DNA from: a virus
IMG/VR virus record: IMGVR_UViG_3300021426_000095
Span: 1-64,000 of that record
DNA length: 64,000 nt
Strand: one strand, 5' to 3'
The translations under genes were made by a program, and so were the position numbers. Below, piece by piece: positions 1 through 64,000 of this stretch. How positions within the stretch are numbered: the stretch's first letter is position 1; each line of letters starts with the position of its first letter. The notes under the pieces were generated by a model. It was not told the origin of the DNA. It made no database searches and worked only from the letters and a program-made list of their open reading frames with translations.

Positions 1-70
1 GTTAGTGAAGCGGTTATCACAATGGTCTGTCTAACCATTATCACGGGTTCGATTCCCGTACGCCTGGCCA
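1..70 (+). tRNA. tRNA-Asp (anticodon GTC), 5' end cut by window edge
   Basis: anticodon arm atggt-ctgtcta-accat (22-38); T-arm acggg-ttcgatt-cccgt (43-59); 3' acceptor acgcctg + g + CCA at 68-70; 5' acceptor strand would lie before position 1. Confidence 0.6.
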
Positions 71-74
71 TATC

Positions 75-159
75 CCGCGGTATTCCGTTAAAGACACGGG
101 GCAGTCTGTAAAACTGTTGCTTTAATGCTGGCTAGGAGCGTTACCTAGACGCGGGACCA
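75..159 (+). tRNA. tRNA-Tyr (GTA), long-variable-arm type, non-canonical T-loop
   Basis: acceptor cccgcgg/acgcggg (one mismatch) + a + CCA 157-159; anticodon arm gcagt-ctgtaaa-actgt; T-arm ctagg-AGCGTTA-cctag lacks the usual TTCRANT loop. Confidence 0.45.
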
Positions 160-160
160 T

Positions 161-235
161 GCGGGAGAAGCTCAACGGTAGAGCACTCGACTCATAATCG
201 ATTGGAAGCAGGTTCAACTCCTGTCTCCCGCACCA
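161..235 (+). tRNA. tRNA-Met or tRNA-Ile2 (anticodon CAT), elongator type
   Basis: acceptor gcgggag/ctcccgc + a + CCA 233-235; D-arm gctc-aacggta-gagc; anticodon loop ctCATaa; T-arm gcagg-ttcaact-cctgt; G1-C72 paired so not initiator-like. Confidence 0.75.
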
Positions 236-258
236 TCTCACTATATAAAGGATTACAT

Positions 259-453
259 ATGGAACAAGTTGATGGATATATAAGTAAAATTTCTTTTGGT
301 GGTAAAACATATGCTCTTAAATGTGAAATTGTAGAAGTATATCCTATAACTTGTCCTAAGTGTGGTGCTTCTTTTGAATTAAAGTATGGTAGTGGTCAAT
401 GTGACCATTGCGGTACTTATTATACAACTCAATTTAAATTAATTGAATCTTAA
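259..453 (+). CDS. small zinc-ribbon protein (CPKCG...CDHCG)
   Basis: ATG 259 preceded by aaagga RBS; two CxxC pairs; sits between tRNAs; TAA stop. Confidence 0.55.
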   Translation: MEQVDGYISKISFGGKTYALKCEIVEVYPITCPKCGASFELKYGSGQCDHCGTYYTTQFKLIES

Positions 454-455
454 GT

Positions 456-537
456 GCGGGTGTGGTGAAATTGGCAAACACGACGGACTCAAAATCCGTT
501 GCCGCAAGGTTTGTGGGTTCGAGTCCCACCATCCGTA
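456..537 (+). tRNA. tRNA-Leu (CAA), type II
   Basis: acceptor gcgggtg/catccgt with two G-U pairs, discriminator a537, no encoded CCA; anticodon arm acgga-ctCAAaa-tccgt; variable arm ccgcaagg; T-arm gtggg-ttcgagt-cccac. Confidence 0.65.
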
Positions 538-595
538 GTTACGAGAATCAGAAACCTCCACGTGGTTCGTAATGGTTAATACTAATATCTGATAT

Positions 596-670
596 TTCCT
601 CTTGGTGTAATTGGTAGCACAAGGGTTTTTGGTGCCCTTAGTTTAGGTTCGAGTCCTGAAGAGGAAGCCA
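596..670 (+). tRNA. tRNA-Gln (TTG)
   Basis: acceptor ttcctct/agaggaa + g + CCA 668-670; D-arm gtgtaattggtagcac; anticodon arm agggt-ttTTGgt-gccct; T-arm ttagg-ttcgagt-cctga. Confidence 0.65.
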
Positions 671-671
671 A

Positions 672-745
672 CGCTATGTAGCTCAAAAGTAGAGCAGGGT
701 GCTGATAACGCCAAGACGGAGGAGCGTTACCTTCCATAGCGACCA
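672..745 (+). tRNA. tRNA-Ile (GAT), non-canonical T-loop
   Basis: acceptor cgctatg/catagcg + a + CCA 743-745; D-arm gctc-aaaagta-gagc; anticodon loop ctGATaa; T-arm ggagg-AGCGTTA-ccttc, same odd loop as the tRNA-Tyr at 75-159. Confidence 0.5.
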
Positions 746-777
746 GAGAAACTACGTTTTGCTAGTGATTGTAGTAA

Positions 778-800
778 ATAGATAAGAGTCATGACCTTAT
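778..800. repeat. imperfect palindrome ATAAGaGTCATGAcCTTAT, copy 1 of 2 (possible operator)
   Basis: perfect palindromic core GTCATGAC; near-identical copy at 1912-1933; both preceded by aaatag. Confidence 0.4.
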
Positions 801-954
801 TAGTCGAACCAATATCGAGCAAAATTAATGACTGCGGTGTGGTGTTTAGTAAGCATACCTTGTATCATGAGCAAGTAGGTGTCCACGGTTGTTTGCCAAG
901 ACGGACCTCCGCGATCAATTAAAAATTAATTAACTCCTACTCAAAAAATTAGCT

Positions 955-983
955 TGACTATCGTTAAACTAATATGTTATAAT
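955..983 (+). promoter_or_regulatory. sigma70-like promoter TTGACT-N17-TGtTATAAT with conserved ATATTTATAAGAAAGAGAGGA leader
   Basis: -35 955-960, extended -10 975-983; leader+RBS runs into ATG 1011. Confidence 0.6.
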
Positions 984-1010
984 ATATTTATAAGAAAGAG
1001 AGGAGCTAAT

Positions 1011-1181
1011 ATGAAAAGGGTTATATATAATATCTATTCTCCTGTTGGAAAACATGTCAAGACTTGTCTTAATCTTCGTCAGGCTAAGAAAGTTCTTAAG
1101 AAGTATAATTCAAATATCCCTTCTTGGCATTATGATGAACTTTATACGATGAGTGCAGAGGTTGTTTATGTCAATTCTTAA
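1011..1181 (+). CDS. hypothetical small protein
   Basis: ATG 1011 after gagaggag RBS and the conserved promoter+leader; the ORF-track start at 954 is a TTG inside the promoter. Confidence 0.5.
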   Translation: MKRVIYNIYSPVGKHVKTCLNLRQAKKVLKKYNSNIPSWHYDELYTMSAEVVYVNS

Positions 1182-1350
1182 AGAATATGTTGTTTGTGAA
1201 AAAAATATAGATAATGTTGTTAGTTATTATATTATTAGAGCAAATGCCAATTGCGGCTATCCTCCTTCAAGGATACTTGCAGATTTTGATACTTTTGAAG
1301 AAGCTCGTGAATATATAAAATATTTAGAAGATTCATTAAAGAATGAATAA
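1168..1350 (+). CDS. hypothetical protein, paralog of 1418..1615 (LKEYVVCxE...F.TxEEA.EYI.YL)
   Basis: ATG 1168; shares motif LKEYVVCE/D with the next gene. Confidence 0.5.
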   Translation: MSILKEYVVCEKNIDNVVSYYIIRANANCGYPPSRILADFDTFEEAREYIKYLEDSLKNE

Positions 1351-1417
1351 AAAATAATTCTTTACAAAAACTCAATTTCATTATATAATATATATAAAAT
1401 TGAGGAAGGAATTAAAA

Positions 1418-1615
1418 ATGCAACTTAAAGAATATGTTGTTTGTGATGAACAAATTAACGGTTTTTACTGTGGCTATTATAGTATTCGTAGTATTCATGA
1501 TAGTCTTTCTTCAAGATTTAGAATAATGGCTAGTTTTAATACATATGAAGAAGCAAATGAATATATAGATTATTTGCGGCATCCAGAAGATTATTTTAAC
1601 CATGATGATGATTAG
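1418..1615 (+). CDS. hypothetical protein, paralog of 1168..1350
   Basis: ATG 1418 after ggaagga RBS; upstream ttacaa ... tataat promoter-like sequence. Confidence 0.5.
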   Translation: MQLKEYVVCDEQINGFYCGYYSIRSIHDSLSSRFRIMASFNTYEEANEYIDYLRHPEDYFNHDDD

Positions 1616-1616
1616 C

Positions 1617-1810
1617 ACCTTGTGTTGCGGGTGGTAGGGATAGTGACCTAGTTAGCCTCATAAGCTAAAAAATATCAGAGCGTAACTGATACCCGCGACA
1701 CAGGGTAGCTGCAGACCTGTTCGATAAAGTTCAAAAAGGCAGCAGAGAGATGAAGGGTGAAACCGGATAATAGATACAATGCCTGAACTGCTAAAGTATC
1801 TTTCTCTCTT
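1617..1810 (+). ncRNA. structured RNA-like element of unknown family
   Basis: 16-bp long-range helix 1617-1632/1691-1706 enclosing about 58 nt; further nested helices gctgc/gcagc and gagaga/tctctc; contains gggtgaaacc; no ORF; directly upstream of tRNA-Asn. Confidence 0.3.
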
Positions 1811-1818
1811 AATTTTAT

Positions 1819-1892
1819 TCCCGGTTCGTTCAACGGCAGGACGCGACACTGTTAATGTCGTTATACTGATTCGAATCCAGTACTGGGAGCCA
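1819..1892 (+). tRNA. tRNA-Asn (GTT)
   Basis: acceptor tcccggt/actggga with one G-U + g + CCA 1890-1892; anticodon arm cgaca-ctGTTaa-tgtcg; T-loop ttcgaat. Confidence 0.7.
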
Positions 1893-1911
1893 CGTTAAAT
1901 ACCCGACCAAA

Positions 1912-1933
1912 ATAGATAAGAAGTCATGAGCTT
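1912..1933. repeat. imperfect palindrome ATAAGaaGTCATGAgCTTAT, copy 2 of 2
   Basis: second copy of the 778-800 motif, again preceded by aaatag. Confidence 0.4.
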
Positions 1934-2000
1934 ATTGAAAAGTGAATCCACACCACCTGTTTGGTCGGTTATTCATTAGTGTGGAGAAAGTGTGGTAATT

Positions 2001-2420
2001 ATGAATAGTAAAACCAAAGGTAATATTTCTGAAGCTAAAGCATTATTTGAATTTCAACGTCGTAATATTCCGGTAGCTCTTCCTTGAGGAGACAATGAAC
2101 GTTACGACATGATTGCTGAATTTGGTGGTAAATTAAATCGTATTCAAGTAAAAACTGCAAATGAAGAGAAAAATGGAAGTATTAGATGTTATTGTAGAAG
2201 TTCAAAAAATCATACTACTAATAAATCTTTAAGTACCTATGAAAATGATGTAGACTATTTTGTATTTTATAACCAAAATAGAGATATAATTGCTTTAGTA
2301 CCGATTAAAGATATTGGTAACTGTCAGACTATTTCTTTAAGGATTGAGCCAACTAAAAATGGACAAACTTCAGGAATAAAATTTTTTAAAGATTATAATT
2401 TTGATAATATTCTGCCGTAG
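2001..2420 (+). CDS. PD-(D/E)xK-type nuclease-like protein (possible freestanding homing endonuclease), one in-frame TGA
   Basis: ATG 2001; in-frame TGA at 2085-2087 (LP*GDNERYDMIAEFGGK...RIQVK looks like an E/D...K nuclease core); embedded in the tRNA array; TAG stop. Confidence 0.5.
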
Positions 2421-2639
2421 CTTAGAGGAAAAGCAGAGGACTTTTAAAAATAGGAGCCTTATAAGGAAACTTATAAGTGAACAGCTCGCTAAGTCGGTGA
2501 AACCTGTAAAATGGCAATACCGAGCAAGGGAAACCGTGTGTAGAGACTTTACACGAGCCACCTAAGTTTTATAATATGGTGAAGATAAAGTCCAGACCAC
2601 AAACAGAAATGGCTATGAAAATAGTAGTGGTATGTAATC

Positions 2640-2675
2640 CTAAGACCGTGGGTTCGAGTCCCACCGGCAGAACCA
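2640..2675 (+). other. tRNA-like 3' element (T-arm + acceptor 3' strand + CCA) with no identifiable 5' partner
   Basis: gtggg-ttcgagt-cccac then cggcaga + a + CCA 2673-2675; no complementary 5' acceptor strand within 250 nt upstream; upstream 2421-2640 has no ORF and contains hairpins. Confidence 0.3.
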
Positions 2676-2677
2676 AT

Positions 2678-2753
2678 ACCGAGTTAGCTTAATTGGCAAA
2701 GCGCGACACTCTTAATGTCGGAGATGTGGGATCGTGGCCCATGCTCGGTACCA
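2678..2753 (+). tRNA. tRNA-Lys (CTT)
   Basis: acceptor accgagt/gctcggt + a + CCA 2751-2753; D-arm gctt-aattggca-aagc; anticodon arm cgaca-ctCTTaa-tgtcg; T-arm gtggg-atcgtgg-cccat (unusual loop). Confidence 0.6.
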
Positions 2754-2763
2754 AACAACAAAC

Positions 2764-2840
2764 ATCCGTGTCGTATAATTGGAAGTATAGCTTGACTCCA
2801 AATCAAGAAGGCGTCTGTTCGATTCGGACTGCGGGTGCCA
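2764..2840 (+). tRNA. tRNA-Trp (CCA), canonical type I
   Basis: acceptor atccgtg/tgcgggt with G-U pairs + g + CCA 2838-2840; anticodon arm cttga-ctCCAaa-tcaag; T-arm gtctg-ttcgatt-cggac. Confidence 0.7.
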
Positions 2841-2848
2841 TATAATAA

Positions 2849-2924
2849 GCCGCATTAGCTCAAGAGGAAGAGCCACAGTCTTCTAAACTGTTTGTTATAG
2901 GTTCAAGTCCTATATGCGGCGCCA
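2849..2924 (+). tRNA. tRNA-Arg (TCT)
   Basis: acceptor gccgcat/atgcggc + g + CCA 2922-2924; D-arm gctc-aagaggaa-gagc; anticodon arm acagt-ctTCTaa-actgt; T-arm atagg-ttcaagt-cctat. Confidence 0.75.
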
Positions 2925-2943
2925 GTTAATTAAGGTAGGTAAA

Positions 2944-3291
2944 ATGTATACTATTGAAAATAATAACATTAGTCTTACTCGTGGAGACACTTTAATTGTA
3001 CAAATAAATATTAAACAAGATGGTAGTGATTATATCCCTGATTCTGGGGATATAATCTATTTTGCTTTAAAACACAATACTATGGATAGTAAAAGAGAAC
3101 GGTATCTTGATAAAGAACCGCTAATTTTAAAAATGATTCCAAATGATACTCTTATTTTAAGATTAGAATCTGTAGAAACAAAGAATCTTGCTTTTGGACG
3201 ATATGTTTATGAAATTGAGCTTACAAAAGAAGATGGTACTGTAGATACTTTCATTTCTGGTATATTTACATTGACTCCAGAGGTAAATTAA
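2944..3291 (+). CDS. hypothetical protein
   Basis: ATG 2944 after aaggtaggt RBS; the ORF-track start 2914 lies inside tRNA-Arg. Confidence 0.5.
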   Translation: MYTIENNNISLTRGDTLIVQINIKQDGSDYIPDSGDIIYFALKHNTMDSKRERYLDKEPLILKMIPNDTLILRLESVETKNLAFGRYVYEIELTKEDGTVDTFISGIFTLTPEVN

Positions 3292-3292
3292 A

Positions 3293-3586
3293 ATGAGTTT
3301 AAATAAAATTAATTTAACTGGTTATCTTAATGACAGTAAATCTTTAAGTGGCTCAATAACAAGTTTACAAAATTTAGAAGGTAGTTTAAGTTCTATTAAT
3401 AAAGAATTGATTAATATACCTTCTGATTCCATTAGAACACAAATTAAAACAGTAACATCATCTATTTCAAAACAAACAATTGTACCAGATGAAGGATATA
3501 ATTATTTATCTAGAGTAATTGTAGAAGGTATTCCATATAAGAAAATTTTTAATGAAGCTGGCGGTATAACTATTAAGATAGGATAA
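3293..3586 (+). CDS. hypothetical Ser/Thr-rich protein
   Basis: tightly packed ORF (2 nt after upstream stop). Confidence 0.45.
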   Translation: MSLNKINLTGYLNDSKSLSGSITSLQNLEGSLSSINKELINIPSDSIRTQIKTVTSSISKQTIVPDEGYNYLSRVIVEGIPYKKIFNEAGGITIKIG

Positions 3587-3589
3587 TTT

Positions 3590-4090
3590 ATGAAAGTAAA
3601 TAAAGTATATTATGGAAATCAATTACTTGTTGATTTAACTGATGCTACAGTTTCAGAAAAACAATTATTAAAAGATGTTATTGCATATGGCGCTGATGGA
3701 GAAAAAGTAATTGGTACAAATAACACGATGGCACTTTCACCAATTGAATATGATTATAACATAGGCTATATAGAATATGATTCTTTATGGAAATACCAAA
3801 GTCCAATAGATACTTATACTGATATTTATAAAGTTCAAAGCGGGCATAGATATTTTATTAGTTTAGGAAAAAATATTGGTACTCGTTTTCGTGCAATGTT
3901 TTGTCCTTTAGATGTTAGAAACAGGACAGAAGACTTATCGGGTCAATTTATTATTTATGATAATGCGCCAACCCCATATCAAAATGTTTCTCAAGAATCT
4001 CCTTGGGATGGTTATTTACTTATTTCAAAAGATCATATCGGTAAAACAGGACTTATTAGTTACGTATATGATACTACTAATTGGGTATAA
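3590..4090 (+). CDS. hypothetical protein
   Basis: ORF with RBS gataggataattt; packed operon. Confidence 0.5.
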   Translation: MKVNKVYYGNQLLVDLTDATVSEKQLLKDVIAYGADGEKVIGTNNTMALSPIEYDYNIGYIEYDSLWKYQSPIDTYTDIYKVQSGHRYFISLGKNIGTRFRAMFCPLDVRNRTEDLSGQFIIYDNAPTPYQNVSQESPWDGYLLISKDHIGKTGLISYVYDTTNWV

Positions 4091-4288
4091 ATGGAGAATT
4101 TAATAATGTTTAATTTTTTAAAACGCAAACAAACTGATCCTTATGAATATAAAATGCTTTGTAAAAATTGTGATATTTTTTTTAAACGAAAAAATCCTAA
4201 AGAAAAGAGATGCCCTGCGTGTAATCAGTTTAGTAGAGTAGAAACTTATAGTCTTATTAATAAAGAAACCGGTCAGGAGATTAGATAA
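4091..4288 (+). CDS. small zinc-ribbon protein (CKNC...CPAC)
   Basis: two CxxC pairs; overlapping stop/start with neighbours. Confidence 0.5.
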   Translation: MENLIMFNFLKRKQTDPYEYKMLCKNCDIFFKRKNPKEKRCPACNQFSRVETYSLINKETGQEIR

Positions 4289-4521
4289 TGAGAATTATTA
4301 AAGAAGGTGTAATACCTAATATTGAATATATCTTTACGTGTAGTTATTGTAATTGTGAATTTGCAGTAACCGAAATAGAATTAATTAATAATAATCCTTT
4401 TTCAGATAAAAATTCTTATTCATGCCCAACTTGTCATAAAAATGTATATAATCCTGAAAAACATATTGTAGAAGAAGAAACATCAGAACCTTCTACTGAA
4501 GATGAAACGGTAAATCCATAA
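4288..4521 (+). CDS. small zinc-ribbon protein (CSYCNC...CPTC)
   Basis: CxxC pairs; ATGA overlap with upstream gene. Confidence 0.5.
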   Translation: MRIIKEGVIPNIEYIFTCSYCNCEFAVTEIELINNNPFSDKNSYSCPTCHKNVYNPEKHIVEEETSEPSTEDETVNP

Positions 4522-4709
4522 TGAAACGAGAAAATATAAAATTTGATTGTCATAAATGTAATCATTCATTTATAGCAACACCACAAGAATATAAAACTAT
4601 ATTTTGACATGGAGATATTATTAAAGAAGGATATTGTCCAATTTGTGGTGCAGTTAATCAGCTTAATACCACAAGAGGATTTTGAGGTTCTAACGGAGGA
4701 AAATTTTAA
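4521..4709 (+). CDS. small zinc-ribbon protein with 2 in-frame TGA codons
   Basis: MKRENIKFDCHKCNH...F*HGD...CPICG...GF*GSNGGKF; taATG overlap at 4519-4523; TAA stop 4707-4709. Confidence 0.45.
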
Positions 4710-4845
4710 TATATTGCAACAATAAGTAAAGGTATTACTAATTATTATATAGTTTAGTAATATAAACAAATGCCTGTTCGACTCAGGCTCGGTCCATCTA
4801 CGGGCTGATCGTTTAAGTGCGGCAAGACTTGTTTTAGAATATTTG

Positions 4846-4875
4846 TTGACAGTTGTTCAATTTTTATGCTATAAT
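4846..4875 (+). promoter_or_regulatory. promoter TTGACA-N18-TGcTATAAT driving a short (~90 nt) leader-like transcript
   Basis: -35 4846-4851, -10 4870-4875; transcript begins ataaggtaagggaga and contains ttgttcgaatcaa and the hairpin ccatc-tga-gatgg. Confidence 0.55.
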
Positions 4876-4972
4876 ATATACATAAGGTAAGGGAGATGAT
4901 TGTTCGAATCAATTGCTGTCCATCTGAGATGGCTAGTTTAAAAGGAAAAATAACCGAACCTTAAATTTTTAA

Positions 4973-5002
4973 TTGACAATTAAATAAAAAATATGATATA
5001 AT
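4973..5002 (+). promoter_or_regulatory. promoter TTGACA-N18-TGaTATAAT driving non-coding RNA
   Basis: -35 4973-4978, -10 4997-5002; followed by aaaagggagag and about 400 nt of non-coding sequence up to the tRNA-like element at 5393. Confidence 0.55.
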
Positions 5003-5392
5003 ATAAATATAGAAAAGGGAGAGTTAAACATTCTCGCCAATATCAACTGGGAGTATGACTGCAGAAACTGCCCAGAGAGACGGCCTAGACGCAGGTGTGG
5101 GAAGTGGTGCCACATAGCGAAAAACGAGAGTGGGGAGTAGCTACCCCAGGAATTGGTCGGGATACAACGAAAAGGCTCGTACCGAGTAAACCTAAGTCGA
5201 AGGTAAGAATGTTTAACTATTCGTTTTCTAAAACGAAGTACGAAAGAGATGGATTCTCCATTCTCATATAAGGTTGATAGTCCTTTCAAACTAAACTATC
5301 AAAGTCGGCACGAAACGTTAACATCACATTAGCCGACTATAAAAAAGAAGAATGGTGATAGTTTCATAGCACGGGTGAAAGTAAACTGGAGA

Positions 5393-5465
5393 TAGCTGGT
5401 GGTGTAATTGGTCAGCATCGGCCCGCAAGGGCTAGGGTATTGGTTCGAATCCAATCTGGCTATCC
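5393..5465 (+). ncRNA. tRNA-like RNA with the anticodon arm replaced by a GCAA-capped helix (tRNA-Gln-derived?)
   Basis: acceptor tagctgg/ctggcta; U8-G9; D-arm gtgtaattggtcagc almost identical to the tRNA-Gln D-arm at 603-618; T-arm attgg-ttcgaat-ccaat; the middle arm is ggccc-GCAA-gggct, a 4-nt tetraloop, so no anticodon; no CCA. Confidence 0.4.
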
Positions 5466-6000
5466 GTGAAGGGTGATGGAACCAGGAAGATAAAGATCAT
5501 TGGTGTATAGTGTTCGCTTGCGGCAGTCCTCTTCAACGAAAGTCGTGTCGTCATTCTACTGCGGAAGGTAGTTTGTCCAATATGTCCTGATGACGTTAAA
5601 AGCTGAGCGTATAGTGAAAGACTGACGGGTTGAGTAGCGGCGTAAGGGTTTTCTTATGCTTTCTTTTCCAACAATGCTTTCTAGATAAGCAGCCACATAA
5701 TAAGTGGTATAAAGAAAGCGCCAAATAATTGGGGTATATGAGTCGCGAGCGAGAAGCAGAACCCCACAGGATGGTAACAGGTTCGATTGAATGCTGAAGC
5801 TCATGCGAACTCGGTAAGCGAGCTAGGGTGTAAATGGTAGACTCTCCGAGTATATAGTCAGAACAGACAATAAAATCGTTGGGTTCGTGGACATAGGCAA
5901 AGAGCTTCCTACCAACTGAATATCAAGGAAGGGGTTTTTCCAAGCGGCAGGTTGCGAGTCCTGAAAAAGTGCGTAAAGGCGCCACCCGCATTTATTTTAT

Positions 6001-6080
6001 GCACATATGGCGGAGTCTGGTCAATCGCAACGGCCTGCAAAGCCGTACAATCGTTAGTTCAAATCTAACTATGTGCTCCA
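6001..6080 (+). tRNA. tRNA-Cys (GCA)
   Basis: acceptor gcacata/tatgtgc + t + CCA 6078-6080; anticodon arm acggc-ctGCAaa-gccgt; T-arm gttag-ttcaaat-ctaac. Confidence 0.75.
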
Positions 6081-6084
6081 TTAT

Positions 6085-6178
6085 GGAGAGTTGGCCGAGT
6101 AGGTCGATGGCGCTCGCCTGCTAAGCGAGTATACAGTGTTAAGCTGTATCCAGGGTTCGAATCCCTGACTCTCCGCCA
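6085..6178 (+). tRNA. tRNA-Ser (GCT), type II
   Basis: acceptor ggagagt/actctcc + g + CCA 6176-6178; anticodon arm ctcgc-ctGCTaa-gcgag; long variable arm tatacagtgttaagctgtatc; T-arm cagggttcgaatccctg. Confidence 0.8.
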
Positions 6179-6316
6179 GAAAATTTTTATCAAAATATAA
6201 TAAAATATTTAAGCTAATTTTTATATATAATAACAAAGTCCAAGATGTTTTCACATTCGCAAATTATGACTTAAAACTGTCCCCAAATGTGAGCCTTATA
6301 ACAATGATGTTATTAT

Positions 6317-6351
6317 GGGGATAGCTATATTTTGGCTATCCCCATTTTTTG
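6317..6351 (+). terminator. rho-independent terminator closing the tRNA/ncRNA block
   Basis: ggggatagc-tatattttg-gctatcccc followed by attttttg. Confidence 0.6.
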
Positions 6352-6375
6352 TATATAAGGCGGAAAGGAGGAATC

Positions 6376-7428
6376 GTGTATAACATTGGATTTTATGGTG
6401 GTAAATTTCTTCCATTCCACAAGGGCCACTTACATTGTATTTTAAGAGCAGCATCACAATGTAATAAGTTATATGTTGTTATTATGTACAATGGAAGAGA
6501 AGAGCTAGAAGCTCTTTCCCAAGAGACTAAGTTTGGTAATAAATACCTTACTCCACACATTAGAGAATTGGCTATTCGTAAAGAATTAAAACCTTTTCCT
6601 AATATCGAAGTTATCATGTATGACACTAAACCTGCAGATGATAAAGCTGAGCAAGAAGGCAAAGATCTATGGTATTATGAATGTCAAGACATGATAGCAT
6701 TAATGGGTAAATTTGATGCCGCATATTCAAGTGAACCAAAGTATGATATTTTATTTAAACAATATTATCCTTGGGCAGATTCAATTATTTTAGATGAATG
6801 CCGCAATGATATTAATATTTCTGGCACTCAATTAAGAAATATGAATATTAAGCAGGCATATCAATATTTACCTAGAAGTTATCAGCAACTAATTAATCGA
6901 AAAGTATTATTTGTTGGAACCTGTTCTTGCGGGAAGACTACAACAATACAAAAACTTGCTAAATATTATAACACAAGTTACTCAGAAGAGCAAGGCCGCA
7001 AAGTAAGTGAAAATTTTAATATTCATAGCCCAGGCTCAGAATGGTATAATCAATTTGTATGTCAACAATATATGGCTAATGCTAAAGCTGTTGAAGATGC
7101 TAATTTAGTTGCTCTCTTGGATACTGATGCTTTGATTACTAGATTTTATAATGATTTATATGAAGATTCCCCTCTTCCAGCCGCTGAAGCTATTGCAGCA
7201 GACAATAAATATGATTTAATATTATTCTTTGAACCAACTGTTCCCTTTGTACATGATGGTATGAGAACTGAAAGAGAAAATGCTCAACGATGGGAATTAA
7301 GTCATAAATTAAAAAATACTTTCTTTCAATATTATGATAATATTAAAGTTCTTTCAGGAACCTATGAAGAGAATTATTTAAATGCTATTAAATATATTGA
7401 TGAAATGTTGGAGGGTTCAAATGAATAA
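6376..7428 (+). CDS. nadR: NadR-like bifunctional NMN adenylyltransferase / ribosylnicotinamide kinase
   Basis: GTG 6376 after aaggagga RBS; N-terminal GGKFLPFHKGH (HxGH nucleotidyltransferase motif); C-terminal P-loop GTCSCGKTT; no TGA codons. Confidence 0.7.
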   Translation: MYNIGFYGGKFLPFHKGHLHCILRAASQCNKLYVVIMYNGREELEALSQETKFGNKYLTPHIRELAIRKELKPFPNIEVIMYDTKPADDKAEQEGKDLWYYECQDMIALMGKFDAAYSSEPKYDILFKQYYPWADSIILDECRNDINISGTQLRNMNIKQAYQYLPRSYQQLINRKVLFVGTCSCGKTTTIQKLAKYYNTSYSEEQGRKVSENFNIHSPGSEWYNQFVCQQYMANAKAVEDANLVALLDTDALITRFYNDLYEDSPLPAAEAIAADNKYDLILFFEPTVPFVHDGMRTERENAQRWELSHKLKNTFFQYYDNIKVLSGTYEENYLNAIKYIDEMLEGSNE

Positions 7429-8110
7429 TATTTTAAAACAATATGATTGGAATTGGTTTGAATTAGGATTAATTGGAATTGTTTCTATTATTGGGTTATA
7501 TTTCTTTGCCGGAACAATTACTCCACAAGAATTTATTTTACCAACAGTAGATTTAGTTGCAGCTTTTTGTGGTATCTGTTCTGTGGTTTTATGTGCTAAA
7601 GGTAAAAAAGCAGGATTTATTTTTGGCCTAATTAATGTAATTGGTTATTCTATTATTGCTTTTAATAACTTATATTATGGAGAAGTTTTATTAAACGTAT
7701 TATTCTATATTCCTATTAATATAATTTCTTATATTACTTGGAGTAAAAATCAATATGAAGATAAAAATGAAGTTATACCTAAAGCTCTTAATTGGAAACA
7801 AATACTTATCGGTATAATTATTATTAGCGCCGCAACTATAGGTTTACATTATATCTTACTTTCTCTTGGAGGAGCAATGACTCTTCTAGATGGAACTACG
7901 ACAATTCTTTCAATCGCAGCTTCTTTATTAATGTGGCGTAGATATGCAGAACAATGGGCTTGTTGGATTATTGTTGATATAATCACTGTAATTATGTGGA
8001 TTATTGCTGGTGATCCAATTATGATTGCTATGTGGGGAGCATATCTTGTGAATGCTTTCTATGGTTATTATTTATGGCTTAAGAAAAGTAATCATTTTCT
8101 TTGGAAGTAA
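7421..8110 (+). CDS. pnuC: PnuC-family nicotinamide riboside transporter
   Basis: about 230 aa, 7-8 hydrophobic segments with the Trp-rich pattern typical of PnuC; ATG 7421 overlaps the nadR stop. Confidence 0.65.
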   Translation: MNNILKQYDWNWFELGLIGIVSIIGLYFFAGTITPQEFILPTVDLVAAFCGICSVVLCAKGKKAGFIFGLINVIGYSIIAFNNLYYGEVLLNVLFYIPINIISYITWSKNQYEDKNEVIPKALNWKQILIGIIIISAATIGLHYILLSLGGAMTLLDGTTTILSIAASLLMWRRYAEQWACWIIVDIITVIMWIIAGDPIMIAMWGAYLVNAFYGYYLWLKKSNHFLWK

Positions 8111-8117
8111 AAACTAT

Positions 8118-8147
8118 TTGACGAATGCTCCTTTTATATGATATAAT
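8118..8147 (+). promoter_or_regulatory. promoter TTGACG-N18-TGaTATAAT + conserved ATATTTATAAGAAAAGGAAAAGG leader
   Basis: -35 8118-8123, -10 8142-8147. Confidence 0.6.
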
Positions 8148-8205
8148 ATATTTATAAGAAAAGGAAAAGGTTAATTAGTTGACCCATCCAATAGAAAGGA
8201 GTCCT

Positions 8206-9204
8206 ATGTGAAGTAATACAACTGCGGGTAGTTGTGGTTGTGATAATTTTTCCCCTCCTCGTAATATTTATAGTACCTCTACAACATATACACCTAACAT
8301 TACAATTGATAATGGGTCTATGAAGATAGGTAATATGACTATTGATGAAGATTCTATTACATTTAATACTTCGTCTAAAGTTATGATTGATGGAGAAGAA
8401 ATAAGTGGAGACGATATTGATTTTATCCATAAATTAAAAAATTTAGGGAATTCCGCTTGTGATTGCACTTCGGCAATTCAACATATGATAGATCAACTCA
8501 CATCAAGTCCCAAATATAATAATAAAATTAAATATAATGAAAAGGAGAGTCAAGGAATGGATCTAATGAAAAATTTTAATTTTGGTCCGTGCGGTGATCG
8601 TGCTAAGATTTCACATCTTGGTATTGCGGTACAGAATAGTAATGGTGAATGGGTATCTTATGATAAAGAAAACAACGAAATTGTTAATGTTGATTTAATT
8701 AATTTTGGTTGTGATAATTTTGTTTATATGATGCCTGTTGCAATTAAAGATGTAACTGAAGGCGATGCAATTATTCATAATCGTCATGTAATGTTTGTTA
8801 CAAAGGCAAGAGGGAAGGCTATTTCTGTTATTGATGTAACAGATGGTGAGATTAAGAAAATTCTTCCTACTAAGTCTATATTTGGTTTTGATTTTGTAAC
8901 TAAGATTGTGAGTCTAATAGATTTTACAGCATCGGCCGCGGATGAAGACAATCCTTTTGGAAACATGCTCCCCTTCCTTCTATTGAATAATGATAATAAT
9001 AGGAGCAATGATGTTCTCCCTTTAGCCTTTATGCTAATGAACAAGGATGGTCAGGATGGTGGGCTATTCTCTTCTTCTATCTCCTCTACTCAGATGATGC
9101 TTATAGCTATGATGATGACAAATGGCAAGAATGGTTGCGACACACAGAATCTTTTACCACTAATGTTCCTGATGAACGAGAATACAAAGACGGCGACTTC
9201 GTAA
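8206..9204 (+). CDS. hypothetical protein (333 aa) whose second codon is TGA
   Basis: ATG 8206 after aaaggag RBS (spacing 5), immediately followed by in-frame TGA, then continuous with the ORF-track frame 8320..9204; the C-terminus is Met/Leu-rich. Confidence 0.5.
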
Positions 9205-9423
9205 AAGTTATTTGGAGTAAAAATCATCGTATTGTTAAAGAACCTCGGTTGGATGTATTGAAAGATGCTCCACCTTCTCCGCATGTAGAAGCATGCACTA
9301 ATACAAAAGGTCGTATTCTTGAAAATGATGATGGTTTTTGGCTTCAATTTATTGATTCGTCAACTATTGCTCATTATATTTGGTTAAGTAAATCTGATTG
9401 GGTTATAAAACAGTAGGAGATAT

Positions 9424-10371
9424 ATGTTCGCAATTTTTGGTATTATCGTTCTAATCGCAGGTATTATTTGTGCGATCTTTTTTGGTAAAACAGAAACATA
9501 TGAAGCATGGGGTGAAGAAAGAACAAAACAAATTACACCACCTAAGCTATGGAGTTTAATTCCAATTATTCTTGGTGTCGTTCTTATTTTCAGTTCTTGT
9601 ATTTATACTCAATCTGTTGGAGAAGTTGTTGTCCTTCGTAATTGGGGTGGTCAGCTAGTTGGGCATGATAGTGAAGCTGGTTTTGGTCTAAAAGCTCCTT
9701 GGCAAGAAATTACTCGCTATGATATTCGTAATAACATCCTCTCCTTTATGGGTGAAACAGAAGAAGAGCAATTTGAAGGTGGTTCCGCAAATGGCTCTGG
9801 TATTATTGTGAATGATCGTGGTGGTGCAAGAGCCGTTGTAGATGTTCAGGTTAACTATTCACTTGACCCAGAAGCGGCAGAAGATCTTTATATAAATTAT
9901 GGAACTCAAGAAAACTTTGTAAAAGCTATTTGTGCGGTTGATATTCGCGCAGTTCCACGTCAAGTTGCAGGTCAATTTGATACAATTACTATTCTAACCG
10001 CACGTGAAGAATTTGTTAAAGCTATTTGGGAAGCTCTTGAAACAAAGTGGAAGCCTTATGGATTAGTTATTGAACAAGTTAATGTTCAACACGTAGAATA
10101 TCCCGATAATATTAATGAAAGTTATACTAAAGCACAGCAAGCTGAAATTGATAAGCAAACAGCTGAAAATAAAAAGTCTGTTGCTGAGGTTGAAGCACAA
10201 ACTAAAGTAGTACAAGCACAAGGTGAAGCTGACGCAAATAAAATTCTTAATGATTCACTTACACAAGAAATCATTCAGCAACACTATATTGATGCTCTTA
10301 AAGAAATTGGTGCGCAAGGAAATCTTGTAGTTGTTCCAGAAAATTCAACACCAATGGTTAATACTAAATAA
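9424..10371 (+). CDS. SPFH/band-7 (stomatin/HflC-like) membrane protein
   Basis: N-terminal transmembrane segment, band-7 core (VVVLRNWGGQLVG...GLKAPWQEI), C-terminal coiled coil (QQAEIDKQTAENKK...). Confidence 0.65.
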   Translation: MFAIFGIIVLIAGIICAIFFGKTETYEAWGEERTKQITPPKLWSLIPIILGVVLIFSSCIYTQSVGEVVVLRNWGGQLVGHDSEAGFGLKAPWQEITRYDIRNNILSFMGETEEEQFEGGSANGSGIIVNDRGGARAVVDVQVNYSLDPEAAEDLYINYGTQENFVKAICAVDIRAVPRQVAGQFDTITILTAREEFVKAIWEALETKWKPYGLVIEQVNVQHVEYPDNINESYTKAQQAEIDKQTAENKKSVAEVEAQTKVVQAQGEADANKILNDSLTQEIIQQHYIDALKEIGAQGNLVVVPENSTPMVNTK

Positions 10372-10381
10372 TTATTAATTT

Positions 10382-10420
10382 ACGCCTGTTAAGGATTATT
10401 CCTTGACGGGCGTTTTATTT
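10382..10420 (+). terminator. rho-independent terminator overlapping the next promoter's -35
   Basis: acgcctgttaagg-attatt-ccttgacgggcgt followed by tttatttt. Confidence 0.5.
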
Positions 10421-10432
10421 TTATGTTATAAT
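10403..10432 (+). promoter_or_regulatory. promoter TTGACG-N18-TGtTATAAT + ATATTTATAAAAGAAAGGAAA leader
   Basis: -35 10403-10408, -10 10427-10432. Confidence 0.6.
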
Positions 10433-10458
10433 ATATTTATAAAAGAAAGGAAATAATT

Positions 10459-10623
10459 ATGGCTCATTGTTTTGTTGAATTTGGTGCTTACGGCGCAATT
10501 GGTGATTTTGATATCGAAGGAATGACTGAAGAGCAAATCCTTGAAGAGGTTGAAGAGATTACTCAAGAATTTGTCGCACAAGAATCTGGTTATATAATTG
10601 TTGATAATAAAGAGGATTATTAA
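10459..10623 (+). CDS. small acidic protein (54 aa)
   Basis: ATG 10459 directly after the conserved leader+RBS; absent from the ORF track only because it is under 60 aa. Confidence 0.45.
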   Translation: MAHCFVEFGAYGAIGDFDIEGMTEEQILEEVEEITQEFVAQESGYIIVDNKEDY

Positions 10624-10625
10624 AA

Positions 10626-10808
10626 ATGAGCGATATTAATATAAAAGCATTAATTTATACTATTATAACTCTTGTATTAATTCCTTTATTTATTTATGTC
10701 GCATTAACGAATGTTATTTTTCTTACGATTATTGAAATAATATTAAGTATTATCATAATTGTAACACTTTTTTATGGATTATATGTATTTTTTGATGAAT
10801 TTTTTTAA
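10626..10808 (+). CDS. small membrane protein (2 predicted TM helices)
   Basis: hydrophobic 60-aa ORF. Confidence 0.45.
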   Translation: MSDINIKALIYTIITLVLIPLFIYVALTNVIFLTIIEIILSIIIIVTLFYGLYVFFDEFF

Positions 10809-10819
10809 AGGAGATAACA

Positions 10820-11644
10820 ATGCCATATTTAAATGATATTGATATTAATAAACGTTTACATGAACATCTTCTTTACTATATAAATACTTATAACAAAGAC
10901 TGGTTTGTTCTTTGTCTCCAAGGAAGTCAAAATTATAATATGGCAGATGCGGAGTCTGATATTGATTCTAAAATTCTCGTTATTCCTTCATTAGAAGATA
11001 TTGTGCTTAACCGCAAACCAATTAGTCATACTCTTGAAATGCCAGATAACCAAGAGCATGTTGATTGTAAAGATGTGCGGGAGTATTTTAAGATTTTCCG
11101 CAAGTCAAATATTAATTTTGTTGAAATTTTATTTACTGACTATTTTATTGTAAATAATAAATATTATGATCTTTGGAATAGGCTACGGGAGAATGCGGAA
11201 GGATTAGCAAGAATTAATCCTTATGCCGCAGTTTCTTGTATGAAAGGTATGGCGAGTGAAAAACGACATGCCCTGTGTCATGAATACCCAAGCCGCATGC
11301 CTTGGATTGAAAAGTTTGGTTACGACCCTAAACAATTATCGCATTTATGCCGTATTAGCTATTTTTTAAAATGGTATGTTGAAGGTAAGCCATATAAAGA
11401 TTGTATTCATTTTGAGAATAGTTGGATTCGTGATTGGCTTTTAGAGGGTAAACGTACTGGTTGGAGTCTTAATAAAGAAGATGCGGAAGCTAAAGCAGAT
11501 GAAGTAATGGAAGGTATTATTTATATGGCTGATGATTTCCGCAAAGATCATCCTAATGAAAATGATCCTATAATGGATTCTCTTTTGGATGAAATTCTTT
11601 ATGATTTAATTAGTAGGTCTTTAAAAGCAGAATTAGGAGTATAA
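10820..11644 (+). CDS. Pol-beta-superfamily nucleotidyltransferase (GS...DxD)
   Basis: LQGSQNYNMADAESDIDSK is a minimal nucleotidyltransferase signature; RBS aaaggagataaca; substrate unknown. Confidence 0.55.
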   Translation: MPYLNDIDINKRLHEHLLYYINTYNKDWFVLCLQGSQNYNMADAESDIDSKILVIPSLEDIVLNRKPISHTLEMPDNQEHVDCKDVREYFKIFRKSNINFVEILFTDYFIVNNKYYDLWNRLRENAEGLARINPYAAVSCMKGMASEKRHALCHEYPSRMPWIEKFGYDPKQLSHLCRISYFLKWYVEGKPYKDCIHFENSWIRDWLLEGKRTGWSLNKEDAEAKADEVMEGIIYMADDFRKDHPNENDPIMDSLLDEILYDLISRSLKAELGV

Positions 11645-11647
11645 TAA

Positions 11648-11839
11648 ATGAGTGGTAAAAAGTATAAGATTTATCAAAAAGGTCAATTCCTAGGTCATCA
11701 TTGTGCTACATCTGCAGCACAAGCTATTGAGAAAATGTCTCATACTCTATATGCAACAGTATATAATGTAGATTTTAATGATTATTTTGATGTATATCAT
11801 GGAAGTGATTATGGTCAAATTTATGTAGGTGAAGATTAA
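11648..11839 (+). CDS. hypothetical small protein
   Basis: ORF tightly following the upstream stop. Confidence 0.45.
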   Translation: MSGKKYKIYQKGQFLGHHCATSAAQAIEKMSHTLYATVYNVDFNDYFDVYHGSDYGQIYVGED

Positions 11840-11848
11840 AACTTTTTC

Positions 11849-11878
11849 TAGACAGGCGTATAATTTATATGCTATAAT
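11849..11878 (+). promoter_or_regulatory. promoter of the TAGACA-N18-TATAAT class
   Basis: tctagaca 11847-11854, -10 11873-11878, then ATATACAAAGAAAGGGAAAG leader. Confidence 0.5.
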
Positions 11879-11919
11879 ATATACAAAGAAAGGGAAAGAT
11901 ATTTAATTAGGAGGTTATT

Positions 11920-12438
11920 ATGGGTTTTGATATGATGGCAAGTGTTTATCACCGCAATAAGGAAACGCAGAAATATGAAAAAATAGCCTTCTATGACAAG
12001 AACGGCAAAGAACTTGATAGTGTATTTCCTACTCGTGATGGTATGCTGAATCAACTTCTTGTAGGTTATAATCGTCATGGTTATGATTTTGAAGCTATCG
12101 GTGCACGTCGTGGTCTTCCTGAGTGGTATGTCAATCTTCTAAAAGAAGAGCATCCTGATTGGTTTGATGGTAGTGATGGATCCTGGCCTTATAATGTAAA
12201 TGAAGGCACGTATTATGACTATCTTGAACTGCGTGGATGGGCGCAGGGTGATGTTTGTGCTCACAAGGATTGGATGGCTATAGAAGAGCCTGATTATGAT
12301 GATGATGTTGCACCTGAGCCACCCATGCGGAATGCTCTAAAAGACTTTATGGCACAAGTAGATACCTACCTGTATGCTTATGGTATCTATTATCCTAAGC
12401 CTGGTGAGGTAATCATAGTTTGTGAGCTGAGTTATTAA
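11920..12438 (+). CDS. hypothetical protein
   Basis: ATG after taggaggt RBS. Confidence 0.5.
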   Translation: MGFDMMASVYHRNKETQKYEKIAFYDKNGKELDSVFPTRDGMLNQLLVGYNRHGYDFEAIGARRGLPEWYVNLLKEEHPDWFDGSDGSWPYNVNEGTYYDYLELRGWAQGDVCAHKDWMAIEEPDYDDDVAPEPPMRNALKDFMAQVDTYLYAYGIYYPKPGEVIIVCELSY

Positions 12439-13055
12439 TGATTACTTTAGAAGATACTTATGGCGCATCATACGGTTTAGACGTAAAATATTTTAAGAAT
12501 TTGGGTGAATTTGAAGCGTATCTTAACAAACATCCTAAAGTACGCTATAGGATTTTAAATGGATACGCAGATTTTTATGTTTCAACCCAAGAGGAAGAAG
12601 ATAATATGGGAATGAAAAATCTCGTAATTTGTGATTGGCAAACTAAGGGTAATGCTGTGCGGCTGTGGTGCTGTGACCAAGATAAGTATGATGACATTTG
12701 GGGTGATGATTGGGACGATCAGCCTTATGAACATAATGCGGGTCGAGTATATGATAAATACGTCGATAAAGTAATTGATATTTATTTTAATTTTGATATT
12801 GTCATCCTTGAAGCTGAGAATGATTGGATTTATAACGGTAACTCTCCATTTAGCAAGCAAGATTTTAAAGAAGGCAAAGCTCCAATTTTTATTGCCTATT
12901 GGCCACAAAAAAATGACTATTGGGATGGTAGTGAATATCATCTTCTAATAGGAGGTAAGAATAACGATCGTATTCTTAAATTTTATATGGGTGATATGAT
13001 TAAGCCTATTCTTACTGATAATAAGAAAATTGTTTATTATATTGTTCATGAATAA
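12438..13055 (+). CDS. hypothetical protein
   Basis: ATGA overlap with upstream gene. Confidence 0.5.
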   Translation: MITLEDTYGASYGLDVKYFKNLGEFEAYLNKHPKVRYRILNGYADFYVSTQEEEDNMGMKNLVICDWQTKGNAVRLWCCDQDKYDDIWGDDWDDQPYEHNAGRVYDKYVDKVIDIYFNFDIVILEAENDWIYNGNSPFSKQDFKEGKAPIFIAYWPQKNDYWDGSEYHLLIGGKNNDRILKFYMGDMIKPILTDNKKIVYYIVHE

Positions 13056-13059
13056 TATT

Positions 13060-13397
13060 GGAAGGGGCAAGACTTGCGGGTACTTGCCCCATATGAGATA
13101 CTAAACATACATACCTCCGCGTGGTGTATCTTGGGTTGTGCTAAAATGTATGTACCTCTTCTCCCGGAGTTTTAGCAAGTTTCTCCGTTTTTATAGTTAT
13201 GGTTATAGTATTTAACTTGCTGAAGATTAGATTGTCTCTTCGCATTGATAGGCCGCAAAAACAGTCTCGTCCAGCGATAAAGCGTGAACTGGTGGTATAT
13301 GCTTATCCCTGAAAACTAAGCAACCTAGTATATTATCGCTCTGCTAGGGCCGCAATTACTATCCTTGCTACTCTTTAGGGTAGTAAGGATTTTTTAT
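13060..13397 (+). ncRNA. about 340 nt non-coding structured region ending in a terminator (possible sRNA or riboswitch-like leader)
   Basis: no ORF; hairpins ggggcaagacttgcgggtacttgcccc and others; terminator atccttgctac-tctttaggg-gtagtaaggat + tttttt at 13361-13397. Confidence 0.35.
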
Positions 13398-13411
13398 TAT
13401 AAGGAGATTAC

Positions 13412-14005
13412 ATGAAAATTTTAATTGCAGTACCTACATTTGAAAATATATTGCCTGACACTTTTAAATCAATTTATAATTTAGAAAAAACTGAAGATAT
13501 GATTGTAGATTTTGATTTTATTCGTGGGTATGACTGTGCTCGCGCAAGAAATAATATATGTAATAATGCTATTAAAAGTAATTATGATTATGTATTAATG
13601 GTTGATTCTGATGTAATTCTTCCTTCATATACGTTAATTAAAATGTTAAATGATCCTAAACCAGTTTGCTTAGGGTGTTATCCCCGCAAAAATACTAAAA
13701 CTGGTGTATTTGAAATTTTTAAATTAGGTCAACAAAATTATGTAGATACTTTTAATTATGGAGAAATTACTAGTTTAAGTGGTAAAATTGAAATCAAAGG
13801 CGGTGGTTTTGGATGTGGTATGATTGATGTAGAAATTCTTCAAAATTTATCGCATCCATTTTTTAAATATGTAGAGTATGAAAGTGGAGCAACATTATCA
13901 GAAGATTTATATTTTTGTAGTAATGCTACTAAAAATGGATATAAGATTTATGCTGAAACAGATGTTATTTGCGGCCATAGTGTACGTGGTTTTCAATGGC
14001 AATAA
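13412..14005 (+). CDS. glycosyltransferase (GT-A fold, DxD motif LMVDSD)
   Basis: N-terminal ILIAVPTFEN and DSD motif typical of family-2-like glycosyltransferases. Confidence 0.55.
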   Translation: MKILIAVPTFENILPDTFKSIYNLEKTEDMIVDFDFIRGYDCARARNNICNNAIKSNYDYVLMVDSDVILPSYTLIKMLNDPKPVCLGCYPRKNTKTGVFEIFKLGQQNYVDTFNYGEITSLSGKIEIKGGGFGCGMIDVEILQNLSHPFFKYVEYESGATLSEDLYFCSNATKNGYKIYAETDVICGHSVRGFQWQ

Positions 14006-14013
14006 TCATGCTA

Positions 14014-14043
14014 TTGACAAATGTTAAATAATTATGATATAAT
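14014..14043 (+). promoter_or_regulatory. promoter TTGACA-N18-TGaTATAAT + ATATTCATAAGAGAAAGGAA leader
   Basis: -35 14014-14019, -10 14038-14043. Confidence 0.6.
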
Positions 14044-14068
14044 ATATTCATAAGAGAAAGGAATTACT

Positions 14069-14281
14069 ATGGCTAAAATTAAAGATGTGCTTTATGACTA
14101 TGGTGATAAAGTTTTTTTCTTTTTTGATGGAAAAGAATATATTGGAATAGTTGAGATTATTGATAAATTTGGATATTTTTTCGATAATTCAGAACCATAT
14201 TACGATATTTTTATAAAAGAGAGTAATGTTTTAGTAAAACACGTTCCACAAAGTATTATTAAGAGGGTAGAAAATGTTTAA
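14069..14281 (+). CDS. hypothetical small protein
   Basis: ATG after leader+RBS. Confidence 0.45.
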   Translation: MAKIKDVLYDYGDKVFFFFDGKEYIGIVEIIDKFGYFFDNSEPYYDIFIKESNVLVKHVPQSIIKRVENV

Positions 14282-14492
14282 TCATAGAAAAAATCAAATT
14301 AATTACCATTCTATAAAAGATATTATAAAAGGTATACGAATTAGTTGTGAATGTGGTATTAGAGAAAAAGCTTTTGACTGGAAAGAAATTGGTGTTAAAG
14401 GTTTTAGAAATAGACGCCGTATTATTAGAATATGTAAAAAATATGGTAAAATTAAGCACGTGCCGCAAGGTTTTATTATTAAGTTTGGATAG
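14274..14492 (+). CDS. hypothetical small basic protein
   Basis: 8-nt overlap with upstream gene. Confidence 0.4.
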   Translation: MFNHRKNQINYHSIKDIIKGIRISCECGIREKAFDWKEIGVKGFRNRRRIIRICKKYGKIKHVPQGFIIKFG

Positions 14493-14505
14493 ATAGGAGC
14501 TAATT

Positions 14506-14697
14506 ATGATTGTTAGTATTTTATTTTATGAAAGTCCTAATCCTATTGATTGTAATGTACTTGGAGTTTTTGAACATAAGGCCGATGCTAAAAAATGGTT
14601 AGAAAATCACGGGTGGAGTTTTAATGTTGATTCTTGCACTTGGAGAAACCCTTCTCGTTTAGGGTTTGTTGAAATACTTGAAAAGAGTTTAAAATAA
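14506..14697 (+). CDS. hypothetical small protein
   Basis: RBS taggagctaatt. Confidence 0.45.
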   Translation: MIVSILFYESPNPIDCNVLGVFEHKADAKKWLENHGWSFNVDSCTWRNPSRLGFVEILEKSLK

Positions 14698-15425
14698 TGG
14701 AAAGACATGCCGCATATACTGGTACTCGTAATCTTTATGGAGATATGGAAACTGCTGCAAAGTCTCTAATTGGAATGACTAGTGTTGATAAAGTTCATTT
14801 TTTAATTGAAGATGATGAATTCCCTAATGAGTTACCAGATTTAATTGAGTGTCATAATGTTAGTAATCAAACTTTTTTTAAACCCGGGACTCCAAATATG
14901 CAAAGTCAATTTTCATATATGGCCATGATGCGGATTGCTCTATGCCACGTTTTAGATGAAAATATTCATAAAGTATTGTCATTAGACTGTGACACAATTG
15001 CCGCAAATGATTTATCTGATCTATGGGAATTGCCAATTGATGATTATTATTTTAGTGCAACACATGAATGGCATAAAAGTAACAATGGATTACTTTATTG
15101 TAATCATGGAGTCGTTCTTTATAATTTAGATAAAATGCGTGATGGTAAAGCAGATGAATGTATTGATGTTTTAAATAAACGTAGATATACATGGGTTGAA
15201 CAAGATGTGGGGAATTATCTATGTCAAGGCCGCATCTATGATATGCCAGCATTATATAATAGTAATTACTGGACAGATAAAGGTAAACCAAAAAAACTTC
15301 CTTATATAATTCATTATGCCGGTTTAAATCATGAAGATTGGTGTAATAATAATGAAGTAGTCTATTGGAGAAATATGCCTTGGGATCAAGTGTTAAGTTT
15401 TCATGAGTATCGCTGTAAAGGTTAG
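14697..15425 (+). CDS. glycosyltransferase family 8-like
   Basis: LSLDCDTIAANDLSDLW and HYAG..HEDW resemble GT8 (LPS glycosyltransferase / glycogenin) motifs. Confidence 0.55.
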   Translation: MERHAAYTGTRNLYGDMETAAKSLIGMTSVDKVHFLIEDDEFPNELPDLIECHNVSNQTFFKPGTPNMQSQFSYMAMMRIALCHVLDENIHKVLSLDCDTIAANDLSDLWELPIDDYYFSATHEWHKSNNGLLYCNHGVVLYNLDKMRDGKADECIDVLNKRRYTWVEQDVGNYLCQGRIYDMPALYNSNYWTDKGKPKKLPYIIHYAGLNHEDWCNNNEVVYWRNMPWDQVLSFHEYRCKG

Positions 15426-15428
15426 TTA

Positions 15429-15458
15429 TTGACGACTGACCTTTCTTTATGTTATAAT
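15429..15458 (+). promoter_or_regulatory. promoter TTGACG-N18-TGtTATAAT + ATAAGCATAGAGAAAGGAA leader
   Basis: -35 15429-15434, -10 15453-15458. Confidence 0.6.
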
Positions 15459-15481
15459 ATAAGCATAGAGAAAGGAATTTT

Positions 15482-15985
15482 ATGTGGACTATCCAAGAGA
15501 TAAAGAATTATTTACAAGAATTAGCTGAAAGTATTGATCTTGTTTATGATACTCCTGTTAAAATTAATGGTAGATTGACTAAAACTCTTGGGAGAGTTAT
15601 TGCTGAACCTGTTGCATTTGATTCTTATAAGCCGCAAGTAATTGAATTTAGTAGACAGTTTCTTGAAACTTCTACTGATGAAAGTGTGCGGCAAGTTGTC
15701 ATGCATGAGTTCGCGCATTGGGCTGTTTTGATTGAAACTGGTGAAGTTCATGGTCATGATGCAGTTTTTAAAGCTATGTGCCGCAAGATAGGTTGTCAAG
15801 CTGATCGGCCGCAAACTAAAGTTGAGCGTACTGTCAGTGATGATAAATTGTTTAAATATATTGTTAAATGTGATGAATGCGGCAATGAAATGCATTATAG
15901 TCGAGCTGGAAAAGTTGTTAAGCATCCTGACTGGTATGGATGCGGCAAATGTGGAGGAAGCTTAAGGGTGATTCAAAATTGGTAG
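15482..15985 (+). CDS. SprT-like zinc metalloprotease with C-terminal zinc ribbon
   Basis: HEFAH (HExxH) plus CDECG...CGKCG. Confidence 0.6.
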   Translation: MWTIQEIKNYLQELAESIDLVYDTPVKINGRLTKTLGRVIAEPVAFDSYKPQVIEFSRQFLETSTDESVRQVVMHEFAHWAVLIETGEVHGHDAVFKAMCRKIGCQADRPQTKVERTVSDDKLFKYIVKCDECGNEMHYSRAGKVVKHPDWYGCGKCGGSLRVIQNW

Positions 15986-16073
15986 AGTTCGACCCTATAT
16001 CTTTTTGTATTAGTTTTATTATTGGTGTCATTATAGGTAGGATTATTGGCTTAAAACTTTGGGGAAGATAATT

Positions 16074-16253
16074 ATGTTTGAAGATATCGCTAGAATTTGG
16101 CTAGAAAGTCGTACTGGTATTAATTATGATGACATGGTTCTTAATGAGCTTGTAAATGATCTTGCTATTGTACTTATGGAAGTTTATGAAGCTGGCCGCA
16201 GTTATGGTTATGATGAAGGGTTAGAAGAAAATTTAACTGAACTTCAATGGTAA
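16074..16253 (+). CDS. hypothetical small protein
   Basis: ATG 16074 after ggggaaga RBS. Confidence 0.4.
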   Translation: MFEDIARIWLESRTGINYDDMVLNELVNDLAIVLMEVYEAGRSYGYDEGLEENLTELQW

Positions 16254-16261
16254 GGATTGTT

Positions 16262-16447
16262 ATGACATTAAAAGAGTTTTGTGTTAATCAAAAATGGTGC
16301 TTAGGTTTTGCAGAAGTTAGACATTTTATTTCTAACAATGTTATTCAAGTTAATAATATCATGGTAACTAATGAAGATATGGAATTAAATATTGGTGATA
16401 TTGTTAAACTTGGCAAACATAAAGCAGCAATAGTAGGAGAAAATTAA
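16262..16447 (+). CDS. hypothetical small protein
   Basis: ATG 16262 after aaggattgtt. Confidence 0.4.
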   Translation: MTLKEFCVNQKWCLGFAEVRHFISNNVIQVNNIMVTNEDMELNIGDIVKLGKHKAAIVGEN

Positions 16448-16681
16448 ATGATTACTTTAATGCAATTGGTTGAGTCAACCGCATGGCTTCAGCCGCAAGA
16501 TCATATAAAAGTAAATCTTTGGGATAGAACCAAAGTTTATGAAGATGGTGAGTATAAAGATATTGAACTTAATGTCCGTAATCTCGCTAAATATGGAGAT
16601 TATTGGGTAACTGATCTTGATATTGAAGAGTATAAAGATGAAGATAAAGCTTTTCTATCTTGCTTAATTTGGAAGGATTAA
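16448..16681 (+). CDS. hypothetical small protein
   Basis: packed operon ORF. Confidence 0.45.
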   Translation: MITLMQLVESTAWLQPQDHIKVNLWDRTKVYEDGEYKDIELNVRNLAKYGDYWVTDLDIEEYKDEDKAFLSCLIWKD

Positions 16682-16682
16682 T

Positions 16683-16931
16683 ATGAGTCGTTGGAGTAGA
16701 ATCACTGGTATTCAAAGTACGATTGGTATCATACTTTTAATAGTTTTTATTGTAATCGCAGCGCTTGCTGTTAGTTGGGGACTTACGTGTTTAGTTGTCT
16801 ATTGGATTAGTTTACTTTGGGCAGGAACTGCATTTGTTTTTGAATGGTCATGGGCATTTGCAACTGGCGTTTGGCTTGCTCTCTGTCTTATTGGTAGTTT
16901 TTGTCAAGCGAGGATAAATTTTAATGACTAA
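16683..16931 (+). CDS. small membrane protein (3 TM helices)
   Basis: hydrophobic ORF. Confidence 0.45.
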   Translation: MSRWSRITGIQSTIGIILLIVFIVIAALAVSWGLTCLVVYWISLLWAGTAFVFEWSWAFATGVWLALCLIGSFCQARINFND

Positions 16932-17247
16932 TGATGAAGTGTTCGTATCAGTGGCAGAAGCTCTGCGCCGCAAAATCCAAGAGGAAGGTAAAAGTTTAGA
17001 AGATGTAGACTTTATATCGGTTGGTGGATTAGGCTTACAAACTGATGATTTTTGGAAAACTGCGGAACTTTGGAAATGGGATATTAATCAACTTAAAGAT
17101 GAATTTAAGATAGTTTTTAAAGATCGTACTTGGATTGGTAAACATTATAGTCGTAATGGTAGTGTGCGGCTTAAGTATCATAAATTATTTGAGGAACCTA
17201 CGTGTATTCTTTTACATCCTATGCCGAGTGAATTTTTAGATGGATAA
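16924..17247 (+). CDS. hypothetical protein
   Basis: ATGA overlap with upstream gene. Confidence 0.45.
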   Translation: MTNDEVFVSVAEALRRKIQEEGKSLEDVDFISVGGLGLQTDDFWKTAELWKWDINQLKDEFKIVFKDRTWIGKHYSRNGSVRLKYHKLFEEPTCILLHPMPSEFLDG

Positions 17248-17256
17248 AAATATTTC

Positions 17257-17286
17257 TAGACTAATGTAGAATAATTATGGTATAAT
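17257..17286 (+). promoter_or_regulatory. promoter of the TAGACT-N18-TATAAT class + ATAATTATAAAAGAAAGGAA leader
   Basis: tctagact 17255-17262, -10 17281-17286. Confidence 0.5.
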
Positions 17287-17313
17287 ATAATTATAAAAGA
17301 AAGGAATTATATT

Positions 17314-17571
17314 ATGCTTACTGCTAAAGAAGCTCGTGAATTAGCTAATGATTTTGAAAAACGTAGACAAGCTAGAAATTATGTAGAAGATCATGTACTT
17401 CCGCAAATTGAGAAACAAGCTCTTAAAGGAAATACTGAATTAATTTTTGAAATATGTAAACCTAAATTACAAAGTTTTATTATTAGTGAACTAGAAGATT
17501 TAGGTTATTATATAAAAAAATCAGATGGCTGCTATTTTGATTTACGTACTCCGTATATTATTAAATGGTAA
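17314..17571 (+). CDS. hypothetical protein
   Basis: ATG after leader+RBS. Confidence 0.45.
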   Translation: MLTAKEARELANDFEKRRQARNYVEDHVLPQIEKQALKGNTELIFEICKPKLQSFIISELEDLGYYIKKSDGCYFDLRTPYIIKW

Positions 17572-17589
17572 TCCAAGAGAAAGAGAAAA

Positions 17590-17778
17590 ATGAAAGATAC
17601 TTATTATGTGCGGCGAGGTGTAGCAGGAACAGTACTCTCTATTAGAATGTCTACTCCGAGACGTGAAGATGCTTTAAAAAACGCGGCAGATAGTGCAATT
17701 ATGAATCCTGGTTTTACTTATACTGTTTGTAAAGGTGAAACTGAAATTGCTAGGTTTTTTGTAAAGGAAGAGGATTAA
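17590..17778 (+). CDS. hypothetical small protein
   Basis: RBS agagaaaaatg. Confidence 0.4.
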   Translation: MKDTYYVRRGVAGTVLSIRMSTPRREDALKNAADSAIMNPGFTYTVCKGETEIARFFVKEED

Positions 17779-17780
17779 TT

Positions 17781-18155
17781 ATGGCATATGGAGCTTTAAT
17801 CTATGGGTTCGCGGCTAAGGCTGATGATATTACTCAGATGCCGCGAGTAGACTCTTACCGTGACAGGGACGGCCGCACAGTTCTTATTGATAATGATGAT
17901 GTTCATCCTATTGAATGGGCTATGGAACATCATAAGTATGGTCAATATGTATTTGTTGAAGATGATCAATTGTGGTATTCTGATAGGGTTATTTTCGGTA
18001 TTTTTCTAGGTGAGTCTGGAGATGAATTAAATCTCGAAAATATGGAAGATGCTAAAAAGAGCGCCAAGGAGATTAGTGAAGCTGTAAAATTCTTTACTGA
18101 TTGGGATACTGATATTAGCGATTATGGATATCATGTTTGTACTATGTATGACTAG
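17781..18155 (+). CDS. hypothetical acidic protein
   Basis: packed ORF. Confidence 0.45.
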   Translation: MAYGALIYGFAAKADDITQMPRVDSYRDRDGRTVLIDNDDVHPIEWAMEHHKYGQYVFVEDDQLWYSDRVIFGIFLGESGDELNLENMEDAKKSAKEISEAVKFFTDWDTDISDYGYHVCTMYD

Positions 18156-18247
18156 GAATCTTGATTAAAATTTTTGATTTTTTATATCAAAAATAAGTAA
18201 GGAATTTGAATTAAAAATTATATATAATAAGCCATATGATTATTTTT

Positions 18248-18276
18248 AAGCGGGTTATCATACCCGCTTTCTTTTT
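18248..18276 (+). terminator. rho-independent terminator
   Basis: aagcgggt-tatcat-acccgctt followed by tctttttaac. Confidence 0.65.
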
Positions 18277-18330
18277 AACTTGATTATGTGAACCATTTTG
18301 GTGTACAAATTTTATAAAGGAGGATATTAG

Positions 18331-18489
18331 ATGGCTGAAGGTAAAAAAGATATTCGTCTTAATATTCGGATGCCGCAATATCTGAAAGATAAGATTGAAC
18401 AAGAATCCAAGAGATTGGAATTAAGTCAAAGTGAGTTTGTGCGGCATTTAGTTATTGAATATTTTGCAAGAAAAGAAAAATTAGGTTAG
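18331..18489 (+). CDS. ribbon-helix-helix (CopG/Arc-like) DNA-binding protein, 52 aa
   Basis: KKDIRLNIRMPQYLKDKIEQESKRLELSQSEFVRHLVIEYF matches the RHH beta-strand plus two-helix pattern; RBS aaaggagg. Confidence 0.55.
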   Translation: MAEGKKDIRLNIRMPQYLKDKIEQESKRLELSQSEFVRHLVIEYFARKEKLG

Positions 18490-18498
18490 TGGTGCCAT

Positions 18499-19062
18499 AT
18501 GGGTAGATATAATCAGGCACCAAAGTTGGTGAATAAAAAACCTAAATTAAATGGTAACACTATAATGATTAGTAATGAAATGTATTCTGCTATTTTTAAT
18601 GCAGTTGGCCGCAAATATCAAGCTGGAGCTTTAATGGTTTGGTTGATTGGTCAAGCAGATGGATTTGGTGTTGCATTAAAAACTGTTAGTGATGCTCTTG
18701 GTATGGATAAAAATGGTTATTATAAGTCTAGAGCCGCGTTAGAAGAACTTGGGTTTATTACGGCAGATGGAGATAATATTACGATTCATTATAATAAAAT
18801 TTTGGGTAATGAAAAAGATGACTCTAAAAATAGGGTAATGAAAAAGATGACTCATTCTTTTGATGACTCTATTTTGAGTAATGAAAAAGATGACTCTATT
18901 TTTTTGGGTCATCAAAAAGATGACCCTATGGGTAATGAAAAAGATGACTCTATGAGTCATCTAAAGTGGGAATATAACATAGAAGAACATAGAAAAACAA
19001 AGAAAGAAGAAGGTTTTAGATTAGAAGATTTTACGGATGAGAATGGGAACTTTAGATTTTAA
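18499..19062 (+). CDS. replication initiator (lambda-O / RepA-like, wHTH) with iterons inside its coding sequence
   Basis: HTH region ALMVWLIGQADGFGVALKTVSDALGMDKNGYYKSRAALEELGFI; the coding DNA 18780-18960 carries 5 tandem copies of gtaatgaaaaagatgactc (protein repeat GNEKDDS). Confidence 0.55.
   Translation: MGRYNQAPKLVNKKPKLNGNTIMISNEMYSAIFNAVGRKYQAGALMVWLIGQADGFGVALKTVSDALGMDKNGYYKSRAALEELGFITADGDNITIHYNKILGNEKDDSKNRVMKKMTHSFDDSILSNEKDDSIFLGHQKDDPMGNEKDDSMSHLKWEYNIEEHRKTKKEEGFRLEDFTDENGNFRF
18780..18960 (+). repeat. iteron array (5 x about 19 bp, G(G)TAATGAAAAAGATGACTC) inside the rep gene: candidate phage origin
   Basis: direct repeats at about 18783, 18824, 18874, 18905, 18935; the arrangement mirrors ori-lambda inside gene O. 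Confidence 0.5.
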
Positions 19063-19082
19063 ATGTAAGGAGTTAAATTAAC

Positions 19083-20636
19083 ATGGCTGAAAGAGAAACA
19101 GAATATTTATTTAAGCCTTATCAAATGCATATTTATATACCACATAAATGAGGAGCATACCCTCAAAAGGTTAAAATTAAAGATCGTATTAGTACTTATG
19201 AAGTTTGTCGAGTTATGGTTGATGGAAAATTAGTCCATGAACGGCATAGCGATTATTCTATAGAGGCTACTGAAAAAAATAATAAAAAAGATGGTAAACA
19301 CACTGGAAGATGTAATCTTTGTGGTAGTATACAAACAGAACCGCACAGTTGAGAAAATAAACCTCAATATATTAAAAGAGACGATATTAATCATAAATAT
19401 CTTTGTAGTAAGTTTGACACAAAAGGTCATCGTTGTGAAGGATATTATTTAGAAAAGCATAGTAAACAATATTCATTTCTTTTCGATCCTAAGGGTAAAA
19501 ATTATCGTAGTCCAGTATGACATATGGTTTTTTGTGAAATTTGTGGTGGAAGTTGACAAGAATCTCATCATTGAAAAGAAGATGGCCAAGGAGAGACTAA
19601 ATGAGAAATTTCTAATAAAGATAAACATCATAAAACCTGTATTTATTGTGGACAAGAAGAAGAAGGAAATCATAGTAATATAAAATATTTTCAGAAGTTC
19701 ATTAATAATGGTGATTTTGATACAGATAAGCATACGGCAGTATGTGGAGTTTGTCATGGACCATGACTTGAAGATCATGATTGACTGAGAAAAAGTGATA
19801 ATAGTCTTAGGTGAGAAAGTGAAAAAACTGATAGTCAATATAAAACACATCACAGGGTACAGTGTAGAAAATGTAAAGGTTTTCTATATGAAAGACATAA
19901 TTATGATCTTATTCATGTAAAATCTGGATATGACTTTGAAACTAAGTGTATATGTGGTAAAACGGATAGTATAAATAAATGAAGTATTGCTTATAAAAAT
20001 GTTCCTTGCGGGAATAAAAAAACTATGAATATTCAATTAAAATATACTGGTAAAGGTTATTTATATTTAAAAATTTTACCAGATGATCAAGGAAATTATC
20101 CTAATTATCCAATAGTTTATACAGGTGATTCAAAAAGACCTAGTCCTGAAAATAAAAATGAAAAACTTCCAATTCATGTTAAAAATGGTTGGTATAAACG
20201 TGGTAACGGTGAAGACTGAAATTTAAGTAGTTATAAAAAATATACATATAAAAAACATTTTGTAATAGAAGGTGTTAAGGAAAGTGAAAATCGAGGAATT
20301 CTTTATGAGGGAGAACGTTATAAAGGATATCGTCTTATATCTGATTATGCCGGTTATGAATCATCTGGATCAGGATCAAAAGTAACAAATATTGTGTTTT
20401 CATTAAAAGATATTAATGCTAATAAACATCGTTATTCTACTTCTAAAACAAAAGTAACTAATGAAAAAGAAGGAGGAGCAGATACTATATATTATTTTTA
20501 TAGAGGTAGATTTAATGATTTTTGGATCTATAGTAATAAGTTATATGAAGAACCATATATACTTTTTCCTTGTGTGCGTGGATGGCATAAAAGTAAAAAA
20601 AGTTTAATTAGTGGAAGTTATATAGTAACAGGGTAG
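19083..20636 (+). CDS. Cys/His-rich multi-zinc-finger protein (517 aa) with 11 in-frame TGA codons
   Basis: one continuous frame (track ORFs 20025.. and 20394.. are in frame with ATG 19083); repeated C-x2-C ... H motifs; TGA concentrated in the first 330 codons, TGG used in the last third. Confidence 0.5.
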
Positions 20637-20639
20637 TAT

Positions 20640-20800
20640 TAAATAAAATTTTATTTATTCAACTGGAATTTTATTTATTCAACCAGAATTTCATCTGCTC
20701 AACTGGAATTTTATTATTTGATTAAAATTTGATCTACTCAACTGAAATTAAATAAAATTTTATCTACTCAACTGGAATTTGAGTGCGCACATAATTACAG
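20640..20800. repeat. degenerate tandem repeat array (about 6 x 21-22 bp, AATTTTATnTAnTCAACTGG)
   Basis: ttcaactggaattttatttattcaaccagaatttcatctgctcaactggaattttatt...ctactcaactga...ctactcaactggaatttgag. Confidence 0.55.
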
Positions 20801-21001
20801 CTGCTGTCAAGAAATTTTCCAAATCGAGTCCTAAAAATTTTTACACTAGTGTAAAGAATTCTCTCACGAGTGTAGCCGCACAACCTTATACATTGATCTT
20901 CTTTTGGAAAATAATTCTGAAAGATAATTTTCATTTCTGAACCTATAAATATTAGTTGTCAGCTGTTCAATATTTATTTCGAGCTTAAGCTCAAAATTTA
21001 C

Positions 21002-21031
21002 TTGACGAACGTCAAGTAAATATGCTATAAT
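21002..21031 (+). promoter_or_regulatory. promoter TTGACG-N18-TGcTATAAT (the -35 sits in the palindrome cttgacgaacgtcaag) driving a short non-coding leader
   Basis: -35 21002-21007, -10 21026-21031; about 75-nt transcript with hairpin aaggaaa/tttcctt, then a second promoter. Confidence 0.55.
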
Positions 21032-21109
21032 ATATTTGTAAGAAAGGGAAAGGAAATTTAATCCTAATCTTACATATCAGGTTTCCTTCAAGAAAAAATA
21101 AAAAACTTC

Positions 21110-21139
21110 TTGACAATCGAAAAGGAAATATGATATAAT
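21110..21139 (+). promoter_or_regulatory. promoter TTGACA-N18-TGaTATAAT + ATAAATGTAAGAAAGGGAGAG leader
   Basis: -35 21110-21115, -10 21134-21139. Confidence 0.55.
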
Positions 21140-21259
21140 ATAAATGTAAGAAAGGGAGAGATGAGAAAGGAATCCCGCTTGGGACGTCCTCCCAGGAAGT
21201 GAAAAGAAATTTCATTTCCAAAACGAGACCGCTCGCAAGAGCAGAAAAGGAGGGCCATC

Positions 21260-21628
21260 ATGGCCGAGAAGAAGATCACCATCGCTGAGAAGTTCGCTGC
21301 TACTATCGCCCTGTTTGAGGGTACTGAGCCTGAGATCGAGTGGGACCCCGCTGATGCGGTTGAGTTCCTGAAGGATCGTGCTGAGAAGGCCAAGTCCAAG
21401 CCGCGTGAGCGCAAGGTTAAGCCTGAAGTTGCTGAGTTCCGTGAGCGTGTCGCGGAGTGGCTGGCTGAAGCTGAGGCTCCTGTGACTGCCAAGGAAGTTG
21501 GTGCGGCTCTGGGTGAGTCCACTCAGAAGGCGTCGGCAGCTCTGCGGTTCCTGGTCGCTGAGGGTGAGGTTGTTGCCCATGATGGCGAGAAGGCCCGCGA
21601 CGCCAAGACTTACGAGATCGCTCGCTAG
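21260..21628 (+). CDS. small winged-helix DNA-binding protein (paralog family, 4 members)
   Basis: GC-rich ORF; C-terminal VTAKEVGAALGESTQKASAALRFLVAEGEVV is wHTH-like; N-terminus MAEKK + KPRERK shared with 25116..25436; flanked by 5 copies of AATTTTCATTTCC. Confidence 0.55.
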   Translation: MAEKKITIAEKFAATIALFEGTEPEIEWDPADAVEFLKDRAEKAKSKPRERKVKPEVAEFRERVAEWLAEAEAPVTAKEVGAALGESTQKASAALRFLVAEGEVVAHDGEKARDAKTYEIAR

Positions 21629-21795
21629 TCTATAACGGTAGGGGAGGGTGCAATGGGGCACCCTCCCAGGAAACAAATTTTAAATTTGAATTTTAATTTT
21701 CATTTCTGAACTTTAAGATTCATATTTGAAATTTTCATTTCCAACTAATCGCAGGTTACTGAAGAAAATTTTCATTTCCAAGAGAGAGGAAAATA

Positions 21796-22188
21796 ATGAA
21801 ATATACTCTTCCTAAGTCATATGCAAATGCGGGACTGCAAGTTGAGATTCCTGATTCCACTCTTAAGCAGTATCGATCTGAGCTCGGTAGTACCAAGGCC
21901 GCAGTTGATAAGTGGCTGTATGAGAATGGCTATATGGCGAAGGTTGAGTATGAAGCTTCAGTAGAAAAGATTGAGGCTAAGAAGCCTGCTAAACGTGAGT
22001 TTAAAATAGACCAAGAGAAGAGCGAAATCATTAATTTTATCTATGAACGGTTGCGGGAGTATGAAGACGAAGAAGGGTCAGCTCTTTTGTCCGAGGTAGA
22101 GATCATAAACCGCAATCGCCTTATTTCTTTCTCTCTTGGAAACAATAAATATGAGCTGACCCTAGTGCGGAAAAAGCAACCTAAATAG
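21796..22188 (+). CDS. hypothetical protein
   Basis: ATG after agagaggaaaataatg; followed by tandem terminators. Confidence 0.5.
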   Translation: MKYTLPKSYANAGLQVEIPDSTLKQYRSELGSTKAAVDKWLYENGYMAKVEYEASVEKIEAKKPAKREFKIDQEKSEIINFIYERLREYEDEEGSALLSEVEIINRNRLISFSLGNNKYELTLVRKKQPK

Positions 22189-22195
22189 ATGACAC

Positions 22196-22227
22196 GAAAG
22201 GCCATAAGGTCGGTTCCTTTCTCTTTT
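22196..22227 (+). terminator. rho-independent terminator
   Basis: gaaagg-ccataaggtcggtt-cctttc + tctttt; a second weaker hairpin + T9 at 22275-22307. Confidence 0.55.
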
Positions 22228-22396
22228 AGCCGTAAGGCTAATAATACACGGCGATCCTGACTAAGCCGTGGGTTAAGGCGTTCGAAAGGGCGCCTTTTCT
22301 TTTTTTTATGCGGTGCGGCTGTCTAAAAAATTTTTAACGAATGTAAGACTTTCCGGTAAGCGGTATTAAATTTGCGGCGAATGGTAAGAATCGCTC

Positions 22397-22426
22397 TAGA
22401 CAGATGTAGTAAAGATATGATATAAT
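22397..22426 (+). promoter_or_regulatory. promoter of the TAGACA-N18-TATAAT class firing into the AT-rich block
   Basis: tctagaca 22395-22402, -10 22421-22426. Confidence 0.45.
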
Positions 22427-22429
22427 TAA

Positions 22430-22560
22430 TCTTAGAGATTAATTAATATATAAATATATTTTATATTATATAAATATTATATATTATATTCTTATATTTT
22501 ATATAGTTAATATATTATATATTTATATAATATATATGACATGACCTTTTTTCTTTCTTG
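22430..22560. repeat. extremely AT-rich (>90% A+T) low-complexity block: candidate DNA unwinding element
   Basis: taattaatatataaatatattttatattatataaatattatatattatattcttatattttatatagttaatatattatatatttatataatatatatgac. Confidence 0.5.
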
Positions 22561-22624
22561 GTACTTCTTTCTTTTTAACTAGTTATTGCGGCCCTAGTGG
22601 TCGTTTTTTTATTATAAAATAATA

Positions 22625-22680
22625 ATTGACAGGAACTTTATTTTATGATATAATAAAAGTGATATATATTTTTTACTAGT
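22625..22680 (+). promoter_or_regulatory. promoter TTGACAG-N17-TGATATAAT + conserved AAAAGTGATATATATTTTTT, copy 1
   Basis: -35 22625-22630, -10 22648-22653; near-identical 40-nt unit repeated at 22765-22815; the hairpin ctaaacgtg-actgccg-cacgtttag at 22699-22723 lies between the copies. Confidence 0.5.
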
Positions 22681-22764
22681 GTGTGCTTCACTAAACGTGA
22701 CTGCCGCACGTTTAGTTCAGCGAGTCAAGTTAAAAGATTTTTATATTAAAATAGTGCGGCGAGC

Positions 22765-22815
22765 TTGACAGCTGCATCATTTTATGATATAATAAAAGTG
22801 ATATATTTTTTTAAA
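22765..22815 (+). promoter_or_regulatory. promoter TTGACAG-N17-TGATATAAT + AAAAGTGATATATTTTTTT, copy 2
   Basis: -35 22765-22770, -10 22788-22793; followed by A/T runs. Confidence 0.5.
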
Positions 22816-23025
22816 AAAATTTTTTTTACTAAGATAAGTTAATTTTTTAATAGCTTAAAAATAAGCTTAAAAAATTCCTAAAAAGTTGTCTTGTCCCTTG
22901 ACAAATCTTATGATAAATAAGCTTTTTGCTGGGCAGAGAGCGCAGCCCAATATAGCTAAAATAAGCTTTCCGACCAAGTAATCAGGCCTTTTTTAAAATT
23001 GCGCAAATGCGGGCAAATCAAGTAG

Positions 23026-23057
23026 TTTTCCACAAAGTTATCCACAAGTTTTCCACC
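23026..23057 (+). promoter_or_regulatory. three head-to-tail DnaA-box-like 9-mers (TTTTCCACA, TTATCCACA, TTTTCCACC): oriC-like element
   Basis: 23026-23034 TTTTCCACA; 23038-23046 TTATCCACA (perfect consensus); 23049-23057 TTTTCCACC; spacing 12 and 11 nt. Confidence 0.55.
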
Positions 23058-23106
23058 ACTGGCCGCACATCTATCCTTCTATTGGGTGAGTTTGCGGATG
23101 TGAGAA

Positions 23107-23150
23107 AAATTGCCTATAGACCTGCGAGTACGACAGAAATTGCCTATACG
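23107..23150 (+). repeat. direct repeat GAAATTGCCTATA(g/c) x2
   Basis: gaaaaattgcctatagacc ... gaaattgcctatacgat. Confidence 0.4.
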
Positions 23151-23239
23151 ATTTTTGATACAGGCGTGCGGGCGAGCACGGCCGAGCTGCCTTATAAGCG
23201 CGTATAATGGTACATTTGTACGTTTGTTGCTTGCGCGGT

Positions 23240-23300
23240 AATTGTGGAGATTTTGTAGATTAGTTTTGGGATTTTTGTGGATTAGTTGTGGAGATTTTGT
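23240..23300. repeat. inverted-orientation DnaA-box-like repeats (TGTGGAGAT, TGTGGATTA, TTGTGGAGA) interleaved with TTTTGTAGATTAG repeats
   Basis: attgtggagattttgtagattagttttgggatttttgtggattagttgtggagattttgtgtagatta. Confidence 0.45.
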
Positions 23301-23339
23301 GTAGATTAAAAATTTCCCTTGACTACGTGGTATAATTTC

Positions 23340-23362
23340 GCTAGAATGCGCCGCATTCTAGC
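23340..23362. repeat. flank-conserved palindrome family, copy 1 (arms gctagaatgcg / cgcattctagc)
   Basis: aatTTCG-arm-c-arm-CGCTGAAAgg. Confidence 0.5.
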
Positions 23363-23380
23363 GCTGAAAGGTTTGGGCAA

Positions 23381-23409
23381 AAGAAAAACCCCGCCATTAC
23401 TGGGCGGGG
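23381..23409 (-). terminator. rho-independent terminator for 23441..23806
   Basis: minus strand: ccccgcc-cagtaat-ggcgggg + tttttctttt. Confidence 0.6.
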
Positions 23410-23440
23410 TTCTCGCCATTACTGGGCGATTAGGTGAGGA

Positions 23441-23806
23441 TTACACCAGCTTGTAGCCGACATAACGCCCCTTCACCTTTTCCACTTTCTCCACTTTACC
23501 AGCGGAGATAAGCACAGCCATGACTTTGGTGCATTTCTGCGAAGTCATAATCCCGTTTACGTGTTCCATAATCCACGAGGTCAGAACAGGCTCACCCTCG
23601 GGCATGACTTTAAGCACTTCGCCAGCCAAACGAATGTTCTCTTTGGCTGCCTTAGACGGCTCATTCGACTTTTCGCGGGGCTTAGTGATGCTTGCCAGCA
23701 TCTTGGCTGCGACCTCACGGGCGTCCTCACGGGCGAGGGTTTCATAATCGCCATTCACAACAGCAGTCAGGACTTCAGCGCGGGTGATGGTGGTGTTCTT
23801 AGCCAT
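23441..23806 (-). CDS. small winged-helix DNA-binding protein (paralog family)
   Basis: C-terminal LTSWIMEHVNGIMTSQKCTKVMAVLISAGKVEKVEKVKGRYVGYKLV is nearly identical to the C-terminus of 26375..26779; RBS aaaggag. Confidence 0.55.
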   Translation of the reverse strand: MAKNTTITRAEVLTAVVNGDYETLAREDAREVAAKMLASITKPREKSNEPSKAAKENIRLAGEVLKVMPEGEPVLTSWIMEHVNGIMTSQKCTKVMAVLISAGKVEKVEKVKGRYVGYKLV

Positions 23807-24075
23807 AATCAGGCTCCTTTCGGTTGCGGGTGAGATTCCGTTTTTTCTCTCCCTCTGACAGTTAATATATTACCAAATCTTAGTGCTGGGGTCAAGTAGA
23901 ATTTTGTCTTCATAAAGTCTCCATAATTCAGGATTTAAAACAAGCGTCTGACCTGCGGTTTTGGTGATCAATTTTTCCCATGCCGGCACAAAGGCAAATT
24001 CGCTTGATTCCGCCGGAATCAAGCGCTCAAACGTTTTAAAGAACAAAAAACCCGCCTGTTTTGGCGGGTTTTTGT

Positions 24076-24774
24076 TTAAAATTGCTCAAATCGCTTTGAA
24101 ATTTCGCGCCAATGCGGATTGTGCATGCAAATTTTAACAAAATCTGAATCAAACTTGCGCTTGCGGCGAATAATTGCTGCGAAAATGTAAGATTCTATCT
24201 CACAGTCTGCCCGTGCGGTGTGCTTTTCTTCAAAATCTGTATCATTTGTGAGGTAGCGATACACAGCTTCCGCACCTGTTTGCGGATGGCCTTTTGCGGT
24301 GGTCAAATTATGCTCAGCACAGAATTTTAGATAATTACGGCTATTGCAAAGGACGGAGAGAGCCATCGCCCAAATGTCCATAAATTTTACATCACCCTTA
24401 AAGAACTGGTCATAACCGAAGTATTGCGCCGTTTTAAGCAGATGAGATACGTCAAATGAAGCATTGTACGCGCACACGGTAGCGTTAAAAGCTTTGCGGA
24501 CACTGTTAATTGTGCGGCGAATCTCAGCAAACGGCATCACGGTAAAAGCATTTGAACCCTTGTACAGCTCAAAATAGTATTGAGCAATTTTAGTCTTAGT
24601 AAAGCAGTCATGAAACATATCAAGCGTCTCAGGATGGTTCATAAATTCCTCACACACAAAGCTACCCTCGGCAACCAAGTTGCCCTTGCGGTCAATCACC
24701 GTGTAGCCATAGTCAAAAACCAGGTCGTCGCACGTTTCGGTGTCAAGAATCATGAAGAACTTTTTGCTTGCCAT
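24076..24774 (-). CDS. DEDDh-family 3'-5' exonuclease (DnaQ / oligoribonuclease-like), paralog A
   Basis: Exo I ILDTETCD, Exo II YNASFDVSHL, Exo III HTARADCE. Confidence 0.65.
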   Translation of the reverse strand: MASKKFFMILDTETCDDLVFDYGYTVIDRKGNLVAEGSFVCEEFMNHPETLDMFHDCFTKTKIAQYYFELYKGSNAFTVMPFAEIRRTINSVRKAFNATVCAYNASFDVSHLLKTAQYFGYDQFFKGDVKFMDIWAMALSVLCNSRNYLKFCAEHNLTTAKGHPQTGAEAVYRYLTNDTDFEEKHTARADCEIESYIFAAIIRRKRKFDSDFVKICMHNPHWREISKRFEQF

Positions 24775-24804
24775 TTTGTTTCCTTTCTCTCTCTGACAAT
24801 TAGT

Positions 24805-24833
24805 ATATTACAGCATGTGCCGCACACAGTCAA
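24805..24833 (-). promoter_or_regulatory. island-type promoter (minus): TTGACT-N17-TAATAT + conserved ACTAATTGTCAGAGAGAGAAAGGAAACAAA leader
   Basis: -35 at 24833-24828, -10 at 24810-24805; equivalent units precede nearly every minus-strand gene of the island. Confidence 0.55.
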
Positions 24834-24915
24834 GTATTAATTTCAGGATTTTGTCTCTTCATATTTTCTTCACAATTGTTCTTGATCTTTCTCTTGGGGT
24901 GTGCAATGGTAAATT

Positions 24916-24940
24916 CGCTCGTTTGCGCCGCAAACGAGCG
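24916..24940. repeat. flank-conserved palindrome, copy 2 (arms cgctcgtttgcg / cgcaaacgagcg)
   Basis: aaATTCG-arm-c-arm-CGCTGAAAc; perfect 12-bp arms. Confidence 0.55.
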
Positions 24941-25115
24941 CTGAAACAAAAAACTCCCGCGTCCTGTGCGCAACAGGCTGATAGCGGGAGGGAGTCTATT
25001 CTTCGGGCACCTTACCATTCCCTTTTATTTGGCGGGGCTACCGCATTAGTAAACTGTTTAATCACCTCTTTTGGATTGTGGGCGGGGAATTTCACCCCGC
25101 CCTGTTTAGATTGGT

Positions 25116-25436
25116 CTAGAGCTTGTAGACCTTGACCTTTTCGGTCGTGGGAATTTCTTCCCACCCCATCGCCTTACAGATGGCGTTTGCCTTGGGCTTG
25201 GAGACTTCCAGAATCTCAGCCACGTTCGCAGCCTTGAAAGTCTCTTCGTCCCAGACCTCAGCGAACTTTTCACCGAGGGCGATGTTCGCATCACGCTTTG
25301 CCGTGTTAGCCTTGCGGGGACGCGGCTTCGTCACCTGAGCGTACATCTTCTCCAGAACCTCTACTGCTTCAGCATTCTCAACAGCAGCAATCGCGATTTC
25401 CAGAGCTTCCTTGCGGGTCATCTTCTTCTCAGCCAT
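25116..25436 (-). CDS. small winged-helix-like protein (paralog family)
   Basis: MAEKKMT...KPRPRK... resembles 21260..21628; its terminator ctcccgc...gcgggag + T6 lies at about 24955-25000 on the minus strand. Confidence 0.5.
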   Translation of the reverse strand: MAEKKMTRKEALEIAIAAVENAEAVEVLEKMYAQVTKPRPRKANTAKRDANIALGEKFAEVWDEETFKAANVAEILEVSKPKANAICKAMGWEEIPTTEKVKVYKL

Positions 25437-25611
25437 GTCACTTTCCTTTCTTTCGTGGGGAGTTTCTTTCTTTTTTCCTCTCCCCTCCTGACACTTAGTA
25501 TATTACACTACCCATACCCAAGAGTCAAGCATTAATTTCAGGATTCTTGCGGCTTCACAATTCCTTCACATTTGCGATGATCTTTTTGACTGGTGCGTGA
25601 TAAGGTAATTT

Positions 25612-25638
25612 CGCGTCATTTCCTCCGAAAATGACGCG
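25612..25638. repeat. flank-conserved palindrome, copy 3 (arms cgcgtcattt / aaatgacgcg, 6-nt centre)
   Basis: taATTTCG-cgtcattt-cctccg-aaaatgacgcg-gcc. Confidence 0.45.
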
Positions 25639-25700
25639 GCCATCAGAGTCAATTAAACTATTTTTAATTAAAAAATAAATGGGGCTATTGCCCCATTTAT

Positions 25701-26159
25701 TTACCACCTAGCATTAAGCCATTTACGAGTTTCTTTGTCATGAATTTTTACCGTTAGCTTTTTGTGATGTGAAATCCTCCAATCTTTGAACAGTGCAGGC
25801 TCTTCAATGGTATCAAAACCATTAGCTTTAATAATGACCTTTTTTACATCAACCCTCTCAAATAGTCCGACTTCATGAATAGCTACGACTTTGTACTTTT
25901 TGCCGTTAACCCTAATAAACTTTGGAACTACAATCGTTTTTGCGTGATGCTTAATTTTAGTCAGTGCGCAGATTTTACCAGTATACAGTGCATAATGATT
26001 GCCGTCTTTGTATTTTACAATTTGTGTAGCATTCGGTGGCAAATTAATATTTGCGGCGGTTAATTGTGATGCATGAGCCGTTGCGGGGAAAATAATCAAC
26101 GTGGCAAATAACATCAGGATGAACATCGAAATGAAATTACGATTATTAGAAGTGGTCAT
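25701..26159 (-). CDS. secreted or lipoprotein-like protein with signal peptide
   Basis: ATG 26159 after agaaaggga RBS; MTTSNNRNFISMFILMLFATLIIFPATAHA|SQ looks like a signal sequence. Confidence 0.5.
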   Translation of the reverse strand: MTTSNNRNFISMFILMLFATLIIFPATAHASQLTAANINLPPNATQIVKYKDGNHYALYTGKICALTKIKHHAKTIVVPKFIRVNGKKYKVVAIHEVGLFERVDVKKVIIKANGFDTIEEPALFKDWRISHHKKLTVKIHDKETRKWLNARW

Positions 26160-26295
26160 TTTGTTCCCTTTCTCTCTGTCCTTTTGACAAATACATAATA
26201 TCATATTCGTAGCTTAAATATTTCAGGATGTGACTTCCGCACATAATCTCCACATTTAGTTTTGATTTTTTCTCTTGGGTGTTACATAGTAATTT

Positions 26296-26321
26296 CGTTG
26301 GATTGCGCCCGCAATCCAACG
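26296..26321. repeat. flank-conserved palindrome, copy 4 (arms cgttggattgcg / cgcaatccaacg)
   Basis: aATTTCG-arm-cc-arm-CGCTGAAAgg. Confidence 0.55.
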
Positions 26322-26374
26322 CTGAAAGGAAAAGCCCCCGCCTTACGGCGAGGGCTAGAAGGGAAGGGGTCAGA

Positions 26375-26779
26375 CTAGACCAGCTCATAACCGACGTAGC
26401 GACCCTTGACCTTTTCTACACGGCGAGCCTTACCCGCGGCAATGAGAACTTCCATCACCTTTGTGCACTTCTGAGAGGTCATAATCCCGTTCACATGCTC
26501 CATAATTTCGGAGGTCAGCACGGGGCGGTCAGAGGGCATCCACTGGAGGACACGTGCGGCAAGCGCCTTGTTTTCCTTTGCGGCACGGCTCTCACCCTTC
26601 GGAGCCGTGGACTTCTTACCAAGCTGGGCGAGATGTGCCTTAGCCTTGTCCACGATTTCCGTGGGAGCATCCGTCTCTTCCAGCGCACGAATGGCAAATT
26701 CCATCATCAGCGCATTCGTAACCAGCGTCTCTTCGCCGTTGAGGGTGATGAAAACACGGGGAGCGTTCTTGGTAGCCAT
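26375..26779 (-). CDS. small winged-helix DNA-binding protein (paralog family)
   Basis: ATG 26779 after agaaagaagg RBS; the C-terminus is nearly identical to that of 23441..23806. Confidence 0.55.
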   Translation of the reverse strand: MATKNAPRVFITLNGEETLVTNALMMEFAIRALEETDAPTEIVDKAKAHLAQLGKKSTAPKGESRAAKENKALAARVLQWMPSDRPVLTSEIMEHVNGIMTSQKCTKVMEVLIAAGKARRVEKVKGRYVGYELV

Positions 26780-27032
26780 AGTGTACCTTCTTTCTGCCTT
26801 GCGGCGGTTCCTTGGGGAGTTCCTTTGCTCTCCCCTCCTGACACTTAGTATATTACTCCTGTCATCTCTCAGAGTCAAGCAAAATCTTTGAGAATTTTTC
26901 TCTCCATATTCTCTTCACAATTGCGGTTGTACCGGCAAACAGGCTTCTGACCTGGGGAAACGGGATCTTTCTGATAAGTTTAAATGTGAGCAATTTGGTT
27001 AATTTTTTCCCTGGTGTGTCTAAAGGGCAATT

Positions 27033-27057
27033 CGGTCGTTTGCGCCGCAAATGACCG
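27033..27057. repeat. flank-conserved palindrome, copy 5 (arms cggtcgtttgcg / cgcaaatgaccg, one G-T)
   Basis: caATTCG-arm-c-arm-CGCTGAAAgc. Confidence 0.5.
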
Positions 27058-27343
27058 CTGAAAGCAAATCGCCCCGCAGGCCTGACACGCAACGGGGCGA
27101 CAAGTATTTTCTTTAGAGGGCGCAGCAGGACGCATCCCCGCACCCTCACACTAGCGACTAGACCGCCGCGCTAGTGTTCTATTTTTTTAAAGTATCCCAA
27201 TAGTGTTTTGCAATATTTGGAGTTCTTTCTTCTTTTGGTAAATCTTTTTCCTCGGGAAGTGGAGAAAGTGCATACCAGATAAAGAGGGCGGGGAAGCCAA
27301 GTACCATAATGTAAGTAAAGATAGTTTGCAACATTTTAATCAC

Positions 27344-27616
27344 CTACCCACAGACCAAAATTGAAATTACCAGTCCAGCCGTGAGAGCAGTCAGACAAGC
27401 GTTTTTAATCTTGTCAGCTGCGGGACGCTCCAAGTAGAAATCACGACCAAGAGCAATCAGGTTTGCGACCAACCAAATGAGCTGTGCGACCAGTGCGAGG
27501 TCAAAGCGAACAAGCACCTGACCGATGATAGTCAAACCCAGACCCAAGAGCTGAAGATTCTCAACCAGCGTTACGTGCTTGCGACTTGCGAGTTTGTTAG
27601 CTTGCTTCTCAGTCAT
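27344..27616 (-). CDS. small membrane protein (2-3 TM)
   Basis: hydrophobic ORF with its own island-type promoter. Confidence 0.45.
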   Translation of the reverse strand: MTEKQANKLASRKHVTLVENLQLLGLGLTIIGQVLVRFDLALVAQLIWLVANLIALGRDFYLERPAADKIKNACLTALTAGLVISILVCG

Positions 27617-27938
27617 CTTAGTTCCTCTCTCTTTGATGATTTCATATTACCACCATTGCGAGATTGTGTCAAGAGATTTTTCAGACTTTTTTTATTGTTT
27701 AGTCTGAGGAAAGCTAAGGCGTGCATCTCTGACTGGTACCAAGGTCAGCCATCGCCACCCGACTGCGCCAAGTCCTAGTGTGCTCGGCTTGTGGTTGATT
27801 TACGCTTACCTCTCTTGACACTTAGTATATTACACTAATAAAGCGGTGTGGTCAAGTGTTAATTTCAGGATTTCTTTATCTTCACAGAATCTTCACAATC
27901 GCGGTTGATCTTTTCTGGCCCGGGTGTAATGGTAAAAT

Positions 27939-27963
27939 CGTGCGCTTGGCCCGCAAGCGCACG
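27939..27963. repeat. flank-conserved palindrome, copy 6 (arms cgtgcgcttg / caagcgcacg, centre gcccg)
   Basis: aaAATCG-arm-gcccg-arm-CCaaacaaaaac. Confidence 0.5.
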
Positions 27964-28013
27964 CCAAACAAAAACGCCCCGAAGGGCGTTTTAGAGAGAA
28001 AGGCCAATCTTGT

Positions 28014-28271
28014 TTAGTGCATGTCTGCCCATTCCTGAGCAGTGGTTTCAGTGGTGAACGGGCCAGCTACCGCGGTGTGATAAGTTTCCCAACCAAACAT
28101 TTCGTCATACACTTTTTCAACTTCTTCTACGAAGTAGGCCGCAGGCCAAACCTTCTTGCCGACTACCCTTGTCGGGTTTGCTGCTTCAACAGCTCCCAGA
28201 TGTTCTTTCATGTACCAATCACACTTGCAACCGAAGTCCCTAGCGTTTTTTTTGATTTCGTAGCGTTTCAT
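28014..28271 (-). CDS. hypothetical small protein
   Basis: ATG 28271 after gaaagagaaaggtaagaag. Confidence 0.45.
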   Translation of the reverse strand: MKRYEIKKNARDFGCKCDWYMKEHLGAVEAANPTRVVGKKVWPAAYFVEEVEKVYDEMFGWETYHTAVAGPFTTETTAQEWADMH

Positions 28272-28357
28272 CTTCTTACCTTTCTCTTTCTTTCTTACAA
28301 GGTAAGTGTACCATGAGGGGCTGACTTTGTCAACCCCTCTACGAAATCTCCACAAAA

Positions 28358-29041
28358 CTACTTCTTGCACTTAAGACGTTCTTTCCAGACGCGCTGACGG
28401 AAAACAGGCGAGCACATAGAAGTTTCAAGCTTTTGCTTGCGCTTAAACACCGCTTGCAAAATTTGTGCTTCAATTTCACAGTCTGATAGCGCGGTATGGT
28501 CTTCCTCAAACGTGGCGTTTTGCACAAGGTAGGAGTAGACGCTTTCAGCGCTGCAAGAAATATTACCCTTTTCAGTGATAAAACCTGAATCAATACACCA
28601 ACGGACATAATTGGAACTATCACAAATAATGTTAAGTGCCATGTTCCACAAGTCCCAAACCTCAGTATCTTCAGTGAAGAACTGCTCACCCATAAGGATT
28701 TTTGCATAATCATTAAGCACTTTTACATCAAATCCCGCATTGTAAGCGACCACAACAGCGTCAAACTTTTCAATGGTTTGAGTTGTGTACCAGTGAATAG
28801 TTTCAAAATCCATAATGGGCGCAGGCTCATTATCAAGATAAAAAGCAGCTTTGTGCTTAGAAAAAGAGTCACGCTTAATCAGATAGCGCAGCGTTTCATT
28901 TTGCATAATCTCAGCGACAAGACCGTTGAAGCGCTCTACGATTTGACCCTGACGGTCAACCAAAATCCAAGCTACGTCATAAGGCACGCGAGCATCTGCA
29001 ACCGTTTCAGTGTCAAGAACCATGTAATACTTCTTAGTCAT
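28358..29041 (-). CDS. DEDDh-family 3'-5' exonuclease, paralog B
   Basis: ATG 29041 after gaaaggaaa RBS; MVLDTETVAD, YNAGFDVKVL, HTALSDCE. Confidence 0.65.
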   Translation of the reverse strand: MTKKYYMVLDTETVADARVPYDVAWILVDRQGQIVERFNGLVAEIMQNETLRYLIKRDSFSKHKAAFYLDNEPAPIMDFETIHWYTTQTIEKFDAVVVAYNAGFDVKVLNDYAKILMGEQFFTEDTEVWDLWNMALNIICDSSNYVRWCIDSGFITEKGNISCSAESVYSYLVQNATFEEDHTALSDCEIEAQILQAVFKRKQKLETSMCSPVFRQRVWKERLKCKK

Positions 29042-29198
29042 TTCAGATTTCCTTTCTCTCTCTGACAAGATACATATTACACTAATGCGGTCATGCGGTC
29101 AACCACTTCACATAATCTCCACATTTCAGGATTGATCTGTCATAGTCCTGTACTAGTAATGCACGATTATTTTTCTCCAAGGCACATAAAGGCAAATT

Positions 29199-29223
29199 CG
29201 CCAGCGTGGGCCGCACGCTGGCG
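29199..29223. repeat. flank-conserved palindrome, copy 7 (arms cgccagcgtg / cacgctggcg)
   Basis: aaATTCG-arm-ggccg-arm-CTGAATG. Confidence 0.5.
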
Positions 29224-29256
29224 CTGAATGAGAAGGAGGGCTTTTGCCCTCCTGTT

Positions 29257-29457
29257 TTAAACTTCAATCTCTGCAAAGAGTTCATCAGTATCAGCATCCC
29301 AGATATCCGCATGACCTCCACCTAGCTCTTCAAGGCCACTTCGCACATCTTCGAGCATTTCTTTTTCAGCAGATGGCGTAGTGTAGGAAATCCAGTAATC
29401 GTGCCAGTGGTCGCATCCGTCTATTCCGTCAAATTCGATATTAAAACATCTAGCCAT
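29257..29457 (-). CDS. hypothetical small acidic protein
   Basis: ORF with RBS gaaaggaaagaaaatg. Confidence 0.45.
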   Translation of the reverse strand: MARCFNIEFDGIDGCDHWHDYWISYTTPSAEKEMLEDVRSGLEELGGGHADIWDADTDELFAEIEV

Positions 29458-29543
29458 TTTCTTTCCTTTCTCTTTACCTTACAGGTAAATTGTATCACAG
29501 AAAATAATAAAAGTGAAGACCCCTCACGGAGTCTTCACATTTT

Positions 29544-29735
29544 CTACACGTAATATTCTTTCCCAGAGGGCGCGACAATCTTAGCAACTTGTACACGGTT
29601 AACATAAACAAACTTTTTAGCTTCATCCATGACTTCAACAATACAAGTTGCTTTGTATTCCCGCACACAGGAGCGACCAATAAAATCTTCATACTTGAGT
29701 TGATAAACAACTTTCTTTGCGACTTTCTTTTTCAT
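29544..29735 (-). CDS. hypothetical small basic protein
   Basis: ORF with RBS agagaaaggagtaacc. Confidence 0.45.
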   Translation of the reverse strand: MKKKVAKKVVYQLKYEDFIGRSCVREYKATCIVEVMDEAKKFVYVNRVQVAKIVAPSGKEYYV

Positions 29736-29768
29736 GGTTACTCCTTTCTCTCTTGGACTACGTCCAGT

Positions 29769-30017
29769 TTACCAGAAGTCTACCACAATGTCAAGGTCAT
29801 TTTTGTCCTTCACATCTTCTCCACAATTGCGGAGTTGCGGCAGAAAATTTTCATCCAATGGCATGGTAATTTCTCCACCGACAAAATCTTCTGAATCGAG
29901 AACAATTTCTGCAGCATCAATACGGCGTTCAATTTCTTGGATTGCATCAGCCATACTATCAGCTTCAATAATAATGCGGCGTGCAAGAGTTTCTTTGTAA
30001 TCAAAAGTAAACTTCAT
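29769..30017 (-). CDS. hypothetical small acidic protein
   Basis: ORF; contains the CTTCACATCTTCTCCACAATTG motif within its coding sequence. Confidence 0.4.
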   Translation of the reverse strand: MKFTFDYKETLARRIIIEADSMADAIQEIERRIDAAEIVLDSEDFVGGEITMPLDENFLPQLRNCGEDVKDKNDLDIVVDFW

Positions 30018-30019
30018 AA

Positions 30020-30163
30020 TTAATTCTCCTGTTCATCTTCTGGTAACTCTTCATCTTCGTACCGATGAGTAAAGATATTTTCAATCTCTCCATTTTTTGT
30101 TTTTTGTTCAAAAAGGTCTTTCGATTTTTGGCTTTCTTCCTGAAGAAAATCAAACAGCGTCAT
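30020..30163 (-). CDS. hypothetical 47-aa acidic peptide
   Basis: ATG 30163 after gagaaaggattaatc; under 60 aa so not in the ORF track. Confidence 0.3.
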   Translation of the reverse strand: MTLFDFLQEESQKSKDLFEQKTKNGEIENIFTHRYEDEELPEDEQEN

Positions 30164-30180
30164 GATTAATCCTTTCTCTC

Positions 30181-30429
30181 TTACAAGAAGAGGATACCAT
30201 AAACACTAAACCAAGTCAAGATAAAAACAGCGATTGCGGCACATCCACACAAAAAAGCCACAATTCGCGCAGGCCAACTCAAAGCGTCATACATGTAGCA
30301 ATGTTCAACCCCTGTGCATGTTTCTACATCGCCAAGATAGGTAAACAGGTAAGCATCAGCCCATGCCCAAACAAAATAACACCCAACAGAGATGGTAATT
30401 GCCGCGCAAATAATAATAATTCCGTTCAT
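30181..30429 (-). CDS. small membrane protein
   Basis: ATG 30429 after aagagaaaggagagaaa; 3 hydrophobic segments. Confidence 0.45.
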   Translation of the reverse strand: MNGIIIICAAITISVGCYFVWAWADAYLFTYLGDVETCTGVEHCYMYDALSWPARIVAFLCGCAAIAVFILTWFSVYGILFL

Positions 30430-30545
30430 TTTCTCTCCTTTCTCTTTTGGATACATAGTATCACACTTAGTTTTAGGATGCAATACTCTTCACAGAATTA
30501 TCACATTCGAGCTAATTTTTTATCTACCTGCAATAGACGTAATTT

Positions 30546-30570
30546 CGCTCGCTTGCGCCGCAAGCGAGCG
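30546..30570. repeat. flank-conserved palindrome, copy 8 (arms cgctcgcttgcg / cgcaagcgagcg)
   Basis: aATTTCG-arm-c-arm-CTGGCAAG. Confidence 0.55.
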
Positions 30571-30595
30571 CTGGCAAGTTCCAGCGCTCTTTTTA

Positions 30596-30709
30596 CTACC
30601 TCTTGGAAATTTCTTCTTGCCAAGCTGCGATTTTGTCTTCATTTAGAAAGAGGGCTATCGCTGCGATGATTGTGAAAATGACGGCGATAATCAAATCAGA
30701 AATCAGCAT
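30596..30709 (-). CDS. 37-aa single-TM peptide
   Basis: ATG 30709 after ggagaaataaa; MLISDLIIAVIFTIIAAIALFL. Confidence 0.35.
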   Translation of the reverse strand: MLISDLIIAVIFTIIAAIALFLNEDKIAAWQEEISKR

Positions 30710-30719
30710 TTTATTTCTC

Positions 30720-30932
30720 CTAAGCTTTGAATTTATTTCCCCAGCCATCAGACAGATACAGCGGCTTGATAGTGTCTTCGCAATTCTCCATAAAGGCGAC
30801 AGCTTTGTCAACTGCTTCTGCAACGCCCAGGCATTTACCGAGGTCAGCTTGACGGGCAATCCACTCGTTTTTGTAGCTGTAGTAAGTCGCATAGTGGAGC
30901 TTGTAGTTGCCAATCCATTCCCGCTTTGCCAT
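30720..30932 (-). CDS. hypothetical small protein
   Basis: ATG 30932 after agagagaaaggaactcag. Confidence 0.45.
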   Translation of the reverse strand: MAKREWIGNYKLHYATYYSYKNEWIARQADLGKCLGVAEAVDKAVAFMENCEDTIKPLYLSDGWGNKFKA

Positions 30933-31074
30933 CTGAGTTCCTTTCTCTCTTTCTGACAAATAAATTGTACCATAAATAATTTTGACCGTCAAGAAAAGTT
31001 TCAGGATTACTTCTCTTCATAATTATTCCACAAGTGCGGAAGATCTTTTTCTCTGGTGCGCTTAAATGTAAAAT

Positions 31075-31099
31075 CGTCCGCTGTGGCCGACAGCGGACG
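31075..31099. repeat. flank-conserved palindrome, copy 9 (arms cgtccgctgt / acagcggacg, centre ggccg)
   Basis: aaAATCG-arm-ggccg-arm-CGGAGCC. Confidence 0.5.
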
Positions 31100-31134
31100 C
31101 GGAGCCTTTTTGACTCCGCGCCCCAAGAGAGAGA

Positions 31135-31341
31135 CTAAAACAGTCTTTCAAGGTCTGCCCAGCTGTAACCAATCGCGGGAGAGAGAATCAAGCGGCCAAT
31201 TCCAATTTGCCATTTAAACTGTTCTTCCGCTTCTTTCTTTGCGGCCAGCAGTTCTTCTTTGGTGTCAAAGAAATCAACATGCTGTTCGTACAAATCAAAA
31301 GTATCTTCGTCTACCCAGTCCCAAACAAGCATGAACTCCAT
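31135..31341 (-). CDS. hypothetical small acidic protein
   Basis: ORF with RBS agagaaaggaaaaatc. Confidence 0.45.
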   Translation of the reverse strand: MEFMLVWDWVDEDTFDLYEQHVDFFDTKEELLAAKKEAEEQFKWQIGIGRLILSPAIGYSWADLERLF

Positions 31342-31383
31342 GATTTTTCCTTTCTCTTAACTGACAAAGTCATTGTACCACAG

Positions 31384-31833
31384 TTAGGCAACACGGTCAA
31401 GCAGATTTTGAAGTTGCTTCATAATATCTTCACAAGCATTAATGGTTTCACCATGCCACGCCGCACGCACTTTTGCATTATCATCTACTAGAATAGAGTC
31501 TTTAATCTTTGCGGTTTGGTGCTTAGGTGTACCATACTTGACACAGTGGAATTCAGTCACGCAGGGAAGATTTTTAGCAATCCAATCTTTCTTAACTCTG
31601 CGAGTAGCTTTGTTAAATTCTTTGCTACCATGCATAGCAGACCACGTAACTACACCGATAACAAATCCAAGGGCTACAAACTCTTCAAGTAGAGCGTTCA
31701 AGTTACCCATGTCATACATAGCTTCGCCGCACGAATAGGCAGTTACGTCCTCAGAATTAAGGCGAGACTCCCAATCAGTTACAGAGTACAGGTCATAAAT
31801 TGTGCCGTCCATGTCAAAATAGATAGCTTGCAT
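31384..31833 (-). CDS. HAD-superfamily 5'(3')-deoxyribonucleotidase-like hydrolase
   Basis: motif I IYFDMDGTI (DxDGT); later ILVDDN. Confidence 0.6.
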   Translation of the reverse strand: MQAIYFDMDGTIYDLYSVTDWESRLNSEDVTAYSCGEAMYDMGNLNALLEEFVALGFVIGVVTWSAMHGSKEFNKATRRVKKDWIAKNLPCVTEFHCVKYGTPKHQTAKIKDSILVDDNAKVRAAWHGETINACEDIMKQLQNLLDRVA

Positions 31834-31962
31834 GTTTCTTCCTCTCTCTTGGTTGATTACATAATAGCATAATACACTATTGGTAGTTACAGGATTGTCT
31901 TACTTCACATAATCTCCACAAGTCCGGCGATCTTTTTACCCTAGTGCGTAAGGTGCTAATTT

Positions 31963-31988
31963 CGTTCGCGCAGGACCGTGCGCGAACG
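31963..31988. repeat. flank-conserved palindrome, copy 10 (arms cgttcgcgca / tgcgcgaacg)
   Basis: taATTTCG-arm-ggaccg-arm-CACGACC. Confidence 0.5.
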
Positions 31989-31998
31989 CACGACCTGT

Positions 31999-32196
31999 TT
32001 AGAAGCCAACTCGCCTAATTACGCGATAGCTACGCTTAGTAGGCCCGAAGATTTCTTCTACTACATCGCCATCCTGCCAGTCGGAGTCAAAGCCCCAGAA
32101 CTCCAAGGCTTCGGCCTCAGTGTTAAACCATGCGTACAGAAACCCGCCTGCGCGAGTGTGTCCGTCTACGTGGAAAATACTCTCAATGGTGGCCAT
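31999..32196 (-). CDS. hypothetical small protein
   Basis: ATG 32196 after agagagggg. Confidence 0.4.
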   Translation of the reverse strand: MATIESIFHVDGHTRAGGFLYAWFNTEAEALEFWGFDSDWQDGDVVEEIFGPTKRSYRVIRRVGF

Positions 32197-32346
32197 GTCA
32201 GCCCCTCTCTCTTCTCTCTTAACCTTACAAATACATAATACCATAGAGTGAGATATTTGTCAACTAATAGTTACAGGATAGAACTATCTTCACATAATCT
32301 ACATAATGCTGCCGGGTTTTTCTTGTAGTGCGTGTAAGCGATAATT

Positions 32347-32371
32347 CGCTCGCTGTGGCCCACAGCGAGCG
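32347..32371. repeat. flank-conserved palindrome, copy 11 (arms cgctcgctgtgg / ccacagcgagcg)
   Basis: taATTCG-arm-c-arm-GCCAGTCC. Confidence 0.55.
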
Positions 32372-32419
32372 GCCAGTCCCTTAAGCCAGCCACTCTGCTA
32401 GATTGCCTACAAGATTAGA

Positions 32420-32617
32420 CTAAGACTTTTTGACTTTTTTCTTCTTTCTCCTAATTGGTCTGATAATAAACCAGCCAATAATAATCCAGATAGGACCTAA
32501 GACAAACCAAGGAATGCACCATATTATTTCTTCTTTTGAACAGTTGTCTAAAATCATCATAATGCTAAAGCACACAGCACACAGATAGAGCCAGCTTAAA
32601 ATAATTGTTGTAGTCAT
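32420..32617 (-). CDS. small membrane protein with poly-Lys tail
   Basis: 2 TM + RRKKKKVKKS; promoter TTGACA-N17-TATTAT on the minus strand at about 32640-32700. Confidence 0.45.
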   Translation of the reverse strand: MTTTIILSWLYLCAVCFSIMMILDNCSKEEIIWCIPWFVLGPIWIIIGWFIIRPIRRKKKKVKKS

Positions 32618-32771
32618 TGTATCTCCTTTCTTCTAACAATTGCATAATACTGTATTTATTGTTTAGTGTCAACCTTTTCATAATATCTACATAAGTTTCA
32701 GGATATTAGAAACCATATTTAAATATGTATTTGAAAATTATTTTTGTTTCTAGTGTGCGTGAGAGATAATT

Positions 32772-32796
32772 CGCTCGTGTTGGCCCAACACGAGCG
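32772..32796. repeat. flank-conserved palindrome, copy 12 (arms cgctcgtgttgg / ccaacacgagcg)
   Basis: taATTCG-arm-c-arm-AGCGAGC; followed by the GC-rich low-complexity block 32797-32950. Confidence 0.5.
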
Positions 32797-33238
32797 AGCG
32801 AGCTCTACGAGAGAGCGTGTGCGTGCGCGTGAGAGAGTGTACGCACAAGACCGCACAAAGCTTGCGCTAAGCTTACACAAAGCCTGCGAAGACGTGCCAG
32901 CGAGCTAGACAGCCCGGCCGCATGAACTGTCCTCTTTTGGAGTGATGGGAAGGTGTGGACATTGTTGCCATTATTTTATCGGTCGAGCATAGAAGACTGT
33001 TGTGTTATTGCAATGATAAATAAAACTCCTACCAGGGGGTGTAATTTCAGGATTTTTTAATATTGATTTGTGAAATGTCTTTTGCCTCGCAATCCAAAGA
33101 ACGTACTTTAAATTTAAAAGAACGTAAATCAAAATTTCCTATATTAAAATTTTTTAATATATCAAATTTCGAGAAATCTATCCTCCTAAAAATTATATTA
33201 TATAGCTTAAAATTTTGTGTTTCTATCTAAAAAAGTCA

Positions 33239-33268
33239 TAGACAGTGTTGTTCTGTCAATGGTATAAT
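33239..33268 (+). promoter_or_regulatory. promoter TAGACA-N18-TATAAT for the late/morphogenesis block
   Basis: catagaca 33237-33244, tggtataat 33260-33268. Confidence 0.5.
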
Positions 33269-33319
33269 AAGAATAGAAATAAAAAGATTTAAGCTAAGCT
33301 TAAATCGGAAAGGAAGCAA

Positions 33320-34417
33320 ATGACAAAAAATTTAGACTATTCACTTAAAACACCAAAAGAAAGAGCTAAGTGCGTTGAAGAAGTCATAGCATCCACTCCT
33401 AAAGAACAATTAACACAAACATATCTTAATTATTTAGGTGATTATATATTGTTTATTAGAGAAAAAGGACAAACAAAAGGACATAACCTTCTTACTAGAA
33501 ATAGAGAAACCGTAATTAAAAAAAGAGAAAAATCATATGAAGATATTGTTAACAGCTTAGAAGGTGGTGAAGATGCTTTTCATAATCTTATAAATAATGA
33601 TAAAAATCAACTATTAGATTATAAAGAAAAAGTATCAGAAGAAGAAGCATTAGCTGATCCAAGATTTCAAGAAAAAATGCGAACTATACAATCTCTTAAA
33701 AAAGCTTTTGATACAACAACTGATAGCTCTAAACGCTTTAAATTAAAACAACAAATCATTGAAACATGACAAGAAATTTATATTATTAAAGCATCATATA
33801 AACAAACAACCACAGGACGACTCTCTCCGCAAATGCGGCAAATGGGACATATAAATTTAGAAGAAAAAATTAAAGTACTTCCAAATGGTAAACTAGATAT
33901 TAAATCAACATTAACTCTTTTAAAACCAGAACATATTTCTTTCTTATTAAATTATTATGCTCAATTAAAAGAAGAAGTAGACGAAGATCTTAATAGCGAT
34001 TTGCGGTGATTACTTGTTGATTTAGAAGATTTAGTTCATAGAACTTTAACTGGACCAGATCAAACAGCAGTAAACAATGAAATTCTCTATGATTTAATTA
34101 TTTGAAAAATAGATGGATTAAAAAATAAAGAAATAGTTGAGCTTATGCGGCAAAGGCATGGCGTAGTTCATTCAGAACAGTATTATTCTACACTTTGACG
34201 TAAAAATATCCCTAATCTTTTAGCAAAACAAGCTCAAAAAGAATGGGTTATTTGGCATTTTTCTCAAGAAGAATATGGACATTGGAAAAAATGTACAAAG
34301 TGCGGCGAATGAAAAGTTGCAAGCCCTTATTTTTATGATCGTTCTCCAATTTCTAAAGATGGCTATTATCCTCAATGTAAGGAGTGTCGTTCTATTCGTA
34401 AAAAGAATAAAAAATAA
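33320..34417 (+). CDS. hypothetical protein (365 aa, C-terminal zinc ribbon) with about 9 in-frame TGA
   Basis: frame-2 reading continues from ATG 33320 through TGAs to TAA 34415-34417; the track shows it as fragments; CTKCGEW...CKEC at the C-terminus. Confidence 0.45.
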
Positions 34418-34431
34418 AGGAGGAAGGATAT

Positions 34432-35643
34432 ATGCCAGAAAGAATTGTTTGTACACAATGCGGCAGGGAAAAAGCAGAAAAAGAATTCTTCATGATGAAA
34501 ACTCATGAACGTTATCCAGTTTGTAAAACCTGTCTTACTATGTATATAGATAATACAGATCCATCTACATTTAAATGGATTCTTGAAAAATTTGATGTGC
34601 CCTATATTGAGCGAGATTGAAAAGAAGAAGCTCAAAATGCTTATGATAAAAATCCCGCAAATTTCTCAGGAGCTTCAGTCATTGGTCGTTATTTGCGGCG
34701 TATGAATATGACACAGTACCGCAATCTTACCTATGCAGATACAGCACGCTTAGCCGCAGAAGAAGAAAAACGTCAACAAGAAGCAGCCGCACGAGTAAGT
34801 TTAGCTAGTGAAGATGAACAAGAAGAATTTATGAATCTTCAAGCTAAACTTGATGCGGGAGAAATTTCTCAAGCTGAATTTGATACTCTCAATCCTCTTA
34901 TGCGGGGAGTAGAAAGACAGCAAGGCCGTAAATATACGTTTGACCAAGAGCAAATAGGTATAAATGAAGATGATATTCTTGCGGAATTAACCGAAGATGA
35001 AAAGAAAATGCTTGCGACCAAATGAGGTATAGTATATAAACCTTCTGAATGAGTTCATATGGAAGAAACATATACCAAATATGCTAATGAATATGAACTT
35101 AATGTAGACCGCGAACTTACTCTTAAACAAATTTGTAAACTTGAATTAAAGATGGATCAAGCTTTAGATGTTGGTGATACAGGAGCATATAAATCATTGC
35201 AGCAATCATATGATGCTCTTCGCAAATCATCTAAATTTACAGAGGTTCAAAATAAAGAAGGCCAAACACGTTATCTTGACTCTATTGGAGAATTAGTGCA
35301 ATTCTGTGAACGTGAAGGTGGATTAATTGATCAATTACCAGACCCAGACGAGTATCCCAAAGATAAAATAGATTTTACAATTAAAGACATGAAAGCATAT
35401 ATTCGTAATCTTGTAACTAATGAACTTGGTCTTGGTGACTTAATTGAATCATATGTCAAAAAACTTGAAGATGCGGAAAGAGAAAAAGAAAAATCTCTTG
35501 ATGTGGGATTATACACATCTATTGAAGAAGAACTTGCGGACCAGGTAACGCCGCAAGAAGAGATAGAATTCCAAGAGTATCTAGACAATGAAGTAGAGGA
35601 AGAAGCTGCTCGTCTCTTGGAAATGCTTGGTGGTGATGTATAA
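34432..35643 (+). CDS. acidic coiled-coil protein (403 aa) with 2 in-frame TGA
   Basis: track ORFs 34432.., 34693.., 35059.. are all in one frame joined by TGA codons. Confidence 0.5.
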
Positions 35644-37400
35644 TGGCATTAAAGGATTTATTATCAGTATCCAATAATCAAATAAAGGATATTGAAATAT
35701 CTGAAGAGTTGTTGCGGCGAGACCTCGACAAATATCGTGAGCTTATCGCATATTGAAGAATGTATCCAGATAGATTAATTGATTATTATTGTAGCTTAAA
35801 TCCAGATAATAGATTTCACTTATTTTTTTATCAAAGATTGTTTCTTCGTTGTCTTATGCGGCATAAGATAGTTTATGCAACATTTGTTCGTGCTTGGTCT
35901 AAATCTTTTATGTCTGTTATGGGATTAATGCTTAAATGTATTCTTTATCCAGGAGCTAAAGTATTCACTGTTGCGGGCGGTAAAGAACAGTCCGCATCTA
36001 TCGTATCATCTAAAATTGATGAAATATGCACTTTAATTCCAGCTATGGAGCGTGAAATTATATGAGATACACGCGGCAAACGAGCTACAACAAGACAAAC
36101 GAAAGATAGTGTAACTTATTCTTTTAAGAATGGTTCTCAATTATCTAACGTTGCGGCGAGTGAGAAAACTCGTGGCGCGCGTTTTCATAGTGGCCTTATG
36201 GAAGAGTGCGTTGGTATTGATCAAGACATATTAAATGAAGTTATTGTTCCTACAATGAATGTTAATCGTATGGTTAATGGTGAAACTGATCCAAAAGAAC
36301 CATTAAATAAATCTCAAGTATTTATTACTACTGCTGGTTATAAAAATACTTATTCATATGAAAAACTTATTCAAATACTTTGTCAAGCTGTTGCACGTCC
36401 AAAAGAAGCAATAGTATTAGGTGGTTCATGAAGAGTCCCTGTTGTTGAAGGTCTCTTGGATCGTGATTTCGTTACTCAATTGCGGCTTGATGGTACATTT
36501 AATGAAGCTGCTTTTGATCGTGAGTATGAATCTCGTTGAACTGGTGACATTGAATCAGCATTCTTTAGTAGTGAAATATTTGATAAACATAGAGTGCTTA
36601 ATCTTGCGGAATATAAACCTAATGGTCGTATGTCTGCAAAAGGTTATTATTTAATGGGTGTTGACGTTGGACGTTTTGGATGTACTACAGAAGCTTGTAT
36701 ATTTAAAGTTACACCAGCTCCATCAGGAGTACCATTAAAACAATTAGTTAATATTTATACTTTTGAAGCAGAGCATTTTGGTTTACAAGCTATTAAACTT
36801 AAGAAATTATTCAATCAATACAAGTGTCGTGCGGCCGTTATTGACGGAAATGGATTGGGTGCAGGTCTTGTAGACTTTCTCGTTACGGATCAAATTGATC
36901 CAGATACAGATGAGGTACTATATAACTGAGGCGTTATAAATGATGAGGATCGTAAATATAAAAAATTTCAAACACCTGAAACAATTTATGATGCTATGTA
37001 TATTATGAAAGCAAATGCTCAATTAAATACTGAGATGTATGCTTATTGTCAATCACAAATGCGGAATGGTAAAATTAAATTTTTAATTCCTGATAATCTT
37101 GCCAAAGATAAATTAATGCAACAGGCACAAGGGAAGAAGATGTCACCAGAACAGCGTGCGAACTATTTACTTCCTTATGTTCAAACGAATATTCTTAAAG
37201 ATCAAATGCTTAATATGATTGAAGAATCTGAGGGCGCCAATATTATTTTAAAACCCGCAAATAAAAAAATTAAACACGATAAATTTTCTGCTTTAATATA
37301 TGGATTATACTATTGTAAATTAGAAGAAGATAAAGGTAAAAAACGTTCTGGCCGCAATATTTCAGATTTTATGATGTATACAAAACCTATTACACATTAA
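35643..37400 (+). CDS. terminase large subunit, 5 in-frame TGA
   Basis: track ORFs 35760, 36198, 36594, 36996 are co-frame with ATG 35643; ATPase-like N-terminal half (VAGGKEQSAS) and nuclease-like C-terminal half (AAVIDGNGLGAGLVDF); sits upstream of the portal gene. Confidence 0.6.
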
Positions 37401-37493
37401 AAAATTTTTTTTAGTATTTTTATCAAAATCTAATAATTCTTACCTCGTAAAATTTATATATATTAGAACGTAAGATGTTGAGGAGGTGGTTAA

Positions 37494-37853
37494 ATGTTAT
37501 CAAGCCAAGGTGAAATTAAAATTCATGAATTTTTAACCTATGGGAATATTCCTTTTGAAGAAGAATATACTTTTGATGATTTAACCGCAGAGAATGGTAA
37601 GCATCTACGTTTTGATTTTTGTTGTTTTGATGATGATGGAAATATTGATTGTCTTATTGAATATAATGGACGTCAACATTATGTACCAGTTAGTAAATTT
37701 GGTGGTAAAAAAGGACTTTTCCGTCAACAACATAATGACGCATTAAAACGAAGATACTGCTTAGAAAATGGATATAGGTTGATAACCATTCCATTTACAG
37801 AAGAAAACCGATTAAGTTATGATTATTTAATGAATCTAATTAACGGTTATTAG
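37494..37853 (+). CDS. DUF559 / PD-(D/E)xK-type endonuclease (freestanding homing-endonuclease candidate)
   Basis: GKHLRFDF...IEYNGRQHY...K pattern; wedged between the terminase and portal genes; RBS gaggaggtgg. Confidence 0.5.
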   Translation: MLSSQGEIKIHEFLTYGNIPFEEEYTFDDLTAENGKHLRFDFCCFDDDGNIDCLIEYNGRQHYVPVSKFGGKKGLFRQQHNDALKRRYCLENGYRLITIPFTEENRLSYDYLMNLINGY

Positions 37854-37863
37854 GAGGTGCGGT

Positions 37864-39447
37864 TTGGCTTTTTATAAAGAAAAGCGTCAACGAGATTTCA
37901 GACTACATACTAGTTCAAGTACCTCCACTCTTGACTTTTCTAAAATTAAAGTAGGAAAAAATACTTTAAATGGTGAGATTGCGACTTTGATTAATTATCA
38001 TAAATCTCCCAATCGTCTTTATGATAAAGAAGCCGTTGAGCGTGCAATTCATAGACGCGATATCAAAGAAATGAGACGTATTTCAAATTATTTCTTTGAA
38101 ACAAGCGGTATCTATTCAAGACTATGTCGATACATGGCTTACCTATACCGATATGACTGAACCGTAACGCCACAGCGATATGATGAAAAAATTAAAGACG
38201 AAAAAGTTATAGAGGGATGGATAAAAGCTAGTAGGTATTTAGAAAAATCTAATCTCAAAAGAAATTTTGGTTTATACGCATTAGATGTTATAAAAAATGG
38301 CTGTTATTATGGATATATTTTAGATAAAGGAACAGCCGCATTCTTACAGGAATTACACCCTGATTATTGTCGTTCTCGTTATGAGATTGATGGTATGCCA
38401 GCGGTTGAATTCAATATAAAGTTTTTTGATGATTTCTTTACTGACAATGTTTATAAACTCCGTGTACTAAAAACATTTCCAAAAGAGTTTCAAAAAGCTT
38501 ATATCGCCTATAAAGAAGGTAAGTTACCAAAAGACTTTAATGGCGATGATAGTGGTTGATTTTTACTCGATCCAGCTAAAGTTGTAAAGTTTTCTCTGTG
38601 TAATAGTGACGCGCCACTATTTATACCTGTGATTCCTGCAATTTTAGACTTGGAGGATGCGAAACAACTAGATAGAGATAAGATGGCACAAGAACTGCTA
38701 AAAATTATTATTCAACAAATGCCGATTGATAAAAATGGTGATTTAATCTTTGATGTTCAAGAAGCAAATGCTTTACATAATAATGCAGTTGCAATGTTAG
38801 GAGATACTATTGGAATTAGTGTTTTAACAACATTTGCAGATGTTGATGTTGCTGACTTATCTGATAGAAGTAATTTGACTTCTGTTGATAAATTAGAAAG
38901 GGTTGAACGATCACTTTATAATGAAGCTGGTGTCAGTCAAAAACAATTTAACACAGATGGTCAAACTGCTTTAGACAAATCGATCGCAAACGATGAAGCT
39001 ACTATGACAGATTTACTATTACAATTTAGTAAATATGCAGAACGATTACTTGCGGCATTTAATAAAAATCCTAAAAGACTTGAGTATACTGTTTATATTT
39101 TACCGACAACAATTTATAATTATAAAGATTTGTCTAAGATGTATAAAGAACAAACTCAAATTGGATTTTCTAAATTATTACCTCAAGTTGCTCTTGGAAT
39201 GTCACAAAGTGAAATTATTGCAACAGCGTGTTTTGAAAATGGTATGCTTGCATTAAATGATCTATTTGTTCCGCCACAAATGTCTTCTACAATGAGTGGA
39301 ACTAAGGCACCCAGCTCAAGTGGAAACAAAACAACAGAAAAAAAAGATGACAACGCCCAGTCAGAAAAATCACAGGGCGGGAGACCAGAAAAGCCAGATG
39401 ACGAAAAGTCTGAAAAGACTATCCGTAATATTGAGGCTTCTGGCTAA
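37864..39447 (+). CDS. portal protein, 2 in-frame TGA
   Basis: 37864 frame is continuous with track ORF 38629..39447 through TGAs at 38158 and 38557; size 527 aa; C-terminal KS-rich acidic tail; position after terminase. Confidence 0.55.
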
Positions 39448-39449
39448 AA

Positions 39450-40805
39450 ATGAGAGTGAGTGATATGTTAAAAAATCAATCAGTTGCTACAATTGCGGCA
39501 CCTGAGTTTCTTAACATTGAACCTTATAATCCTTTAATCTCTCAGTGTGAAATTAAAGTCCTATACGTGGGAGAGAACCGCAACGGTTCTTACATCACGG
39601 AGGATGTTGCTAAAGACATGGCGAATTCTCTCCCCGGCACACCAATTGTTGCAGCTTTTATTAAAGACAAAGATGATTTTGGTGATCATGGACATGTTAT
39701 TACAATTGAAGATGGAGAAATAAAGTTCTCTTGTAAGACTCAACCTTATGGTTTCGTTGCCCCTGATGCAAGAGTCTGGTTCAAAGATTTTATTGATACA
39801 GATGAATTTGGTAATGAAACTGTTCGTAAATACTTAATGACTACTGGATATCTTTGAACAGGACAGTATCCTGAAGTACAAAAGGCTATTGACGAGGGTT
39901 TGCCGCAATCAATGGAATTAGATGAAGCGTCATTAGATGGACACTGGGCTACAAATACAAATTCTGGTGTTGAGTTTTTTATTATTAATGATGCAACTTT
40001 TAGTAAATTATGTATTTTAGGTTCTGATGTTGAGCCTTGTTTTGAAGGTGCATCTGTTACTGAGAAACAAGTAAGCAAAAATTTTACAGTAAAAGACGAA
40101 TTTATGAATACATTATTTACTATGATGAATGAATTAAAAGATGCTTTACAATATAATGAAGGAGGGTCAAGTATGGATCAAACTGCTCTAGAAGTTCAGG
40201 AAGAAACTGCTGAGGAAGTTGAAGTAGAAGAAACTGAATTTAAAGCAGAAGAGTCCCATGCTGACGATGCTGTTTCAACCTCTTTTGCAGATGATGATGA
40301 AGAGGAAGAGACTGGTGAAACCGGTGAAACTGGCGAGACAGGAGAAACTGGTGAGACAGGTTCTGATGAAGAATCAGCAAATAATGATGATGATGAGACT
40401 GAAAAGAGAAAGCCTCGTCAAAATCACGCCCTAGAAGAAATTGAGAGTCAGTTTGCAGCTGTTAAAGCAGAGCTTGAAGCAGCAAAAGCTGAACTTGAAG
40501 CTTTACGTGAATTTAAATTAGGGGTTGAAAATCAGCAAAAGGATGAACTCATTGCTAAATATCATATGCTAAGTGATGAAGCTCGTAAAGAGATTTCTGA
40601 TCATAAGAGTGAATATACAATTGAAGAGATTGAATCTAAACTTGCTCTAGCATTTGTTAAAGAAAATGTTGATTTTAGTGAAGTTGATGGCAAGAAAACT
40701 GAAGATGCTGAAGTTGAGCCAGTAACGACTTTTTCACTAGATGCCGCAGTAGACACTACCGTGTCTCCTGTGCTACAGGCACTTCGTGATGCCAAAAATA
40801 ACTAG
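39450..40805 (+). CDS. prohead protease/scaffold-like protein with (GET)5 repeat, 1 in-frame TGA
   Basis: 39450 and 39900 ORFs are co-frame via TGA 39855; acidic coiled-coil C-terminus; tandem GETGETGETGETGETG. Confidence 0.45.
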
Positions 40806-40834
40806 TTATAATTTTTAGAAGGAGGACAGGAAAT

Positions 40835-41386
40835 ATGTCTATTGCGATTTATCGTAAGAGCTTAGATGGTAAAACAGCAAGCACCGACGATGGCAAAAAG
40901 GGCGTCGTTGAGCCTAATCATCTATCAGCTCCCCGTAATGGCCAAGTCTATGCTCAGTATGAAGCAGTTAATACTATCACTGAGTTAGAAAATGGCATGT
41001 TTGTTAAATATGATGCCACAGATGGTAATCTAAATATGGATAATGCCACTGATGGTCCTTGGTATATGGTTTTTAATGAAGAAAAACTATATGATGAACG
41101 TAAACAGTCACATCGTGATTATTCTATGAAGGCTGTAGATTTTACTGATGGTAAACTAGTTCCTCGTATTTTTGCAGTTCAGCCTGGCGATATTTATACT
41201 ACAAATACACTAGCTGATGCTGCTGCTTATGCTGTTGGAGCTAAACTTTATCCAAATGCTCAGGGTCTACTTTCTAGTACCGTCCCGACTGGTAAGACTG
41301 CTTTTGCTGAAGTAATTAAGGAATACACTCTTCCTGATGCTATTACTCCAGCTGTAAAAATTCGTATTATTGCTGATGCCCAATAA
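40835..41386 (+). CDS. hypothetical head protein
   Basis: strong RBS ggaggacagg; between scaffold and capsid genes. Confidence 0.45.
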   Translation: MSIAIYRKSLDGKTASTDDGKKGVVEPNHLSAPRNGQVYAQYEAVNTITELENGMFVKYDATDGNLNMDNATDGPWYMVFNEEKLYDERKQSHRDYSMKAVDFTDGKLVPRIFAVQPGDIYTTNTLADAAAYAVGAKLYPNAQGLLSSTVPTGKTAFAEVIKEYTLPDAITPAVKIRIIADAQ

Positions 41387-41406
41387 TTTGTGAGAGGAGA
41401 GAAAAC

Positions 41407-42468
41407 ATGGAATTTAGTGATCTAAAGAAACTTTGTGTTGCTGCATTCGGTGCTGAAAAGAACGCTCCTGTTGCTTATTCTTGCGGCGAAGAGAAATATA
41501 CTTCTGCAGAAGTCTCTAAGGCTGTTGCAAAAGAATTCCGTGATCTTTGCGGCTATGTTGAAGGCAAGGGTTGCAGCTATCGTACATTTAAGAAAAATGA
41601 AAATACCATCTTTGAGCTAATTGAAGAAACAATTACAGAGGTTTTACCTCCTCGTGTTGAAGCTCAATATGCTCAATTTGCTGAAGTTAAGACAATTCCG
41701 CAGGGCGATCGTGCGATTTTCCGTTTAAAGGTAACTGATGCTTCCAAGCGTCGTGCTAAGACTTTCGTTACTCGTGCTGGGCTTGCTGGTCGTTATGAAA
41801 CTTTCATGCTTGATGGTAAGGAATTAGAAGTCCAGACAAGTGCCATCGCTGGTGCTGCTCGTATTGGTTTTGAAGAATTCCTTGATGGCCGTTGGGAGTT
41901 CTCTGAGTTTACAACTCTAATCATGGAGGGCATTGACGAGTATATCTATAAGACAATTATGGATGAACTTGCGGCTCTTGCAGCTACCCTACCTGCTAAG
42001 AATAAAGCGACTGCCGCAGGATTCGTAGAAGATGACTTTGACGATCTACTTGCTGCAATTGATACTTATGGCAAGGCCACTATTTATTGCACCCAAGAAT
42101 TTGCTAATAAGATGGTTCCTAGCGACGCCCGTATGAGTGGCGATATGAAGAATCGTCTATGGGATAATGGCTGGCTTGGTAATTATAAGGGTCACAATGT
42201 AGTTGTTTTAGCTCAGTCTTTTACTGATATTGATAATAAAACCAAGGTAGTTAATCCTCAAATCGCTTATATGATTCCTACAGGAACTGAAAAGCCTATT
42301 AAGATTGTCTTTGAGGGTCAAGCTCAAACCCGTTCCGTTGAGGACAATGATGACTGGAGCACAGATCTTCAGACTTATGTAAAGGTTGGCGTTGGTACTA
42401 TTGCTCAACTTGAGGGTAATCACTTTATTGGTGCTTATACTAACTCTTCACTTAGCCAAACTCGCTAA
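41407..42468 (+). CDS. putative major capsid protein
   Basis: 353 aa, no TGA, strong RBS gaggagagaaaac, position after protease/scaffold. Confidence 0.5.
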   Translation: MEFSDLKKLCVAAFGAEKNAPVAYSCGEEKYTSAEVSKAVAKEFRDLCGYVEGKGCSYRTFKKNENTIFELIEETITEVLPPRVEAQYAQFAEVKTIPQGDRAIFRLKVTDASKRRAKTFVTRAGLAGRYETFMLDGKELEVQTSAIAGAARIGFEEFLDGRWEFSEFTTLIMEGIDEYIYKTIMDELAALAATLPAKNKATAAGFVEDDFDDLLAAIDTYGKATIYCTQEFANKMVPSDARMSGDMKNRLWDNGWLGNYKGHNVVVLAQSFTDIDNKTKVVNPQIAYMIPTGTEKPIKIVFEGQAQTRSVEDNDDWSTDLQTYVKVGVGTIAQLEGNHFIGAYTNSSLSQTR

Positions 42469-42550
42469 ATTAATTTAAATTAATATGATCGTTGGGGCAA
42501 CTATTATATTGATGGTTGCCCCACCTTCCAAGAGATACAAGGAGAAAACA

Positions 42551-43108
42551 ATGATTAGAGACGACAAACTTATTCCAGTTCAAAATTTAACAGCAAGTAC
42601 TGTTTCTTATATCATACCTGAGACCAATAATGTTAGACGTTTTTCTGGTCAACAATTACGCAAGGATATTACTGCTGGTGAGCTTAGATCTTTATACGGT
42701 ACTAAGGGCGGTAGAGTGTTAATTGAAGATTATTTAGGTATTAAAGATAAAGAGCTTGCGACAGAGTTTAACATCTCGACCGATGTATTCGAACATGAAT
42801 ATTCCTGGACTCAAAATGAGGTTGATGATGTATTACAGACTGGCTCATTAGATGCTTTAAAGGATGCTTTAGAATTTGGGCCAGAAGGTATTAGACAACT
42901 TATTATAGACAGGGCCGTAGAATTACGTATCCCTGATAACAATAAATTAGCAGTTATTCAAGAATTTACCGGCCGCGATGTTGGCAATATGATTAAATTG
43001 GACAAAGAATTAGAAAATCCAAAAGAAGAAACACCTTCTAGAGGAACTCGTCGTGTCACTTCTAATAAGGCAGATACGCAACAAGGTCAACGTCGTGTAT
43101 CAGAATAA
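42551..43108 (+). CDS. hypothetical structural protein
   Basis: ATG 42551 after aaggagaaaaca. Confidence 0.45.
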   Translation: MIRDDKLIPVQNLTASTVSYIIPETNNVRRFSGQQLRKDITAGELRSLYGTKGGRVLIEDYLGIKDKELATEFNISTDVFEHEYSWTQNEVDDVLQTGSLDALKDALEFGPEGIRQLIIDRAVELRIPDNNKLAVIQEFTGRDVGNMIKLDKELENPKEETPSRGTRRVTSNKADTQQGQRRVSE

Positions 43109-43132
43109 AATTTTATACCAAAGGAGGTTCAA

Positions 43133-43597
43133 ATGGCTACATCCTTTGATACAATGGAGGATTTTTTCCTTGCAGGTATAACTGATGATATGTATATGGA
43201 ATTAACAGAGGATGACACAAAGCCAATATTAGACGAAATTTTAATTGCAGCACTTCCATCCTTTGAATTTCCTAAACAGCCGCAATTGCATAATATAGAT
43301 TTAAAAAATCGTATGTTTACAGTTGATTTAACTAATGAAGAAATGATGATTATTCGTCAATATATGATTGCGGAATGAATTGGTTATCAGCTTGCAACAG
43401 TTGAAAATATACGTCAGAAATATAGCGGTAGTGATTTTAAATTTACTTCTCAAGCTTCTCATATGAAGCAGCTAATTGCTATGAAGCAAGACTATGAAAA
43501 ACATGGATTTCATCTTCAACGACTTTATTGTCGTAGAACTTTAGATGAAGAAGGTAAATATAAAACTACTTTTGATACTATTATGGAGGTTAAATAA
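43133..43597 (+). CDS. hypothetical head-tail joining protein, 1 TGA
   Basis: TGA at 43376; ends with TAA 43595-43597 overlapping the next ATG. Confidence 0.45.
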
Positions 43598-43911
43598 TGA
43601 TAACCATATATAATAGTGAAGTAGATAATTCAACAATAGCTTTTAATCTTAATAGACTTAAAAATCAAATTTTTCATCTTCTACCATCTAATGAAGAAGG
43701 GGAGAATTGATTAAAACCATTGGATACAATTATACTTGAAATTGCGGGATTATCTAATTTATTTCCAGAAGATGTAAAAATATTTGAGTTATTGACTAAA
43801 TTAGAGGGTTTAAAAGCTCAAGGCGAAGAAATTGAATTTCAATGATTTCGTCGTATTATTTTTGAATGTTGTTCTTTAACTCAAAACATTGAGAAACACT
43901 TTAATAGTTAG
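43597..43911 (+). CDS. hypothetical protein, 2 TGA
   Basis: taATGa overlap; ends TAG 43909-43911. Confidence 0.4.
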
Positions 43912-43923
43912 GAGCGGAAAAAT

Positions 43924-44802
43924 ATGTCTTTAAAAACGCTTCAAACTAGGATTGATCATTTAGGAGGAAATAGCTTAAACCGCATAAAACAGCAAAAATT
44001 AAAATCTTTTTATGCGGCTTTACAAAATGATTATAATTCTAGAACTATTTTAACCCCTTTTGGAGAAGAGTTTCAAGCTTTAATTAATGACGATAATACT
44101 AAATCAGATTATGATAAACGATATGTAAGCATTGATTTTGCAGCCAATCTTAATCCTGGAGATGTATTTGAATGTATAGATGATAATACTCATTGAATGG
44201 TATATTTACAGGATTTAGTTGAAATTGCTTATTTTAAATCTGAAATTATTCGTTGTAGATATCAAATTACTATTGATGATACTGATTATTGAATTTATTT
44301 TCAAGGCCCTACAGAAACTGCTGTTCGTTGAAATTTTAAAAGAGATTTAAATTGAAATGATTTAAATTTTTCTGGAACTGTTTATATTAAAAATAATGAA
44401 CAAACAAGAAATTTTTTTAATCGTTTTACTAAATTAAAAATTGATGGGCACACTTGACAAGTTAAAGTTGTTGATGTTTTAACTGTCCCTGGTATTATTG
44501 AACTTGAAGTTCAAGAATATTTTGATAGTCTCACAGAAGATTTGGTTGAAATTAATTATATTGATACCAACAGTGAAATAATAGGCCCGCAACAAGTTTA
44601 TCCATATGAAGAGTATGATTATCAAATTAATGATATTGCAGGAGTATTTAGTATTGATGATCCTACTAAAGCAATTATTATAAATCAACAAAATGGTAAG
44701 TGTAATATTGAAATTATAGCGAGTAAAAAAGGTAAATTTAATCTTATTTATACGACAGAAGAAAATGAATATATTCTGCCTATTGTTATTTTATCTTTAT
44801 AA
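43924..44802 (+). CDS. hypothetical tail/baseplate protein, 6 TGA
   Basis: 43924 and 44542 ORFs are co-frame; TGA sits in aromatic contexts (TDY*IYFQG). Confidence 0.45.
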
Positions 44803-44811
44803 GGAGGAAAG

Positions 44812-45411
44812 ATGCCAACATTAACGAATAGAATGAATCCGAGAGATTTTCAAGCATCTTTTCTTTCTTGTGAAAAAGATATGGAAACAATTATAAATAA
44901 GCTTTTTGTAAAAAGTAAACCTTACAGTGATATTCTTAAACGATTATTAATAATTGATCAGCCAGATTGTCTTGATCCGAGTCAAACAAAATATCAAGAA
45001 TTAATTAATGAATATTCAATTCATAAAATGAAAAATGAAGATTATATCTTAACAGTTCCAAGAATTGAAAAATTAATTCATGACAATTTTAAATCACATA
45101 TATTAATTGAATTTGATGATTTTGTTCCAACAGAAAATAATCATTATAGAGATTGTACTATTTCTTTTACTATAATATGTCCATTAGTTAAATGAGAATT
45201 AGATGATTATAAAATGCGGCACACTCAAATTGCTGGTTATATTGATGGTATTTTAAATAACTGCAAGCTTAGTGGTATTGGCACTCTTCAATTTATGGGA
45301 GCAAGTCAAGTTATTCTTGATGAAGAGCACGGAGGGATGATCATCCGTTATATCGCAACTCATGGTAATGATGATAAAGATAAATTTGAAAAAACATGAC
45401 CTCTCGAATAA
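44812..45411 (+). CDS. hypothetical tail protein, 2 TGA
   Basis: 44812 and 45214 ORFs are co-frame; TAA at 45409. Confidence 0.45.
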
Positions 45412-45423
45412 GGAGGCCTATTT

Positions 45424-46170
45424 ATGAGATTACAAGGAGATCAAATTGCTCTGTTTTTAAGTGGGCAAGATGTCCCAATTGTTGAATGTAATATAGTAAT
45501 TCATCAGCCAACTATTAAACAAATTGCAATTTTTAAAGAAACAAATTTTATTAGTGCGGTACAATTATTTAGTCAAATTGATGATAATATAGCTCGATTA
45601 CGGAAGCTTAACCCATTGACAGAACAATTTTCAGATTTTGAATTATTAATGGCTGTATTAACTCAAGATGATAAAATTAAAAAAAGTATTAATGATTTTT
45701 TTGAATTAATTTTTCCACGATATAAAATAGAAATTCGTGATAAAGATATTTGCTTTTATCAAAATGAGCAAAGAGTTGGAATTATTAATCTTTATAATTA
45801 TAAAATATTTTGTGATACAGTGGATAAATTATTTGGATTGCCGGCAGATAAGAAAAAATATAATCCAGCTAATAAAAAAGCCGAAGAACTTGTAGATAAA
45901 TTTAAAAAACGAGCTGAAATATTAGCAAAACAAAAAGGAAAAAGTGATAATTCTCCTTCTTTATATGGATCATATATTTCTATCCTTTCTGTTGGAATGA
46001 ATCTAGATATGAATATATTATTAAATTACACGCCTTTCCAATTATATGATACATTTGACCGTTATTGGAAAAAAGTTAATAGTGATTTTTATCAAAGAGT
46101 ATCTACGATGCCAATGATGGACGTATCTAAAATGAAAGAGCCAGATAATTGAACTGATAATTTATATTAA
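45424..46170 (+). CDS. hypothetical tail protein, 1 TGA
   Basis: RBS aaggaggcctatt; TAA at 46168. Confidence 0.45.
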
Positions 46171-46283
46171 CAATAATCTGAGACTGCCTATCTCAGTTTA
46201 TTATAAAGGAATAGAATATTGCGCGAGTATTCTATATAACAAGGAAATATTGTATACAACATTTTCTATAAGGAGGAAAAAAT

Positions 46284-47303
46284 ATGCGATTTGGTGTACG
46301 CGAAATTTGCAACGTTACATTTCGTCCATTAGCTGCACTTGATATTGGTTCTCAGCATTTCGATAAAATGCAACCATGTCTTTATATTGATACTGCTACA
46401 GCTTCTAATATGGAAGTTGCTACTACAACAGTATATGCTCAAGGTGGTCGTGGTAATGCTCGCTTAATTGCTTGGGAAGGTGAAAAAACTGCAACATTCA
46501 CTGTTACAGATGCTTTGCTTTCACCAATTTCATTCTCAATGCTTTCCGGTGCAGGTGTAATTGACGGTGCGCCTTCAGAAAAAATTGTCCATATTACCGT
46601 TGATGGTGAGATTAAAGCTGGTACTGGTACTGGTAATGCCTCTATTGTTGTACCAAAAGAAAATTTTGCTGGTTATACCCCTGTAGCTCCTGCTACTACT
46701 AGTTCAAGTCTTCCTGAGTACGGTCTTGGTTTAAATGTTTATGCAATGGTTCTAGATAATAATGGTCAAGTTGTTGATTATCTTGGTGACCAAGAGATTA
46801 GTCAACCTACCACTAGACCAACTGCAGACAATGATTGGACTATTCAACTTCAAGGTTCACTAAAAGATCTTGATACAACTAAAACTGGTGATCAAACCTA
46901 TGCTGGTTATCTTTGCCGTGTTGACTGCTATGCTGTAACAACTGCTAAGGTAACTACTCTAACTGTTGATGCTGAAAACTTCGGTGGTACTTTCTACATT
47001 GAAGCTGAGACATTATTCCGTGATGAGGCTACTGGCCATGACTTCCCTGCAACATTTATTATTCCAAAGGGTAAGATTTCTGGTAACTTTACATTTAACA
47101 TGGCTTCTAGCGGTGATCCTAGTACATTTGATTTTGCTATTGACTGTACTGTAGGCTCTGTTCGTACTCTTGATAGCTCAAAGAAAGTCCTTTATGCTAT
47201 TGATATTATTGACAATATCTCTACAGCTGAAGCACATACAGAAAAAGCTAGCATTGACACCTCTCCAACGACAGCTAGCTCTGTAAATCGTAGTGGTGCA
47301 TAA
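46284..47303 (+). CDS. putative major tail (tube/sheath-like) protein
   Basis: strong RBS aaggaggaaaaaat, no TGA, followed by a terminator. Confidence 0.45.
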   Translation: MRFGVREICNVTFRPLAALDIGSQHFDKMQPCLYIDTATASNMEVATTTVYAQGGRGNARLIAWEGEKTATFTVTDALLSPISFSMLSGAGVIDGAPSEKIVHITVDGEIKAGTGTGNASIVVPKENFAGYTPVAPATTSSSLPEYGLGLNVYAMVLDNNGQVVDYLGDQEISQPTTRPTADNDWTIQLQGSLKDLDTTKTGDQTYAGYLCRVDCYAVTTAKVTTLTVDAENFGGTFYIEAETLFRDEATGHDFPATFIIPKGKISGNFTFNMASSGDPSTFDFAIDCTVGSVRTLDSSKKVLYAIDIIDNISTAEAHTEKASIDTSPTTASSVNRSGA

Positions 47304-47325
47304 TTAAAGAATAATTAAATATGGG

Positions 47326-47358
47326 CGCTCTCCCTCTGCGGAGGGTGCCTCTTTTTTG
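47326..47358 (+). terminator. rho-independent terminator
   Basis: ccctc-tgcg-gaggg + tgcctcttttttgtttt. Confidence 0.5.
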
Positions 47359-47374
47359 TTTTAAGGAGATATTA

Positions 47375-48904
47375 ATGCAATATATCCATATATATTTAGA
47401 CAATGCAGTACAAAAATCTAATTATCGTTTAATTCAAAATGTTAAAGCAGATATCTCTGAAAGACATATGAATCAAAAAATTCGCAGCTCTCAATTATCA
47501 AAATACCATGAAATGCGTACTAGTTTTATGGATACAACAGATTATTTAACATCTAATACAAAAAAAGAATTTGAACAATTTTTAAAAGCAATTGTTGAAT
47601 CTGCATATACTTCAACCCATATAATGGGAGGTAAAGATAAAGGTAAATTAGATTTACAAGCTGTCCAAAGAATGATCAATGAAAATAAAAAAGTTTTAAC
47701 AGAATTAAAAGCTGTTAATGTTAAAATTGAAGAAATTATTGATATTATTAACAATTTACGATCTAATGAAGTGACTTATAATTTATTAAAATATAGATTA
47801 TTATACTCTCCTGATGGTCAAATTACTGGTATTAAAATACCCGATGGTTTATATGCTGATATTGATCAAAAAATAATTAATGATGTTAAACAAAAGATAC
47901 AACAAATTGAGCAGATTGCCGCACAAATTCAGCAAGATATTCCAAAAGCATATGAAAAATTAACTTCTTTTAATCCAAATGCTGGTAGTGGTACTAAAAC
48001 GATTAAAGAAATTTTTCAATCTTTTCAAGGTTATGAAAGCGTTTATCGTGGAGCACTTTATGAACAAAGCATTTATTTGGGATATATTAACGCTGAAGAA
48101 AAAGCTATTGATGGGTTTTTAACAGCCAGAATTGATAAAAAAGAAGCTGATAAAATTTTACAAGATTCAAAATGACAACAAAACAAAGAGTTATGCCAAA
48201 AAATTAAACAAGATTTACAATCTTTTATAAATAATTATAAAAGTGGTTATGGTAAAGCTGACTTAACTTTTCATGTTTTTGATGAGAATGGTAGTTTTTC
48301 TGCTGTAGAAATGGTTAGTGTAAAAGATTCAACCTTTTCAGCATTACACCCCGAATATGGTAAAATTTTATTAGGAGGGTCTGCGAAACCTCTCTATCAA
48401 TTGTTAGATAATAAATTGCTTTCAGAGCTTCTTGATGGACAAGATCCTCGCTATTATGCTTTACAAACTTTTGCTGGTATTGGTGGTTCTACTTTTAAAA
48501 AAATTCCAAGACCACATTCAAAAAAAATTACTGCAGACATGGCAAATAAAAGTTTTAAAACATTGGTTGAAGCTGCGGGTATTTTAAATTTTATTGATTA
48601 CTTAGTAGGTTCTGGGAAATATGGTGATACTGCTACCTATTTTGCTGTAAATGGCAAATTGTATGAGATGGCTTCAGTATTAAGAAACGCCTTACGAAAT
48701 ATAAATTCAATATCTTTTACAATTCCAGCTTCATTAAAAAGAAATGATACTAGAGCAAAATCTTTACAAGCACAAGCTTTTAGTGAAACAGATAAAGATG
48801 GTAGTGATAGAAGTGATTATTTAATAAATCATTTTGAATCAATTTTTTCAGGTATGTTACAAGCTAAATTAAAAATTGGTTTATTATCAAGATTAGCAAA
48901 ATAA
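47375..48904 (+). CDS. hypothetical tail protein (509 aa), 1 TGA
   Basis: ATG 47375 after aaggagat; co-frame with track ORF 48311 via TGA 48173. Confidence 0.45.
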
Positions 48905-48909
48905 TTTTC

Positions 48910-48939
48910 TTGACAAAGTTGTTAAATTCATAGTATAAT
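48910..48939 (+). promoter_or_regulatory. promoter TTGACA-N18-TAgTATAAT
   Basis: -35 48910-48915, -10 48934-48939. Confidence 0.55.
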
Positions 48940-48973
48940 ATAATTGTAATAAAAAGGATATAAAGGAGTTAAC

Positions 48974-49474
48974 ATGAATCTTGAACAAGAAAAAAATAAT
49001 GTCTTTACGCCCCAAGAGACATATGAAATTATATCTACAGCAATTGATATGGCAGATGATGAAGGTTTTGTAAATAGCTATGTGTTTGAACGTGCATTAT
49101 ATGTATGTGCCGCACGTGTTATCTATGAAGATAAAAATGAAGAAATTAATACTTCTTTACTAGAGGACGGCTCTCCATTGATTACATGGAAAAAGCTTCT
49201 TGACGATGGTACTATTGATCAAATGAATGCGGAACATTCTGAATCTCTAAATTATCTTGCTTCTCTTGGAGAAACGTGGTTTGAAGAATATACAGAAGCA
49301 GCTCATTCTCTTCGTAGTCTTATTGATGTAATTCAAACATTTACAGACGGAATGGCTGGAAATATTGGAAAACAATTAGATATGTTTAAACAGGATGCTG
49401 ATGTTCAAAATGTAATTGACATTGCAGATAAATGGGGTCTTGATAGAAACGGTCAATCTTTGTTTGGAGAATAA
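48974..49474 (+). CDS. hypothetical acidic protein
   Basis: RBS aaaggagttaac. Confidence 0.45.
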   Translation: MNLEQEKNNVFTPQETYEIISTAIDMADDEGFVNSYVFERALYVCAARVIYEDKNEEINTSLLEDGSPLITWKKLLDDGTIDQMNAEHSESLNYLASLGETWFEEYTEAAHSLRSLIDVIQTFTDGMAGNIGKQLDMFKQDADVQNVIDIADKWGLDRNGQSLFGE

Positions 49475-49499
49475 AATATAAGATTGTGTAAAATTTTAA

Positions 49500-49529
49500 T
49501 TGACAAATGCTGTTAATTCATGGTATAAT
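49500..49529 (+). promoter_or_regulatory. promoter TTGACA-N18-TGgTATAAT upstream of the suppressor tRNA and lysis genes
   Basis: -35 49500-49505, -10 49524-49529, leader gaaaggaggaaaa. Confidence 0.55.
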
Positions 49530-49551
49530 ATAAATATTGAAAGGAGGAAAA

Positions 49552-49725
49552 TTGATTATAGCTGAATGTAATTTAAATCAATTAATTAATTTAGAATCAA
49601 TATTATTTGCGGCTGAGTGAGATAATAATCCACATATTCCTTCTTTTAATATTAAATGTGATAATGAATTATATAACTATAAAGTTATTAAAGCTTTTGG
49701 GAAATATAGAATTGTTACAAATTAA
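49552..49725 (+). CDS. possible 57-aa protein (TTG start, 1 TGA)
   Basis: TTG 49552 after aaaggagga (short spacer); TAA 49723; weak. Confidence 0.25.
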
Positions 49726-49728
49726 TAT

Positions 49729-49825
49729 ACCCCTCTCGCCTATCGGTATGGCCTCGGTCTTCAAAACCGAAAGTGGGCTGTGTCCAAAGCAGTCTTGCGG
49801 GGTTCGACTCCTCGGAGGGGTGCCA
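49729..49825 (+). tRNA. opal-suppressor tRNA (anticodon TCA, reads UGA), type II with long variable arm, G73, CCA encoded
   Basis: acceptor acccctc/gaggggt + g + CCA 49823-49825; D-arm gcc-tatcggtat-ggc (close to tRNA-Ser); anticodon arm tcggt-ctTCAaa-accga; 27-nt variable arm with ggctg/cagtc stem; T-arm cgggg-ttcgact-cctcg. Confidence 0.7.
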
Positions 49826-49863
49826 TACATATAGTCATTGTTTTAAGCAATGTTAAGATATAA

Positions 49864-49899
49864 AGGTTTACTAGTTTGACTAGTAAACCTTTTCTATTT
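49864..49899 (+). terminator. hairpin + T-run after the tRNA
   Basis: aggtttactagt-ttg-actagtaaacct + tttctattt. Confidence 0.45.
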
Positions 49900-49914
49900 A
49901 AGGAGGTAATTTAT

Positions 49915-50394
49915 ATGGAAGAAAGTACTCCAAAACATGAGATGCAAGAAAATATAAGAGGGACTATTAAAATATCAGATTTTCGTCCTAAAAATCTTCA
50001 TCCAAAAGCAAAAATGCGTGTATTACTATCTATTTTAGGAACATTTTTAATTATATTTGGATGTTTCTATATGCTTTCAATGACGCCTTTTTATTTTGAA
50101 CTAAATTTAGATACTTCAATTGGATTATCTAATTTCTTCTCTGATGCAGTATTTTTTAGTTATATTATTGGAAGTATTCTTGTAATTTTTATTTTATGAT
50201 ATGTAATGATTAAAGATTGTCCAATTTCTCCTGCTGCAAAAGCTAATTATGAAGCTTCACATGATAAATCTATAAAAGGTGTTAAAGTTGTTGCTGCACT
50301 TGCTTTTGCTATAGCTAATAAAGGAACAGGTGATAGTATTGAATCTATAGCGACTGCTGTTGATGATTATTTTACTGTTGAAGAAGAAAAATAA
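49915..50394 (+). CDS. holin-like membrane protein, 1 TGA
   Basis: ATG 49915 after aaggaggtaatttat; 2-3 TM; track ORFs 49876 and 50206 are co-frame via TGA 50197. Confidence 0.5.
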
Positions 50395-50413
50395 AAGATA
50401 GAGAGGATGTATT

Positions 50414-51418
50414 ATGGCTAATATTGCGAATGTTGCTGCACAAATTCATGCAAATATGTGTAATGATTCAGGATTTGGTTATTCTTGAGGCGAACGTTAT
50501 GGTACGTGAAATGATCCTGTAACATGGAATATTGAAGGTCAAAACTATACTATCGCTCGTGGAGATTATGATTGTAGTTCTTCTGTCTGTACGGCTTGGC
50601 AAACAGCTCTTAAAGGAACTTCTTATGAAGGAGCTTTAGATGGTGCGACATATACTGGAAATATGCGTTCGGTCTTTGTTAATTCTGGGTTATTTGATGT
50701 TTGGGATACTAATTCTACCTCTGCTGTCCGTGGTGATGTTTATCTAAATGATAATAAGCACACCGCAATGTGTCAAGATGGCGGTAATGATGGTGTATAT
50801 GGATATGATGCTTTATCAGAATTCTGCATCAATGAATTTGGTGAAGTGTATGGCGGACAACGTGGTGATCAAACTGGCGGTGAATCCCACATTACAGGAT
50901 ACTATAACTATCCTTGGAGCTGCAGTTTACACTATAACGGAAAAGCTGACACAACTAAACGCCAAGATGACAACCGTAGACATAATGTTATTATGTGGCA
51001 TTCTCATGGTAAAAAGAATCAGCGTTGGCAGCTAGAAAAGAAAGCCGAAGGCTTATACGCTATTAGAAATAAAGCTGATGGATATTATCTTGATGTTAGC
51101 GGAAAAGAAGATAAAGATGGCGCAGAAGTTATTCTTTGGTCTGAGTATAACGGCGGTAAAAACCAACTTTGGAAATTAGATCCAGTAGAAGGGAAGAAAG
51201 GCTGTTATTTCATTGTATCTGCAATGAATGGTGCTCGTGTTCTTGATGTTGTTTCAGAATCTCAAGATGAAGGCGCAACACTTTGCATTTATAAACGGAA
51301 GACAAAGAACACCGCAAATCAAGAATGGTATTTCTTAAAGAATAATGATAATACTAAAACAATTATCAACAATGGTAAAGGACCTAAGATGGCACTTGAT
51401 GCATCTGGTCAAGCTTAA
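50414..51418 (+). CDS. endolysin: N-terminal cysteine-peptidase/amidase-like domain + C-terminal ricin-type (QxW)3 beta-trefoil, 2 TGA
   Basis: ATG 50414 co-frame with track ORF 50663; NQRWQL, NQLWKL, NQEWYF repeats; Cys in DCSSSVCTAWQ; TGAs at 50486 and 50510. Confidence 0.55.
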
Positions 51419-51456
51419 AAAAAATAAAGGGTTACTCAATTAAGAGTAACCCTTTT
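51415..51456. terminator. bidirectional terminator between convergent blocks
   Basis: aaaaaaataaa-gggttactc-aattaa-gagtaaccc-tttttatttatt. Confidence 0.6.
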
Positions 51457-51540
51457 TATTTATTTATATTTATTTATCAAGAACCCAACCAATTATTGAT
51501 AATATAATCAATATTGTACTAATTGAAACAAATCAAAACA

Positions 51541-52035
51541 TTAAAATGCACTCCTATTCTGATTCAATTCTATTAGTCCAGCTTTACCGATACAAATAGC
51601 ATCTGCGGAATCTGATGTAAAATTTCCATTATATTCTTGTTGTACCCATTTTAAAGCAGCTTGTTTTTGTTCTTCTCGCTTACGGCCTCAGTTGATTTTG
51701 TATTTATCTTTTAGTATTTTTCGTCAATGACTTGGAGATAAAACATTATATTTAATACCACCACGATTTCTACACCATAACATAATTACAGACTGAACAT
51801 AACATAAACGTTTATAAGTATCTAAATTAACTTGTTTTTGTGTATCTTCAAAGAATACATATCCTATATTATATTGTTGATCTAATTTAGTTAATTCTTG
51901 TTGAATTGTATAAAGTCTTTCTTCTATTGAATCTGATGCTTTTGTTGAAAAAGTTCCTCATTTAACTAGTTTATCATTGTCAAAAATGGCATAACCGCTA
52001 GTTTGAAGAGCTTGATCTAATGCTAAATAAAACAT
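51541..52035 (-). CDS. RuvC-like Holliday-junction resolvase, in-frame TGA codons
   Basis: revcomp from ATG 52035: MFYLALDQALQTSGYAIFD ... SDSADAICIG (RuvC/YqgF fold motifs); 495 nt in frame to TAA at 51541; 3 in-frame TGA. Confidence 0.55.
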
Positions 52036-52460
52036 TATACACCGCTCGATCCGAATCCGCCTCTGTTGACATTATTCAAACTATCTTTTTGAATAAAATC
52101 AATAGAGGGTTGTTCCTTAATTAATCTAAATTGAAAACATCTTGTTCCTTTTGGAATCGTAATATCTTGAGTTGCATAAACGCAAGCTTTCCAATAGTCA
52201 TCAGTTCCATTATAACTATTATCTACATATCCAACAGAGTTAGTCATTAAAATACCATAACGTTTAAATGTAGAACTGCGAGGAAAAATTAAAGCGTCAT
52301 ATCCTTCTGGTAATTTCATTGAAATGCCAAAATTAATAAATCCTTTTTCGCCCTTTTTTAGACATATTTCTTCATAATTATAAAGATCAATACATCCGCC
52401 ATAGTTTGTTACTTCGAGATGCGGCGAACCTGGTAAATAATGAATTAAAATCTCTACCAA
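52035..52460 (-). CDS. dut: dUTP diphosphatase (trimeric dUTPase)
   Basis: IFPRSST, GILMTNSVGYVDNSYNG, C-terminal RGGFGSSG motifs. Confidence 0.75.
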   Translation of the reverse strand: MVEILIHYLPGSPHLEVTNYGGCIDLYNYEEICLKKGEKGFINFGISMKLPEGYDALIFPRSSTFKRYGILMTNSVGYVDNSYNGTDDYWKACVYATQDITIPKGTRCFQFRLIKEQPSIDFIQKDSLNNVNRGGFGSSGV

Positions 52461-52756
52461 GATAAATCACCTTCTTCCGCAGAATTAGTCATATTATACT
52501 CAATATTTTTTAAATAAGTATAAGGTTCTTTAATATCGTTAAATACATAAGTATATTTAATTTGATAGTACTCATCAATTACTTCACCTTTAGATTTTTT
52601 TTGACGAAGAGTTTTTGTAAAGGTTGAAAGGATACATCCAATTTTTTCTGCTTCTTGCTGAAGTTCTTTATGAAATTGGTCTGCTTCTTCTTCAGTCTCT
52701 ACACGAACTTCATTTGTTGCTTTAATAAGTGATTTAAGCATTCTTGATCCTTTCAA
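52454..52756 (-). CDS. hypothetical protein
   Basis: ORF in packed minus operon. Confidence 0.45.
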   Translation of the reverse strand: MKGSRMLKSLIKATNEVRVETEEEADQFHKELQQEAEKIGCILSTFTKTLRQKKSKGEVIDEYYQIKYTYVFNDIKEPYTYLKNIEYNMTNSAEEGDLSW

Positions 52757-52985
52757 TCTTTACTCTTTTTTCAAAATTGGTATGTAACATAGTTCCAATC
52801 TTGTCTGCAAAAGGTGTATCTCCAATAATAAAAATTGAATCAATTGGCTCTTCTTTTAGGTATTTAGCAGTCATCCGCACATTATCTTCAAAACTACAGT
52901 TTTCATTTGTTAAAATTTGATTATCTTTAATTAATTGAAAAGTTAACATTTGTGCAGGATAAGCATAGATATATAGATTTTTCAT
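52734..52985 (-). CDS. hypothetical protein
   Basis: ORF in packed minus operon. Confidence 0.45.
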   Translation of the reverse strand: MKNLYIYAYPAQMLTFQLIKDNQILTNENCSFEDNVRMTAKYLKEEPIDSIFIIGDTPFADKIGTMLHTNFEKRVKIERIKNA

Positions 52986-53404
52986 TATACCTCCACGACG
53001 AATCCTTCGGCATTAAAGAACATATACATATAATTTTGATGTCCTCCGTCTTCAAAAATTCTAATCCATATTTCCCAAGCATCTTGGTCTTGGAGATAAC
53101 GAACATCTAAAAGTTTGCCTCTATTCTCTAAACATTGTTTTAGATCATTAAAAATTCCATAATGGTATTTTTTATCTTCACGAGTTTTATATCTAAAAAT
53201 GGTATAATCTCTTCGTTCATGACATAAAAGCATTGTGTAATCACATCGTTGTTCTTTTACCCATTCATAAAGATTATTTAACTGATCATGTTTTTCTTTA
53301 ATACCTAAGGGATTAACAGTGTCATAGGCCTGTTGATTTAACATATATAATGAATTAGTTGATAATGATCCATCCTCTGCCATTTTCATTTCAATCTTAT
53401 CCAT
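52985..53404 (-). CDS. hypothetical protein
   Basis: ORF; RBS aaaggagtgtt. Confidence 0.45.
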   Translation of the reverse strand: MDKIEMKMAEDGSLSTNSLYMLNQQAYDTVNPLGIKEKHDQLNNLYEWVKEQRCDYTMLLCHERRDYTIFRYKTREDKKYHYGIFNDLKQCLENRGKLLDVRYLQDQDAWEIWIRIFEDGGHQNYMYMFFNAEGFVVEV

Positions 53405-53501
53405 AACACTCCTTTCATTCTATATATATATTATAGCATATAATAAGGAATTTTGTCAAAAGAATTTTAAATAAAAAAGGGTGATAGAATATTTATCACC
53501 C

Positions 53502-54038
53502 TTATTCAAAGACAATAACAGGAATTTCACTGTTTTTTGTTGCTTGTAAATCAATAATTTGTTGATTAGAAGACCCTCTCCAAGGTAGCGTTAAATTTTT
53601 TTGACTTTGTATAAAAGGGCCACAAACAAGATAATCTGCATATTTAAAAGTTACAAATAGTTTATCTGGTTTTATTTTTTTTCTTATTTCTTGGAGTTCA
53701 TCTCAAGTATATCCTGTCCATATCCATATTTTAATATCAGGCCAATTAGATTTAATTGTACATAAAATATAATTTAATTGATGAAGGTTATCTATAACTA
53801 ACGGTTCTCCTCCAAGAACACTAAATCGAGTAATATAGCTTGGTTTTAATGCTTTGTATATTTGAGATTCTTGATAACTAGTTAATTCTTTTCCACCATT
53901 AAAATCCCATGTTTCAGGATTGAAGCATCCTTCACAATGAATTGGGCATCCTTGAGTAAATAATGACACGCCCCATCCTAATCCATTTGTACATTCACAA
54001 GTATTTATACTACTATATCTCATTTTGACTCCCATCAT
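53502..54038 (-). CDS. nrdG: anaerobic ribonucleotide reductase activating protein NrdG (radical SAM), 1 in-frame TGA
   Basis: CxxxCxxC-type cluster CPIHCEGC; WIWTGYT*EEL...LPWRGSSNQ closely parallels E. coli NrdG (WVWTGYKLDEL...LIWRGSSNQ); reading continues through TGA 53703-53705 to TAA 53502. Confidence 0.7.
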
Positions 54039-56196
54039 GACGAACTCTCATACGGGTTTCTTGTTGTTTTCCTAAATTAAAAGCTGTAGTATAATTACCA
54101 GTTAAATATCCAGTTACTCTACGGAGTTGTTGAATATGATGGCTGCCACATATAGGACATTCATTATCAAATTCATCAGTATAACCGCATTCTAAACAAG
54201 TGTCATTTGGTACATTGATAGCAAAATAGGGAATATCTTTATCCATTGCATAATTAACAAGTTTTTCTAATGCTTCAATATTATTTTTAACTGTAGATTC
54301 TAATTCAACATAAGTAATACATCCTGCGCTGCTATATCCAGTTAATTGTGACTCAATATTAATTTTTTCAAACGGGTCGATTGATTTCCATACTGGTACA
54401 TGCATACTATTAGTAAAGAAATCTTTATCACTTACTTTTGGAATAACGCCATATTTCTCGCGGAATTTTTTCATTGCGGTATAGCAAAGATTTTCTGCAG
54501 GAGTATAATAAACACCAAAATTAAGTTTATATTCCTGTTTAAATTGAGCGCAACGATCTTTGAATAATTGTTCAATTTGTTTAGCTAATTCCATACCTTT
54601 TTCTTCTGTATGGTCACATCCAATTAAAATTTGTAATGTTTCTGCAAGGCCAAGTTGACCAATTACAATAGTACCATGTTTAAGTGCTGAACGAATTCCT
54701 TCTTCTGGAATATATCCAGCCATAGTATTATTTTCATACATAAAAGATGCAGATTTAGGATCTTGTGCACAAATCCATTCAAAACGTTCTAATAGCATGT
54801 CTTTAGCTTCATGAATTTTTGTATCCAAAAGAGTCATAAATTTATCAATATCTTTATCAGCTTCCATCGCTAATGTTGGCATGATAATAGTTACTGGACA
54901 AATATTTCCACGTCCATCTTTTAATTGTCCGAAGCCATTAATATCAAAACCATTAGCTGTGCGGCATCCCATTGTACTAAAATATGTACGAGGATCATTA
55001 ATATCATATCCTGCATTACCAGACCAATCAACATTTGCATAATTAGGATATAGTCTTTGAGCAGTTGATTTTAGAGCAAGTTGGAATAAATCATAATTAG
55101 GATCACCAGGTTTACGATTTACTCCTTTCATACATTGAAAAATTCCACAAGGGAAGATACTTGTTTTGTGTAATTTGCCTAAACCCTCAATACTTACTTC
55201 AAGAAGTGCTTTAGTTACCATGCGACCTTCTGGTAAAGTGCAGGTACCATAATTAATTGAAGTAAATGGTAGCTGATTACCACTACGTGATTGTAAAGTA
55301 TTAAGATTATGATACATACCTTCCACAGCTTGGTGGGTTTCACGTTCTGTCATATCTAAAGCATATTTATAAGCATATGTATATTTTTTATATTTATTAT
55401 CTTCTATACTTAAACTATCTAAAAATTGACTTATATCAAGCTCATTTTCAGGTTGAATTTCTTCACAATATTTTAATCCATCTTTAAAATGTTTTAAAAA
55501 TGATTTGCGGACATATGGAACCATTGTCCAATCTAAATGAGTTGCACTAACACCACCAAATTGTTGAAGTGATTGAAGTTGAAAAATTACTGCTACTAAC
55601 TGCATAGCAGTATTTATACTATTTGCGGGACGAACATCTGTTTGACGAGTATTAAAACCATTTGCAAGTAAATCATCAAAAGGGATTGAAAGACAATTAT
55701 GCATTCCAACAGCATAAGAATCTAAATCATGGATGTAGATTTCGTTGTTTAAATGATTTTTTTTAGCCATCTTTGAAACTAAATGATCTAATGCATATTG
55801 TTTCATAAATACCGCATCAGCTTCTCCTTTGCGGCCACCAAATGAATACTCATCGATATTTGCATTTTGGTTTTCTATATTTTCTGTTAAAAGTTTTGCC
55901 TTAATATCATCTTCAAGTTTTTTCTTTCGTGCAAGTTCATGGTCATATCTATATTTAATATAAGCACGAGCTTCATCAATATATCCATTTTCACAGAGCA
56001 TTTCTTCGACAATGTCTTGAATTTGTTCAACGGTTATTCGTTCAGAATAATGTTTCTTAATAATAGAATCAATTTCATCTAAGGTTACGGTACTTTCAAA
56101 AGTATGCCCTAAATCTTCAAAAGCTCCTTCTATAGCTACACTTATTTTTTCTAAGTCATAATCAACAGGAGTGCCATCACGTTTAATAACAATCAT
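54013..56196 (-). CDS. nrdD: anaerobic ribonucleoside-triphosphate reductase NrdD
   Basis: 727 aa; glycyl-radical motif RVTGYL and Zn ribbon CLECG...CPICG at the C-terminus; ATP-cone-like N-terminus. Confidence 0.8.
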   Translation of the reverse strand: MIVIKRDGTPVDYDLEKISVAIEGAFEDLGHTFESTVTLDEIDSIIKKHYSERITVEQIQDIVEEMLCENGYIDEARAYIKYRYDHELARKKKLEDDIKAKLLTENIENQNANIDEYSFGGRKGEADAVFMKQYALDHLVSKMAKKNHLNNEIYIHDLDSYAVGMHNCLSIPFDDLLANGFNTRQTDVRPANSINTAMQLVAVIFQLQSLQQFGGVSATHLDWTMVPYVRKSFLKHFKDGLKYCEEIQPENELDISQFLDSLSIEDNKYKKYTYAYKYALDMTERETHQAVEGMYHNLNTLQSRSGNQLPFTSINYGTCTLPEGRMVTKALLEVSIEGLGKLHKTSIFPCGIFQCMKGVNRKPGDPNYDLFQLALKSTAQRLYPNYANVDWSGNAGYDINDPRTYFSTMGCRTANGFDINGFGQLKDGRGNICPVTIIMPTLAMEADKDIDKFMTLLDTKIHEAKDMLLERFEWICAQDPKSASFMYENNTMAGYIPEEGIRSALKHGTIVIGQLGLAETLQILIGCDHTEEKGMELAKQIEQLFKDRCAQFKQEYKLNFGVYYTPAENLCYTAMKKFREKYGVIPKVSDKDFFTNSMHVPVWKSIDPFEKINIESQLTGYSSAGCITYVELESTVKNNIEALEKLVNYAMDKDIPYFAINVPNDTCLECGYTDEFDNECPICGSHHIQQLRRVTGYLTGNYTTAFNLGKQQETRMRVRHDGSQNEI

Positions 56197-56295
56197 ATAA
56201 TCACCTCAAATAAGATACTAAATATTGTATTAAATTTTTAAATTAATACAAAAAATTTTTCTTTATTAATATATTTAAAAATTAATCTATATAAA

Positions 56296-56922
56296 TTATT
56301 GTGATTTGTTATATGAGGGCAATAAATTTTTCATTTTAAGACGCCATATAATATGATCAACCATTGAAACAACAGGCATTTGTTGGCTGTTAAAAATAAA
56401 TTGACTTGGAAAACGTTTTAGAATATCTTTGACATTTTTAAAGTCATAATAATCTGCATAAACTCGACGAATATATTCTATTTTAAATTTTTGTTCTCGA
56501 TCATAAGAACGAATTAACCGTTGAATTAATCCACATTTTAGATATACGCAAATAATTTCAAAATCTGCCTGATAATTAGCTAAACTAGACATTCCATCAA
56601 TATTAAAAATACCAATATTAATACTATTTGGAATAATAGACTGCTTATTCGTTCCATAAAACCAGCCATTAAAAGAACTATATTCAAGATAATCTTTATT
56701 ATTTATTTTATAATGGAATTCACTTTCTGTTAAAAAATTATAATCTATACCATTTTTTTCAAATACTCGTGGTGGTCTAGTTGTATCACTTATAATCATA
56801 TTTGCAGGTATATTATTTATCTTTAACATACTTAATAACCAATTTGCGAGAGTATCTTTACCAGTTGCGCTTTTCCCGCAAATTGCTATAATAATTGGTC
56901 GATTTTGATATTTTATATTCAA
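56296..56922 (-). CDS. deoxynucleoside-monophosphate kinase-like P-loop kinase (TTG start)
   Basis: IIAICGKSATGKDTLA resembles the T4 gp1 dNMP kinase P-loop; start TTG 56922 after aaaagga. Confidence 0.5.
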   Translation of the reverse strand: MNIKYQNRPIIIAICGKSATGKDTLANWLLSMLKINNIPANMIISDTTRPPRVFEKNGIDYNFLTESEFHYKINNKDYLEYSSFNGWFYGTNKQSIIPNSINIGIFNIDGMSSLANYQADFEIICVYLKCGLIQRLIRSYDREQKFKIEYIRRVYADYYDFKNVKDILKRFPSQFIFNSQQMPVVSMVDHIIWRLKMKNLLPSYNKSQ

Positions 56923-56924
56923 TT

Positions 56925-57146
56925 TTATTCCTTTTCAGGTGGATTAGGATTAGCTGTTCCATTAATCATAAAACCGCACTTAGGACAAAAATGCATCAAT
57001 CCTCAAGACCAGCTTAAATTAGCATGACAATTTCCACAGTACTCTTTATCAATAAATCAATTACCATGTCCAAATTCATCTTTTTGTCAATCATAAAATC
57101 TTTGTGTTTGCGGTGCATTGATATTTACTACATATTCTTCTTGCAT
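56925..57146 (-). CDS. 73-aa zinc-ribbon protein with 4 in-frame TGA
   Basis: MQEEYVVNINAPQTQRFYD*QKDEFGHGN*FIDKEYCGNCHANLS*S*GLMHFCPKCG... Confidence 0.4.
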
Positions 57147-57173
57147 TTATCCTCCATAATAAAATCTAATTAA

Positions 57174-57422
57174 TTAATTATTTTTATATACATCTTTATA
57201 AGTAATAGGAGTTCCACCCATACGGAACTCCTTACCGGTTTCAATTACAATAAGAGTAGGCACTCCTGCATAACTCCAAGTTAAATCCCATATATCTTCA
57301 ACTATTTTTTCAGGATGACAACAAGCAACTCTTTTTTCTTCGATAGCTTTTTGAAGCCAAAGAGGAAAGTTATAAAATTTTTGTTCTTCATGATTGTACT
57401 GAATATGATAAGGTTCTTGCAT
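57174..57422 (-). CDS. thioredoxin/glutaredoxin-like small redox protein (possible NrdH-type)
   Basis: 82 aa; CCHP near a helix N-terminus; C-terminal TLIVIETGKEFRMGGTPI; context next to nrdDG. Confidence 0.4.
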   Translation of the reverse strand: MQEPYHIQYNHEEQKFYNFPLWLQKAIEEKRVACCHPEKIVEDIWDLTWSYAGVPTLIVIETGKEFRMGGTPITYKDVYKNN

Positions 57423-60400
57423 TATTCCTCCTCAGTTTCGCCCCATCTACGATTAGTCATATTAATACTGCCATCTTGATGAATTTCAGTTATTTTATAT
57501 AATTGATGTGATTTTGATCGTTTATAACTCTTTGTTACAAATTGATTCTGACGACGGTAACCATTTACAACAACTAAAGTTCCACGTTTAAACCAACCCT
57601 TTTCCATCACGTGCTTTTTGCCATCAATACCGACCTCAGATAATTGAGCATTATATCTTGCATAATAATCACGAGTCATTTTAACAGTTACAACACCGCT
57701 ATTTTTTGTTAAAATACTTATTGATGATTTCAAATCATCTTTTGCAATTACTGTACCGCATAATCTAAATGTCTTAAAAATAGGAATTTCTCTGCCATTA
57801 CGCTTAAAAGTATAATCAATAATTGGTTGTTCTGGTAATGTATTATATTCAACAATGCCATACTGACTATCATTAACATTAATCAATTCGTGATCATGAT
57901 AATAAAAACCAAGAGAGGCCATTTCCCATGTACTTAATGATCCAGCCGCGTATTTATTCCATTCCTCTTGGAATAATGAACTATTTAATTGCTCTAATAA
58001 TTCTTCTTTATGTGCGGTGATGTATTGTTTTGCTGGGAGCATAGCCTTGTCATACAAAGTTTTCCATTTTGTTTCCGATATACACAACAAATTGTCTTTT
58101 GGTTCGAGGAGGTCTGTGTCAAAAAATTCTTGATAGAATTCATAATAGTTATTTGATACTGAAAAAGTTCCATTACCTACCTTACAATTTTTCTTTAATG
58201 CTTTATTGAATACAAATACTCGTTTTTGAAAATTAAGTTCTTGCGGCAAGAGTCCTCGTTCATTTAACATATTAAAATTTTGCATTGTAATACGTTTTTT
58301 AGGACTACAGGTGGTCCATAAATATTCTTTCATCACATTCTCACGAGTATCAAATTGATCAAACGCACCTGCTTTAATTAATGCAATCATTACAGTCTTA
58401 TTGCATTTAACTTTTTCCATAAATTCATACATATCTTCATATGGTCTATTAGCAATAATTTCTTCAATAATTTCTCCACCGACACCATTTAGGGCTTTAA
58501 GACCAAAACGAATTGCATTATGTTCTTCATCTGGTTCAAACATATAACCAGATTTATTAATGTCAATTAATGATACATTTACTCCATGAGAAATAATATC
58601 ACCAACACCACGAGCAATTTTATTATAATTAGAACTTGCGTCTGCATCAAGACCACTAATTACTCGAAGATATGCTGTATTCCAATAGATAGATGGATAA
58701 TAAGATGAAAGATATGCTGCTTGACAAGCAATTAATGAATAACTATATCCATGAATACGACTAAATGAATAACTTGCTTGCGGCATGATAACATAATCCC
58801 AAATATATTGCCCTAAAATTGGGCGTTTTGCTCTTGAGATAATTTTATCTTTTAATTCAGATACCTTATCCATTTGTTTTTTAGCAACAATTTTACGTGC
58901 AGCGTTACTTTCTGCGAGAGTAAAACCGCATGTGTCAGGATCCATCAAAATTGTCATTAATACTTCTTGTGAGGATGGTGCTCCATAATCAATTAACATA
59001 TATTTTTCAAGAACTTTTTGCTCTTCTTTTGTCAGACCGATATTATCCATTTCTCTATACCATTGAGAAATATCATTCTTTAAACGCTCATATCTATCTG
59101 CAGGACGTTCCGCGCCTTTTTCACCAGTTAATCGCATAAGAGCATTACAAGCTGTTAATTCTTCTACATTTCTAGGAAGCAATTGCCGCACAACATTACC
59201 ACCAACCGCTGTATTAAGTTGGAATAATGCTAAAACATTTGTACTATCAATAACATCCCAAAGTTTATCATCTTTTAATGGAAGTTTATCTGGATGGACA
59301 TATTTATCATATGCTTGCCGCAATGTTAAATCTTTATCCATATACCCATTCTCTTGGAGTAGTTGAATACATTGTGCGACAATATCCATTTGTTCTGTAA
59401 CAAGAAAATCATATTTTACATCGCCACAATATTCAGCATCATGAAGTGAATATTGTGTAATAATTGCACCACTTGTTGCTTTCATAAAACATGCTGTATC
59501 ATATGGATCATCACTATAAAAAACAACACCAGATGCATGGATACCTCTAGATACAACTAATCCTTCAATACCCATAATAATATCTAATAATCCGGGATAT
59601 TGATTAATTGTATTAATAAAAATTTTATTTGGTTTACGCCCTTTTTCTTTATTTCCATTAACAACATCATTAATAGGCCAAAGGAAACCACGTTCAGATG
59701 GAATTAAAGATGATAAATATAAAGCTGTATCATTATCAATACCGTCTTTATATTCTTCTGTTTGATAACCTCGACAGGCGATCTGAACAGCACTTTTAGT
59801 TGTTGCTGTTCCAAATGTGCAAACTTGAACACATCCTAATTCGCCACGTTCTTCACGAATTTTTTTAAAAATATCTTCTCTTTTAGATGGACTTAAATCT
59901 AAATCAATATCAGGCATTTCAACACGATCTTTATTCATATAACGCCAAAAAGGGGCATTGGTTTTAATGGGATCTGTTTGTGTAATACCTAATAAGTAAT
60001 GATTTAATCCAGCACCAGCTGATCCACGACCAGCACCTACAGGACTTCCACATTCCCAGAATAAATTAATATAGTGTTGAAGAAAATTGGGATATGCAAA
60101 AACGCATGTTCCTAAATTTTTCCCAATATGGTCTTTAATATCTGCTTCATACTCGAGTCTTTCTAAATATTCATCGTTTAATAGACTTAGTTCATCGAGT
60201 TTATTGATACATTCATTAACCCAATATCGTTCTTGGTTATTTGTTGACCACAATAACTTTTTTAAGGTTGGATATTTATCATCACCAGAACGATTTCCCC
60301 TACGATAATATGGTACATCAACTTCTAAGACATGTTGATTCCTTGCAAGACTATAATCTTGAATTTTATTATAAATTTCTAAAGTATTAGCTTCAAGTTC

Positions 60401-61243
60401 ATTATAATCTAATCCAGTTCCTTCAAGATTATTAATCACATCTTCTGTTGATTGAAGATAAGCATATTCATAAAATTCATCGACTTCACGCTCCCCGCCT
60501 TTACTATTAAGAAATGCTTTATGAACCCATCTATCTTCTTTTTTAAGATAATGAGCATCAGTTGTAACAATAATCTTAATATCAAATGCAGCTCCAATAG
60601 AACCCATCATTTTATTAACTGTCATTTGTTCTTTTGAACGTGCGGGCTGAACTTCAAGATAAAAATTATCGTTGAATAATTGTTTATTCCAAGAAAGAAA
60701 ATCAACAATTTTTTGATATGTCTCTTCTTCAGTAACACTATCTCCAACTTTACGAGCTTTGTAAAGTTCAAGAATAAGGCCGTCTAATTCTGAACCTAAA
60801 CATGCGGTTAATGCAATCAGATGGTCTTGTCCATATTTATTCACTATTTCTTCGAGTTCAGATTTTAAAGTTGGAACTCGTTCCATGCCTCGATCAAAAT
60901 AACTATTAATCCAAGCTGTAGACGATAATTCTCGCAACATTTTATGACCAATTGCATCACATGCAATTAAAATATAGTGCCAATATCGTTGACCAGATTT
61001 ACGTTCATCTACAAGATAAATTTCATTACCACGGACTATTTTAAAATCTGGATTTGTCTTTTTATATTTATTAATTAAACGATCGAGCTCAACATGACTA
61101 GAAAGACTTTCATGATCAGTAATTGCAATACCTACTAAATCAAGTTCAATTGCTTGCTTAATTAAATCTTCTGGACGATTAATACTATCCAGTAATCTAA
61201 TATTACTATACATAGTATGACTATGACATTCAAATCGTCCCAT
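57422..61243 (-). CDS. DNA polymerase III alpha-subunit-like replicative polymerase (PHP domain N-terminus)
   Basis: 1273 aa; N-terminal PHP signature FECHSHTMYS...GIAITDHE; size and architecture of DnaE/PolC catalytic subunit. Confidence 0.75.
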   Translation of the reverse strand: MGRFECHSHTMYSNIRLLDSINRPEDLIKQAIELDLVGIAITDHESLSSHVELDRLINKYKKTNPDFKIVRGNEIYLVDERKSGQRYWHYILIACDAIGHKMLRELSSTAWINSYFDRGMERVPTLKSELEEIVNKYGQDHLIALTACLGSELDGLILELYKARKVGDSVTEEETYQKIVDFLSWNKQLFNDNFYLEVQPARSKEQMTVNKMMGSIGAAFDIKIIVTTDAHYLKKEDRWVHKAFLNSKGGEREVDEFYEYAYLQSTEDVINNLEGTGLDYNELEANTLEIYNKIQDYSLARNQHVLEVDVPYYRRGNRSGDDKYPTLKKLLWSTNNQERYWVNECINKLDELSLLNDEYLERLEYEADIKDHIGKNLGTCVFAYPNFLQHYINLFWECGSPVGAGRGSAGAGLNHYLLGITQTDPIKTNAPFWRYMNKDRVEMPDIDLDLSPSKREDIFKKIREERGELGCVQVCTFGTATTKSAVQIACRGYQTEEYKDGIDNDTALYLSSLIPSERGFLWPINDVVNGNKEKGRKPNKIFINTINQYPGLLDIIMGIEGLVVSRGIHASGVVFYSDDPYDTACFMKATSGAIITQYSLHDAEYCGDVKYDFLVTEQMDIVAQCIQLLQENGYMDKDLTLRQAYDKYVHPDKLPLKDDKLWDVIDSTNVLALFQLNTAVGGNVVRQLLPRNVEELTACNALMRLTGEKGAERPADRYERLKNDISQWYREMDNIGLTKEEQKVLEKYMLIDYGAPSSQEVLMTILMDPDTCGFTLAESNAARKIVAKKQMDKVSELKDKIISRAKRPILGQYIWDYVIMPQASYSFSRIHGYSYSLIACQAAYLSSYYPSIYWNTAYLRVISGLDADASSNYNKIARGVGDIISHGVNVSLIDINKSGYMFEPDEEHNAIRFGLKALNGVGGEIIEEIIANRPYEDMYEFMEKVKCNKTVMIALIKAGAFDQFDTRENVMKEYLWTTCSPKKRITMQNFNMLNERGLLPQELNFQKRVFVFNKALKKNCKVGNGTFSVSNNYYEFYQEFFDTDLLEPKDNLLCISETKWKTLYDKAMLPAKQYITAHKEELLEQLNSSLFQEEWNKYAAGSLSTWEMASLGFYYHDHELINVNDSQYGIVEYNTLPEQPIIDYTFKRNGREIPIFKTFRLCGTVIAKDDLKSSISILTKNSGVVTVKMTRDYYARYNAQLSEVGIDGKKHVMEKGWFKRGTLVVVNGYRRQNQFVTKSYKRSKSHQLYKITEIHQDGSINMTNRRWGETEEE

Positions 61244-61310
61244 ATAACCTCTTTCTAATACATCCCTTTATTTAAATATATTATAACATAAAATTTTACA
61301 TTTGTCAAAA

Positions 61311-61562
61311 CTATCCATATAACTCATATACTTTAATATTTGCAATATCACATTTATCTAAAAGATCAAGGCTACAAAATTCCCAGTAGTCTTTATCTTT
61401 AGAATATCCGCGGCCTTCATCACAAGCATAGCCAAAACCAACCCAATTATCAACTCCAGCTTGTTCTAATCGCAAATAAAATTCAGCATCATCTAAAAGT
61501 CTTTCAAGATCTTTAGCTTTTATAGTTACATATTTTTCATAATTGCTCATTAAAACACCCAC
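61311..61562 (-). CDS. hypothetical small protein
   Basis: ORF between the polymerase and the RecJ-like gene. Confidence 0.45.
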   Translation of the reverse strand: MGVLMSNYEKYVTIKAKDLERLLDDAEFYLRLEQAGVDNWVGFGYACDEGRGYSKDKDYWEFCSLDLLDKCDIANIKVYELYG

Positions 61563-63292
61563 TTAGTTTCTAAAATATAATCGTCAATAAATCCTTCTCC
61601 GCTTACTTGTCCTTGCCATTCATTCTTACTAGGTGAAACAATACAGGTCATATAAGTATTCGATTGAAGTAGTTCTTTATATTGATCTTCATCAATCCCA
61701 AATTTAACAAGCACTAATCCATTCGGTAATATCATGCGGAGAGTGTTATTTTTAGCACCGCATAAACGTATTTGACATTGACTTAAATCAATATTTTCAA
61801 TAGCAACTTGACTTGCGGGCATATCTTGTCCCCAAAAATTACTCATTTCCGCGAGCTCTAACAGTTTATCAGGACTAGCATCTGTCATATTCCAAATATA
61901 ATCAACCCAATATACAGCTTCTTTTGGGACATTCTTATATTTTTCATTCATCATTGTGATAAATGTATTAAGATTACGTTCTGCTATTCCAAAACCATGA
62001 GCATTACCATGTCCTTGTGCATATTCAATAAGTCCAGTAGATTCTTCAACAGCTTTTAGATCAGTAACTTCGCTCATACTATAATTGCGGCCAGAACCTC
62101 TATAATAATATTCATCATCATCTTTAGTTTTACTTTTAGTTAACACTAAACATGGACGTTGATATTTACTAGCAAGTTTATTCGCGGCAAGACCTCTAAT
62201 ATTGGGTTCTACCTCACCAGGTTCACAACAGCATACTAAAATACTGTTATCAAGAAGATGCTGTGCTGCAATCTTCTTTTCTAAAAGAACCATAGATTCT
62301 GTTTCTAACTTGGTTTGACGTCTTTTAATTGCACTTGTAAGATAAGCAGCTTGCTGATACAAAGGCCATTTCTCACCTTTATGTCCTCTTTTGGTGTTAG
62401 GAACTTTTTCAAAGCACCAAGGTTTGCACATAGCTCTAAAGACCATATCTTTTTCTTCTTGAGTACCAGATCGAACTGTCGCATTAATAAATGGTACAAC
62501 TGCAAAAGCAATAGCTTTATAACAATATTGACCACCATACTTATTTAAAGTATATTCATTTGTTTCAAGTAATTCATTGAAAAATGGATTTGTTACATGA
62601 TGTAATCCTTCTAAGATAACAGCTTTAGTCTCTATTGATCTAAAGCTCATCATGTCTCCACAATTTCCAAGAGCACATAAATCTAATCCCTCATCACCCT
62701 TAGTTCCATTAATAAAATTAAAAGCTCTACAAAATTGCCAAACTACGCCAGCACCACTAAATTCTTTGTTTGGATAATCACATAATTGATTATTAATAGT
62801 AACTATATTTTTAAATTCTGATATGCGCGGTGCTTCATGATGGTCAAGGATAATTATATCTATACCTTTATAAAACCAGTATTCATGTTCTTCATAATCA
62901 TTACTTGCACTATCTGGACAAATTATTAATTCTACACCTTCTGGAATGCTATCTCGCATATCAACCAAACCATGTTGTTTACCAGTATGATGCAAATAAG
63001 TTAGATGTTCGTTTACCCAGTCAGGATAAAGACTATAGAGGAAATTAATTAAAATTGCAGCGGAGGTATAACCATCAACATCACAATCCACGATGATACA
63101 AGTATCTATATTATTTTTAATTGCAAATGTTAAATTATAAACAGCTATTTCTATATTATTAAAAGCATTCCAAGGAGTTACATCTGCCATACTTGCTTTT
63201 AGCCATTTATCTATATTATTAATTCCTCTACCATATAATACTTGTTCAATTGATGTATTGTATATTTGTTTTAAATATGTTTTATATTTCAT
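61550..63292 (-). CDS. DHH-family (RecJ-like) phosphoesterase/exonuclease
   Basis: motifs IIVDCDVDGYTSAAIL and IILDHHEAP (DHH). Confidence 0.65.
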   Translation of the reverse strand: MKYKTYLKQIYNTSIEQVLYGRGINNIDKWLKASMADVTPWNAFNNIEIAVYNLTFAIKNNIDTCIIVDCDVDGYTSAAILINFLYSLYPDWVNEHLTYLHHTGKQHGLVDMRDSIPEGVELIICPDSASNDYEEHEYWFYKGIDIIILDHHEAPRISEFKNIVTINNQLCDYPNKEFSGAGVVWQFCRAFNFINGTKGDEGLDLCALGNCGDMMSFRSIETKAVILEGLHHVTNPFFNELLETNEYTLNKYGGQYCYKAIAFAVVPFINATVRSGTQEEKDMVFRAMCKPWCFEKVPNTKRGHKGEKWPLYQQAAYLTSAIKRRQTKLETESMVLLEKKIAAQHLLDNSILVCCCEPGEVEPNIRGLAANKLASKYQRPCLVLTKSKTKDDDEYYYRGSGRNYSMSEVTDLKAVEESTGLIEYAQGHGNAHGFGIAERNLNTFITMMNEKYKNVPKEAVYWVDYIWNMTDASPDKLLELAEMSNFWGQDMPASQVAIENIDLSQCQIRLCGAKNNTLRMILPNGLVLVKFGIDEDQYKELLQSNTYMTCIVSPSKNEWQGQVSGEGFIDDYILETKWVF

Positions 63293-63495
63293 TAATTTTC
63301 AATCACATCCTCTGCTTTATACCATTGGCACACACAGCCACGTAAAGGCCAGACATTTATATTAATATATTTATCTTTTAAAACGCATTTATCACAGCTT
63401 ATAGAACATAAAAATGCTTTAGTTATATGTTTTCTATATTTGCAATATCTGCATCGCTTATGTCTATGACGATACGTCATTAAATTATTATCCAT
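63292..63495 (-). CDS. small zinc-finger protein
   Basis: CRYCKYRK ... CSISCDKC. Confidence 0.45.
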   Translation of the reverse strand: MDNNLMTYRHRHKRCRYCKYRKHITKAFLCSISCDKCVLKDKYININVWPLRGCVCQWYKAEDVIEN

Positions 63496-64000
63496 TTGGA
63501 ACCAGCCTATTTTCCCATAAATTTAAAAATACTTCACGACCATCATCTGTAGGACTGTGTTTATACCCTGTTAAACCTTTTGTGTCTAACATAAAACTTA
63601 TATTACAAGATGGAGAATATTTTTGATACATTTTTTCCATTTTCTTTAACACTTTTATATATTCTTCATCATATAGATTATTAAAATCTCTATCAACACC
63701 GATACAAATTTCTTTAGCGCCGGCATCTAAAAGAAGATGGAATTGATAATTGGATAGGGTGCTGCCGCACATACCAACAGCAATATTATTTTTCAATCCG
63801 AGATAACCGATTGATTGTAAAACAGCTTTTTCAGATTCAAATACCATCGCTACACCGATTTCTTTGATACGTTCTTTGGCTTTATTTAAACCATATAAAT
63901 TAAATGATAATGGATGATTTGCTAATTTACCGCCGATCTTTATTGGTCTATATTTTCCATATACTTCATTCTCTTGGACAAGAGTTCTTTCTCTAATTCC
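63488..64000 (-). CDS. DNA primase (TOPRIM domain), N-terminal part lies beyond the window
   Basis: KEICIGVDRD toprim DxD; reading frame continues upstream of M63847 to the window end with no stop. Confidence 0.55.
   Translation of the reverse strand, partial: GIRERTLVQENEVYGKYRPIKIGGKLANHPLSFNLYGLNKAKERIKEIGVAMVFESEKAVLQSIGYLGLKNNIAVGMCGSTLSNYQFHLLLDAGAKEICIGVDRDFNNLYDEEYIKVLKKMEKMYQKYSPSCNISFMLDTKGLTGYKHSPTDDGREVFLNLWENRLVPNG

What the first reader, a model, noticed from the sequence alone, without database searches (positions are those of the whole stretch)
1..64000. TGA is never a stop and appears in-frame in about 20 genes, while other genes use only TGG for Trp
Every stop I checked, more than 70 genes, is TAA or TAG. 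In-frame TGA occurs in the PD-(D/E)xK nuclease (2085), the 8206 gene (codon 2), the Zn-finger protein 19083-20636 (11 TGA), most late genes between 33.3 and 50.5 kb (terminase, portal, tail genes, holin, endolysin), and in minus-strand RuvC, NrdG and a Zn-ribbon protein. The TGA-split fragments in the ORF track are always co-frame. Major capsid, major tail, NrdD, polymerase, NadR/PnuC and all GC-island genes instead have zero TGA and use TGG. In NrdG the TGA aligns with L/F of E. coli and T4 NrdG (WTGYT*EEL), and contexts are often aromatic (DY*IYF), which favours Trp. The heterogeneous usage and the encoded tRNA(UCA) are what is reported for lineage-specific stop-codon recoding in phages, rather than a uniformly code-4 genome.
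Basis: partly seen in the sequence, partly recalled or inferred. Interest (0 to 1): 0.85.

Follow-up and report, generated by a model that had tools for sequence, protein, structure and literature searches.

The report
Phage reads TGA as tryptophan
This is part of a large SPbeta-like phage genome that reads the stop codon TGA as tryptophan, mainly in its late genes, which is a known phage strategy, but its TGA-reading tRNA carries an unusual extra arm that copies the normal tryptophan anticodon loop.

Summary
In my curated set of 83 genes the stops are TAA 60, TAG 23 and TGA 0. Twenty genes contain 52 in-frame TGA codons, and domain or family matches run across them.

In about 120 related loci that use the standard code, the window's TGA positions align to Trp 578 times out of 1034, then Tyr, Phe and Leu. 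This is the same profile as the window's own TGG codons. Gly, Ser, Cys and Sec are excluded.

Usage is strongly uneven. TGA/(TGA+TGG) is 32/61 in the late block at 33.3-51.4 kb, 8/200 elsewhere and 0/52 in the early GC-rich island. The HK97-fold capsid gene has none, here or in any recoded relative.

Only the closest clade and one other clade of relatives are recoded. About 40 relatives use TGG at these positions and end 14% of the orthologous genes with TGA.

It matches published work (Borges et al., 'Agate'-type phages), so the recoding itself is a new member of a known kind.

One thing looks new. The tRNA(UCA) at 49729-49825 has a Trp-type acceptor end (A1-U72, G73). Its long variable arm is a hairpin whose 7-nt loop is N-U-CCA-A-N, a copy of the tRNA-Trp anticodon loop. 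This architecture recurs in dozens of phage contigs.

The parts
49729..49825 (+). Suppressor tRNA(UCA), 97 nt. Acceptor stem 7 bp with A1-U72, G73 and an encoded CCA end; anticodon U34C35A36 at 49761-49763; T arm 5 bp.
   Evidence: ARAGORN calls it 'tRNA-SeC(tca)'. The Rfam tRNA model scores 40.5 bits with a 25-nt insertion in the variable region. The minimum-energy fold is a five-arm cloverleaf.
49775..49795 (+). Variable arm of the tRNA: a 7-bp stem (GGGCUGU/GCAGUCU) with the 7-nt loop G-U-CCA-A-A. The CCA is at 49784-49786. It copies a tRNA-Trp anticodon stem-loop.
   Evidence: Fold. In the family alignment A1 the stem covaries and the U-CCA-A loop is invariant or nearly so. 26 of 33 loops are 7 nt with CCA at loop positions 3-5.
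49500..49529 (+). Consensus sigma-70 promoter with an extended -10 (TTGACA-18-TGnTATAAT, 12 of 12 matches), upstream of the tRNA unit.
49552..49725 (+). Small ORF of 57 codons behind a strong ribosome-binding site (AAAGGAGG), with an in-frame TGA at codon 23. It ends 3 nt before the tRNA. Function unknown.
49862..49892 (+). Intrinsic terminator-like hairpin (14 bp plus a T run) directly after the tRNA and before the holin ribosome-binding site.
49915..50394 (+). Putative holin or membrane protein of the lysis cassette, 1 in-frame TGA and no TGG. The start was moved to the ATG behind AAGGAGG.
50414..51418 (+). Endolysin (ELLD plus ricin-B lectin domains), TGA at codons 25 and 32, 9 TGG.
   Evidence: The Pfam and PHROG matches span both TGAs.
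33320..34417 (+). First gene of the late block, phrog_5767 ('sigma factor') with a C-terminal Zn-ribbon. 5 TGA, 3 TGG. A near-consensus promoter lies at 33239-33268.
   Evidence: The PHROG match covers residues 29-357. Aligned codons in relatives are listed. Promoter.
34432..35643 (+). phrog_3314 protein (YonG_N in relatives), 3 TGA, 1 TGG.
   Evidence: TGA at codon 198 aligns to TGG 37 times out of 38.
35643..37400 (+). Large terminase, 5 TGA, 1 TGG.
   Evidence: TGA at codon 299 aligns to TGG 41 and TGA 4.
37864..39447 (+). Portal protein, 2 TGA, 1 TGG.
   Evidence: TGA at codon 99 aligns to TGG 48 and TGA 2.
39450..40805 (+). YonD-like head protein, 1 TGA, 2 TGG.
41407..42468 (+). Major capsid protein (HK97 fold, YonB family), 0 TGA and 4 TGG. 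It also has 0 TGA in every recoded relative.
   Evidence: AlphaFold model with pLDDT 76; Foldseek hits are all phage capsid or encapsulin proteins. Recoded relatives give 0 TGA / 28 TGG and 0 TGA in L343-L346.
43133..46170 (+). Five head-tail and tail genes (43133-43597, 43597-43911, 43924-44802, 44812-45411, 45424-46170) with 11 TGA and 1 TGG in total.
47321..48904 (+). Late protein of 527 aa, 1 TGA, no TGG, no relatives found.
19083..20636 (+). Cys/His-rich repeat protein, 11 TGA and 3 TGG. It is the main TGA-bearing gene outside the late block.
   Evidence: In a contig 98% identical at the nucleotide level (SRR873599), codon 300 is TGG where the window has TGA.
1992..2420 (+). PD-(D/E)xK endonuclease, TGA at codon 32.
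   Evidence: The Pfam PDDEXK_5 match covers residues 4-137, E = 2.6e-31.
8206..9204 (+). Gene whose ATG, behind GAAAGGAG, is followed at once by TGA (codon 2).
51541..52035 (-). RuvC-like resolvase, 3 TGA, 2 TGG.
   Evidence: TGA at codon 104 aligns to TGG 22 times out of 41.
53502..54038 (-). NrdG activase, 1 TGA, 6 TGG.
   Evidence: The Fer4_12 match covers residues 18-162. The aligned residues are Tyr, Leu, Phe or Trp.
56925..57146 (-). Small double-zinc-ribbon protein, 3 TGA, 1 TGG.
57422..63292 (-). Replication genes that are compatible with the standard code: DnaE-type polymerase (0 TGA / 19 TGG) and RecJ (0/12).
21260..32617 (.). GC-rich island (42-47% GC) of 19 small genes. Each is a cassette with a repeated promoter and a hairpin terminator. 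Together they have 0 TGA and 52 TGG; stops are TAA 9 and TAG 10. It is probably an early module.
2764..2840 (+). Ordinary phage tRNA-Trp(CCA) with anticodon loop CUCCAAA, A1 and G73.

Best explanation
The window comes from a large SPbeta-like phage, probably about 130-140 kb, that most likely infects a Firmicutes host using the standard code. In this phage lineage TGA has been lost as a stop codon and reused as a tryptophan codon.

The phage supplies its own decoder, a tRNA(UCA) with tryptophan-type acceptor identity. The tRNA has its own consensus sigma-70 promoter and terminator, directly upstream of the lysis genes.

Genes needed first contain no TGA. These are the early cassette island, DNA replication and nucleotide metabolism. 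The host machinery can therefore translate them unaided.

Most packaging, head-tail, tail and lysis genes contain TGA. So do a few others, including the sigma-like first gene of the late block. They give full-length protein only once the suppressor tRNA has built up enough to compete with release factor 2. The most abundant structural protein, the capsid protein, avoids TGA.

Shown: TGA is read through, it stands for Trp, its distribution is uneven, the recoding is lineage-specific, and the tRNA is present.

Inferred: the timing role, competition with RF2, charging by the host TrpRS, and the suggestion that the CCA-bearing variable arm gives TrpRS a tryptophan anticodon to recognise.
For: Read-through: family matches span the TGAs, and 19083-20636 stays open for 517 codons despite 11 TGAs.

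Identity: the TGA-aligned residues in standard-code relatives match the TGG profile, and Trp wins by more than 1500 nats. Many columns are nearly pure TGG, for example 48 TGG to 2 TGA. There are TGA/TGG polymorphisms between near-identical contigs.

No TGA stops: 0 of 83 genes here, against 14% in orthologues of standard-code relatives and 1 of 89 in recoded relatives.

Uneven use: 32/61 in the late block against 8/200 elsewhere, Fisher 5e-17. The capsid gene has 0/28 in recoded relatives, against 29/14 for the sigma-like gene.

Lineage-specific: with four more recoded relatives.

tRNA. Promoter and terminator.

Host type: there are 25 near-consensus promoters, most with an extended -10, and none lies inside 33.3-48.9 kb. 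Ribosome-binding sites are strong. The structural genes belong to the YonB/YonD/YomU families, and the nearest cultured relatives infect Enterococcus, Staphylococcus and Bacillus.

Published precedent.
Against: - No proteomic or expression data exist, so the timing model is inference.
- The tRNA's promoter looks like the early promoters, so the tRNA may be made from the start of infection. Gating would then depend on accumulation only.
- Seven TGAs sit in RuvC, NrdG and a Zn-ribbon gene on the replication arm, and 13 sit in three left-arm genes. The early/late split is therefore not clean.
- The host is not identified.
- Only 64 kb of the genome was seen, so a phage TrpRS, RF1 or a second suppressor tRNA may lie elsewhere.
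- Counts across relatives are not phylogenetically independent.
Confidence: 0.92

Rival explanations
1. The host itself uses genetic code 4, as Mollicutes do, and the phage simply follows its host's code.
For: TGA is never a stop and codes for Trp. The genome is AT-rich, 33% GC.
Against: TGA makes up only 4% of Trp codons outside the late block and 0 of 52 in the early island, whereas code-4 genomes use TGA throughout. About 40 relatives in the same family use TGA as a stop in 14% of orthologues. The phage carries its own tRNA(UCA) as well as a tRNA-Trp(CCA). Cultured relatives infect standard-code Firmicutes.
Confidence: 0.03
2. TGA is decoded as another amino acid: Sec or Ser (suggested by ARAGORN's 'SeC' label, the long variable arm and G73), Gly (code 25) or Cys.
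For: ARAGORN calls the tRNA SeC. A long variable arm together with G73 is the SerRS identity set (established knowledge; for allo-tRNAs and Sec-like tRNAs).
Against: The aligned residues are W 56%, S 2%, G and C under 1%. The tRNA has a 7/5 acceptor/T architecture, a short D stem and A1-U72, not the 8/5 form with a 6-bp D stem of bacterial tRNA-Sec. The window's copy has C2-G71, which is listed as a SerRS antideterminant in E. coli tRNA-Leu. Fifty-two sites in 20 unrelated proteins cannot all carry SECIS elements.
Confidence: 0.02
3. The TGA-interrupted genes are pseudogenes, or the TGAs are assembly or sequencing errors.
For: Under code 11 the late genes fall into fragments.
Against: Only TGA interrupts these genes, never TAA or TAG, and the fragments are always in the same frame. 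The same genes carry TGA in independent assemblies from other samples (L001-L006 and L343-L346). The positions are conserved Trp sites.
Confidence: 0.01
4. This concerns the tRNA's extra arm only. The CCA-bearing hairpin may not be a TrpRS identity element. It could be a relic of a duplicated anticodon arm, a decoy or binding site for another factor (an anticodon nuclease, a modification enzyme or a T-box leader), or just a stabilising class-II-type arm.
For: No biochemical data exist. The geometry of a variable arm differs from that of the anticodon arm. Some genuine bacterial selC genes (Caulobacteraceae, Bryobacterales) also have UCCAAA in the variable-arm loop. Fifteen phage tRNA(UCA) genes in the same scan have an ordinary short variable loop, so the arm is not obligatory.
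Against: A neutral relic would not keep U-CCA-A invariant while the stem covaries across sequences with different acceptor, D and anticodon stems. The motif goes with the Trp-type acceptor end (25 of 28) and not with Sec-like tRNAs (4 of 23), Fisher 4e-7. C34, C35, A36 and G73 are the main bacterial TrpRS determinants.
Confidence: 0.5

Closest known systems
TGA-to-Trp recoded gut and rumen phages, especially the 'Agate' clade (Borges et al. 2021/2022, bioRxiv 10.1101/2021.08.26.457843)
   Same: Large genomes (about 127-154 kb) in phages predicted to infect Firmicutes. [quoted passage not shown] TGA is nearly absent as a stop. Close relatives use the standard code. The phages encode a suppressor tRNA.
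   Different: I could not test whether the window belongs to the Agate clade itself, because no Agate sequence was available. The paper does not describe the tRNA architecture, does not mention a variable arm, and does not report that the capsid gene avoids TGA.
'Code-change module' of Jade phages (same paper)
   Same: The suppressor tRNA lies directly upstream of a lysis cassette whose genes contain in-frame TGA (window 49500-51418).
   Different: Jade also encodes TrpRS and RF1 in the module. No such genes are present in this 64-kb window.
phAss-1 / Phassvirus (PMC10607447)
   Same: It belongs to the same broad family: capsid protein 44% identical, 136 kb, relatives of Enterococcus phage EF1, and a predicted Clostridia host. 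It uses stop-codon recoding with suppressor tRNAs and has no phage aaRS.
   Different: phAss-1 recodes TAG to Gln using tRNA(CUA). The window recodes TGA to Trp.
Genetic code 4 of Mollicutes and many mitochondria
   Same: TGA codes for Trp and is read by a tRNA-Trp(UCA).
   Different: In those genomes the reassignment is genome-wide and RF2 is absent. Here it is confined to part of a phage genome, and the tRNA has an extra arm.
Class II tRNAs, tRNA-Sec and allo-tRNAs (PMC5389517)
   Same: A long, base-paired variable arm, and in some cases an opal (UCA) anticodon with G73.
   Different: The phage tRNAs keep a 7/5 acceptor/T architecture and a normal D arm with A1-U72. Their variable-arm loop is a conserved 7-nt N-U-CCA-A-N. 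In tRNA-Ser it is the size of the extra arm, not its sequence, that is the identity element.
Anticodon-stem-loop mimics that bind aminoacyl-tRNA synthetases outside tRNAs (thrS operator, yeast aaRS-mRNA sites, the HIV-1 tRNA-like element)
   Same: In each case a hairpin that copies the cognate anticodon loop recruits the synthetase (titles and abstracts; established knowledge for thrS).
   Different: Those mimics sit in mRNAs or viral genomes and regulate or sequester the enzyme. Here the copy sits inside a decoding tRNA, where it could supply identity in cis. This is inference.

Membership tests
Stop-codon-recoded phage, TGA to Trp (Borges-type) | In-frame TGA inside genes whose homology continues across the codon | tested here: met
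   PHROG and Pfam matches span the TGAs in the terminase, portal, endolysin, PD-(D/E)xK nuclease and NrdG.
Stop-codon-recoded phage, TGA to Trp (Borges-type) | TGA positions correspond to Trp in homologues | tested here: met
   W 578/1034, the same profile as TGG codons, and Trp is best by more than 1500 nats. Codon table.
Stop-codon-recoded phage, TGA to Trp (Borges-type) | TGA is not used as a terminator | tested here: met
   0 of 83 genes, against 14% in orthologues of standard-code relatives. One small unverified ORF cannot be excluded.
Stop-codon-recoded phage, TGA to Trp (Borges-type) | Recoded codons are concentrated in structural and lysis genes, while early and replication genes are compatible with the standard code | tested here: met
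   32/61 against 8/200, and 0/52 in the island. Exceptions are RuvC, NrdG, the Zn-ribbon protein, 1992, 8206 and 19083.
Stop-codon-recoded phage, TGA to Trp (Borges-type) | A phage-encoded suppressor tRNA for the recoded codon | tested here: met
   tRNA(UCA) at 49729-49825.
Stop-codon-recoded phage, TGA to Trp (Borges-type) | The host uses the standard code | not testable with these tools
   The host is unknown. This is inferred from standard-code relatives, Firmicutes-type promoters and cultured relatives on Enterococcus, Staphylococcus and Bacillus.
Uniform code-4 genome | TGA is used as a Trp codon throughout, regardless of gene class | tested here: not met
   TGA share of Trp codons is 4% outside the late block and 0% in the island; polymerase 0/19.
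Code 25 (TGA = Gly) or selenocysteine insertion | TGA aligns with Gly, or with Cys/Sec, in homologues | tested here: not met
   Gly 3 and Cys 4 out of about 1000 aligned codons. Neither is among the top candidates.
Bacterial tRNA-Sec (ARAGORN's label for the tRNA) | 8-bp acceptor stem with 5-bp T stem, 6-bp D stem with a 4-nt loop, and G1-C72 | tested here: not met
   7-bp acceptor, 5-bp T stem, 3-4-bp D stem with a normal loop, and A1-U72. The Sec-like tRNAs found in the same scan form a separate group without the CCA loop.
Bacterial tRNA-Trp | G73 discriminator and an A1-U72 first pair | tested here: met
   The sequence is ACCCCUC...GAGGGGU-G-CCA. The determinants are taken from PMC9976931.
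Bacterial tRNA-Trp | C34-C35-A36 anticodon | tested here: not met
   The anticodon is UCA. A CCA triplet in a 7-nt loop is present, but in the variable arm.
Bacterial tRNA-Trp | Charged with tryptophan by TrpRS | not testable with these tools
   This needs an aminoacylation assay. It is supported indirectly by TGA = Trp.
SPbeta-like phages | A structural gene set of the YonB (capsid), YonD, YonG, YomW and YomU (tube) families in the same order, on a genome of about 130-140 kb | tested here: met
   The precomputed Pfam labels are on orthologues that are 72-94% identical and syntenic. Relatives' contigs are 130-185 kb. The labels are on the relatives; the local Pfam copy lacks these models.

The most novel reading that the evidence does not exclude
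The window's suppressor tRNA belongs to a class of phage tRNA-Trp(UCA) that appears to be undescribed. In this class the variable arm is a conserved copy of the tRNA-Trp anticodon stem-loop: a 4-7-bp stem with the 7-nt loop N-U-CCA-A-N. The real anticodon arm (UCA) would read UGA on the ribosome. The second arm would present the CCA triplet that bacterial TrpRS uses as a main identity element. A host synthetase could then charge a stop-codon reader efficiently without any phage-encoded TrpRS. That would answer the question Borges et al. left open, namely how recoded phages get their suppressor tRNAs charged.
Probability: 0.4. Interest if true: 0.85.

Novelty: new variant of a known kind. Interest (0 to 1): 0.55.

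Why it matters
The recoding itself adds a well-documented case to a known phenomenon. It is an SPbeta-like, probably Firmicutes-infecting lineage in which close relatives use the standard code, a sister group (phAss-1) recodes TAG, and the capsid gene is kept free of the recoded codon.

It has a practical consequence. Annotation under code 11 breaks the late genes into fragments. PHROGs already holds separate families for the N- and C-terminal halves of this terminase.

The larger potential value is the tRNA. If the CCA-bearing variable arm really supplies TrpRS identity, it would be a natural way to separate what a tRNA reads from what it is charged with. That would explain how phages switch a host's code with a single small gene. 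It would also give a ready design for engineered opal suppressors.

Tried and rejected
- Megablast of the late block against GenBank phages found only a 144-nt match.
- IMG/VR searches found no relatives for the 47321-48904 protein or the 19083-20636 protein, and only a fragment for the endolysin. The tRNA's neighbourhood could therefore not be compared in the closest relatives.
- The exact 3' half of the window's tRNA occurs in only one IMG/VR contig.
- Four further relatives fetched through the capsid protein are recoded but have no tRNA at the syntenic place.
- The 5.8-billion-protein search for the Cys/His-rich protein found only a 97% identical copy that had already been translated with code 4. 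That is not independent evidence, apart from one TGA/TGG polymorphism.
- Pfam gave nothing for the late proteins, and PDB sequence searches gave nothing for the capsid or tube proteins. The capsid identity was settled by structure prediction instead.
- A crude coding-density comparison (code 4 against code 11 against TAG read-through) is insensitive. The window itself gains only 0.12 against 0.09. Among the 35 dual-arm tRNA loci other than the window, about 9 show a clear gain specific to code 4.
- My first greedy code-4 ORF set was wrong in the GC island, where it picked spurious plus-strand ORFs. I replaced it by hand.
- Rfam searches of the gene-poor stretches 4.25-6.35 kb and 20.6-23.5 kb found nothing beyond tRNAs.
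- The base after TGA shows only a weak deficit of T (6 of 52, against a 22% background), which is not convincing.
- Five literature searches found no description of a CCA-bearing variable arm. The library lacks most subscription journals, so prior description cannot be excluded.

Full report
**What the window is.** The window is 33% GC and carries a cluster of tRNA genes at its left end. On the plus strand it has a left arm of small genes with NadR-like, PnuC, SPFH and GT8 functions. A GC-richer island follows at about 21-32.6 kb. A plus-strand block at 33.3-51.4 kb holds packaging, head, tail and lysis genes. A minus-strand arm holds RuvC, dUTPase, NrdG, NrdD, guanylate kinase, a DnaE-type polymerase and RecJ. 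Orthologues in related contigs carry the Pfam families YonB, YonD, YonG, YomW and YomU, which are the structural genes of Bacillus phage SPbeta. Relatives in IMG/VR are contigs of 130-185 kb. The nearest cultured relatives of the capsid protein are Enterococcus phages (34% identity) and SPbeta-like Staphylococcus phages. The uncultured phAss-1 is 44% identical.

**Checking the observation.** I built code-4 ORFs. I then corrected them by hand where that set was wrong, mainly in the GC island, using table-11 ORFs and paralogy, and moved starts using ribosome-binding sites. The curated set has 83 genes with stops TAA 60, TAG 23 and TGA 0, and 52 in-frame TGA codons in 20 genes. The stop count is circular for the genes that contain TGA. 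For the 63 genes without a credible in-frame TGA the stop is TAA or TAG under any code. Orthologous genes in standard-code relatives end in TGA 44 times out of 316. At that rate, zero in 83 has a probability of about 4e-6. Three TGAs or TGA pairs close to annotated starts (12420, 14634, 57174) lie upstream of better starts and are artefacts. The ATG-TGA at 8206 sits behind a strong GAAAGGAG site and is probably real.

**Read-through.** Family matches run straight across the TGAs. These include PDDEXK_5 over residues 4-137, Fer4_12 over 18-162, the endolysin domains, the portal family over 56-523, the phrog_5767 match over 29-357, and both halves of the terminase.

**Which amino acid.** I fetched 50 loci related through the portal and 80 through NrdD. 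I aligned the window's proteins to them with the TGA positions masked and read the subject codons directly. At the late-gene sites covered by the portal-related loci the aligned codons are TGG 583, TGA 84, Tyr 79, Phe 47, Leu 41, Ser 20, Cys 4 and Gly 3. Several columns are almost pure TGG, for example 48 to 2. Using only relatives that do not themselves use in-frame TGA, the TGA-aligned residues are W 578/1034, Y 130, F 63 and L 63. The window's TGG codons give W 1604/3015, Y 397 and F 212. A likelihood built from each amino acid's own substitution profile puts Trp more than 1500 nats ahead of Tyr, the runner-up. In a contig 98% identical at the nucleotide level, codon 300 of the Cys/His-rich gene is TGG where the window has TGA. 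RuvC codon 104 aligns mostly with TGG. The single NrdG site aligns with Tyr, Leu, Phe or Trp, so it is compatible but weak on its own.

**Uneven use.** TGA/(TGA+TGG) is 32/61 in the 33.3-51.4 kb block. It is 8/200 in the rest of the window once the 19083 gene and the start artefacts are set aside (Fisher 5e-17), and 0/52 in the GC island. Within the late block, the protein at 41407-42468 has none. I confirmed it as an HK97-fold capsid protein by structure prediction and Foldseek. In recoded relatives it is 0/28, and the neighbouring scaffold-like gene is 0/9. By contrast the sigma-like gene is 29/14, the next gene 18/6 and the terminase 22/10. Four more relatives repeat this pattern.

**Early genes and promoters.** The GC island is a row of single-gene cassettes, each with a repeated promoter and a hairpin terminator. 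Twenty-five near-consensus sigma-70 promoters, most with an extended -10, are spread over the left arm, the island borders and the right arm. None lies inside 33.3-48.9 kb. This fits early genes being transcribed by the host polymerase and translated with the host code.

**Lineage specificity.** Of the 50 portal relatives, only the closest clade (L001-L006) and a second pair (L011, L047) use in-frame TGA. For example, L002 has 26 TGA to 26 TGG and L047 has 38 to 23. About 40 others have 0 or 1. Recoded relatives have 1 TGA stop in 89. A more distant member of the family, phAss-1, recodes TAG to Gln.

**The suppressor tRNA.** ARAGORN reports a 97-nt 'tRNA-SeC(tca)' at 49729-49825. Rfam's tRNA model matches it at 40.5 bits with a 25-nt insertion in the variable region. 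The whole-window scan had missed it. It folds into five arms:
- a 7-bp acceptor stem with A1-U72, G73 and an encoded CCA end;
- a short D arm;
- an anticodon arm with loop CUUCAAA;
- a 7-bp variable arm with loop GUCCAAA;
- a 5-bp T arm.

It is not a tRNA-Sec, because it lacks the 8/5 architecture and the 6-bp D stem. No other tRNA in the window has a UCA anticodon. The gene has its own 12-of-12 promoter at 49500-49529 and a terminator at 49862-49892. It lies directly upstream of the holin and endolysin, both of which contain TGA. Borges et al. describe a similar position for the 'code-change module' of Jade phages.

**The extra arm is a family trait.**
- A pattern that fixed only the UCA anticodon stem-loop and the T loop found 93 IMG/VR stretches, with 66 distinct tRNA(UCA) sequences. 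Fifteen are of normal length and 51 have a long variable arm.
- Of the long ones, 29 carry CCAAA in the variable arm, and 35 under a looser U-CCA-A/U pattern. The motif goes with a Trp-type acceptor end (25 of 28). It is largely absent from the G1-starting tRNAs, most of which are Sec-like (4 of 23; Fisher 4e-7).
- In an alignment of 33 such tRNAs, RNAalifold recovers the cloverleaf plus a variable-arm helix with compensatory changes. Fifteen, 8, 1 and 8 sequences changed on both sides at its four pairs. U-CCA-A in the loop stays invariant or nearly so.
- Twenty-six of 33 loops are exactly 7 nt with CCA at positions 3-5. Eleven are CUCCAAA, the anticodon loop of the window's own tRNA-Trp(CCA) and of E. 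coli tRNA-Trp (the E. coli sequence is from memory). Stems are 4-7 bp, most often 5.
- A second pattern without the stem constraint found 79 stretches and 26 further tRNAs with other anticodon stems.
- In species-representative bacterial genomes the Trp-like form turns up only in a few gut-associated bins and one Bacteroides scaffold. Some true selC genes also have UCCAAA in that loop, which is a caveat.
- Alignment A1 was selected for the motif, so loop conservation within it is partly by construction. The unbiased figures are those.

**How it most likely works.** The following points are shown: TGA is translated, it means Trp, it is absent as a stop, it is concentrated in late and lysis genes, and a phage tRNA(UCA) with Trp-type acceptor features exists.

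The following points are inferred. The tRNA is charged by the host TrpRS. It competes with RF2. TGA-containing genes are translated efficiently only once it has accumulated. These include the sigma-like first gene of the late block, which has five TGAs behind a host-type promoter. The capsid gene avoids TGA because its output must be maximal.

Bacterial TrpRS relies on G73, A1-U72 and the anticodon bases C34, C35 and A36 (review PMC9976931). A UCA anticodon removes one of these determinants. The conserved CCA loop in the variable arm is therefore best read as a substitute anticodon for the synthetase. I rate this at about 0.4-0.5. The geometry is untested, and decoy or other binding roles remain possible.

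**Comparison with what is known.** The recoding matches Borges et al. in every testable respect and resembles their Agate clade in genome size, host phylum and pattern. I could not test membership of that clade. That paper reports suppressor tRNAs detected in only 35% of code-4 phages. It suspects non-canonical structures and leaves charging by host synthetases as an open question. It does not mention a variable arm. Five literature searches found no description of the dual-arm tRNA, but the library is incomplete.

**Verdict.** The recoding is a new member of a known kind. The tRNA architecture is a probable new variant, and it is the part worth following up.

Noticed in passing
window 5393-5465 (+): A tRNA-like gene (Rfam tRNA 37.3 bits; ARAGORN 'tRNA-???' with a two-base anticodon). 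Where the anticodon loop should be there is a GGCCC-GCAA-GGGCU hairpin, that is, a GNRA tetraloop. It cannot decode in the normal way.
   Followed up: partly
window 49552-49725 (+): A small ORF of 57 codons sits behind a consensus promoter and an AAAGGAGG ribosome-binding site. It has an in-frame TGA at codon 23 and ends 3 nt before the tRNA(UCA). It could be a leader whose translation senses suppressor level, but this was not tested.
   Followed up: partly
window 8195-8211 (+): A strong ribosome-binding site is followed by ATG and then immediately TGA. Under the standard code this is a start-stop pair, and under the phage code it opens a 332-codon gene.
   Followed up: partly
window 21260-32800: The GC-rich island (42-47% GC) consists of single-gene cassettes with repeated promoter modules (TTGACT...TAATATACTAAG, then GGAGG) and repeated GC-rich hairpin terminators. 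It contains paralogous gene pairs (24076-24774 with 28358-29068; 23441-23806 with 26375-26878 and 25116-25436). TAG is used unusually often as a stop (10 of 19).
   Followed up: partly
window 20993-21160 and 22397-22812 (+): Tandem near-identical consensus promoters (two at 21002/21110, three at 22397/22626/22765) lie in a stretch of about 1.2 kb with no convincing ORF. They face the minus-strand island genes. Rfam finds nothing there.
   Followed up: partly
PHROG families phrog_15503 and phrog_24618 (matched by window 35643-37400): The N-terminal and C-terminal halves of this terminase match two separate PHROG families of 'unknown function'. This suggests that reference databases hold fragments of recoded (or intron-split) terminases translated with code 11.
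   Followed up: no
L056 15964-16035 and L057 9263-9334: Two phage contigs related through NrdD carry a tRNA with anticodon UUA, a putative TAA (ochre) suppressor.
   Followed up: no
L006; L011 and L047: L006 (71% portal identity) has only 7 TGA against 35 TGG, so it looks like an intermediate stage. L011 and L047 (59% portal identity) are heavily recoded, while L009 and L010, at the same portal identity, are not. This suggests that TGA recoding arose or was lost more than once in the family.
   Followed up: partly
L343 4109-4378; L344 4519-5067 and 14934-15779: Relatives carry HNH/NUMOD4 and LAGLIDADG homing-endonuclease genes inside the terminase and tail-tube regions. These genes are absent at the same places in the window.
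   Followed up: no
L226, L229/L252, L248, L263, L266, L268, L285 (genome contigs): Trp-like dual-arm tRNA(UCA) genes occur in bins labelled Phoenicibacter, Coriobacteriia, Parabacteroides, Gemmiger (identical sequence in the last two), Bacteroides neonati (a 1.48-Mb scaffold), Treponema and Bacilli. They are probably phage or prophage DNA. The Bacteroides scaffold could give a host link for that subgroup.
   Followed up: no

What the first reader, a model, noticed from the sequence alone, without database searches (positions are those of the whole stretch)
4770..5990. 1.2 kb ORF-free, highly structured region inside the tRNA array, including a tRNA-like RNA with a GNRA tetraloop in place of the anticodon loop
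It is flanked by bona fide tRNAs and driven by two strong promoters, with many stable GC helices. 5393-5465 folds as a cloverleaf (acceptor, U8, a D-arm matching tRNA-Gln, a canonical T-arm) but its middle arm is ggccc-GCAA-gggct, so it cannot decode. I looked for tmRNA hallmarks (GGGG start, ...ALAA tag reading frame, CCA end) and for group-I intron-in-tRNA topology and could not confirm either. It may be a degenerate tRNA, a tRNA-like decoy, or part of a larger ribozyme or ncRNA.
Basis: seen in the sequence. Interest (0 to 1): 0.65.

Follow-up and report, generated by a model that had tools for sequence, protein, structure and literature searches.

The report
New large ornate phage RNA family
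The ORF-free stretch encodes a roughly 985-base, highly structured phage RNA from a family not in Rfam 15; it sits beside tRNA genes like the GOLLD and ROOL "RNA nanocage" RNAs, and its odd tRNA look-alike is an optional, non-decoding insert.

Summary
Window 4770-5990 has no gene under any genetic code tested. It has two perfect sigma-70 promoters and a cloverleaf at 5393-5465 with a GCAA tetraloop where the anticodon loop should be.

The cloverleaf is not a stand-alone gene. It lies in the variable linker of a roughly 985-nt RNA (about 5009-5992). I found six further distinct variants of this RNA in rumen phage contigs. All share a 5' domain and a 3' core, both supported by compensatory base changes. 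The linker is missing in two variants and holds a different non-decoding tRNA-like in a third.

No Rfam 15 family matches, including GOLLD, ROOL, RNase P, tmRNA and introns. A positive control recovered real GOLLDs.

The strongest covariation in the molecule is a 6-nt hairpin-loop palindrome. It changes between variants (UCUAGA, CGGCCG, ACUAGU) but always stays self-complementary. A second loop palindrome, UAGCUA, is invariant. This points to homo-oligomerisation through kissing loops, as in GOLLD and ROOL.

Best reading: a new family in the class of large ornate phage RNAs found in tRNA islands. Function is unknown; self-assembly is inferred, not shown.

The parts
4772..4838 (+). Small unit 1. 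It has a T-arm-like hairpin (GCCUG-UUCGACU-CAGGC), directly followed by a 7-bp helix closed by a hexaloop, then a 4-bp hairpin. The topology is that of a circularly permuted tRNA top half without an anticodon arm.
   Evidence: RNAalifold on 4 homologues gives 16 pairs, 2 of them with compensatory changes. It is conserved in L002, L013, L139 and L135. In L135 it lies downstream of the large RNA, directly before tRNA-Thr.
4846..4875 (+). Promoter 1 (TTGACA-18-TATAAT with TG), driving unit 2.
   Evidence: 12 of 12 consensus match. Conserved in L002 and L013.
4883..4968 (+). Small unit 2. This RNA of about 85 nt starts at the predicted transcription start. It has a closing stem UAAGGU/ACCUUA, a long hairpin capped by the T-loop UUCGAAU, a second hairpin and a U-run.
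   Evidence: RNAalifold on 3 homologues gives 27 pairs. A weak nhmmer match links it to unit 1.
4973..5002 (+). Promoter 2 (TTGACA-18-TATAAT with TG), driving the large RNA.
   Evidence: 12 of 12 consensus match. Sigma-70-like hexamers sit at the same position in L135 (TTGATT-17-TATAAT) and L138 (TTGCAT-17-TATACT), read.
5009..5992 (+). The large structured RNA, about 985 nt. The 5' end is inferred from promoter 2. The 3' end is inferred from the 5' end of tRNA-Cys at 6001.
   Evidence: Homologous over its length to L002/L137, L013, L139, L135/L141, L138, L136 and L140. No Rfam family matches.
5011..5229 (+). 5' domain, closed by the long helix P1 (5011-5038 paired with 5202-5229).
   Evidence: P1 is the only long inverted repeat in the region. 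It has 25 pairs, 6 of them with changes on both sides.
5131..5148 (+). Loop-A hairpin UGGGG-AGUAGCUA-CCCCA, with the invariant self-complementary hexamer UAGCUA at 5138-5143.
   Evidence: The stem covaries with three pair types while the loop is invariant in all 6 sequences.
5275..5301 (+). Hairpin with the invariant 13-nt loop CCUUUCAAACUAA (5282-5294).
   Evidence: The stem covaries (GAUAGU/ACUAUC against GGCAGU/ACUGCC) while the loop is invariant.
5302..5584 (+). Variable linker module between the two conserved domains.
   Evidence: Absent in L013 and L139. It has different content in L135 and L138, and is shared only with L002/L137 and L140.
5393..5465 (+). Non-decoding tRNA-like. It has an acceptor stem, D-arm and T-arm, with the middle arm GGCCC-GCAA-GGGCU. 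The helix CACGG (5371-5375) / CCGUG (5467-5471) flanks it.
   Evidence: ARAGORN and Rfam tRNA at 37.3 bits. The flanking helix appears in the minimum-energy fold and shows a compensatory change in L002 (CACAG/CUGUG).
5585..5992 (+). 3' domain: a conserved core at 5585-5852 followed by a variable distal part.
   Evidence: 50 pairs, 94.9% of cells paired, 8 pairs with changes on both sides against 0-4 in slid controls.
5675..5691 (+). Loop-B hairpin UGCUU-UCUAGAU-AAGCA, with the palindrome UCUAGA at 5680-5685.
   Evidence: The hexamer is UCUAGA in the window, L135, L136 and L138; CGGCCG in L013 and L139; ACUAGU in L002/L137. It is always self-complementary. In an unbiased scan, 5 of 5 columns covary.
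5726..5767 (+). Hairpin insertion specific to the window lineage (UGGGG...CCCCA), at the tip of the GCGCCA/UGGU hairpin.
   Evidence: Missing in L002, L013, L139, L135 and L138; L136 has a different insertion at the same place.
5944..5989 (+). Terminal three-way module: GCGG, then the T-loop-like hairpin CAGG-UUGCGAGU-CCUG, then the hairpin GUGCG-UAAAGG-CGCCAC, then CCGC.
   Evidence: RNAalifold. In L135 the same module sits upstream of the CAUAGGCAAAGAGC strand instead of downstream. It is absent from L136.
6001..6178 (+). tRNA-Cys(GCA) and tRNA-Ser(GCU). They are probably co-transcribed, and their 5' processing would define the 3' end of the large RNA.
   Evidence: ARAGORN and Rfam. No terminator-like site lies between 5992 and 6001; the next plus-strand terminator is at 6315-6345.

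Best explanation
The interval holds three non-coding transcription units of a large rumen phage (relative L002 lies on a 140-kb contig) that appears to read TGA as a sense codon. The main product (about 5009-5992) belongs to an RNA family absent from Rfam 15. It has a 5' domain closed by a 25-bp helix, a 3' core, and a hypervariable linker between them.

Shown: the RNA is conserved in six further distinct variants. Both domains carry compensatory base changes. The tRNA-like 5393-5465 is an optional linker module that cannot decode. One hairpin loop carries a 6-nt palindrome that differs between variants but always stays self-complementary, and another carries an invariant palindrome.

Inferred mechanism: host sigma-70 RNA polymerase transcribes the RNA together with tRNA-Cys and tRNA-Ser from the consensus promoter at 4973-5002. 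RNase P cleavage at tRNA-Cys would release the RNA's 3' end. The two self-complementary loops would pair between copies, so the RNA would form homo-oligomers, as the phage RNAs GOLLD and ROOL do in their cages. The tRNA-shaped insert would be a tethered passenger or structural arm in the disordered linker, like the tRNAs found in some GOLLD linkers. The biological purpose of the assembly is unknown, as it is for GOLLD and ROOL.
For: Not coding, and elevated GC.

Promoters.

Homologues and modular insertions and deletions (42, 95, about 100 and about 290 nt).

5' domain: 76 pairs, 98% of cells paired, 19 pairs with changes on both sides against 1-4 in slid controls, and 0 of 500 shuffles reach the observed value.

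3' core: 50 pairs, 94.9% paired, 8 pairs with changes on both sides against 0-4 in controls.

Loop-B palindrome (UCUAGA, CGGCCG, ACUAGU): it cannot pair within its own 7-nt loop, and it is the strongest covarying 5-mer pair in an unbiased scan. Loop A carries an invariant UAGCUA on a covarying stem.

Linker: absent in L013 and L139. L138 has a different tRNA-like whose anticodon-like arm ends in a UUUU tetraloop.

Precedent: GOLLD and ROOL are phage RNAs near tRNA islands with variable linkers that sometimes hold tRNAs. Their cages are held together partly by self-interacting kissing loops (PMC12286853).
Against: There is no expression or processing data. Oligomerisation is inferred from sequence alone.

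Only 6-7 distinct sequences are available, from one habitat and partly mosaic. Covariation counts therefore rest on few independent events.

Loop A's palindrome is invariant, so it carries no covariation signal.

6-nt palindromes are not enriched overall in the RNA (9 observed, 14.7 expected).

The RNA matches neither the GOLLD nor the ROOL model, so the analogy is one of context and architecture, not homology.
Confidence: 0.6

Rival explanations
1. It is a very divergent member of GOLLD or ROOL rather than a separate family.
For: It shares their genomic niche (a phage tRNA island). It shares rumen origin with ROOL. It shares with GOLLD a two-domain layout with a variable linker that can hold tRNA-like sequences.
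Against: No GOLLD (RF02032) or ROOL hit at E <= 10 in the window, L013, L135, L136 or L138 under permissive filters. The same tool scores true GOLLDs at 150.7 and 216.4 bits. nhmmer profiles of this family do not hit the two GOLLD loci. ROOL pairs its two ends (positions 1 and 659), whereas this RNA's 5' domain closes on itself.
Confidence: 0.1
2. The tRNA-like is a processing signal. RNase P and RNase Z would cut at it, as at a pre-tRNA, so the precursor would yield separate 5' and 3' RNAs. This is compatible with the main explanation.
For: The acceptor stem and T-arm, which I recall are the parts RNase P recognises, are intact. The 18 nt between the flanking helix and the acceptor stem (5376-5392) are left unpaired in the minimum-energy fold. 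The two domains are structurally independent. Variants lacking the module exist, so physical continuity of the two domains may not be essential.
Against: The 3' side of the acceptor stem runs straight into the helix CACGG/CCGUG, which covaries with L002. That suggests a built-in structural branch rather than a free pre-tRNA end. No CCA is present. No RNA-end data exist.
Confidence: 0.3
3. The tRNA-like and the T-loop units are decoys that soak up host tRNA-directed defence nucleases or tRNA-binding factors.
For: Several non-decoding tRNA-shaped elements lie behind strong promoters. Phage tRNA islands have been linked to countering tRNA-targeting defences (general knowledge, not tested here).
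Against: The anticodon loop, the target of anticodon nucleases, is exactly what these elements lack. The module is dispensable in two variants. No defence or anti-defence genes were examined nearby.
Confidence: 0.1
4. It is a ribozyme or RNP RNA of a known kind: RNase P RNA, tmRNA, or a group I or II intron.
For: One weak local match of L013 to the RNase P class B specificity domain (9.2 bits, E = 9.6). The P4-like complementarity AGUCCUUU/AAAGGCU can be read in the sequence.
Against: The GAAAGCGCCA...UGGUG stretch is a simple hairpin whose sequence varies or is replaced in L139, L135 and L136. The P4-like strands are in the wrong order and are used by other, conserved helices. No Rfam or ARAGORN hit to any of these families.
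Confidence: 0.04
5. It is decaying tRNA genes and spacer DNA with no function, or a protein gene read in another genetic code.
For: tRNA-derived fragments are present, and the phage seems to read TGA as sense.
Against: There are compensatory changes in at least 27 pairs across the two domains. Consensus promoters are conserved. No open frame appears under any stop reassignment. Insertion and deletion lengths of 42, 95 and about 290 nt fit modular RNA.
Confidence: 0.02

Closest known systems
GOLLD RNA (Rfam RF02032)
   Same: It is phage-encoded and lies in or beside tRNA islands. It is very large. It has separate 5' and 3' domains joined by a variable linker that sometimes carries tRNAs; the PegLeg GOLLD linker shows a T-arm-like GAGGUUCGACUCCUC. 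Its assembly uses self-interacting kissing loops (PMC12286853).
   Different: No covariance-model or profile similarity. In GOLLD the 3' region is the universally conserved part. Here the 5' domain is at least as conserved and the distal 3' part is modular. Quaternary structure is unknown here.
ROOL RNA
   Same: Rumen origin. Found in phages and prophages near tRNA islands. A disordered variable linker. A quaternary contact in which the same sequence from two chains base-pairs (PMC12286853).
   Different: No Rfam hit in any scan. ROOL is about 580-660 nt and its ends pair with each other. This RNA is about 765-1325 nt and its 5' domain is closed by its own helix.
Non-decoding tRNA-like structures embedded in longer RNAs (for example tRNAs in GOLLD linkers, or mascRNA in MALAT1; the latter from general knowledge)
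   Same: The cloverleaf has an intact acceptor stem and T-arm but an anticodon arm that cannot decode. It is embedded in a much longer non-coding transcript.
   Different: Here the anticodon arm is capped by a GNRA tetraloop and the acceptor end continues into a covarying helix. Excision is therefore not established.
Palindromic kissing-loop dimerisation sites (HIV-1 DIS type; general knowledge)
   Same: A 6-nt self-complementary sequence sits in a 7-10-nt hairpin loop. Variants keep the palindrome.
   Different: The context is a phage non-coding RNA carrying two such loops, which would allow assemblies larger than dimers. This is untested.

Membership tests
GOLLD (RF02032) | Match to the family covariance model (gathering score 150 bits) | tested here: not met
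   No hit at E <= 10 in the window, L013, L135, L136 or L138. The positive controls L014 and L015 score 150.7 and 216.4 bits.
GOLLD (RF02032) | Phage or prophage location next to tRNA genes | tested here: met
   Phage genes are present. tRNA-Cys and tRNA-Ser begin 10 nt after the RNA. The same holds in the homologues.
GOLLD (RF02032) | Two domains joined by a variable linker that can contain tRNAs | tested here: met
   Alignment A5 shows the linker absent, tRNA-like, or otherwise filled.
GOLLD / ROOL | Homo-oligomeric nanocage | not testable with these tools
   Only indirect evidence: two self-complementary hairpin loops, one of them covarying.
ROOL | Match to the family covariance model | tested here: not met
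   No hit at E <= 10 in any of the four Rfam scans. I ran no ROOL-specific positive control.
ROOL | 5' and 3' ends paired, with the two halves intertwined | tested here: not met
   ROOL pairs positions 1 and 659. Here P1 (5011-5038 / 5202-5229) closes the 5' domain alone.
tRNA (RF00005), for 5393-5465 only | Cloverleaf scoring above the gathering threshold | tested here: met
   37.3 bits against a threshold of 29.
tRNA (RF00005), for 5393-5465 only | 7-nt anticodon loop presenting an anticodon | tested here: not met
   The loop is the 4-nt GCAA. ARAGORN reports 'tRNA-???' with anticodon (ca).
tRNA (RF00005), for 5393-5465 only | Free acceptor end with CCA, or able to receive one | tested here: inconclusive
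   The sequence after the discriminator is CCG, and it pairs with 5371-5375. The other tRNAs of this phage mostly encode CCA.
Bacterial RNase P RNA | P4 helix with CR-I and CR-V, plus the CR-II/CR-III specificity module | tested here: not met
   Only a 9.2-bit local hit (gathering score 97) in L013. The matched stretch is a variable hairpin.
tmRNA | tRNA-like domain plus a tag reading frame | tested here: not met
   ARAGORN finds no tmRNA in the window or the homologues. No Rfam hit.
Group I / II introns | Match to the intron core models | tested here: not met
   No Rfam hit at E <= 10.

The most novel reading that the evidence does not exclude
This would be a third, independently evolved class of natural RNA-only homo-oligomer (a cage or ring) made by phages in their tRNA islands. 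Its kissing-loop 'address' (loop B) would have diversified (UCUAGA, CGGCCG, ACUAGU) so that RNAs of related phages in the same rumen sample do not co-assemble. L002 and L013 come from one metagenome. The RNA would carry tRNA-shaped, non-decoding passengers in its linker. Recurrence of that layout across unrelated RNA families would suggest a common tRNA-related function for these assemblies.
Probability: 0.35. Interest if true: 0.85.

Novelty: new variant of a known kind. Interest (0 to 1): 0.7.

Why it matters
GOLLD and ROOL are the only known phage RNAs that build RNA-only cages, and what they do is an open question. Their one shared clue is their position in tRNA islands and the occasional tRNA in the linker.

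A third, unrelated family with the same position, the same domain-linker-domain layout, tRNA-shaped inserts and sequence evidence for self-pairing loops would show that this is a recurrent phage strategy, not two curiosities.

It also gives a compact test system. The natural short form (L013, 766 nt) and three natural loop-B variants allow break-and-restore experiments on assembly. Natural forms with and without the tRNA-like can test what the linker cargo is for.

Tried and rejected
1. RNase P lead. L013 gave a 9.2-bit hit to RNase P class B CR-II/CR-III, and I saw P4-like complementarity. I rejected it because the matched stretch is a plain hairpin that varies or is replaced in L139, L135 and L136.

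2. GNRA tetraloops. The impression of 'many GNRA tetraloops' does not hold: 2 hairpins against 2.4 expected.

3. Motif scans of IMG/VR. The 16-mer CAGGTTGCGAGTCCTG returned 10 unrelated loci, mostly protein-coding. The gapped RNase P-like motif returned 120 loci, almost all apparently by chance; apart from L013, none match nhmmer profiles of the family. Other invariant motifs returned only L002 and L013.

4. GTDB genomes: two invariant motifs gave 0 hits.

5. GenBank phages: blastn with the window RNA and with the L135 RNA gave tRNA hits only, or nothing.

6. Synteny route. I searched with the upstream 166-aa protein. Its more distant homologues (44-49% identity; the seven contigs I fetched also include one at 69%) lie mostly in the structural and lysis modules of unrelated phages, some with integrases, and none carries the RNA.

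7. Conserved protein partner. The neighbouring genes differ between lineages.

8. Long-range pseudoknots. No covarying candidates were found; several invariant complementary strands remain ambiguous.

Full report
**Observation**

The interval is as described.
- No ORF longer than 106 aa touches 4770-5990.
- No stop-free frame exceeds 582 nt even when TGA, TAG or TAA is treated as sense.
- GC rises to 40-47%, against 24-31% in the neighbouring genes.
- Two perfect TTGACA-18-TATAAT promoters with a TG extension lie at 4846-4875 and 4973-5002.
- ARAGORN and Rfam both find a cloverleaf at 5393-5465 whose middle arm ends in the 4-nt loop GCAA (37.3 bits).
- The plus strand folds better than shuffles (z = -2.65) and better than the minus strand.
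- The impression of abundant GNRA loops is not borne out statistically.

**No known family**

Rfam 15 was run with permissive E-value filters on the window, L013, and L135/L136/L138. Apart from tRNAs and a few weak sub-threshold matches that look like chance, it returns nothing for this RNA: no GOLLD, ROOL, RNase P, tmRNA, intron or HEARO. As a control, the same tool scores the GOLLD RNAs of Roseobacter phage DSS3P8 and Mycobacterium phage PegLeg at 150.7 and 216.4 bits. A 9.2-bit local match of L013 to the RNase P class B specificity domain was followed up and rejected. The matched GAAAGCGCCA...UGGUG stretch is an ordinary hairpin whose sequence changes or is replaced in other homologues.

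**Relatives and anatomy**

Exact-motif scans found the region in two IMG/VR contigs and seven metagenome contigs.
- IMG/VR: L002 (a 140-kb contig) and L013 (107 kb), both from sample 3300021399.
- Metagenomes: L135/L141, L136, L137, L138, L139 and L140.
- These give six distinct variants besides the window.
- Habitat: AUXO01 is a sheep rumen metagenome, and 3300021399 is cited in the Hungate1000 rumen paper.

All variants share a 5' domain (window about 5009-5301) and a 3' core (5585-5852). Between and around these are module-sized differences:
- The roughly 285-nt linker (5302-5584) that contains the tRNA-like is absent from L013 and L139.
- The linker has different content in L135 and L138.
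- L002 has a further 95-nt insert in the 3' domain containing a T-arm.
- L135 has a 75-nt insert in the 5' domain containing a T-loop hairpin.
- The window has a private 42-nt hairpin at 5726-5767.
- L013 and L139 have a roughly 100-nt insert.
- L135 and L136 carry a roughly 350-nt 3' extension.
- The terminal GCGG...CCGC module sits at a different place in L135.

RNA lengths run from about 765 to 1325 nt. nhmmer profiles find one copy per genome and nothing in 1.3 Mb of unrelated loci, including the GOLLD loci.

**Structure**
- 5' domain: RNAalifold gives 76 pairs. Of all cells, 98% are paired. 19 pairs have changes on both sides, against 1-4 when partners are slid, and no shuffle in 500 reaches the observed value. 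The domain is closed by the 25-bp helix P1 (5011-5038 / 5202-5229), the only long inverted repeat in the region.
- 3' core: 50 pairs, 94.9% paired, 8 pairs with changes on both sides against 0-4 in controls.
- These counts rest on 6-7 sequences and so on few independent events, but they are consistent across helices.

**Self-complementary loops**

I scanned without prior assumptions for complementary 5-mers that covary in all six full-length variants. It returned four known stems and one further item: the hexamer at 5680-5685 paired with itself, with five of five columns covarying.

This hexamer sits in the 7-nt loop of hairpin 5675-5691. It reads UCUAGA in four variants, CGGCCG in two and ACUAGU in one. 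A 6-nt palindrome in a 7-nt loop cannot pair within the loop, so the constraint must act between molecules. A random hexamer is self-complementary 1 time in 64, so two independent replacements both keeping the property is unlikely by chance.

A second loop (5131-5148) carries an invariant UAGCUA on a stem that covaries through three pair types. Two self-pairing loops per chain are what is needed for assemblies larger than dimers. In the cryo-EM structures of GOLLD and ROOL, self-interacting kissing loops join the half-shells (PMC12286853).

**The tRNA-like**

It keeps the acceptor stem, D-arm and T-arm but has GGCCC-GCAA-GGGCU as its middle arm.
- It shares 13 nt of its D-arm with the phage tRNA-Gln.
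- Its GCAA may be the remnant of a GCA anticodon plus A37. Its best global match is tRNA-Cys, though only barely. This is an inference.
- Its flanks form a 5-bp helix (CACGG 5371-5375 with CCGUG 5467-5471). The helix appears in the minimum-energy fold and shows a compensatory change in L002 (CACAG/CUGUG). The tRNA-like therefore looks like a built-in branch rather than a free pre-tRNA.
- L138 has, at the same site, a different tRNA-shaped element. It scores 18.6 bits against Rfam tRNA, and ARAGORN forces a call of tRNA-Lys. Its anticodon-like arm ends in a UUUU tetraloop.

The linker module is thus optional, and its tRNA-shaped versions are consistently non-decoding. Kretsch et al. report that GOLLD linkers sometimes contain phage tRNAs. 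The PegLeg GOLLD linker shows a T-arm-like hairpin.

**The first 200 nt**

Positions 4772-4838 and 4883-4968 are two small conserved RNAs, each built around a T-loop hairpin.
- Unit 1 is a T-arm followed directly by a 7-bp helix closed by a loop, then a 4-bp hairpin. This is the topology of a circularly permuted tRNA top half without an anticodon arm.
- In L135, unit 1 lies after the large RNA, directly before tRNA-Thr.
- Unit 2 starts at the predicted start site of promoter 1 and ends in a U-run.

**Proposed mechanism (inferred)**
- Promoter 2 places the transcription start at about 5009, at the foot of P1.
- No terminator lies before 6315-6345. The RNA is therefore probably made together with tRNA-Cys and tRNA-Ser and freed by RNase P at 6001.
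- It would fold into two domains and self-associate through loops A and B. The linker and its tRNA-shaped module would be tolerated as a flexible insert.
- Whether RNase P or RNase Z also cuts at 5393/5465 is open.

**Context**
- The window is from a phage. It encodes a DnaE-type polymerase whose best cultured match is SPbeta YorL at 38.7%, plus NrdD, RecJ, a virion protein, NadR and PnuC.
- It seems to read TGA as sense. ORF 4521-4709 needs two in-frame TGAs, and long open frames rise from 24.9 to 39.8 kb when TGA is read as sense.
- No conserved protein neighbour accompanies the RNA across lineages.

**Distribution**
- Two invariant motifs are absent from 185,579 GTDB genomes.
- GenBank phages have no blastn match.
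- The family appears confined to a small clade of rumen phages. Exact-motif scanning, however, cannot see distant members.

**Verdict**

The finding is real. The tRNA-like is explained as an optional, non-decoding module in the linker of a large RNA. That RNA is a new family which behaves, in position and architecture, like GOLLD and ROOL without being homologous to either by the tests available. Self-assembly is a well-motivated inference that one experiment could settle.

Noticed in passing
window 4521-4709; 49729-49825: ORF 4521-4709 is a small CxxC...CxxC zinc-ribbon protein. It is open only if the in-frame TGAs at 4605-4607 and 4683-4685 are read as sense. Frames of 600 nt or more rise from 24.9 to 39.8 kb when TGA is sense. 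A 97-nt tRNA with anticodon UCA and a long variable arm, called 'tRNA-SeC' by ARAGORN, is the likely suppressor. Which amino acid it inserts was not examined.
   Followed up: partly
window 4091-4709: Three tandem small zinc-ribbon ORFs (4091-4288, 4288-4521, 4521-4709) lie directly upstream of the RNA cluster. They are conserved in L002 (74% at the nucleotide level) but are not next to the RNA in L135 or L138. Those two have an unrelated protein of about 84 aa instead.
   Followed up: partly
window 745-905, 1615-1818, 2420-2677: Other ORF-poor, GC-richer spacers lie between tRNA genes of the array. One has a T-arm-like hairpin GUGGGUUCGAGUCCCAC just before tRNA-Lys 2678. These may be further tRNA-derived non-coding RNAs.
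   Followed up: no
window 1-67 and 672-742: Rfam calls two tRNAs here (45.6 and 48.6 bits) that ARAGORN does not report in the window. The first is cut by the window edge.
   Followed up: no
window 6349-8110: nadR-like nicotinamide-nucleotide adenylyltransferase and pnuC transporter genes follow the tRNAs. The whole segment from about 6000 to 8540 is missing in relative L002.
   Followed up: partly
L135 1890-2340 (minus strand); L136 380-835: Two variants carry a conserved 3' extension of roughly 350 nt that the window RNA lacks. In L135 the terminal GCGG...CCGC module lies before, not after, the CAUAGGCAAAGAGC strand. This is a natural module transposition.
   Followed up: partly
window 5657-5670, 5711-5719, 5896-5905, 5282-5294: Invariant strands have more than one possible partner. 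GCUUUCUUUUCC can pair with AAAGAAAGC or with GGCAAAGAGC. The invariant 13-nt loop CCUUUCAAACUAA is complementary to GAAAG at 5714-5718. There is no covariation to decide between pseudoknot, inter-domain and intermolecular contacts.
   Followed up: partly
L015 (Mycobacterium phage PegLeg) about 700-790: The linker of a bona fide GOLLD RNA contains a T-arm-like hairpin GAGGUUCGACUCCUC, preceded by an anticodon-arm-like hairpin. ARAGORN does not call it a tRNA.
   Followed up: partly
window about 4830-4900, against L001, L002 and L140: The promoter-containing sequence around 4830-4900 has several 72-79% identical copies elsewhere in related contigs. This suggests a repeated phage promoter cassette.
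   Followed up: no

What the first reader, a model, noticed from the sequence alone, without database searches (positions are those of the whole stretch)
6376..8110. Phage-encoded NadR-like NMN adenylyltransferase/nicotinamide-riboside kinase + PnuC transporter: NAD+ salvage module
A complete nicotinamide-riboside uptake-to-NAD route with its own strong promoter and neither gene using TGA. NAD+ reconstitution is a known phage counter to NAD-depleting defences such as Thoeris, DSR and SIR2/SEFIR systems. The PnuC-NadR route would be an alternative to the described Nampt/Nmnat-type pathways.
Basis: partly seen in the sequence, partly recalled or inferred. Interest (0 to 1): 0.65.

Follow-up and report, generated by a model that had tools for sequence, protein, structure and literature searches.

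The report
Riboswitch-led phage NAD+ salvage operon
A gut phage carries the already-described two-gene kit for rebuilding NAD+ from nicotinamide riboside (a NadR-like enzyme plus a PnuC transporter, named NARP3 in 2026); the new part is a conserved pseudoknotted RNA leader in front of it that looks like an uncatalogued NAD-pathway riboswitch.

Summary
The two genes are real and sit at the stated coordinates. The first is an HTH-less NadR-like NMN adenylyltransferase/ribosylnicotinamide kinase (6376-7428). The second is PnuC (7421-8110), overlapping it by 8 nt. The NadR-like protein's best solved-structure match is Bas30_86, the enzyme of the validated phage system NARP3 (Sci Adv, Aug 2026). 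About 400-470 GenBank phage records already carry these genes.

The "own strong promoter" is not supported. The only strong sigma-70-like site lies downstream of pnuC.

What I found upstream is a 57-nt element (6236-6292) followed by a terminator hairpin (6315-6351). The element is nearly invariant in relatives whose NadR is only 54-87% identical. It also occurs, in tandem, upstream of nadR-pnuC in Coriobacteriia, and upstream of NMNAT-pnuC or an ECF S-component in rumen phage-like contigs.

Two interleaved helices covary: 94.7% of cells are paired against 59.6% in shuffles, and 9 of 11 pairs show compensatory changes. Expression platforms vary. No Rfam family matches, and the element differs from NAD+-I and NAD+-II.

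Best reading: a NARP3-type operon under a candidate new NAD-pathway OFF riboswitch. The ligand and the switching logic are inferred, not shown.

The parts
6226..6231 (+). Lone -10-like TATAAT, 4 nt upstream of the leader. There is no acceptable -35. It is a possible but unproven start point of the operon transcript.
   Evidence: Read from the sequence. Not reported by the promoter scan. Not conserved in relatives.
6236..6292 (+). Conserved pseudoknotted leader (candidate riboswitch aptamer). P1 5' is 6236-6240 (AAGUC); CAAG 6241-6244; P2 5' 6251-6256 (UCACAU); UCGC 6257-6260; P1 3' 6268-6272 (GACUU); AAACUGU 6274-6280; CAA 6284-6286; P2 3' 6287-6292 (AUGUGA).
   Evidence: Near-invariant block in relatives. 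Anchor-based parse. Covariation counts. Covariance model R1 scores 72.9 bits, E 3.5e-15, and finds a single copy in the window. No Rfam match.
6315..6351 (+). Terminator-like hairpin (13 bp, 6 G-C pairs) plus a U-run; the inferred expression platform. Its 5' arm GGGGAUAG is complementary to the aptamer segment CUGUCCCC (6277-6284), giving a possible antiterminator.
   Evidence: Terminator scan. Folding of the leader, z = -3.2. The hairpin still forms when the aptamer is sequestered. Relatives have non-homologous terminators, or the SD, at the same place.
6365..6371 (+). Shine-Dalgarno sequence AAGGAGG of nadR, 4 nt before GTG 6376.
   Evidence: Sequence.
6376..7428 (+). nadR-like gene (350 aa): an NMN adenylyltransferase domain plus a ribosylnicotinamide kinase domain, with no HTH. 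Homologue of the NARP3 enzyme Bas30_86.
7421..8110 (+). pnuC gene (229 aa): nicotinamide riboside transporter family. Its ATG overlaps the end of nadR by 8 nt (ATGAATAA), and a GGAGGG RBS lies at 7410-7415.
8118..8147 (+). Strong sigma-70-like promoter (TTGACG-18-TGnTATAAT) of the next transcription unit. It marks the 3' boundary of the module and is not part of it.
   Evidence: In relative L023 the leader plus terminator is fused directly to the equivalent promoter, with nadR-pnuC absent.

Best explanation
The window comes from a large, AT-rich, TGA-recoded phage of the gut microbiome, with replication genes of the SPbeta-like Bacillota-phage type. It carries a NARP3-type operon.

PnuC imports nicotinamide riboside. 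The HTH-less NadR-like enzyme phosphorylates it to NMN in its RNK domain and adenylates NMN to NAD+ in its NMNAT domain. This rebuilds the NAD+ pool during infection, including when NAD+-depleting defences fire. These steps are inferred from homology to the characterised Bas30_86/87 system.

Unlike the described NARP3 operons, this one is preceded by a 57-nt H-type pseudoknot RNA (P1 5 bp, P2 6 bp, with invariant CAAG, UCGC, AAACUGU and CAA) followed by an intrinsic terminator. I infer that this is a riboswitch for NAD+ or a nicotinamide-containing relative such as NMN, acting as an OFF switch.

In that model, ligand binding locks the pseudoknot, the downstream strand is left free, and it forms the terminator. 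In relatives the same event occludes or sequesters the SD. When the ligand falls, the aptamer's 3' segment pairs with the platform and nadR-pnuC is expressed. The operon would thus be induced when NAD+ collapses.

Status of each step:
- Shown here: gene identities, the conserved pairing of the two genes, and the conserved, covarying RNA with its gene associations.
- Inferred: enzyme and transport activities, the ligand, the switching polarity and the link to defence.
For: Proteins:
- Family matches.
- Best solved-structure match is the NARP3 enzyme Bas30_86, E 1.6e-37. PnuC matches 4QTN at E 2.2e-30.
- Catalytic motifs are intact, and 7 of 17 residues named for Bas30_86 are identical plus 2 conservative.
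- nadR-pnuC adjacency holds in all 14 relatives fetched through the protein.
- NARP3 function is published.

Phage origin: DNA polymerase, NrdD, RecJ, a virion protein, portal and terminase-like genes, and a 99% identical IMG/VR contig.

RNA:
- The block is almost invariant while NadR falls to 54% identity.
- Both helices covary: 94.7% of cells paired against 59.6% shuffled (0 of 500 shuffles reach it), slid controls 23-43%, 9 of 11 pairs with changes on both sides, and G-U pairs tolerated.
- Out-of-sample test: 3 of 4 newly fetched nadR loci carry it, with new compensatory P2 variants.
- It also sits upstream of nadR-pnuC in Coriobacteriia, in tandem, with the second copy abutting the SD.
- It sits upstream of NMNAT-pnuC, or of an ECF S-component (in one locus, L033, followed by an isochorismatase-family gene with a weak nicotinamidase match), in phage-like rumen contigs.
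- Platforms are non-homologous: different terminators, SD-adjacent arrangements, or a released strand that pairs with the SD/start region.
Against: There is no biochemical or expression evidence for this phage.

Proteins: several residues reported as important in Bas30_86 differ here (S37M, E80A, P84A, G89L, D115K, K163Q, D164L, E230N). Three of four NR-coordinating positions of N. mucosa PnuC are changed to other polar residues (Q to N, Q to S, N to D).

RNA: the ligand is unknown. Minimum-free-energy folding forms the terminator with or without the aptamer, so the antiterminator is only a hand-found complementarity. No promoter could be placed, so the hairpin could also end the upstream tRNA-array transcript. 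The helix register rests on sequence anchors plus a rule for one optional G. A more distant phage clade runs nadR-pnuC from a plain promoter with no leader. The absence from the literature was checked only in an open-access library.
Confidence: 0.68

Rival explanations
1. The operon is a general auxiliary metabolic module. It raises NAD+ supply for phage replication in an NR-rich gut environment rather than acting as a dedicated counter-defence. The leader is ordinary feedback control inherited from a bacterial operon.
For: The same operon with the same leader exists in Coriobacteriia chromosomes with housekeeping neighbours. Phage NAD+ synthesis genes are common in gut jumbo phages, where they have been discussed as metabolic. 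No defence or anti-defence genes were found beside the module.
Against: The homologous Bas30_86/87 operon measurably defeats Sir2-HerA and DSR1. The two readings are not exclusive: an NAD+-repressed switch would serve both.
Confidence: 0.3
2. The leader is a riboswitch, but its ligand is a precursor or breakdown product (nicotinamide, nicotinate, NR or ADP-ribose) rather than NAD+/NMN, and/or some members are ON switches.
For: Some members control an ECF S-component, and in one locus (L033) an isochorismatase-family gene with a weak nicotinamidase match lies downstream, which would point to niacin/nicotinamide handling. In the rumen type, the aptamer's 3' strand is itself one arm of the downstream hairpin, which could be read as a terminator that the bound aptamer prevents. 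The type-2 copies in Coriobacteriia differ in their joining regions and may have a different specificity.
Against: SD-abutting arrangements occur in L003, L018 and the type-2 copies, and a degenerate copy uses the SD itself as P2 3'; all favour ligand-dependent repression. The rumen hairpins often lack a U-tail, and the released strand pairs with the SD/start region. Uptake and salvage genes are classically repressed by the end product.
Confidence: 0.25
3. The conserved leader is a structured RNA that works without a small-molecule ligand, for example as a protein-binding attenuator or an mRNA stability/processing element next to the tRNA array.
For: No ligand has been demonstrated. The NadR-like proteins here lack an HTH, so autoregulation at the RNA level is conceivable. 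The element directly follows a tRNA array in phages.
Against: It also precedes genes in loci without nadR (ECF S-component) and in bacteria without nearby tRNAs. A compact invariant core, variable helices, interchangeable platforms and tandem copies form the usual riboswitch signature.
Confidence: 0.15
4. The proteins have drifted to another specificity: a Pnu-family transporter for thiamine, riboflavin or deoxynucleosides, and a nucleotidyltransferase/kinase for another substrate.
For: Only partial conservation of the residues named for Bas30_86 and for the PnuC NR site. TIGR01526 and NF005988 scores are below their curated equivalog cut-offs.
Against: TIGR01528 (the NR transporter PnuC equivalog) is well above its cut-off. 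All top PDB hits are NadR or PnuC. The WxxW motif and the catalytic motifs are intact. The genes are strictly linked to each other and to an RNA found only beside NAD salvage genes.
Confidence: 0.05

Closest known systems
NARP3 (Bas30_86/Bas30_87 of Escherichia phage TrudiRoth; Yan et al., Sci Adv 2026, PMC13464706; PDB 9X6H/9X6F)
   Same: A two-gene phage operon in the order nadR-like then pnuC-like. The enzyme lacks the HTH and has NMNAT and RNK domains. Bas30_86 is the best solved-structure match (E 1.6e-37, 34% identity). The predicted chemistry is the same: NR import, then NR to NMN to NAD+.
   Different: A different phage lineage and habitat: a gut, AT-rich, TGA-recoded, Bacillota-type phage rather than T5-like Enterobacteriaceae phages. 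Only about 34% identity, with about half of the residues named for Bas30_86 changed. It is preceded by a conserved pseudoknot leader plus terminator, which has no blastn match in 50,697 GenBank phage records and is not mentioned in the parts of the NARP3 paper that I read.
Bacterial nadR-pnuC operons of Coriobacteriia (Eggerthellaceae, Coriobacteriaceae, Slackia)
   Same: The closest cellular homologues (about 50% NadR identity, about 55% PnuC). Same gene order, same HTH-less NadR and the same leader motif.
   Different: High-GC genomes. The leader is present as two tandem copies (a type-1 copy with a terminator, and a diverged type-2 copy abutting the SD). The NadR proteins are 20-60 aa longer.
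Canonical NadR (Salmonella/E. coli trifunctional; H. influenzae 1LW7) with PnuC
   Same: The NMNAT and RNK domains and their motifs, and the functional coupling with PnuC for NR salvage.
   Different: No N-terminal HTH repressor domain (NF005988 aligns only from model position 65). Regulation appears to be handed to an RNA element instead.
NAD+-II riboswitch (pnuC motif, Streptococcus; Panchapakesan et al. 2021; Peng et al. 2023)
   Same: Sits in the 5' UTR of pnuC-type genes. Has H-type topology (P1, then a long-range pseudoknot whose 3' strand lies at or near the SD) and an A-rich strand directly after P1 3'. Likely OFF logic.
   Different: No P1a hairpin. None of this motif's invariants (CCAAG, UCGC, AAACUGU) occur in the published S. 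parasanguinis NAD+-II sequence, and the reverse also holds. The pseudoknot helix here is variable and covaries rather than being fixed to the SD. Different taxa. No Rfam hit even at E <= 10.
NAD+-I riboswitch (nadA motif, Acidobacteria)
   Same: Controls NAD+ biosynthesis genes, and a tandem arrangement occurs.
   Different: nadA consists of two bulged stem-loop domains, not a pseudoknot. There is no sequence resemblance and no Rfam hit.
NARP1 (Adps+Namat) and NARP2 (Nampt+Nmnat; KVP40 NadV/NatV)
   Same: Phage-encoded NAD+ reconstitution.
   Different: Different substrates (ADPR plus nicotinamide; nicotinamide plus PRPP) and unrelated first enzymes. No transporter, and no leader of this kind is known for them.

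Membership tests
NARP3 (phage NadR-like + PnuC-like NAD+ reconstitution operon) | Adjacent, co-oriented nadR-like and pnuC-like genes in a phage genome. | tested here: met
   Genes at 6376-7428 and 7421-8110 with an 8-nt overlap. Phage hallmark genes are present in the window. The adjacency is kept in all relatives.
NARP3 (phage NadR-like + PnuC-like NAD+ reconstitution operon) | The enzyme is a truncated NadR: NMNAT and RNK domains with no HTH. | tested here: met
   TIGR01526 aligns over residues 12-339. NF005988 aligns to model positions 65-409 only. PF13521 covers 185-341 and PF01467 the N-terminus.
NARP3 (phage NadR-like + PnuC-like NAD+ reconstitution operon) | Sequence homology to Bas30_86. 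| tested here: met
   Best PDB match is 9X6F/9X6H, E 1.6e-37, 104 of 309 aligned residues identical.
NARP3 (phage NadR-like + PnuC-like NAD+ reconstitution operon) | Conservation of the residues shown or modelled as essential in Bas30_86: K10, F11, S37, E80, P84, G89, F110, S112, D115, V139, I141, K163, D164, R167, K168, E230, D275. | tested here: inconclusive
   Seven are identical (K10, F11, S112, I141, R167, K168, D275), two are conservative (F110Y, V139I) and eight differ. The canonical HxGH, ISxTxxR and Walker A motifs are intact.
NARP3 (phage NadR-like + PnuC-like NAD+ reconstitution operon) | A PnuC-type NR transporter. | tested here: met
   PF04973 at 2.8e-42; TIGR01528 at 131 bits against a cut-off of 42.45; 4QTN at E 2.2e-30; WxxW motif kept. 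The NR-site positions are N, S, D, Y here against Q, Q, N, Y in 4QTN.
NARP3 (phage NadR-like + PnuC-like NAD+ reconstitution operon) | NR-dependent restoration of NAD+ and rescue of phage from NAD+-depleting defence. | not testable with these tools
   Requires enzyme, transport and infection assays.
Canonical trifunctional NadR | An N-terminal HTH DNA-binding domain that represses NAD genes. | tested here: not met
   The protein starts directly with the GxFxPxHxGH motif (residues 8-18), and NF005988 model positions 1-64 are unmatched.
Riboswitch (generic) | A conserved structured aptamer supported by covariation. | tested here: met
   19 distinct cores: 94.7% of cells paired against 59.6% shuffled (0 of 500), slid controls 23-43%, 9 of 11 pairs with changes on both sides. 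The covariance model finds unseen members at 40-72 bits.
Riboswitch (generic) | Located in 5' UTRs, on the sense strand, of genes from one metabolic pathway, with interchangeable expression platforms. | tested here: met
   Found upstream of nadR-pnuC, NMNAT-pnuC and an ECF S-component. Platforms include non-homologous terminators, SD-adjacent forms and tandem copies.
Riboswitch (generic) | Direct, selective binding of a metabolite that changes gene expression. | not testable with these tools
   Needs in-line probing or ITC, plus reporter or termination assays.
NAD+-II riboswitch (pnuC motif) | P1, a P1a hairpin and an SD-containing pseudoknot, with the conserved core nucleotides of the pnuC motif. 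| tested here: not met
   No Rfam family was hit at E <= 10 on the phage or the bacterial leader. The published NAD+-II RNA shares none of the invariant blocks. There is no P1a. Only the overall topology is similar.
NAD+-I riboswitch (nadA motif) | Two tandem bulged-stem domains; restricted to Acidobacteria. | tested here: not met
   No Rfam hit. The structure here is a single H-type pseudoknot, and the taxa are Coriobacteriia and phages.

The most novel reading that the evidence does not exclude
The 57-nt leader is the first member seen of a third, undescribed riboswitch class for NAD+ or its nicotinamide nucleotide precursors. It is shared by Coriobacteriia and by gut and rumen phages. In the phage it acts as a built-in sensor that switches on the NARP3-type NAD+ reconstitution operon when the host's NAD+ pool collapses, for instance when an abortive-infection defence fires. 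Counter-defence would then be induced by the defence's own metabolic effect.
Probability: 0.35. Interest if true: 0.85.

Novelty: new variant of a known kind. Interest (0 to 1): 0.6.

Why it matters
The protein module alone only extends a system published in 2026 (NARP3) to a new phage lineage and habitat.

The leader is the part that would matter. NAD+ is the major coenzyme with the fewest known riboswitches: two rare classes, in Acidobacteria and in Streptococcus. A third class with clean covariation gives a short, directly testable RNA.

It would also be a clear case of a phage placing an anti-defence or metabolic operon under metabolite-sensing RNA control. That makes one question experimentally accessible: do phages sense NAD+ depletion?

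The swapping of cargo genes behind the same leader in related phage contigs (NMNAT-PnuC against an ECF S-component) also gives a handle for assigning function to uncharacterised vitamin B3 transporters.

Tried and rejected
- **Rfam:** gathering-threshold scan of the whole window, and permissive scans (E <= 10) of the phage leader and a bacterial leader. Only chance-level hits (L20 leader, PyrR, Moco and similar) driven by the terminator hairpins.
- **Megablast** of 20 kb of the window against GenBank phages: no match.
- **blastn** of the aptamer against GenBank phages: no match.
- **Strict and relaxed pattern scans of IMG/VR:** only two true contigs. L037-L040 were chance matches, as were L019 and L036 from the metagenome scan; all lack P1/P2 and score at most 14 bits.
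- **Type-2 pattern** in IMG/VR: nothing.
- **MAFFT alignments of full-length aptamers** (A2, A4) put P1 3' or P2 3' out of register because of linker indels. I therefore counted pairs on columns extracted by sequence anchors (A3, A5) and built the covariance model with P1 only.
- **Thermodynamic folding** did not reveal an antiterminator in the window; the terminator is in the MFE either way.
- **An ON-switch reading** of the rumen-type hairpin was considered. I judged it less likely once the released strand was seen to pair with the SD/start region.
- **A sigma-70 promoter** for the operon was looked for and not found.
- **Literature searches** for a third NAD+ riboswitch class, or a riboswitch linked to nadR/pnuC outside Streptococcus, found nothing.
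- **Neighbouring ORFs** show no NAD-related or defence-related families.
Full report
**1. Observation**

The stated interval holds two co-directional ORFs.

The first most plausibly starts at GTG 6376. An AAGGAGG sits 4 nt upstream, and relatives have ATG at the homologous codon. It ends at TAA 7428 (350 aa).

The second starts at ATG 7421, with a GGAGGG 5 nt upstream, and overlaps the first by 8 nt. It ends at TAA 8110 (229 aa). The longer ORFs listed mechanically (from 6349 and 7382) are not supported by the gene starts in relatives.

Pfam and NCBIfam place protein 1 in the NadR NMN-adenylyltransferase/ribosylnicotinamide-kinase family:
- TIGR01526, 5.4e-49.
- NF005988, 8.1e-44, aligned to model positions 65-409 only, so without the HTH.
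- PF13521, 1.1e-21.

Protein 2 is placed in PnuC: PF04973 at 2.8e-42, and TIGR01528 at 131 bits against a cut-off of 42.

HxGH (FHKGH), ISxTxxR (ISGTQLR) and Walker A (GTCSCGKT) can be read directly from the sequence.

Neither gene contains an in-frame TGA, and both stop at TAA. Several long frames elsewhere in the window are only open if TGA is read as sense, at Trp-like positions:
- a terminase-like frame at 35421-37400 with 13 TGA;
- a portal frame at 37840-39447 (phrog_2739, 6e-81);
- a frame at 19077-20636 with 11 TGA.

A tRNA with anticodon UCA lies at 49729-49825.

The "own strong promoter" is not confirmed. No sigma-70-like site is found upstream of 6376. The only near-consensus promoter (8118-8147) lies after pnuC.

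**2. What the genes are, and whether that is new**

Among solved structures, the best match of the NadR-like protein is 9X6F/9X6H (E 1.6e-37, 34% identity). This is ahead of bacterial NadRs 8X7F, 6GYE and 1LW7. These two entries are Bas30_86, the enzyme of the phage system NARP3. PnuC matches N. mucosa PnuC 4QTN (E 2.2e-30, 37% identity).

The NARP3 paper (Sci Adv, 12 Aug 2026) reports four things:
- Bas30_87 imports nicotinamide riboside.
- Bas30_86 converts it to NAD+.
- Both genes are needed.
- Together they restore NAD+ and phage plating against Sir2-HerA and DSR1.

The same operon had been pointed out as a probable third pathway in 2024. pnuC and nadR were also catalogued in gut jumbo phages.

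In GenBank phages, tblastn finds NadR-like genes in 471 records and PnuC in 401, frequently adjacent.

Residue-level comparison is mixed. Of 17 residues named for Bas30_86, seven are identical and two conservative. Of the four NR-contacting positions quoted for 4QTN, one is identical and three are other polar residues; the WxxW motif is kept. Activity is inferred, not shown.

**3. Context**

The window is phage DNA. The evidence is:
- a DnaE-type polymerase (39% identical to SPbeta-like Bacillus phage YorL), NrdD, RecJ, a virion structural protein, portal and terminase-like genes;
- a tRNA array at 1-6178 immediately upstream of the module;
- no close relative among deposited phages;
- a 99% identical IMG/VR fragment.

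Relatives on 76-146 kb gut-metagenome contigs encode NadR at 54-87% identity, always followed by PnuC. They carry Gram-positive-type lysins: GH25+CW_7 and Amidase_2+CW_binding_2.

The nearest cellular homologues (about 50%) are HTH-less nadR-pnuC operons of Coriobacteriia.

**4. The unexpected part: a conserved leader**

I aligned the regions upstream of nadR in the relatives. The flanks do not align, but one block does: window 6236-6290, AAGTCCAAGATGTTTTCACATTCGCAAATTATGACTTAAAACTGTCCCCAAA. This block is almost invariant, and better conserved than the coding sequence.

What follows it differs from locus to locus:
- Window, L004, L005/L009 and L008: unrelated terminator hairpins with U-runs.
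- L002: a small hairpin and then the SD.
- L003: the SD itself.

The same element lies upstream of the Coriobacteriia operons, as two tandem copies. The first is followed by a G+C-rich terminator and the second abuts the SD.

A pattern scan of one genome per GTDB species found it in six genomes, all Coriobacteriia.

A metagenome scan found 16 true contigs. Most are AT-rich and rumen-derived, and carry PHROG families. In these the element precedes one of two gene sets:
- an NMNAT-only gene plus pnuC; or
- a ~165-aa ECF transporter S-component (PF07155). In some loci this is followed by a small protein of unknown function, and in one locus (L033) by an isochorismatase-family protein with a weak nicotinamidase match.

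Related contigs carry either cargo at the same position behind the same leader.

**5. Structure**

I parsed all instances by sequence anchors (C-CAAG, UCGC, AAACUGU, CAA). This gives two interleaved helices:
- P1, 5 bp: AAGUC/GACUU, ACGUC/GACGU, GGGAC/GUCCC, GGGUC/GACCC, ACGAC/GUCGU, and others.
- P2, 6 bp: UCACAU/AUGUGA, GACAAU/AUUGUC, AACGAU/AUCGUU, GACGUU/AACGUC, GUAUUU/AAAUAC, CUGCCA/UGGCAG, and others.

Together they form an H-type pseudoknot.

On 19 distinct cores, 94.7% of cells form standard pairs against 59.6% in column shuffles (0 of 500 reach it), and 23-43% when partners are slid. Nine of 11 pairs change on both sides, and G-U pairs occur, as expected for RNA.

A covariance model built from 14 phage-type sequences scores the window copy at 72.9 bits (E 3.5e-15). 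It finds no second copy in the window. It recovers the bacterial copies it was not trained on at 40-52 bits.

As an out-of-sample test I fetched four further nadR loci. Three carry the motif, with new compensatory P2 variants (AAUGAU/AUCAUU and UUCGU/ACGAA). The fourth is a more distant phage clade (45% NadR identity) and has a plain TTGACT-17-TATAAT promoter instead.

**6. Relation to known RNAs**

Rfam 15 gives no match at gathering thresholds. Permissive scans of the phage and bacterial leaders give only chance-level hits.

The published NAD+-II (pnuC motif) RNA has a similar topology: P1, a long-range pseudoknot near the SD, and an A-rich strand after P1 3'. But it has an extra P1a hairpin, and none of the invariant blocks are shared. 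NAD+-I is a pair of bulged stem-loops.

Text searches of the open-access library found no third NAD+ class and no riboswitch linked to nadR-pnuC outside Streptococcus.

The aptamer has no blastn match in 50,697 GenBank phage records, including the T5-like NARP3 phages.

**7. Mechanism (inferred)**

Three things favour ligand-dependent repression: the SD abuts P2 3' in L003, L018 and the type-2 copies, and a degenerate copy in L023 uses the SD (AAGGAG) itself as P2 3'.

In the rumen type, the aptamer's 3' strand can instead pair with a downstream mimic of P2 5'. When the aptamer is treated as sequestered, that released strand pairs with the SD/start region.

In the window, the terminator's 5' arm (GGGGAUAG) is complementary to the aptamer segment CUGUCCCC. 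A GGGG run recurs in the otherwise unrelated platforms of L004, L005, L008 and L023. This suggests an antiterminator in the unliganded state. MFE folding does not show it.

The gene set under control (NR uptake and conversion, NMNAT, a possible niacin-type S-component) points to NAD+ or a nicotinamide nucleotide as the ligand. For the phage, the operon would then be derepressed when NAD+ falls.

**8. Verdict**

- The finding is real and correctly interpreted, but the module is a member of the already-published NARP3 kind.
- The promoter claim is wrong.
- The added value is the leader: a well-supported structured RNA (about 0.9 confidence), probably a riboswitch (about 0.7), with NAD+/NMN as the most likely ligand (about 0.5). 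As far as these resources show, it is not described.
- I rate the whole as a new variant of a known kind, with interest 0.6.

Noticed in passing
window 19077-20636, 33293-34417, 35421-37400, 37840-39447, 43912-44802; tRNA at 49729-49825: Many late or structural genes are open only if TGA is read as sense, at Trp-like positions (a terminase-like frame with 13 in-frame TGA; a portal frame hitting phrog_2739). A long-variable-arm tRNA with anticodon UCA, which ARAGORN calls SeC, is encoded nearby. nadR-pnuC and the replication genes avoid in-frame TGA.
   Followed up: partly
L023:3737-3860 and L023:4042-4857: A close relative keeps the aptamer and a GGGGAUAG-type terminator but lacks nadR-pnuC. 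The terminator is fused to the TTGACA/TATAAT promoter of the homologue of window ORF 8320-9204. This looks like an orphan riboswitch left by deletion, so the module is accessory.
   Followed up: partly
L023:1515-1574: A degenerate second copy of the leader (35 bits). CAAG and AAACUGU are altered, and its P2 3' strand is the SD (AAGGAG) of a ~60-aa ORF of unknown function.
   Followed up: no
L020, L024, L034, L035 versus L026, L030, L022, L025, L033: Related AT-rich phage-like rumen contigs carry different cargo behind the same leader at the same locus: either NMNAT-only plus PnuC, or an ECF S-component. The S-component is in some loci followed by a 120-aa protein (phrog_23161) and, in L033 only, by an isochorismatase-family protein with a weak nicotinamidase match.
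   Followed up: partly
L010-L018, L044 (Coriobacteriia), e.g. L012:2751-2817 and 2931-2990: The bacterial operons have two tandem copies. The second (type 2) has diverged joining regions (CAAGGUUCG, UCGCGUAU, AAACUGUUCCAA) and was not found by the type-1 covariance model. It may have a different affinity or specificity.
   Followed up: partly
window 4566-6000: About 1.4 kb without credible ORFs inside the tRNA array. It contains two near-consensus promoters and G+C-richer, well-folding sequence (z = -2.7). The only Rfam hit is an odd tRNA-like gene at 5393-5465 with an irregular anticodon loop. It may encode unannotated RNA(s).
   Followed up: partly
window 23400-32000, minus strand: An island of higher G+C (0.42-0.47 against about 0.32) on the opposite strand, with duplicated gene pairs: paralogues at 24076-24774 and 28358-29068, and proteins at 23441-23806 and 26375-26878 that share a C-terminal motif. 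This suggests an inserted or duplicated element.
   Followed up: no
window 8320-9204 and 9424-10371: The two genes after the module are an unknown 294-aa protein and an SPFH/Band_7 membrane protein. They are conserved downstream of nadR-pnuC in relatives (L005, L023), and a Band_7 gene also flanks the leaderless clade (L043).
   Followed up: no
L002:1-2826: A relative encodes a TROVE (Ro60-like) protein and an RlaP-type nucleotidyltransferase beside its tRNA array, which suggests an RNA repair or quality-control module. Window ORF 10820-11644 hits a PHROG nucleotidyltransferase family.
   Followed up: no
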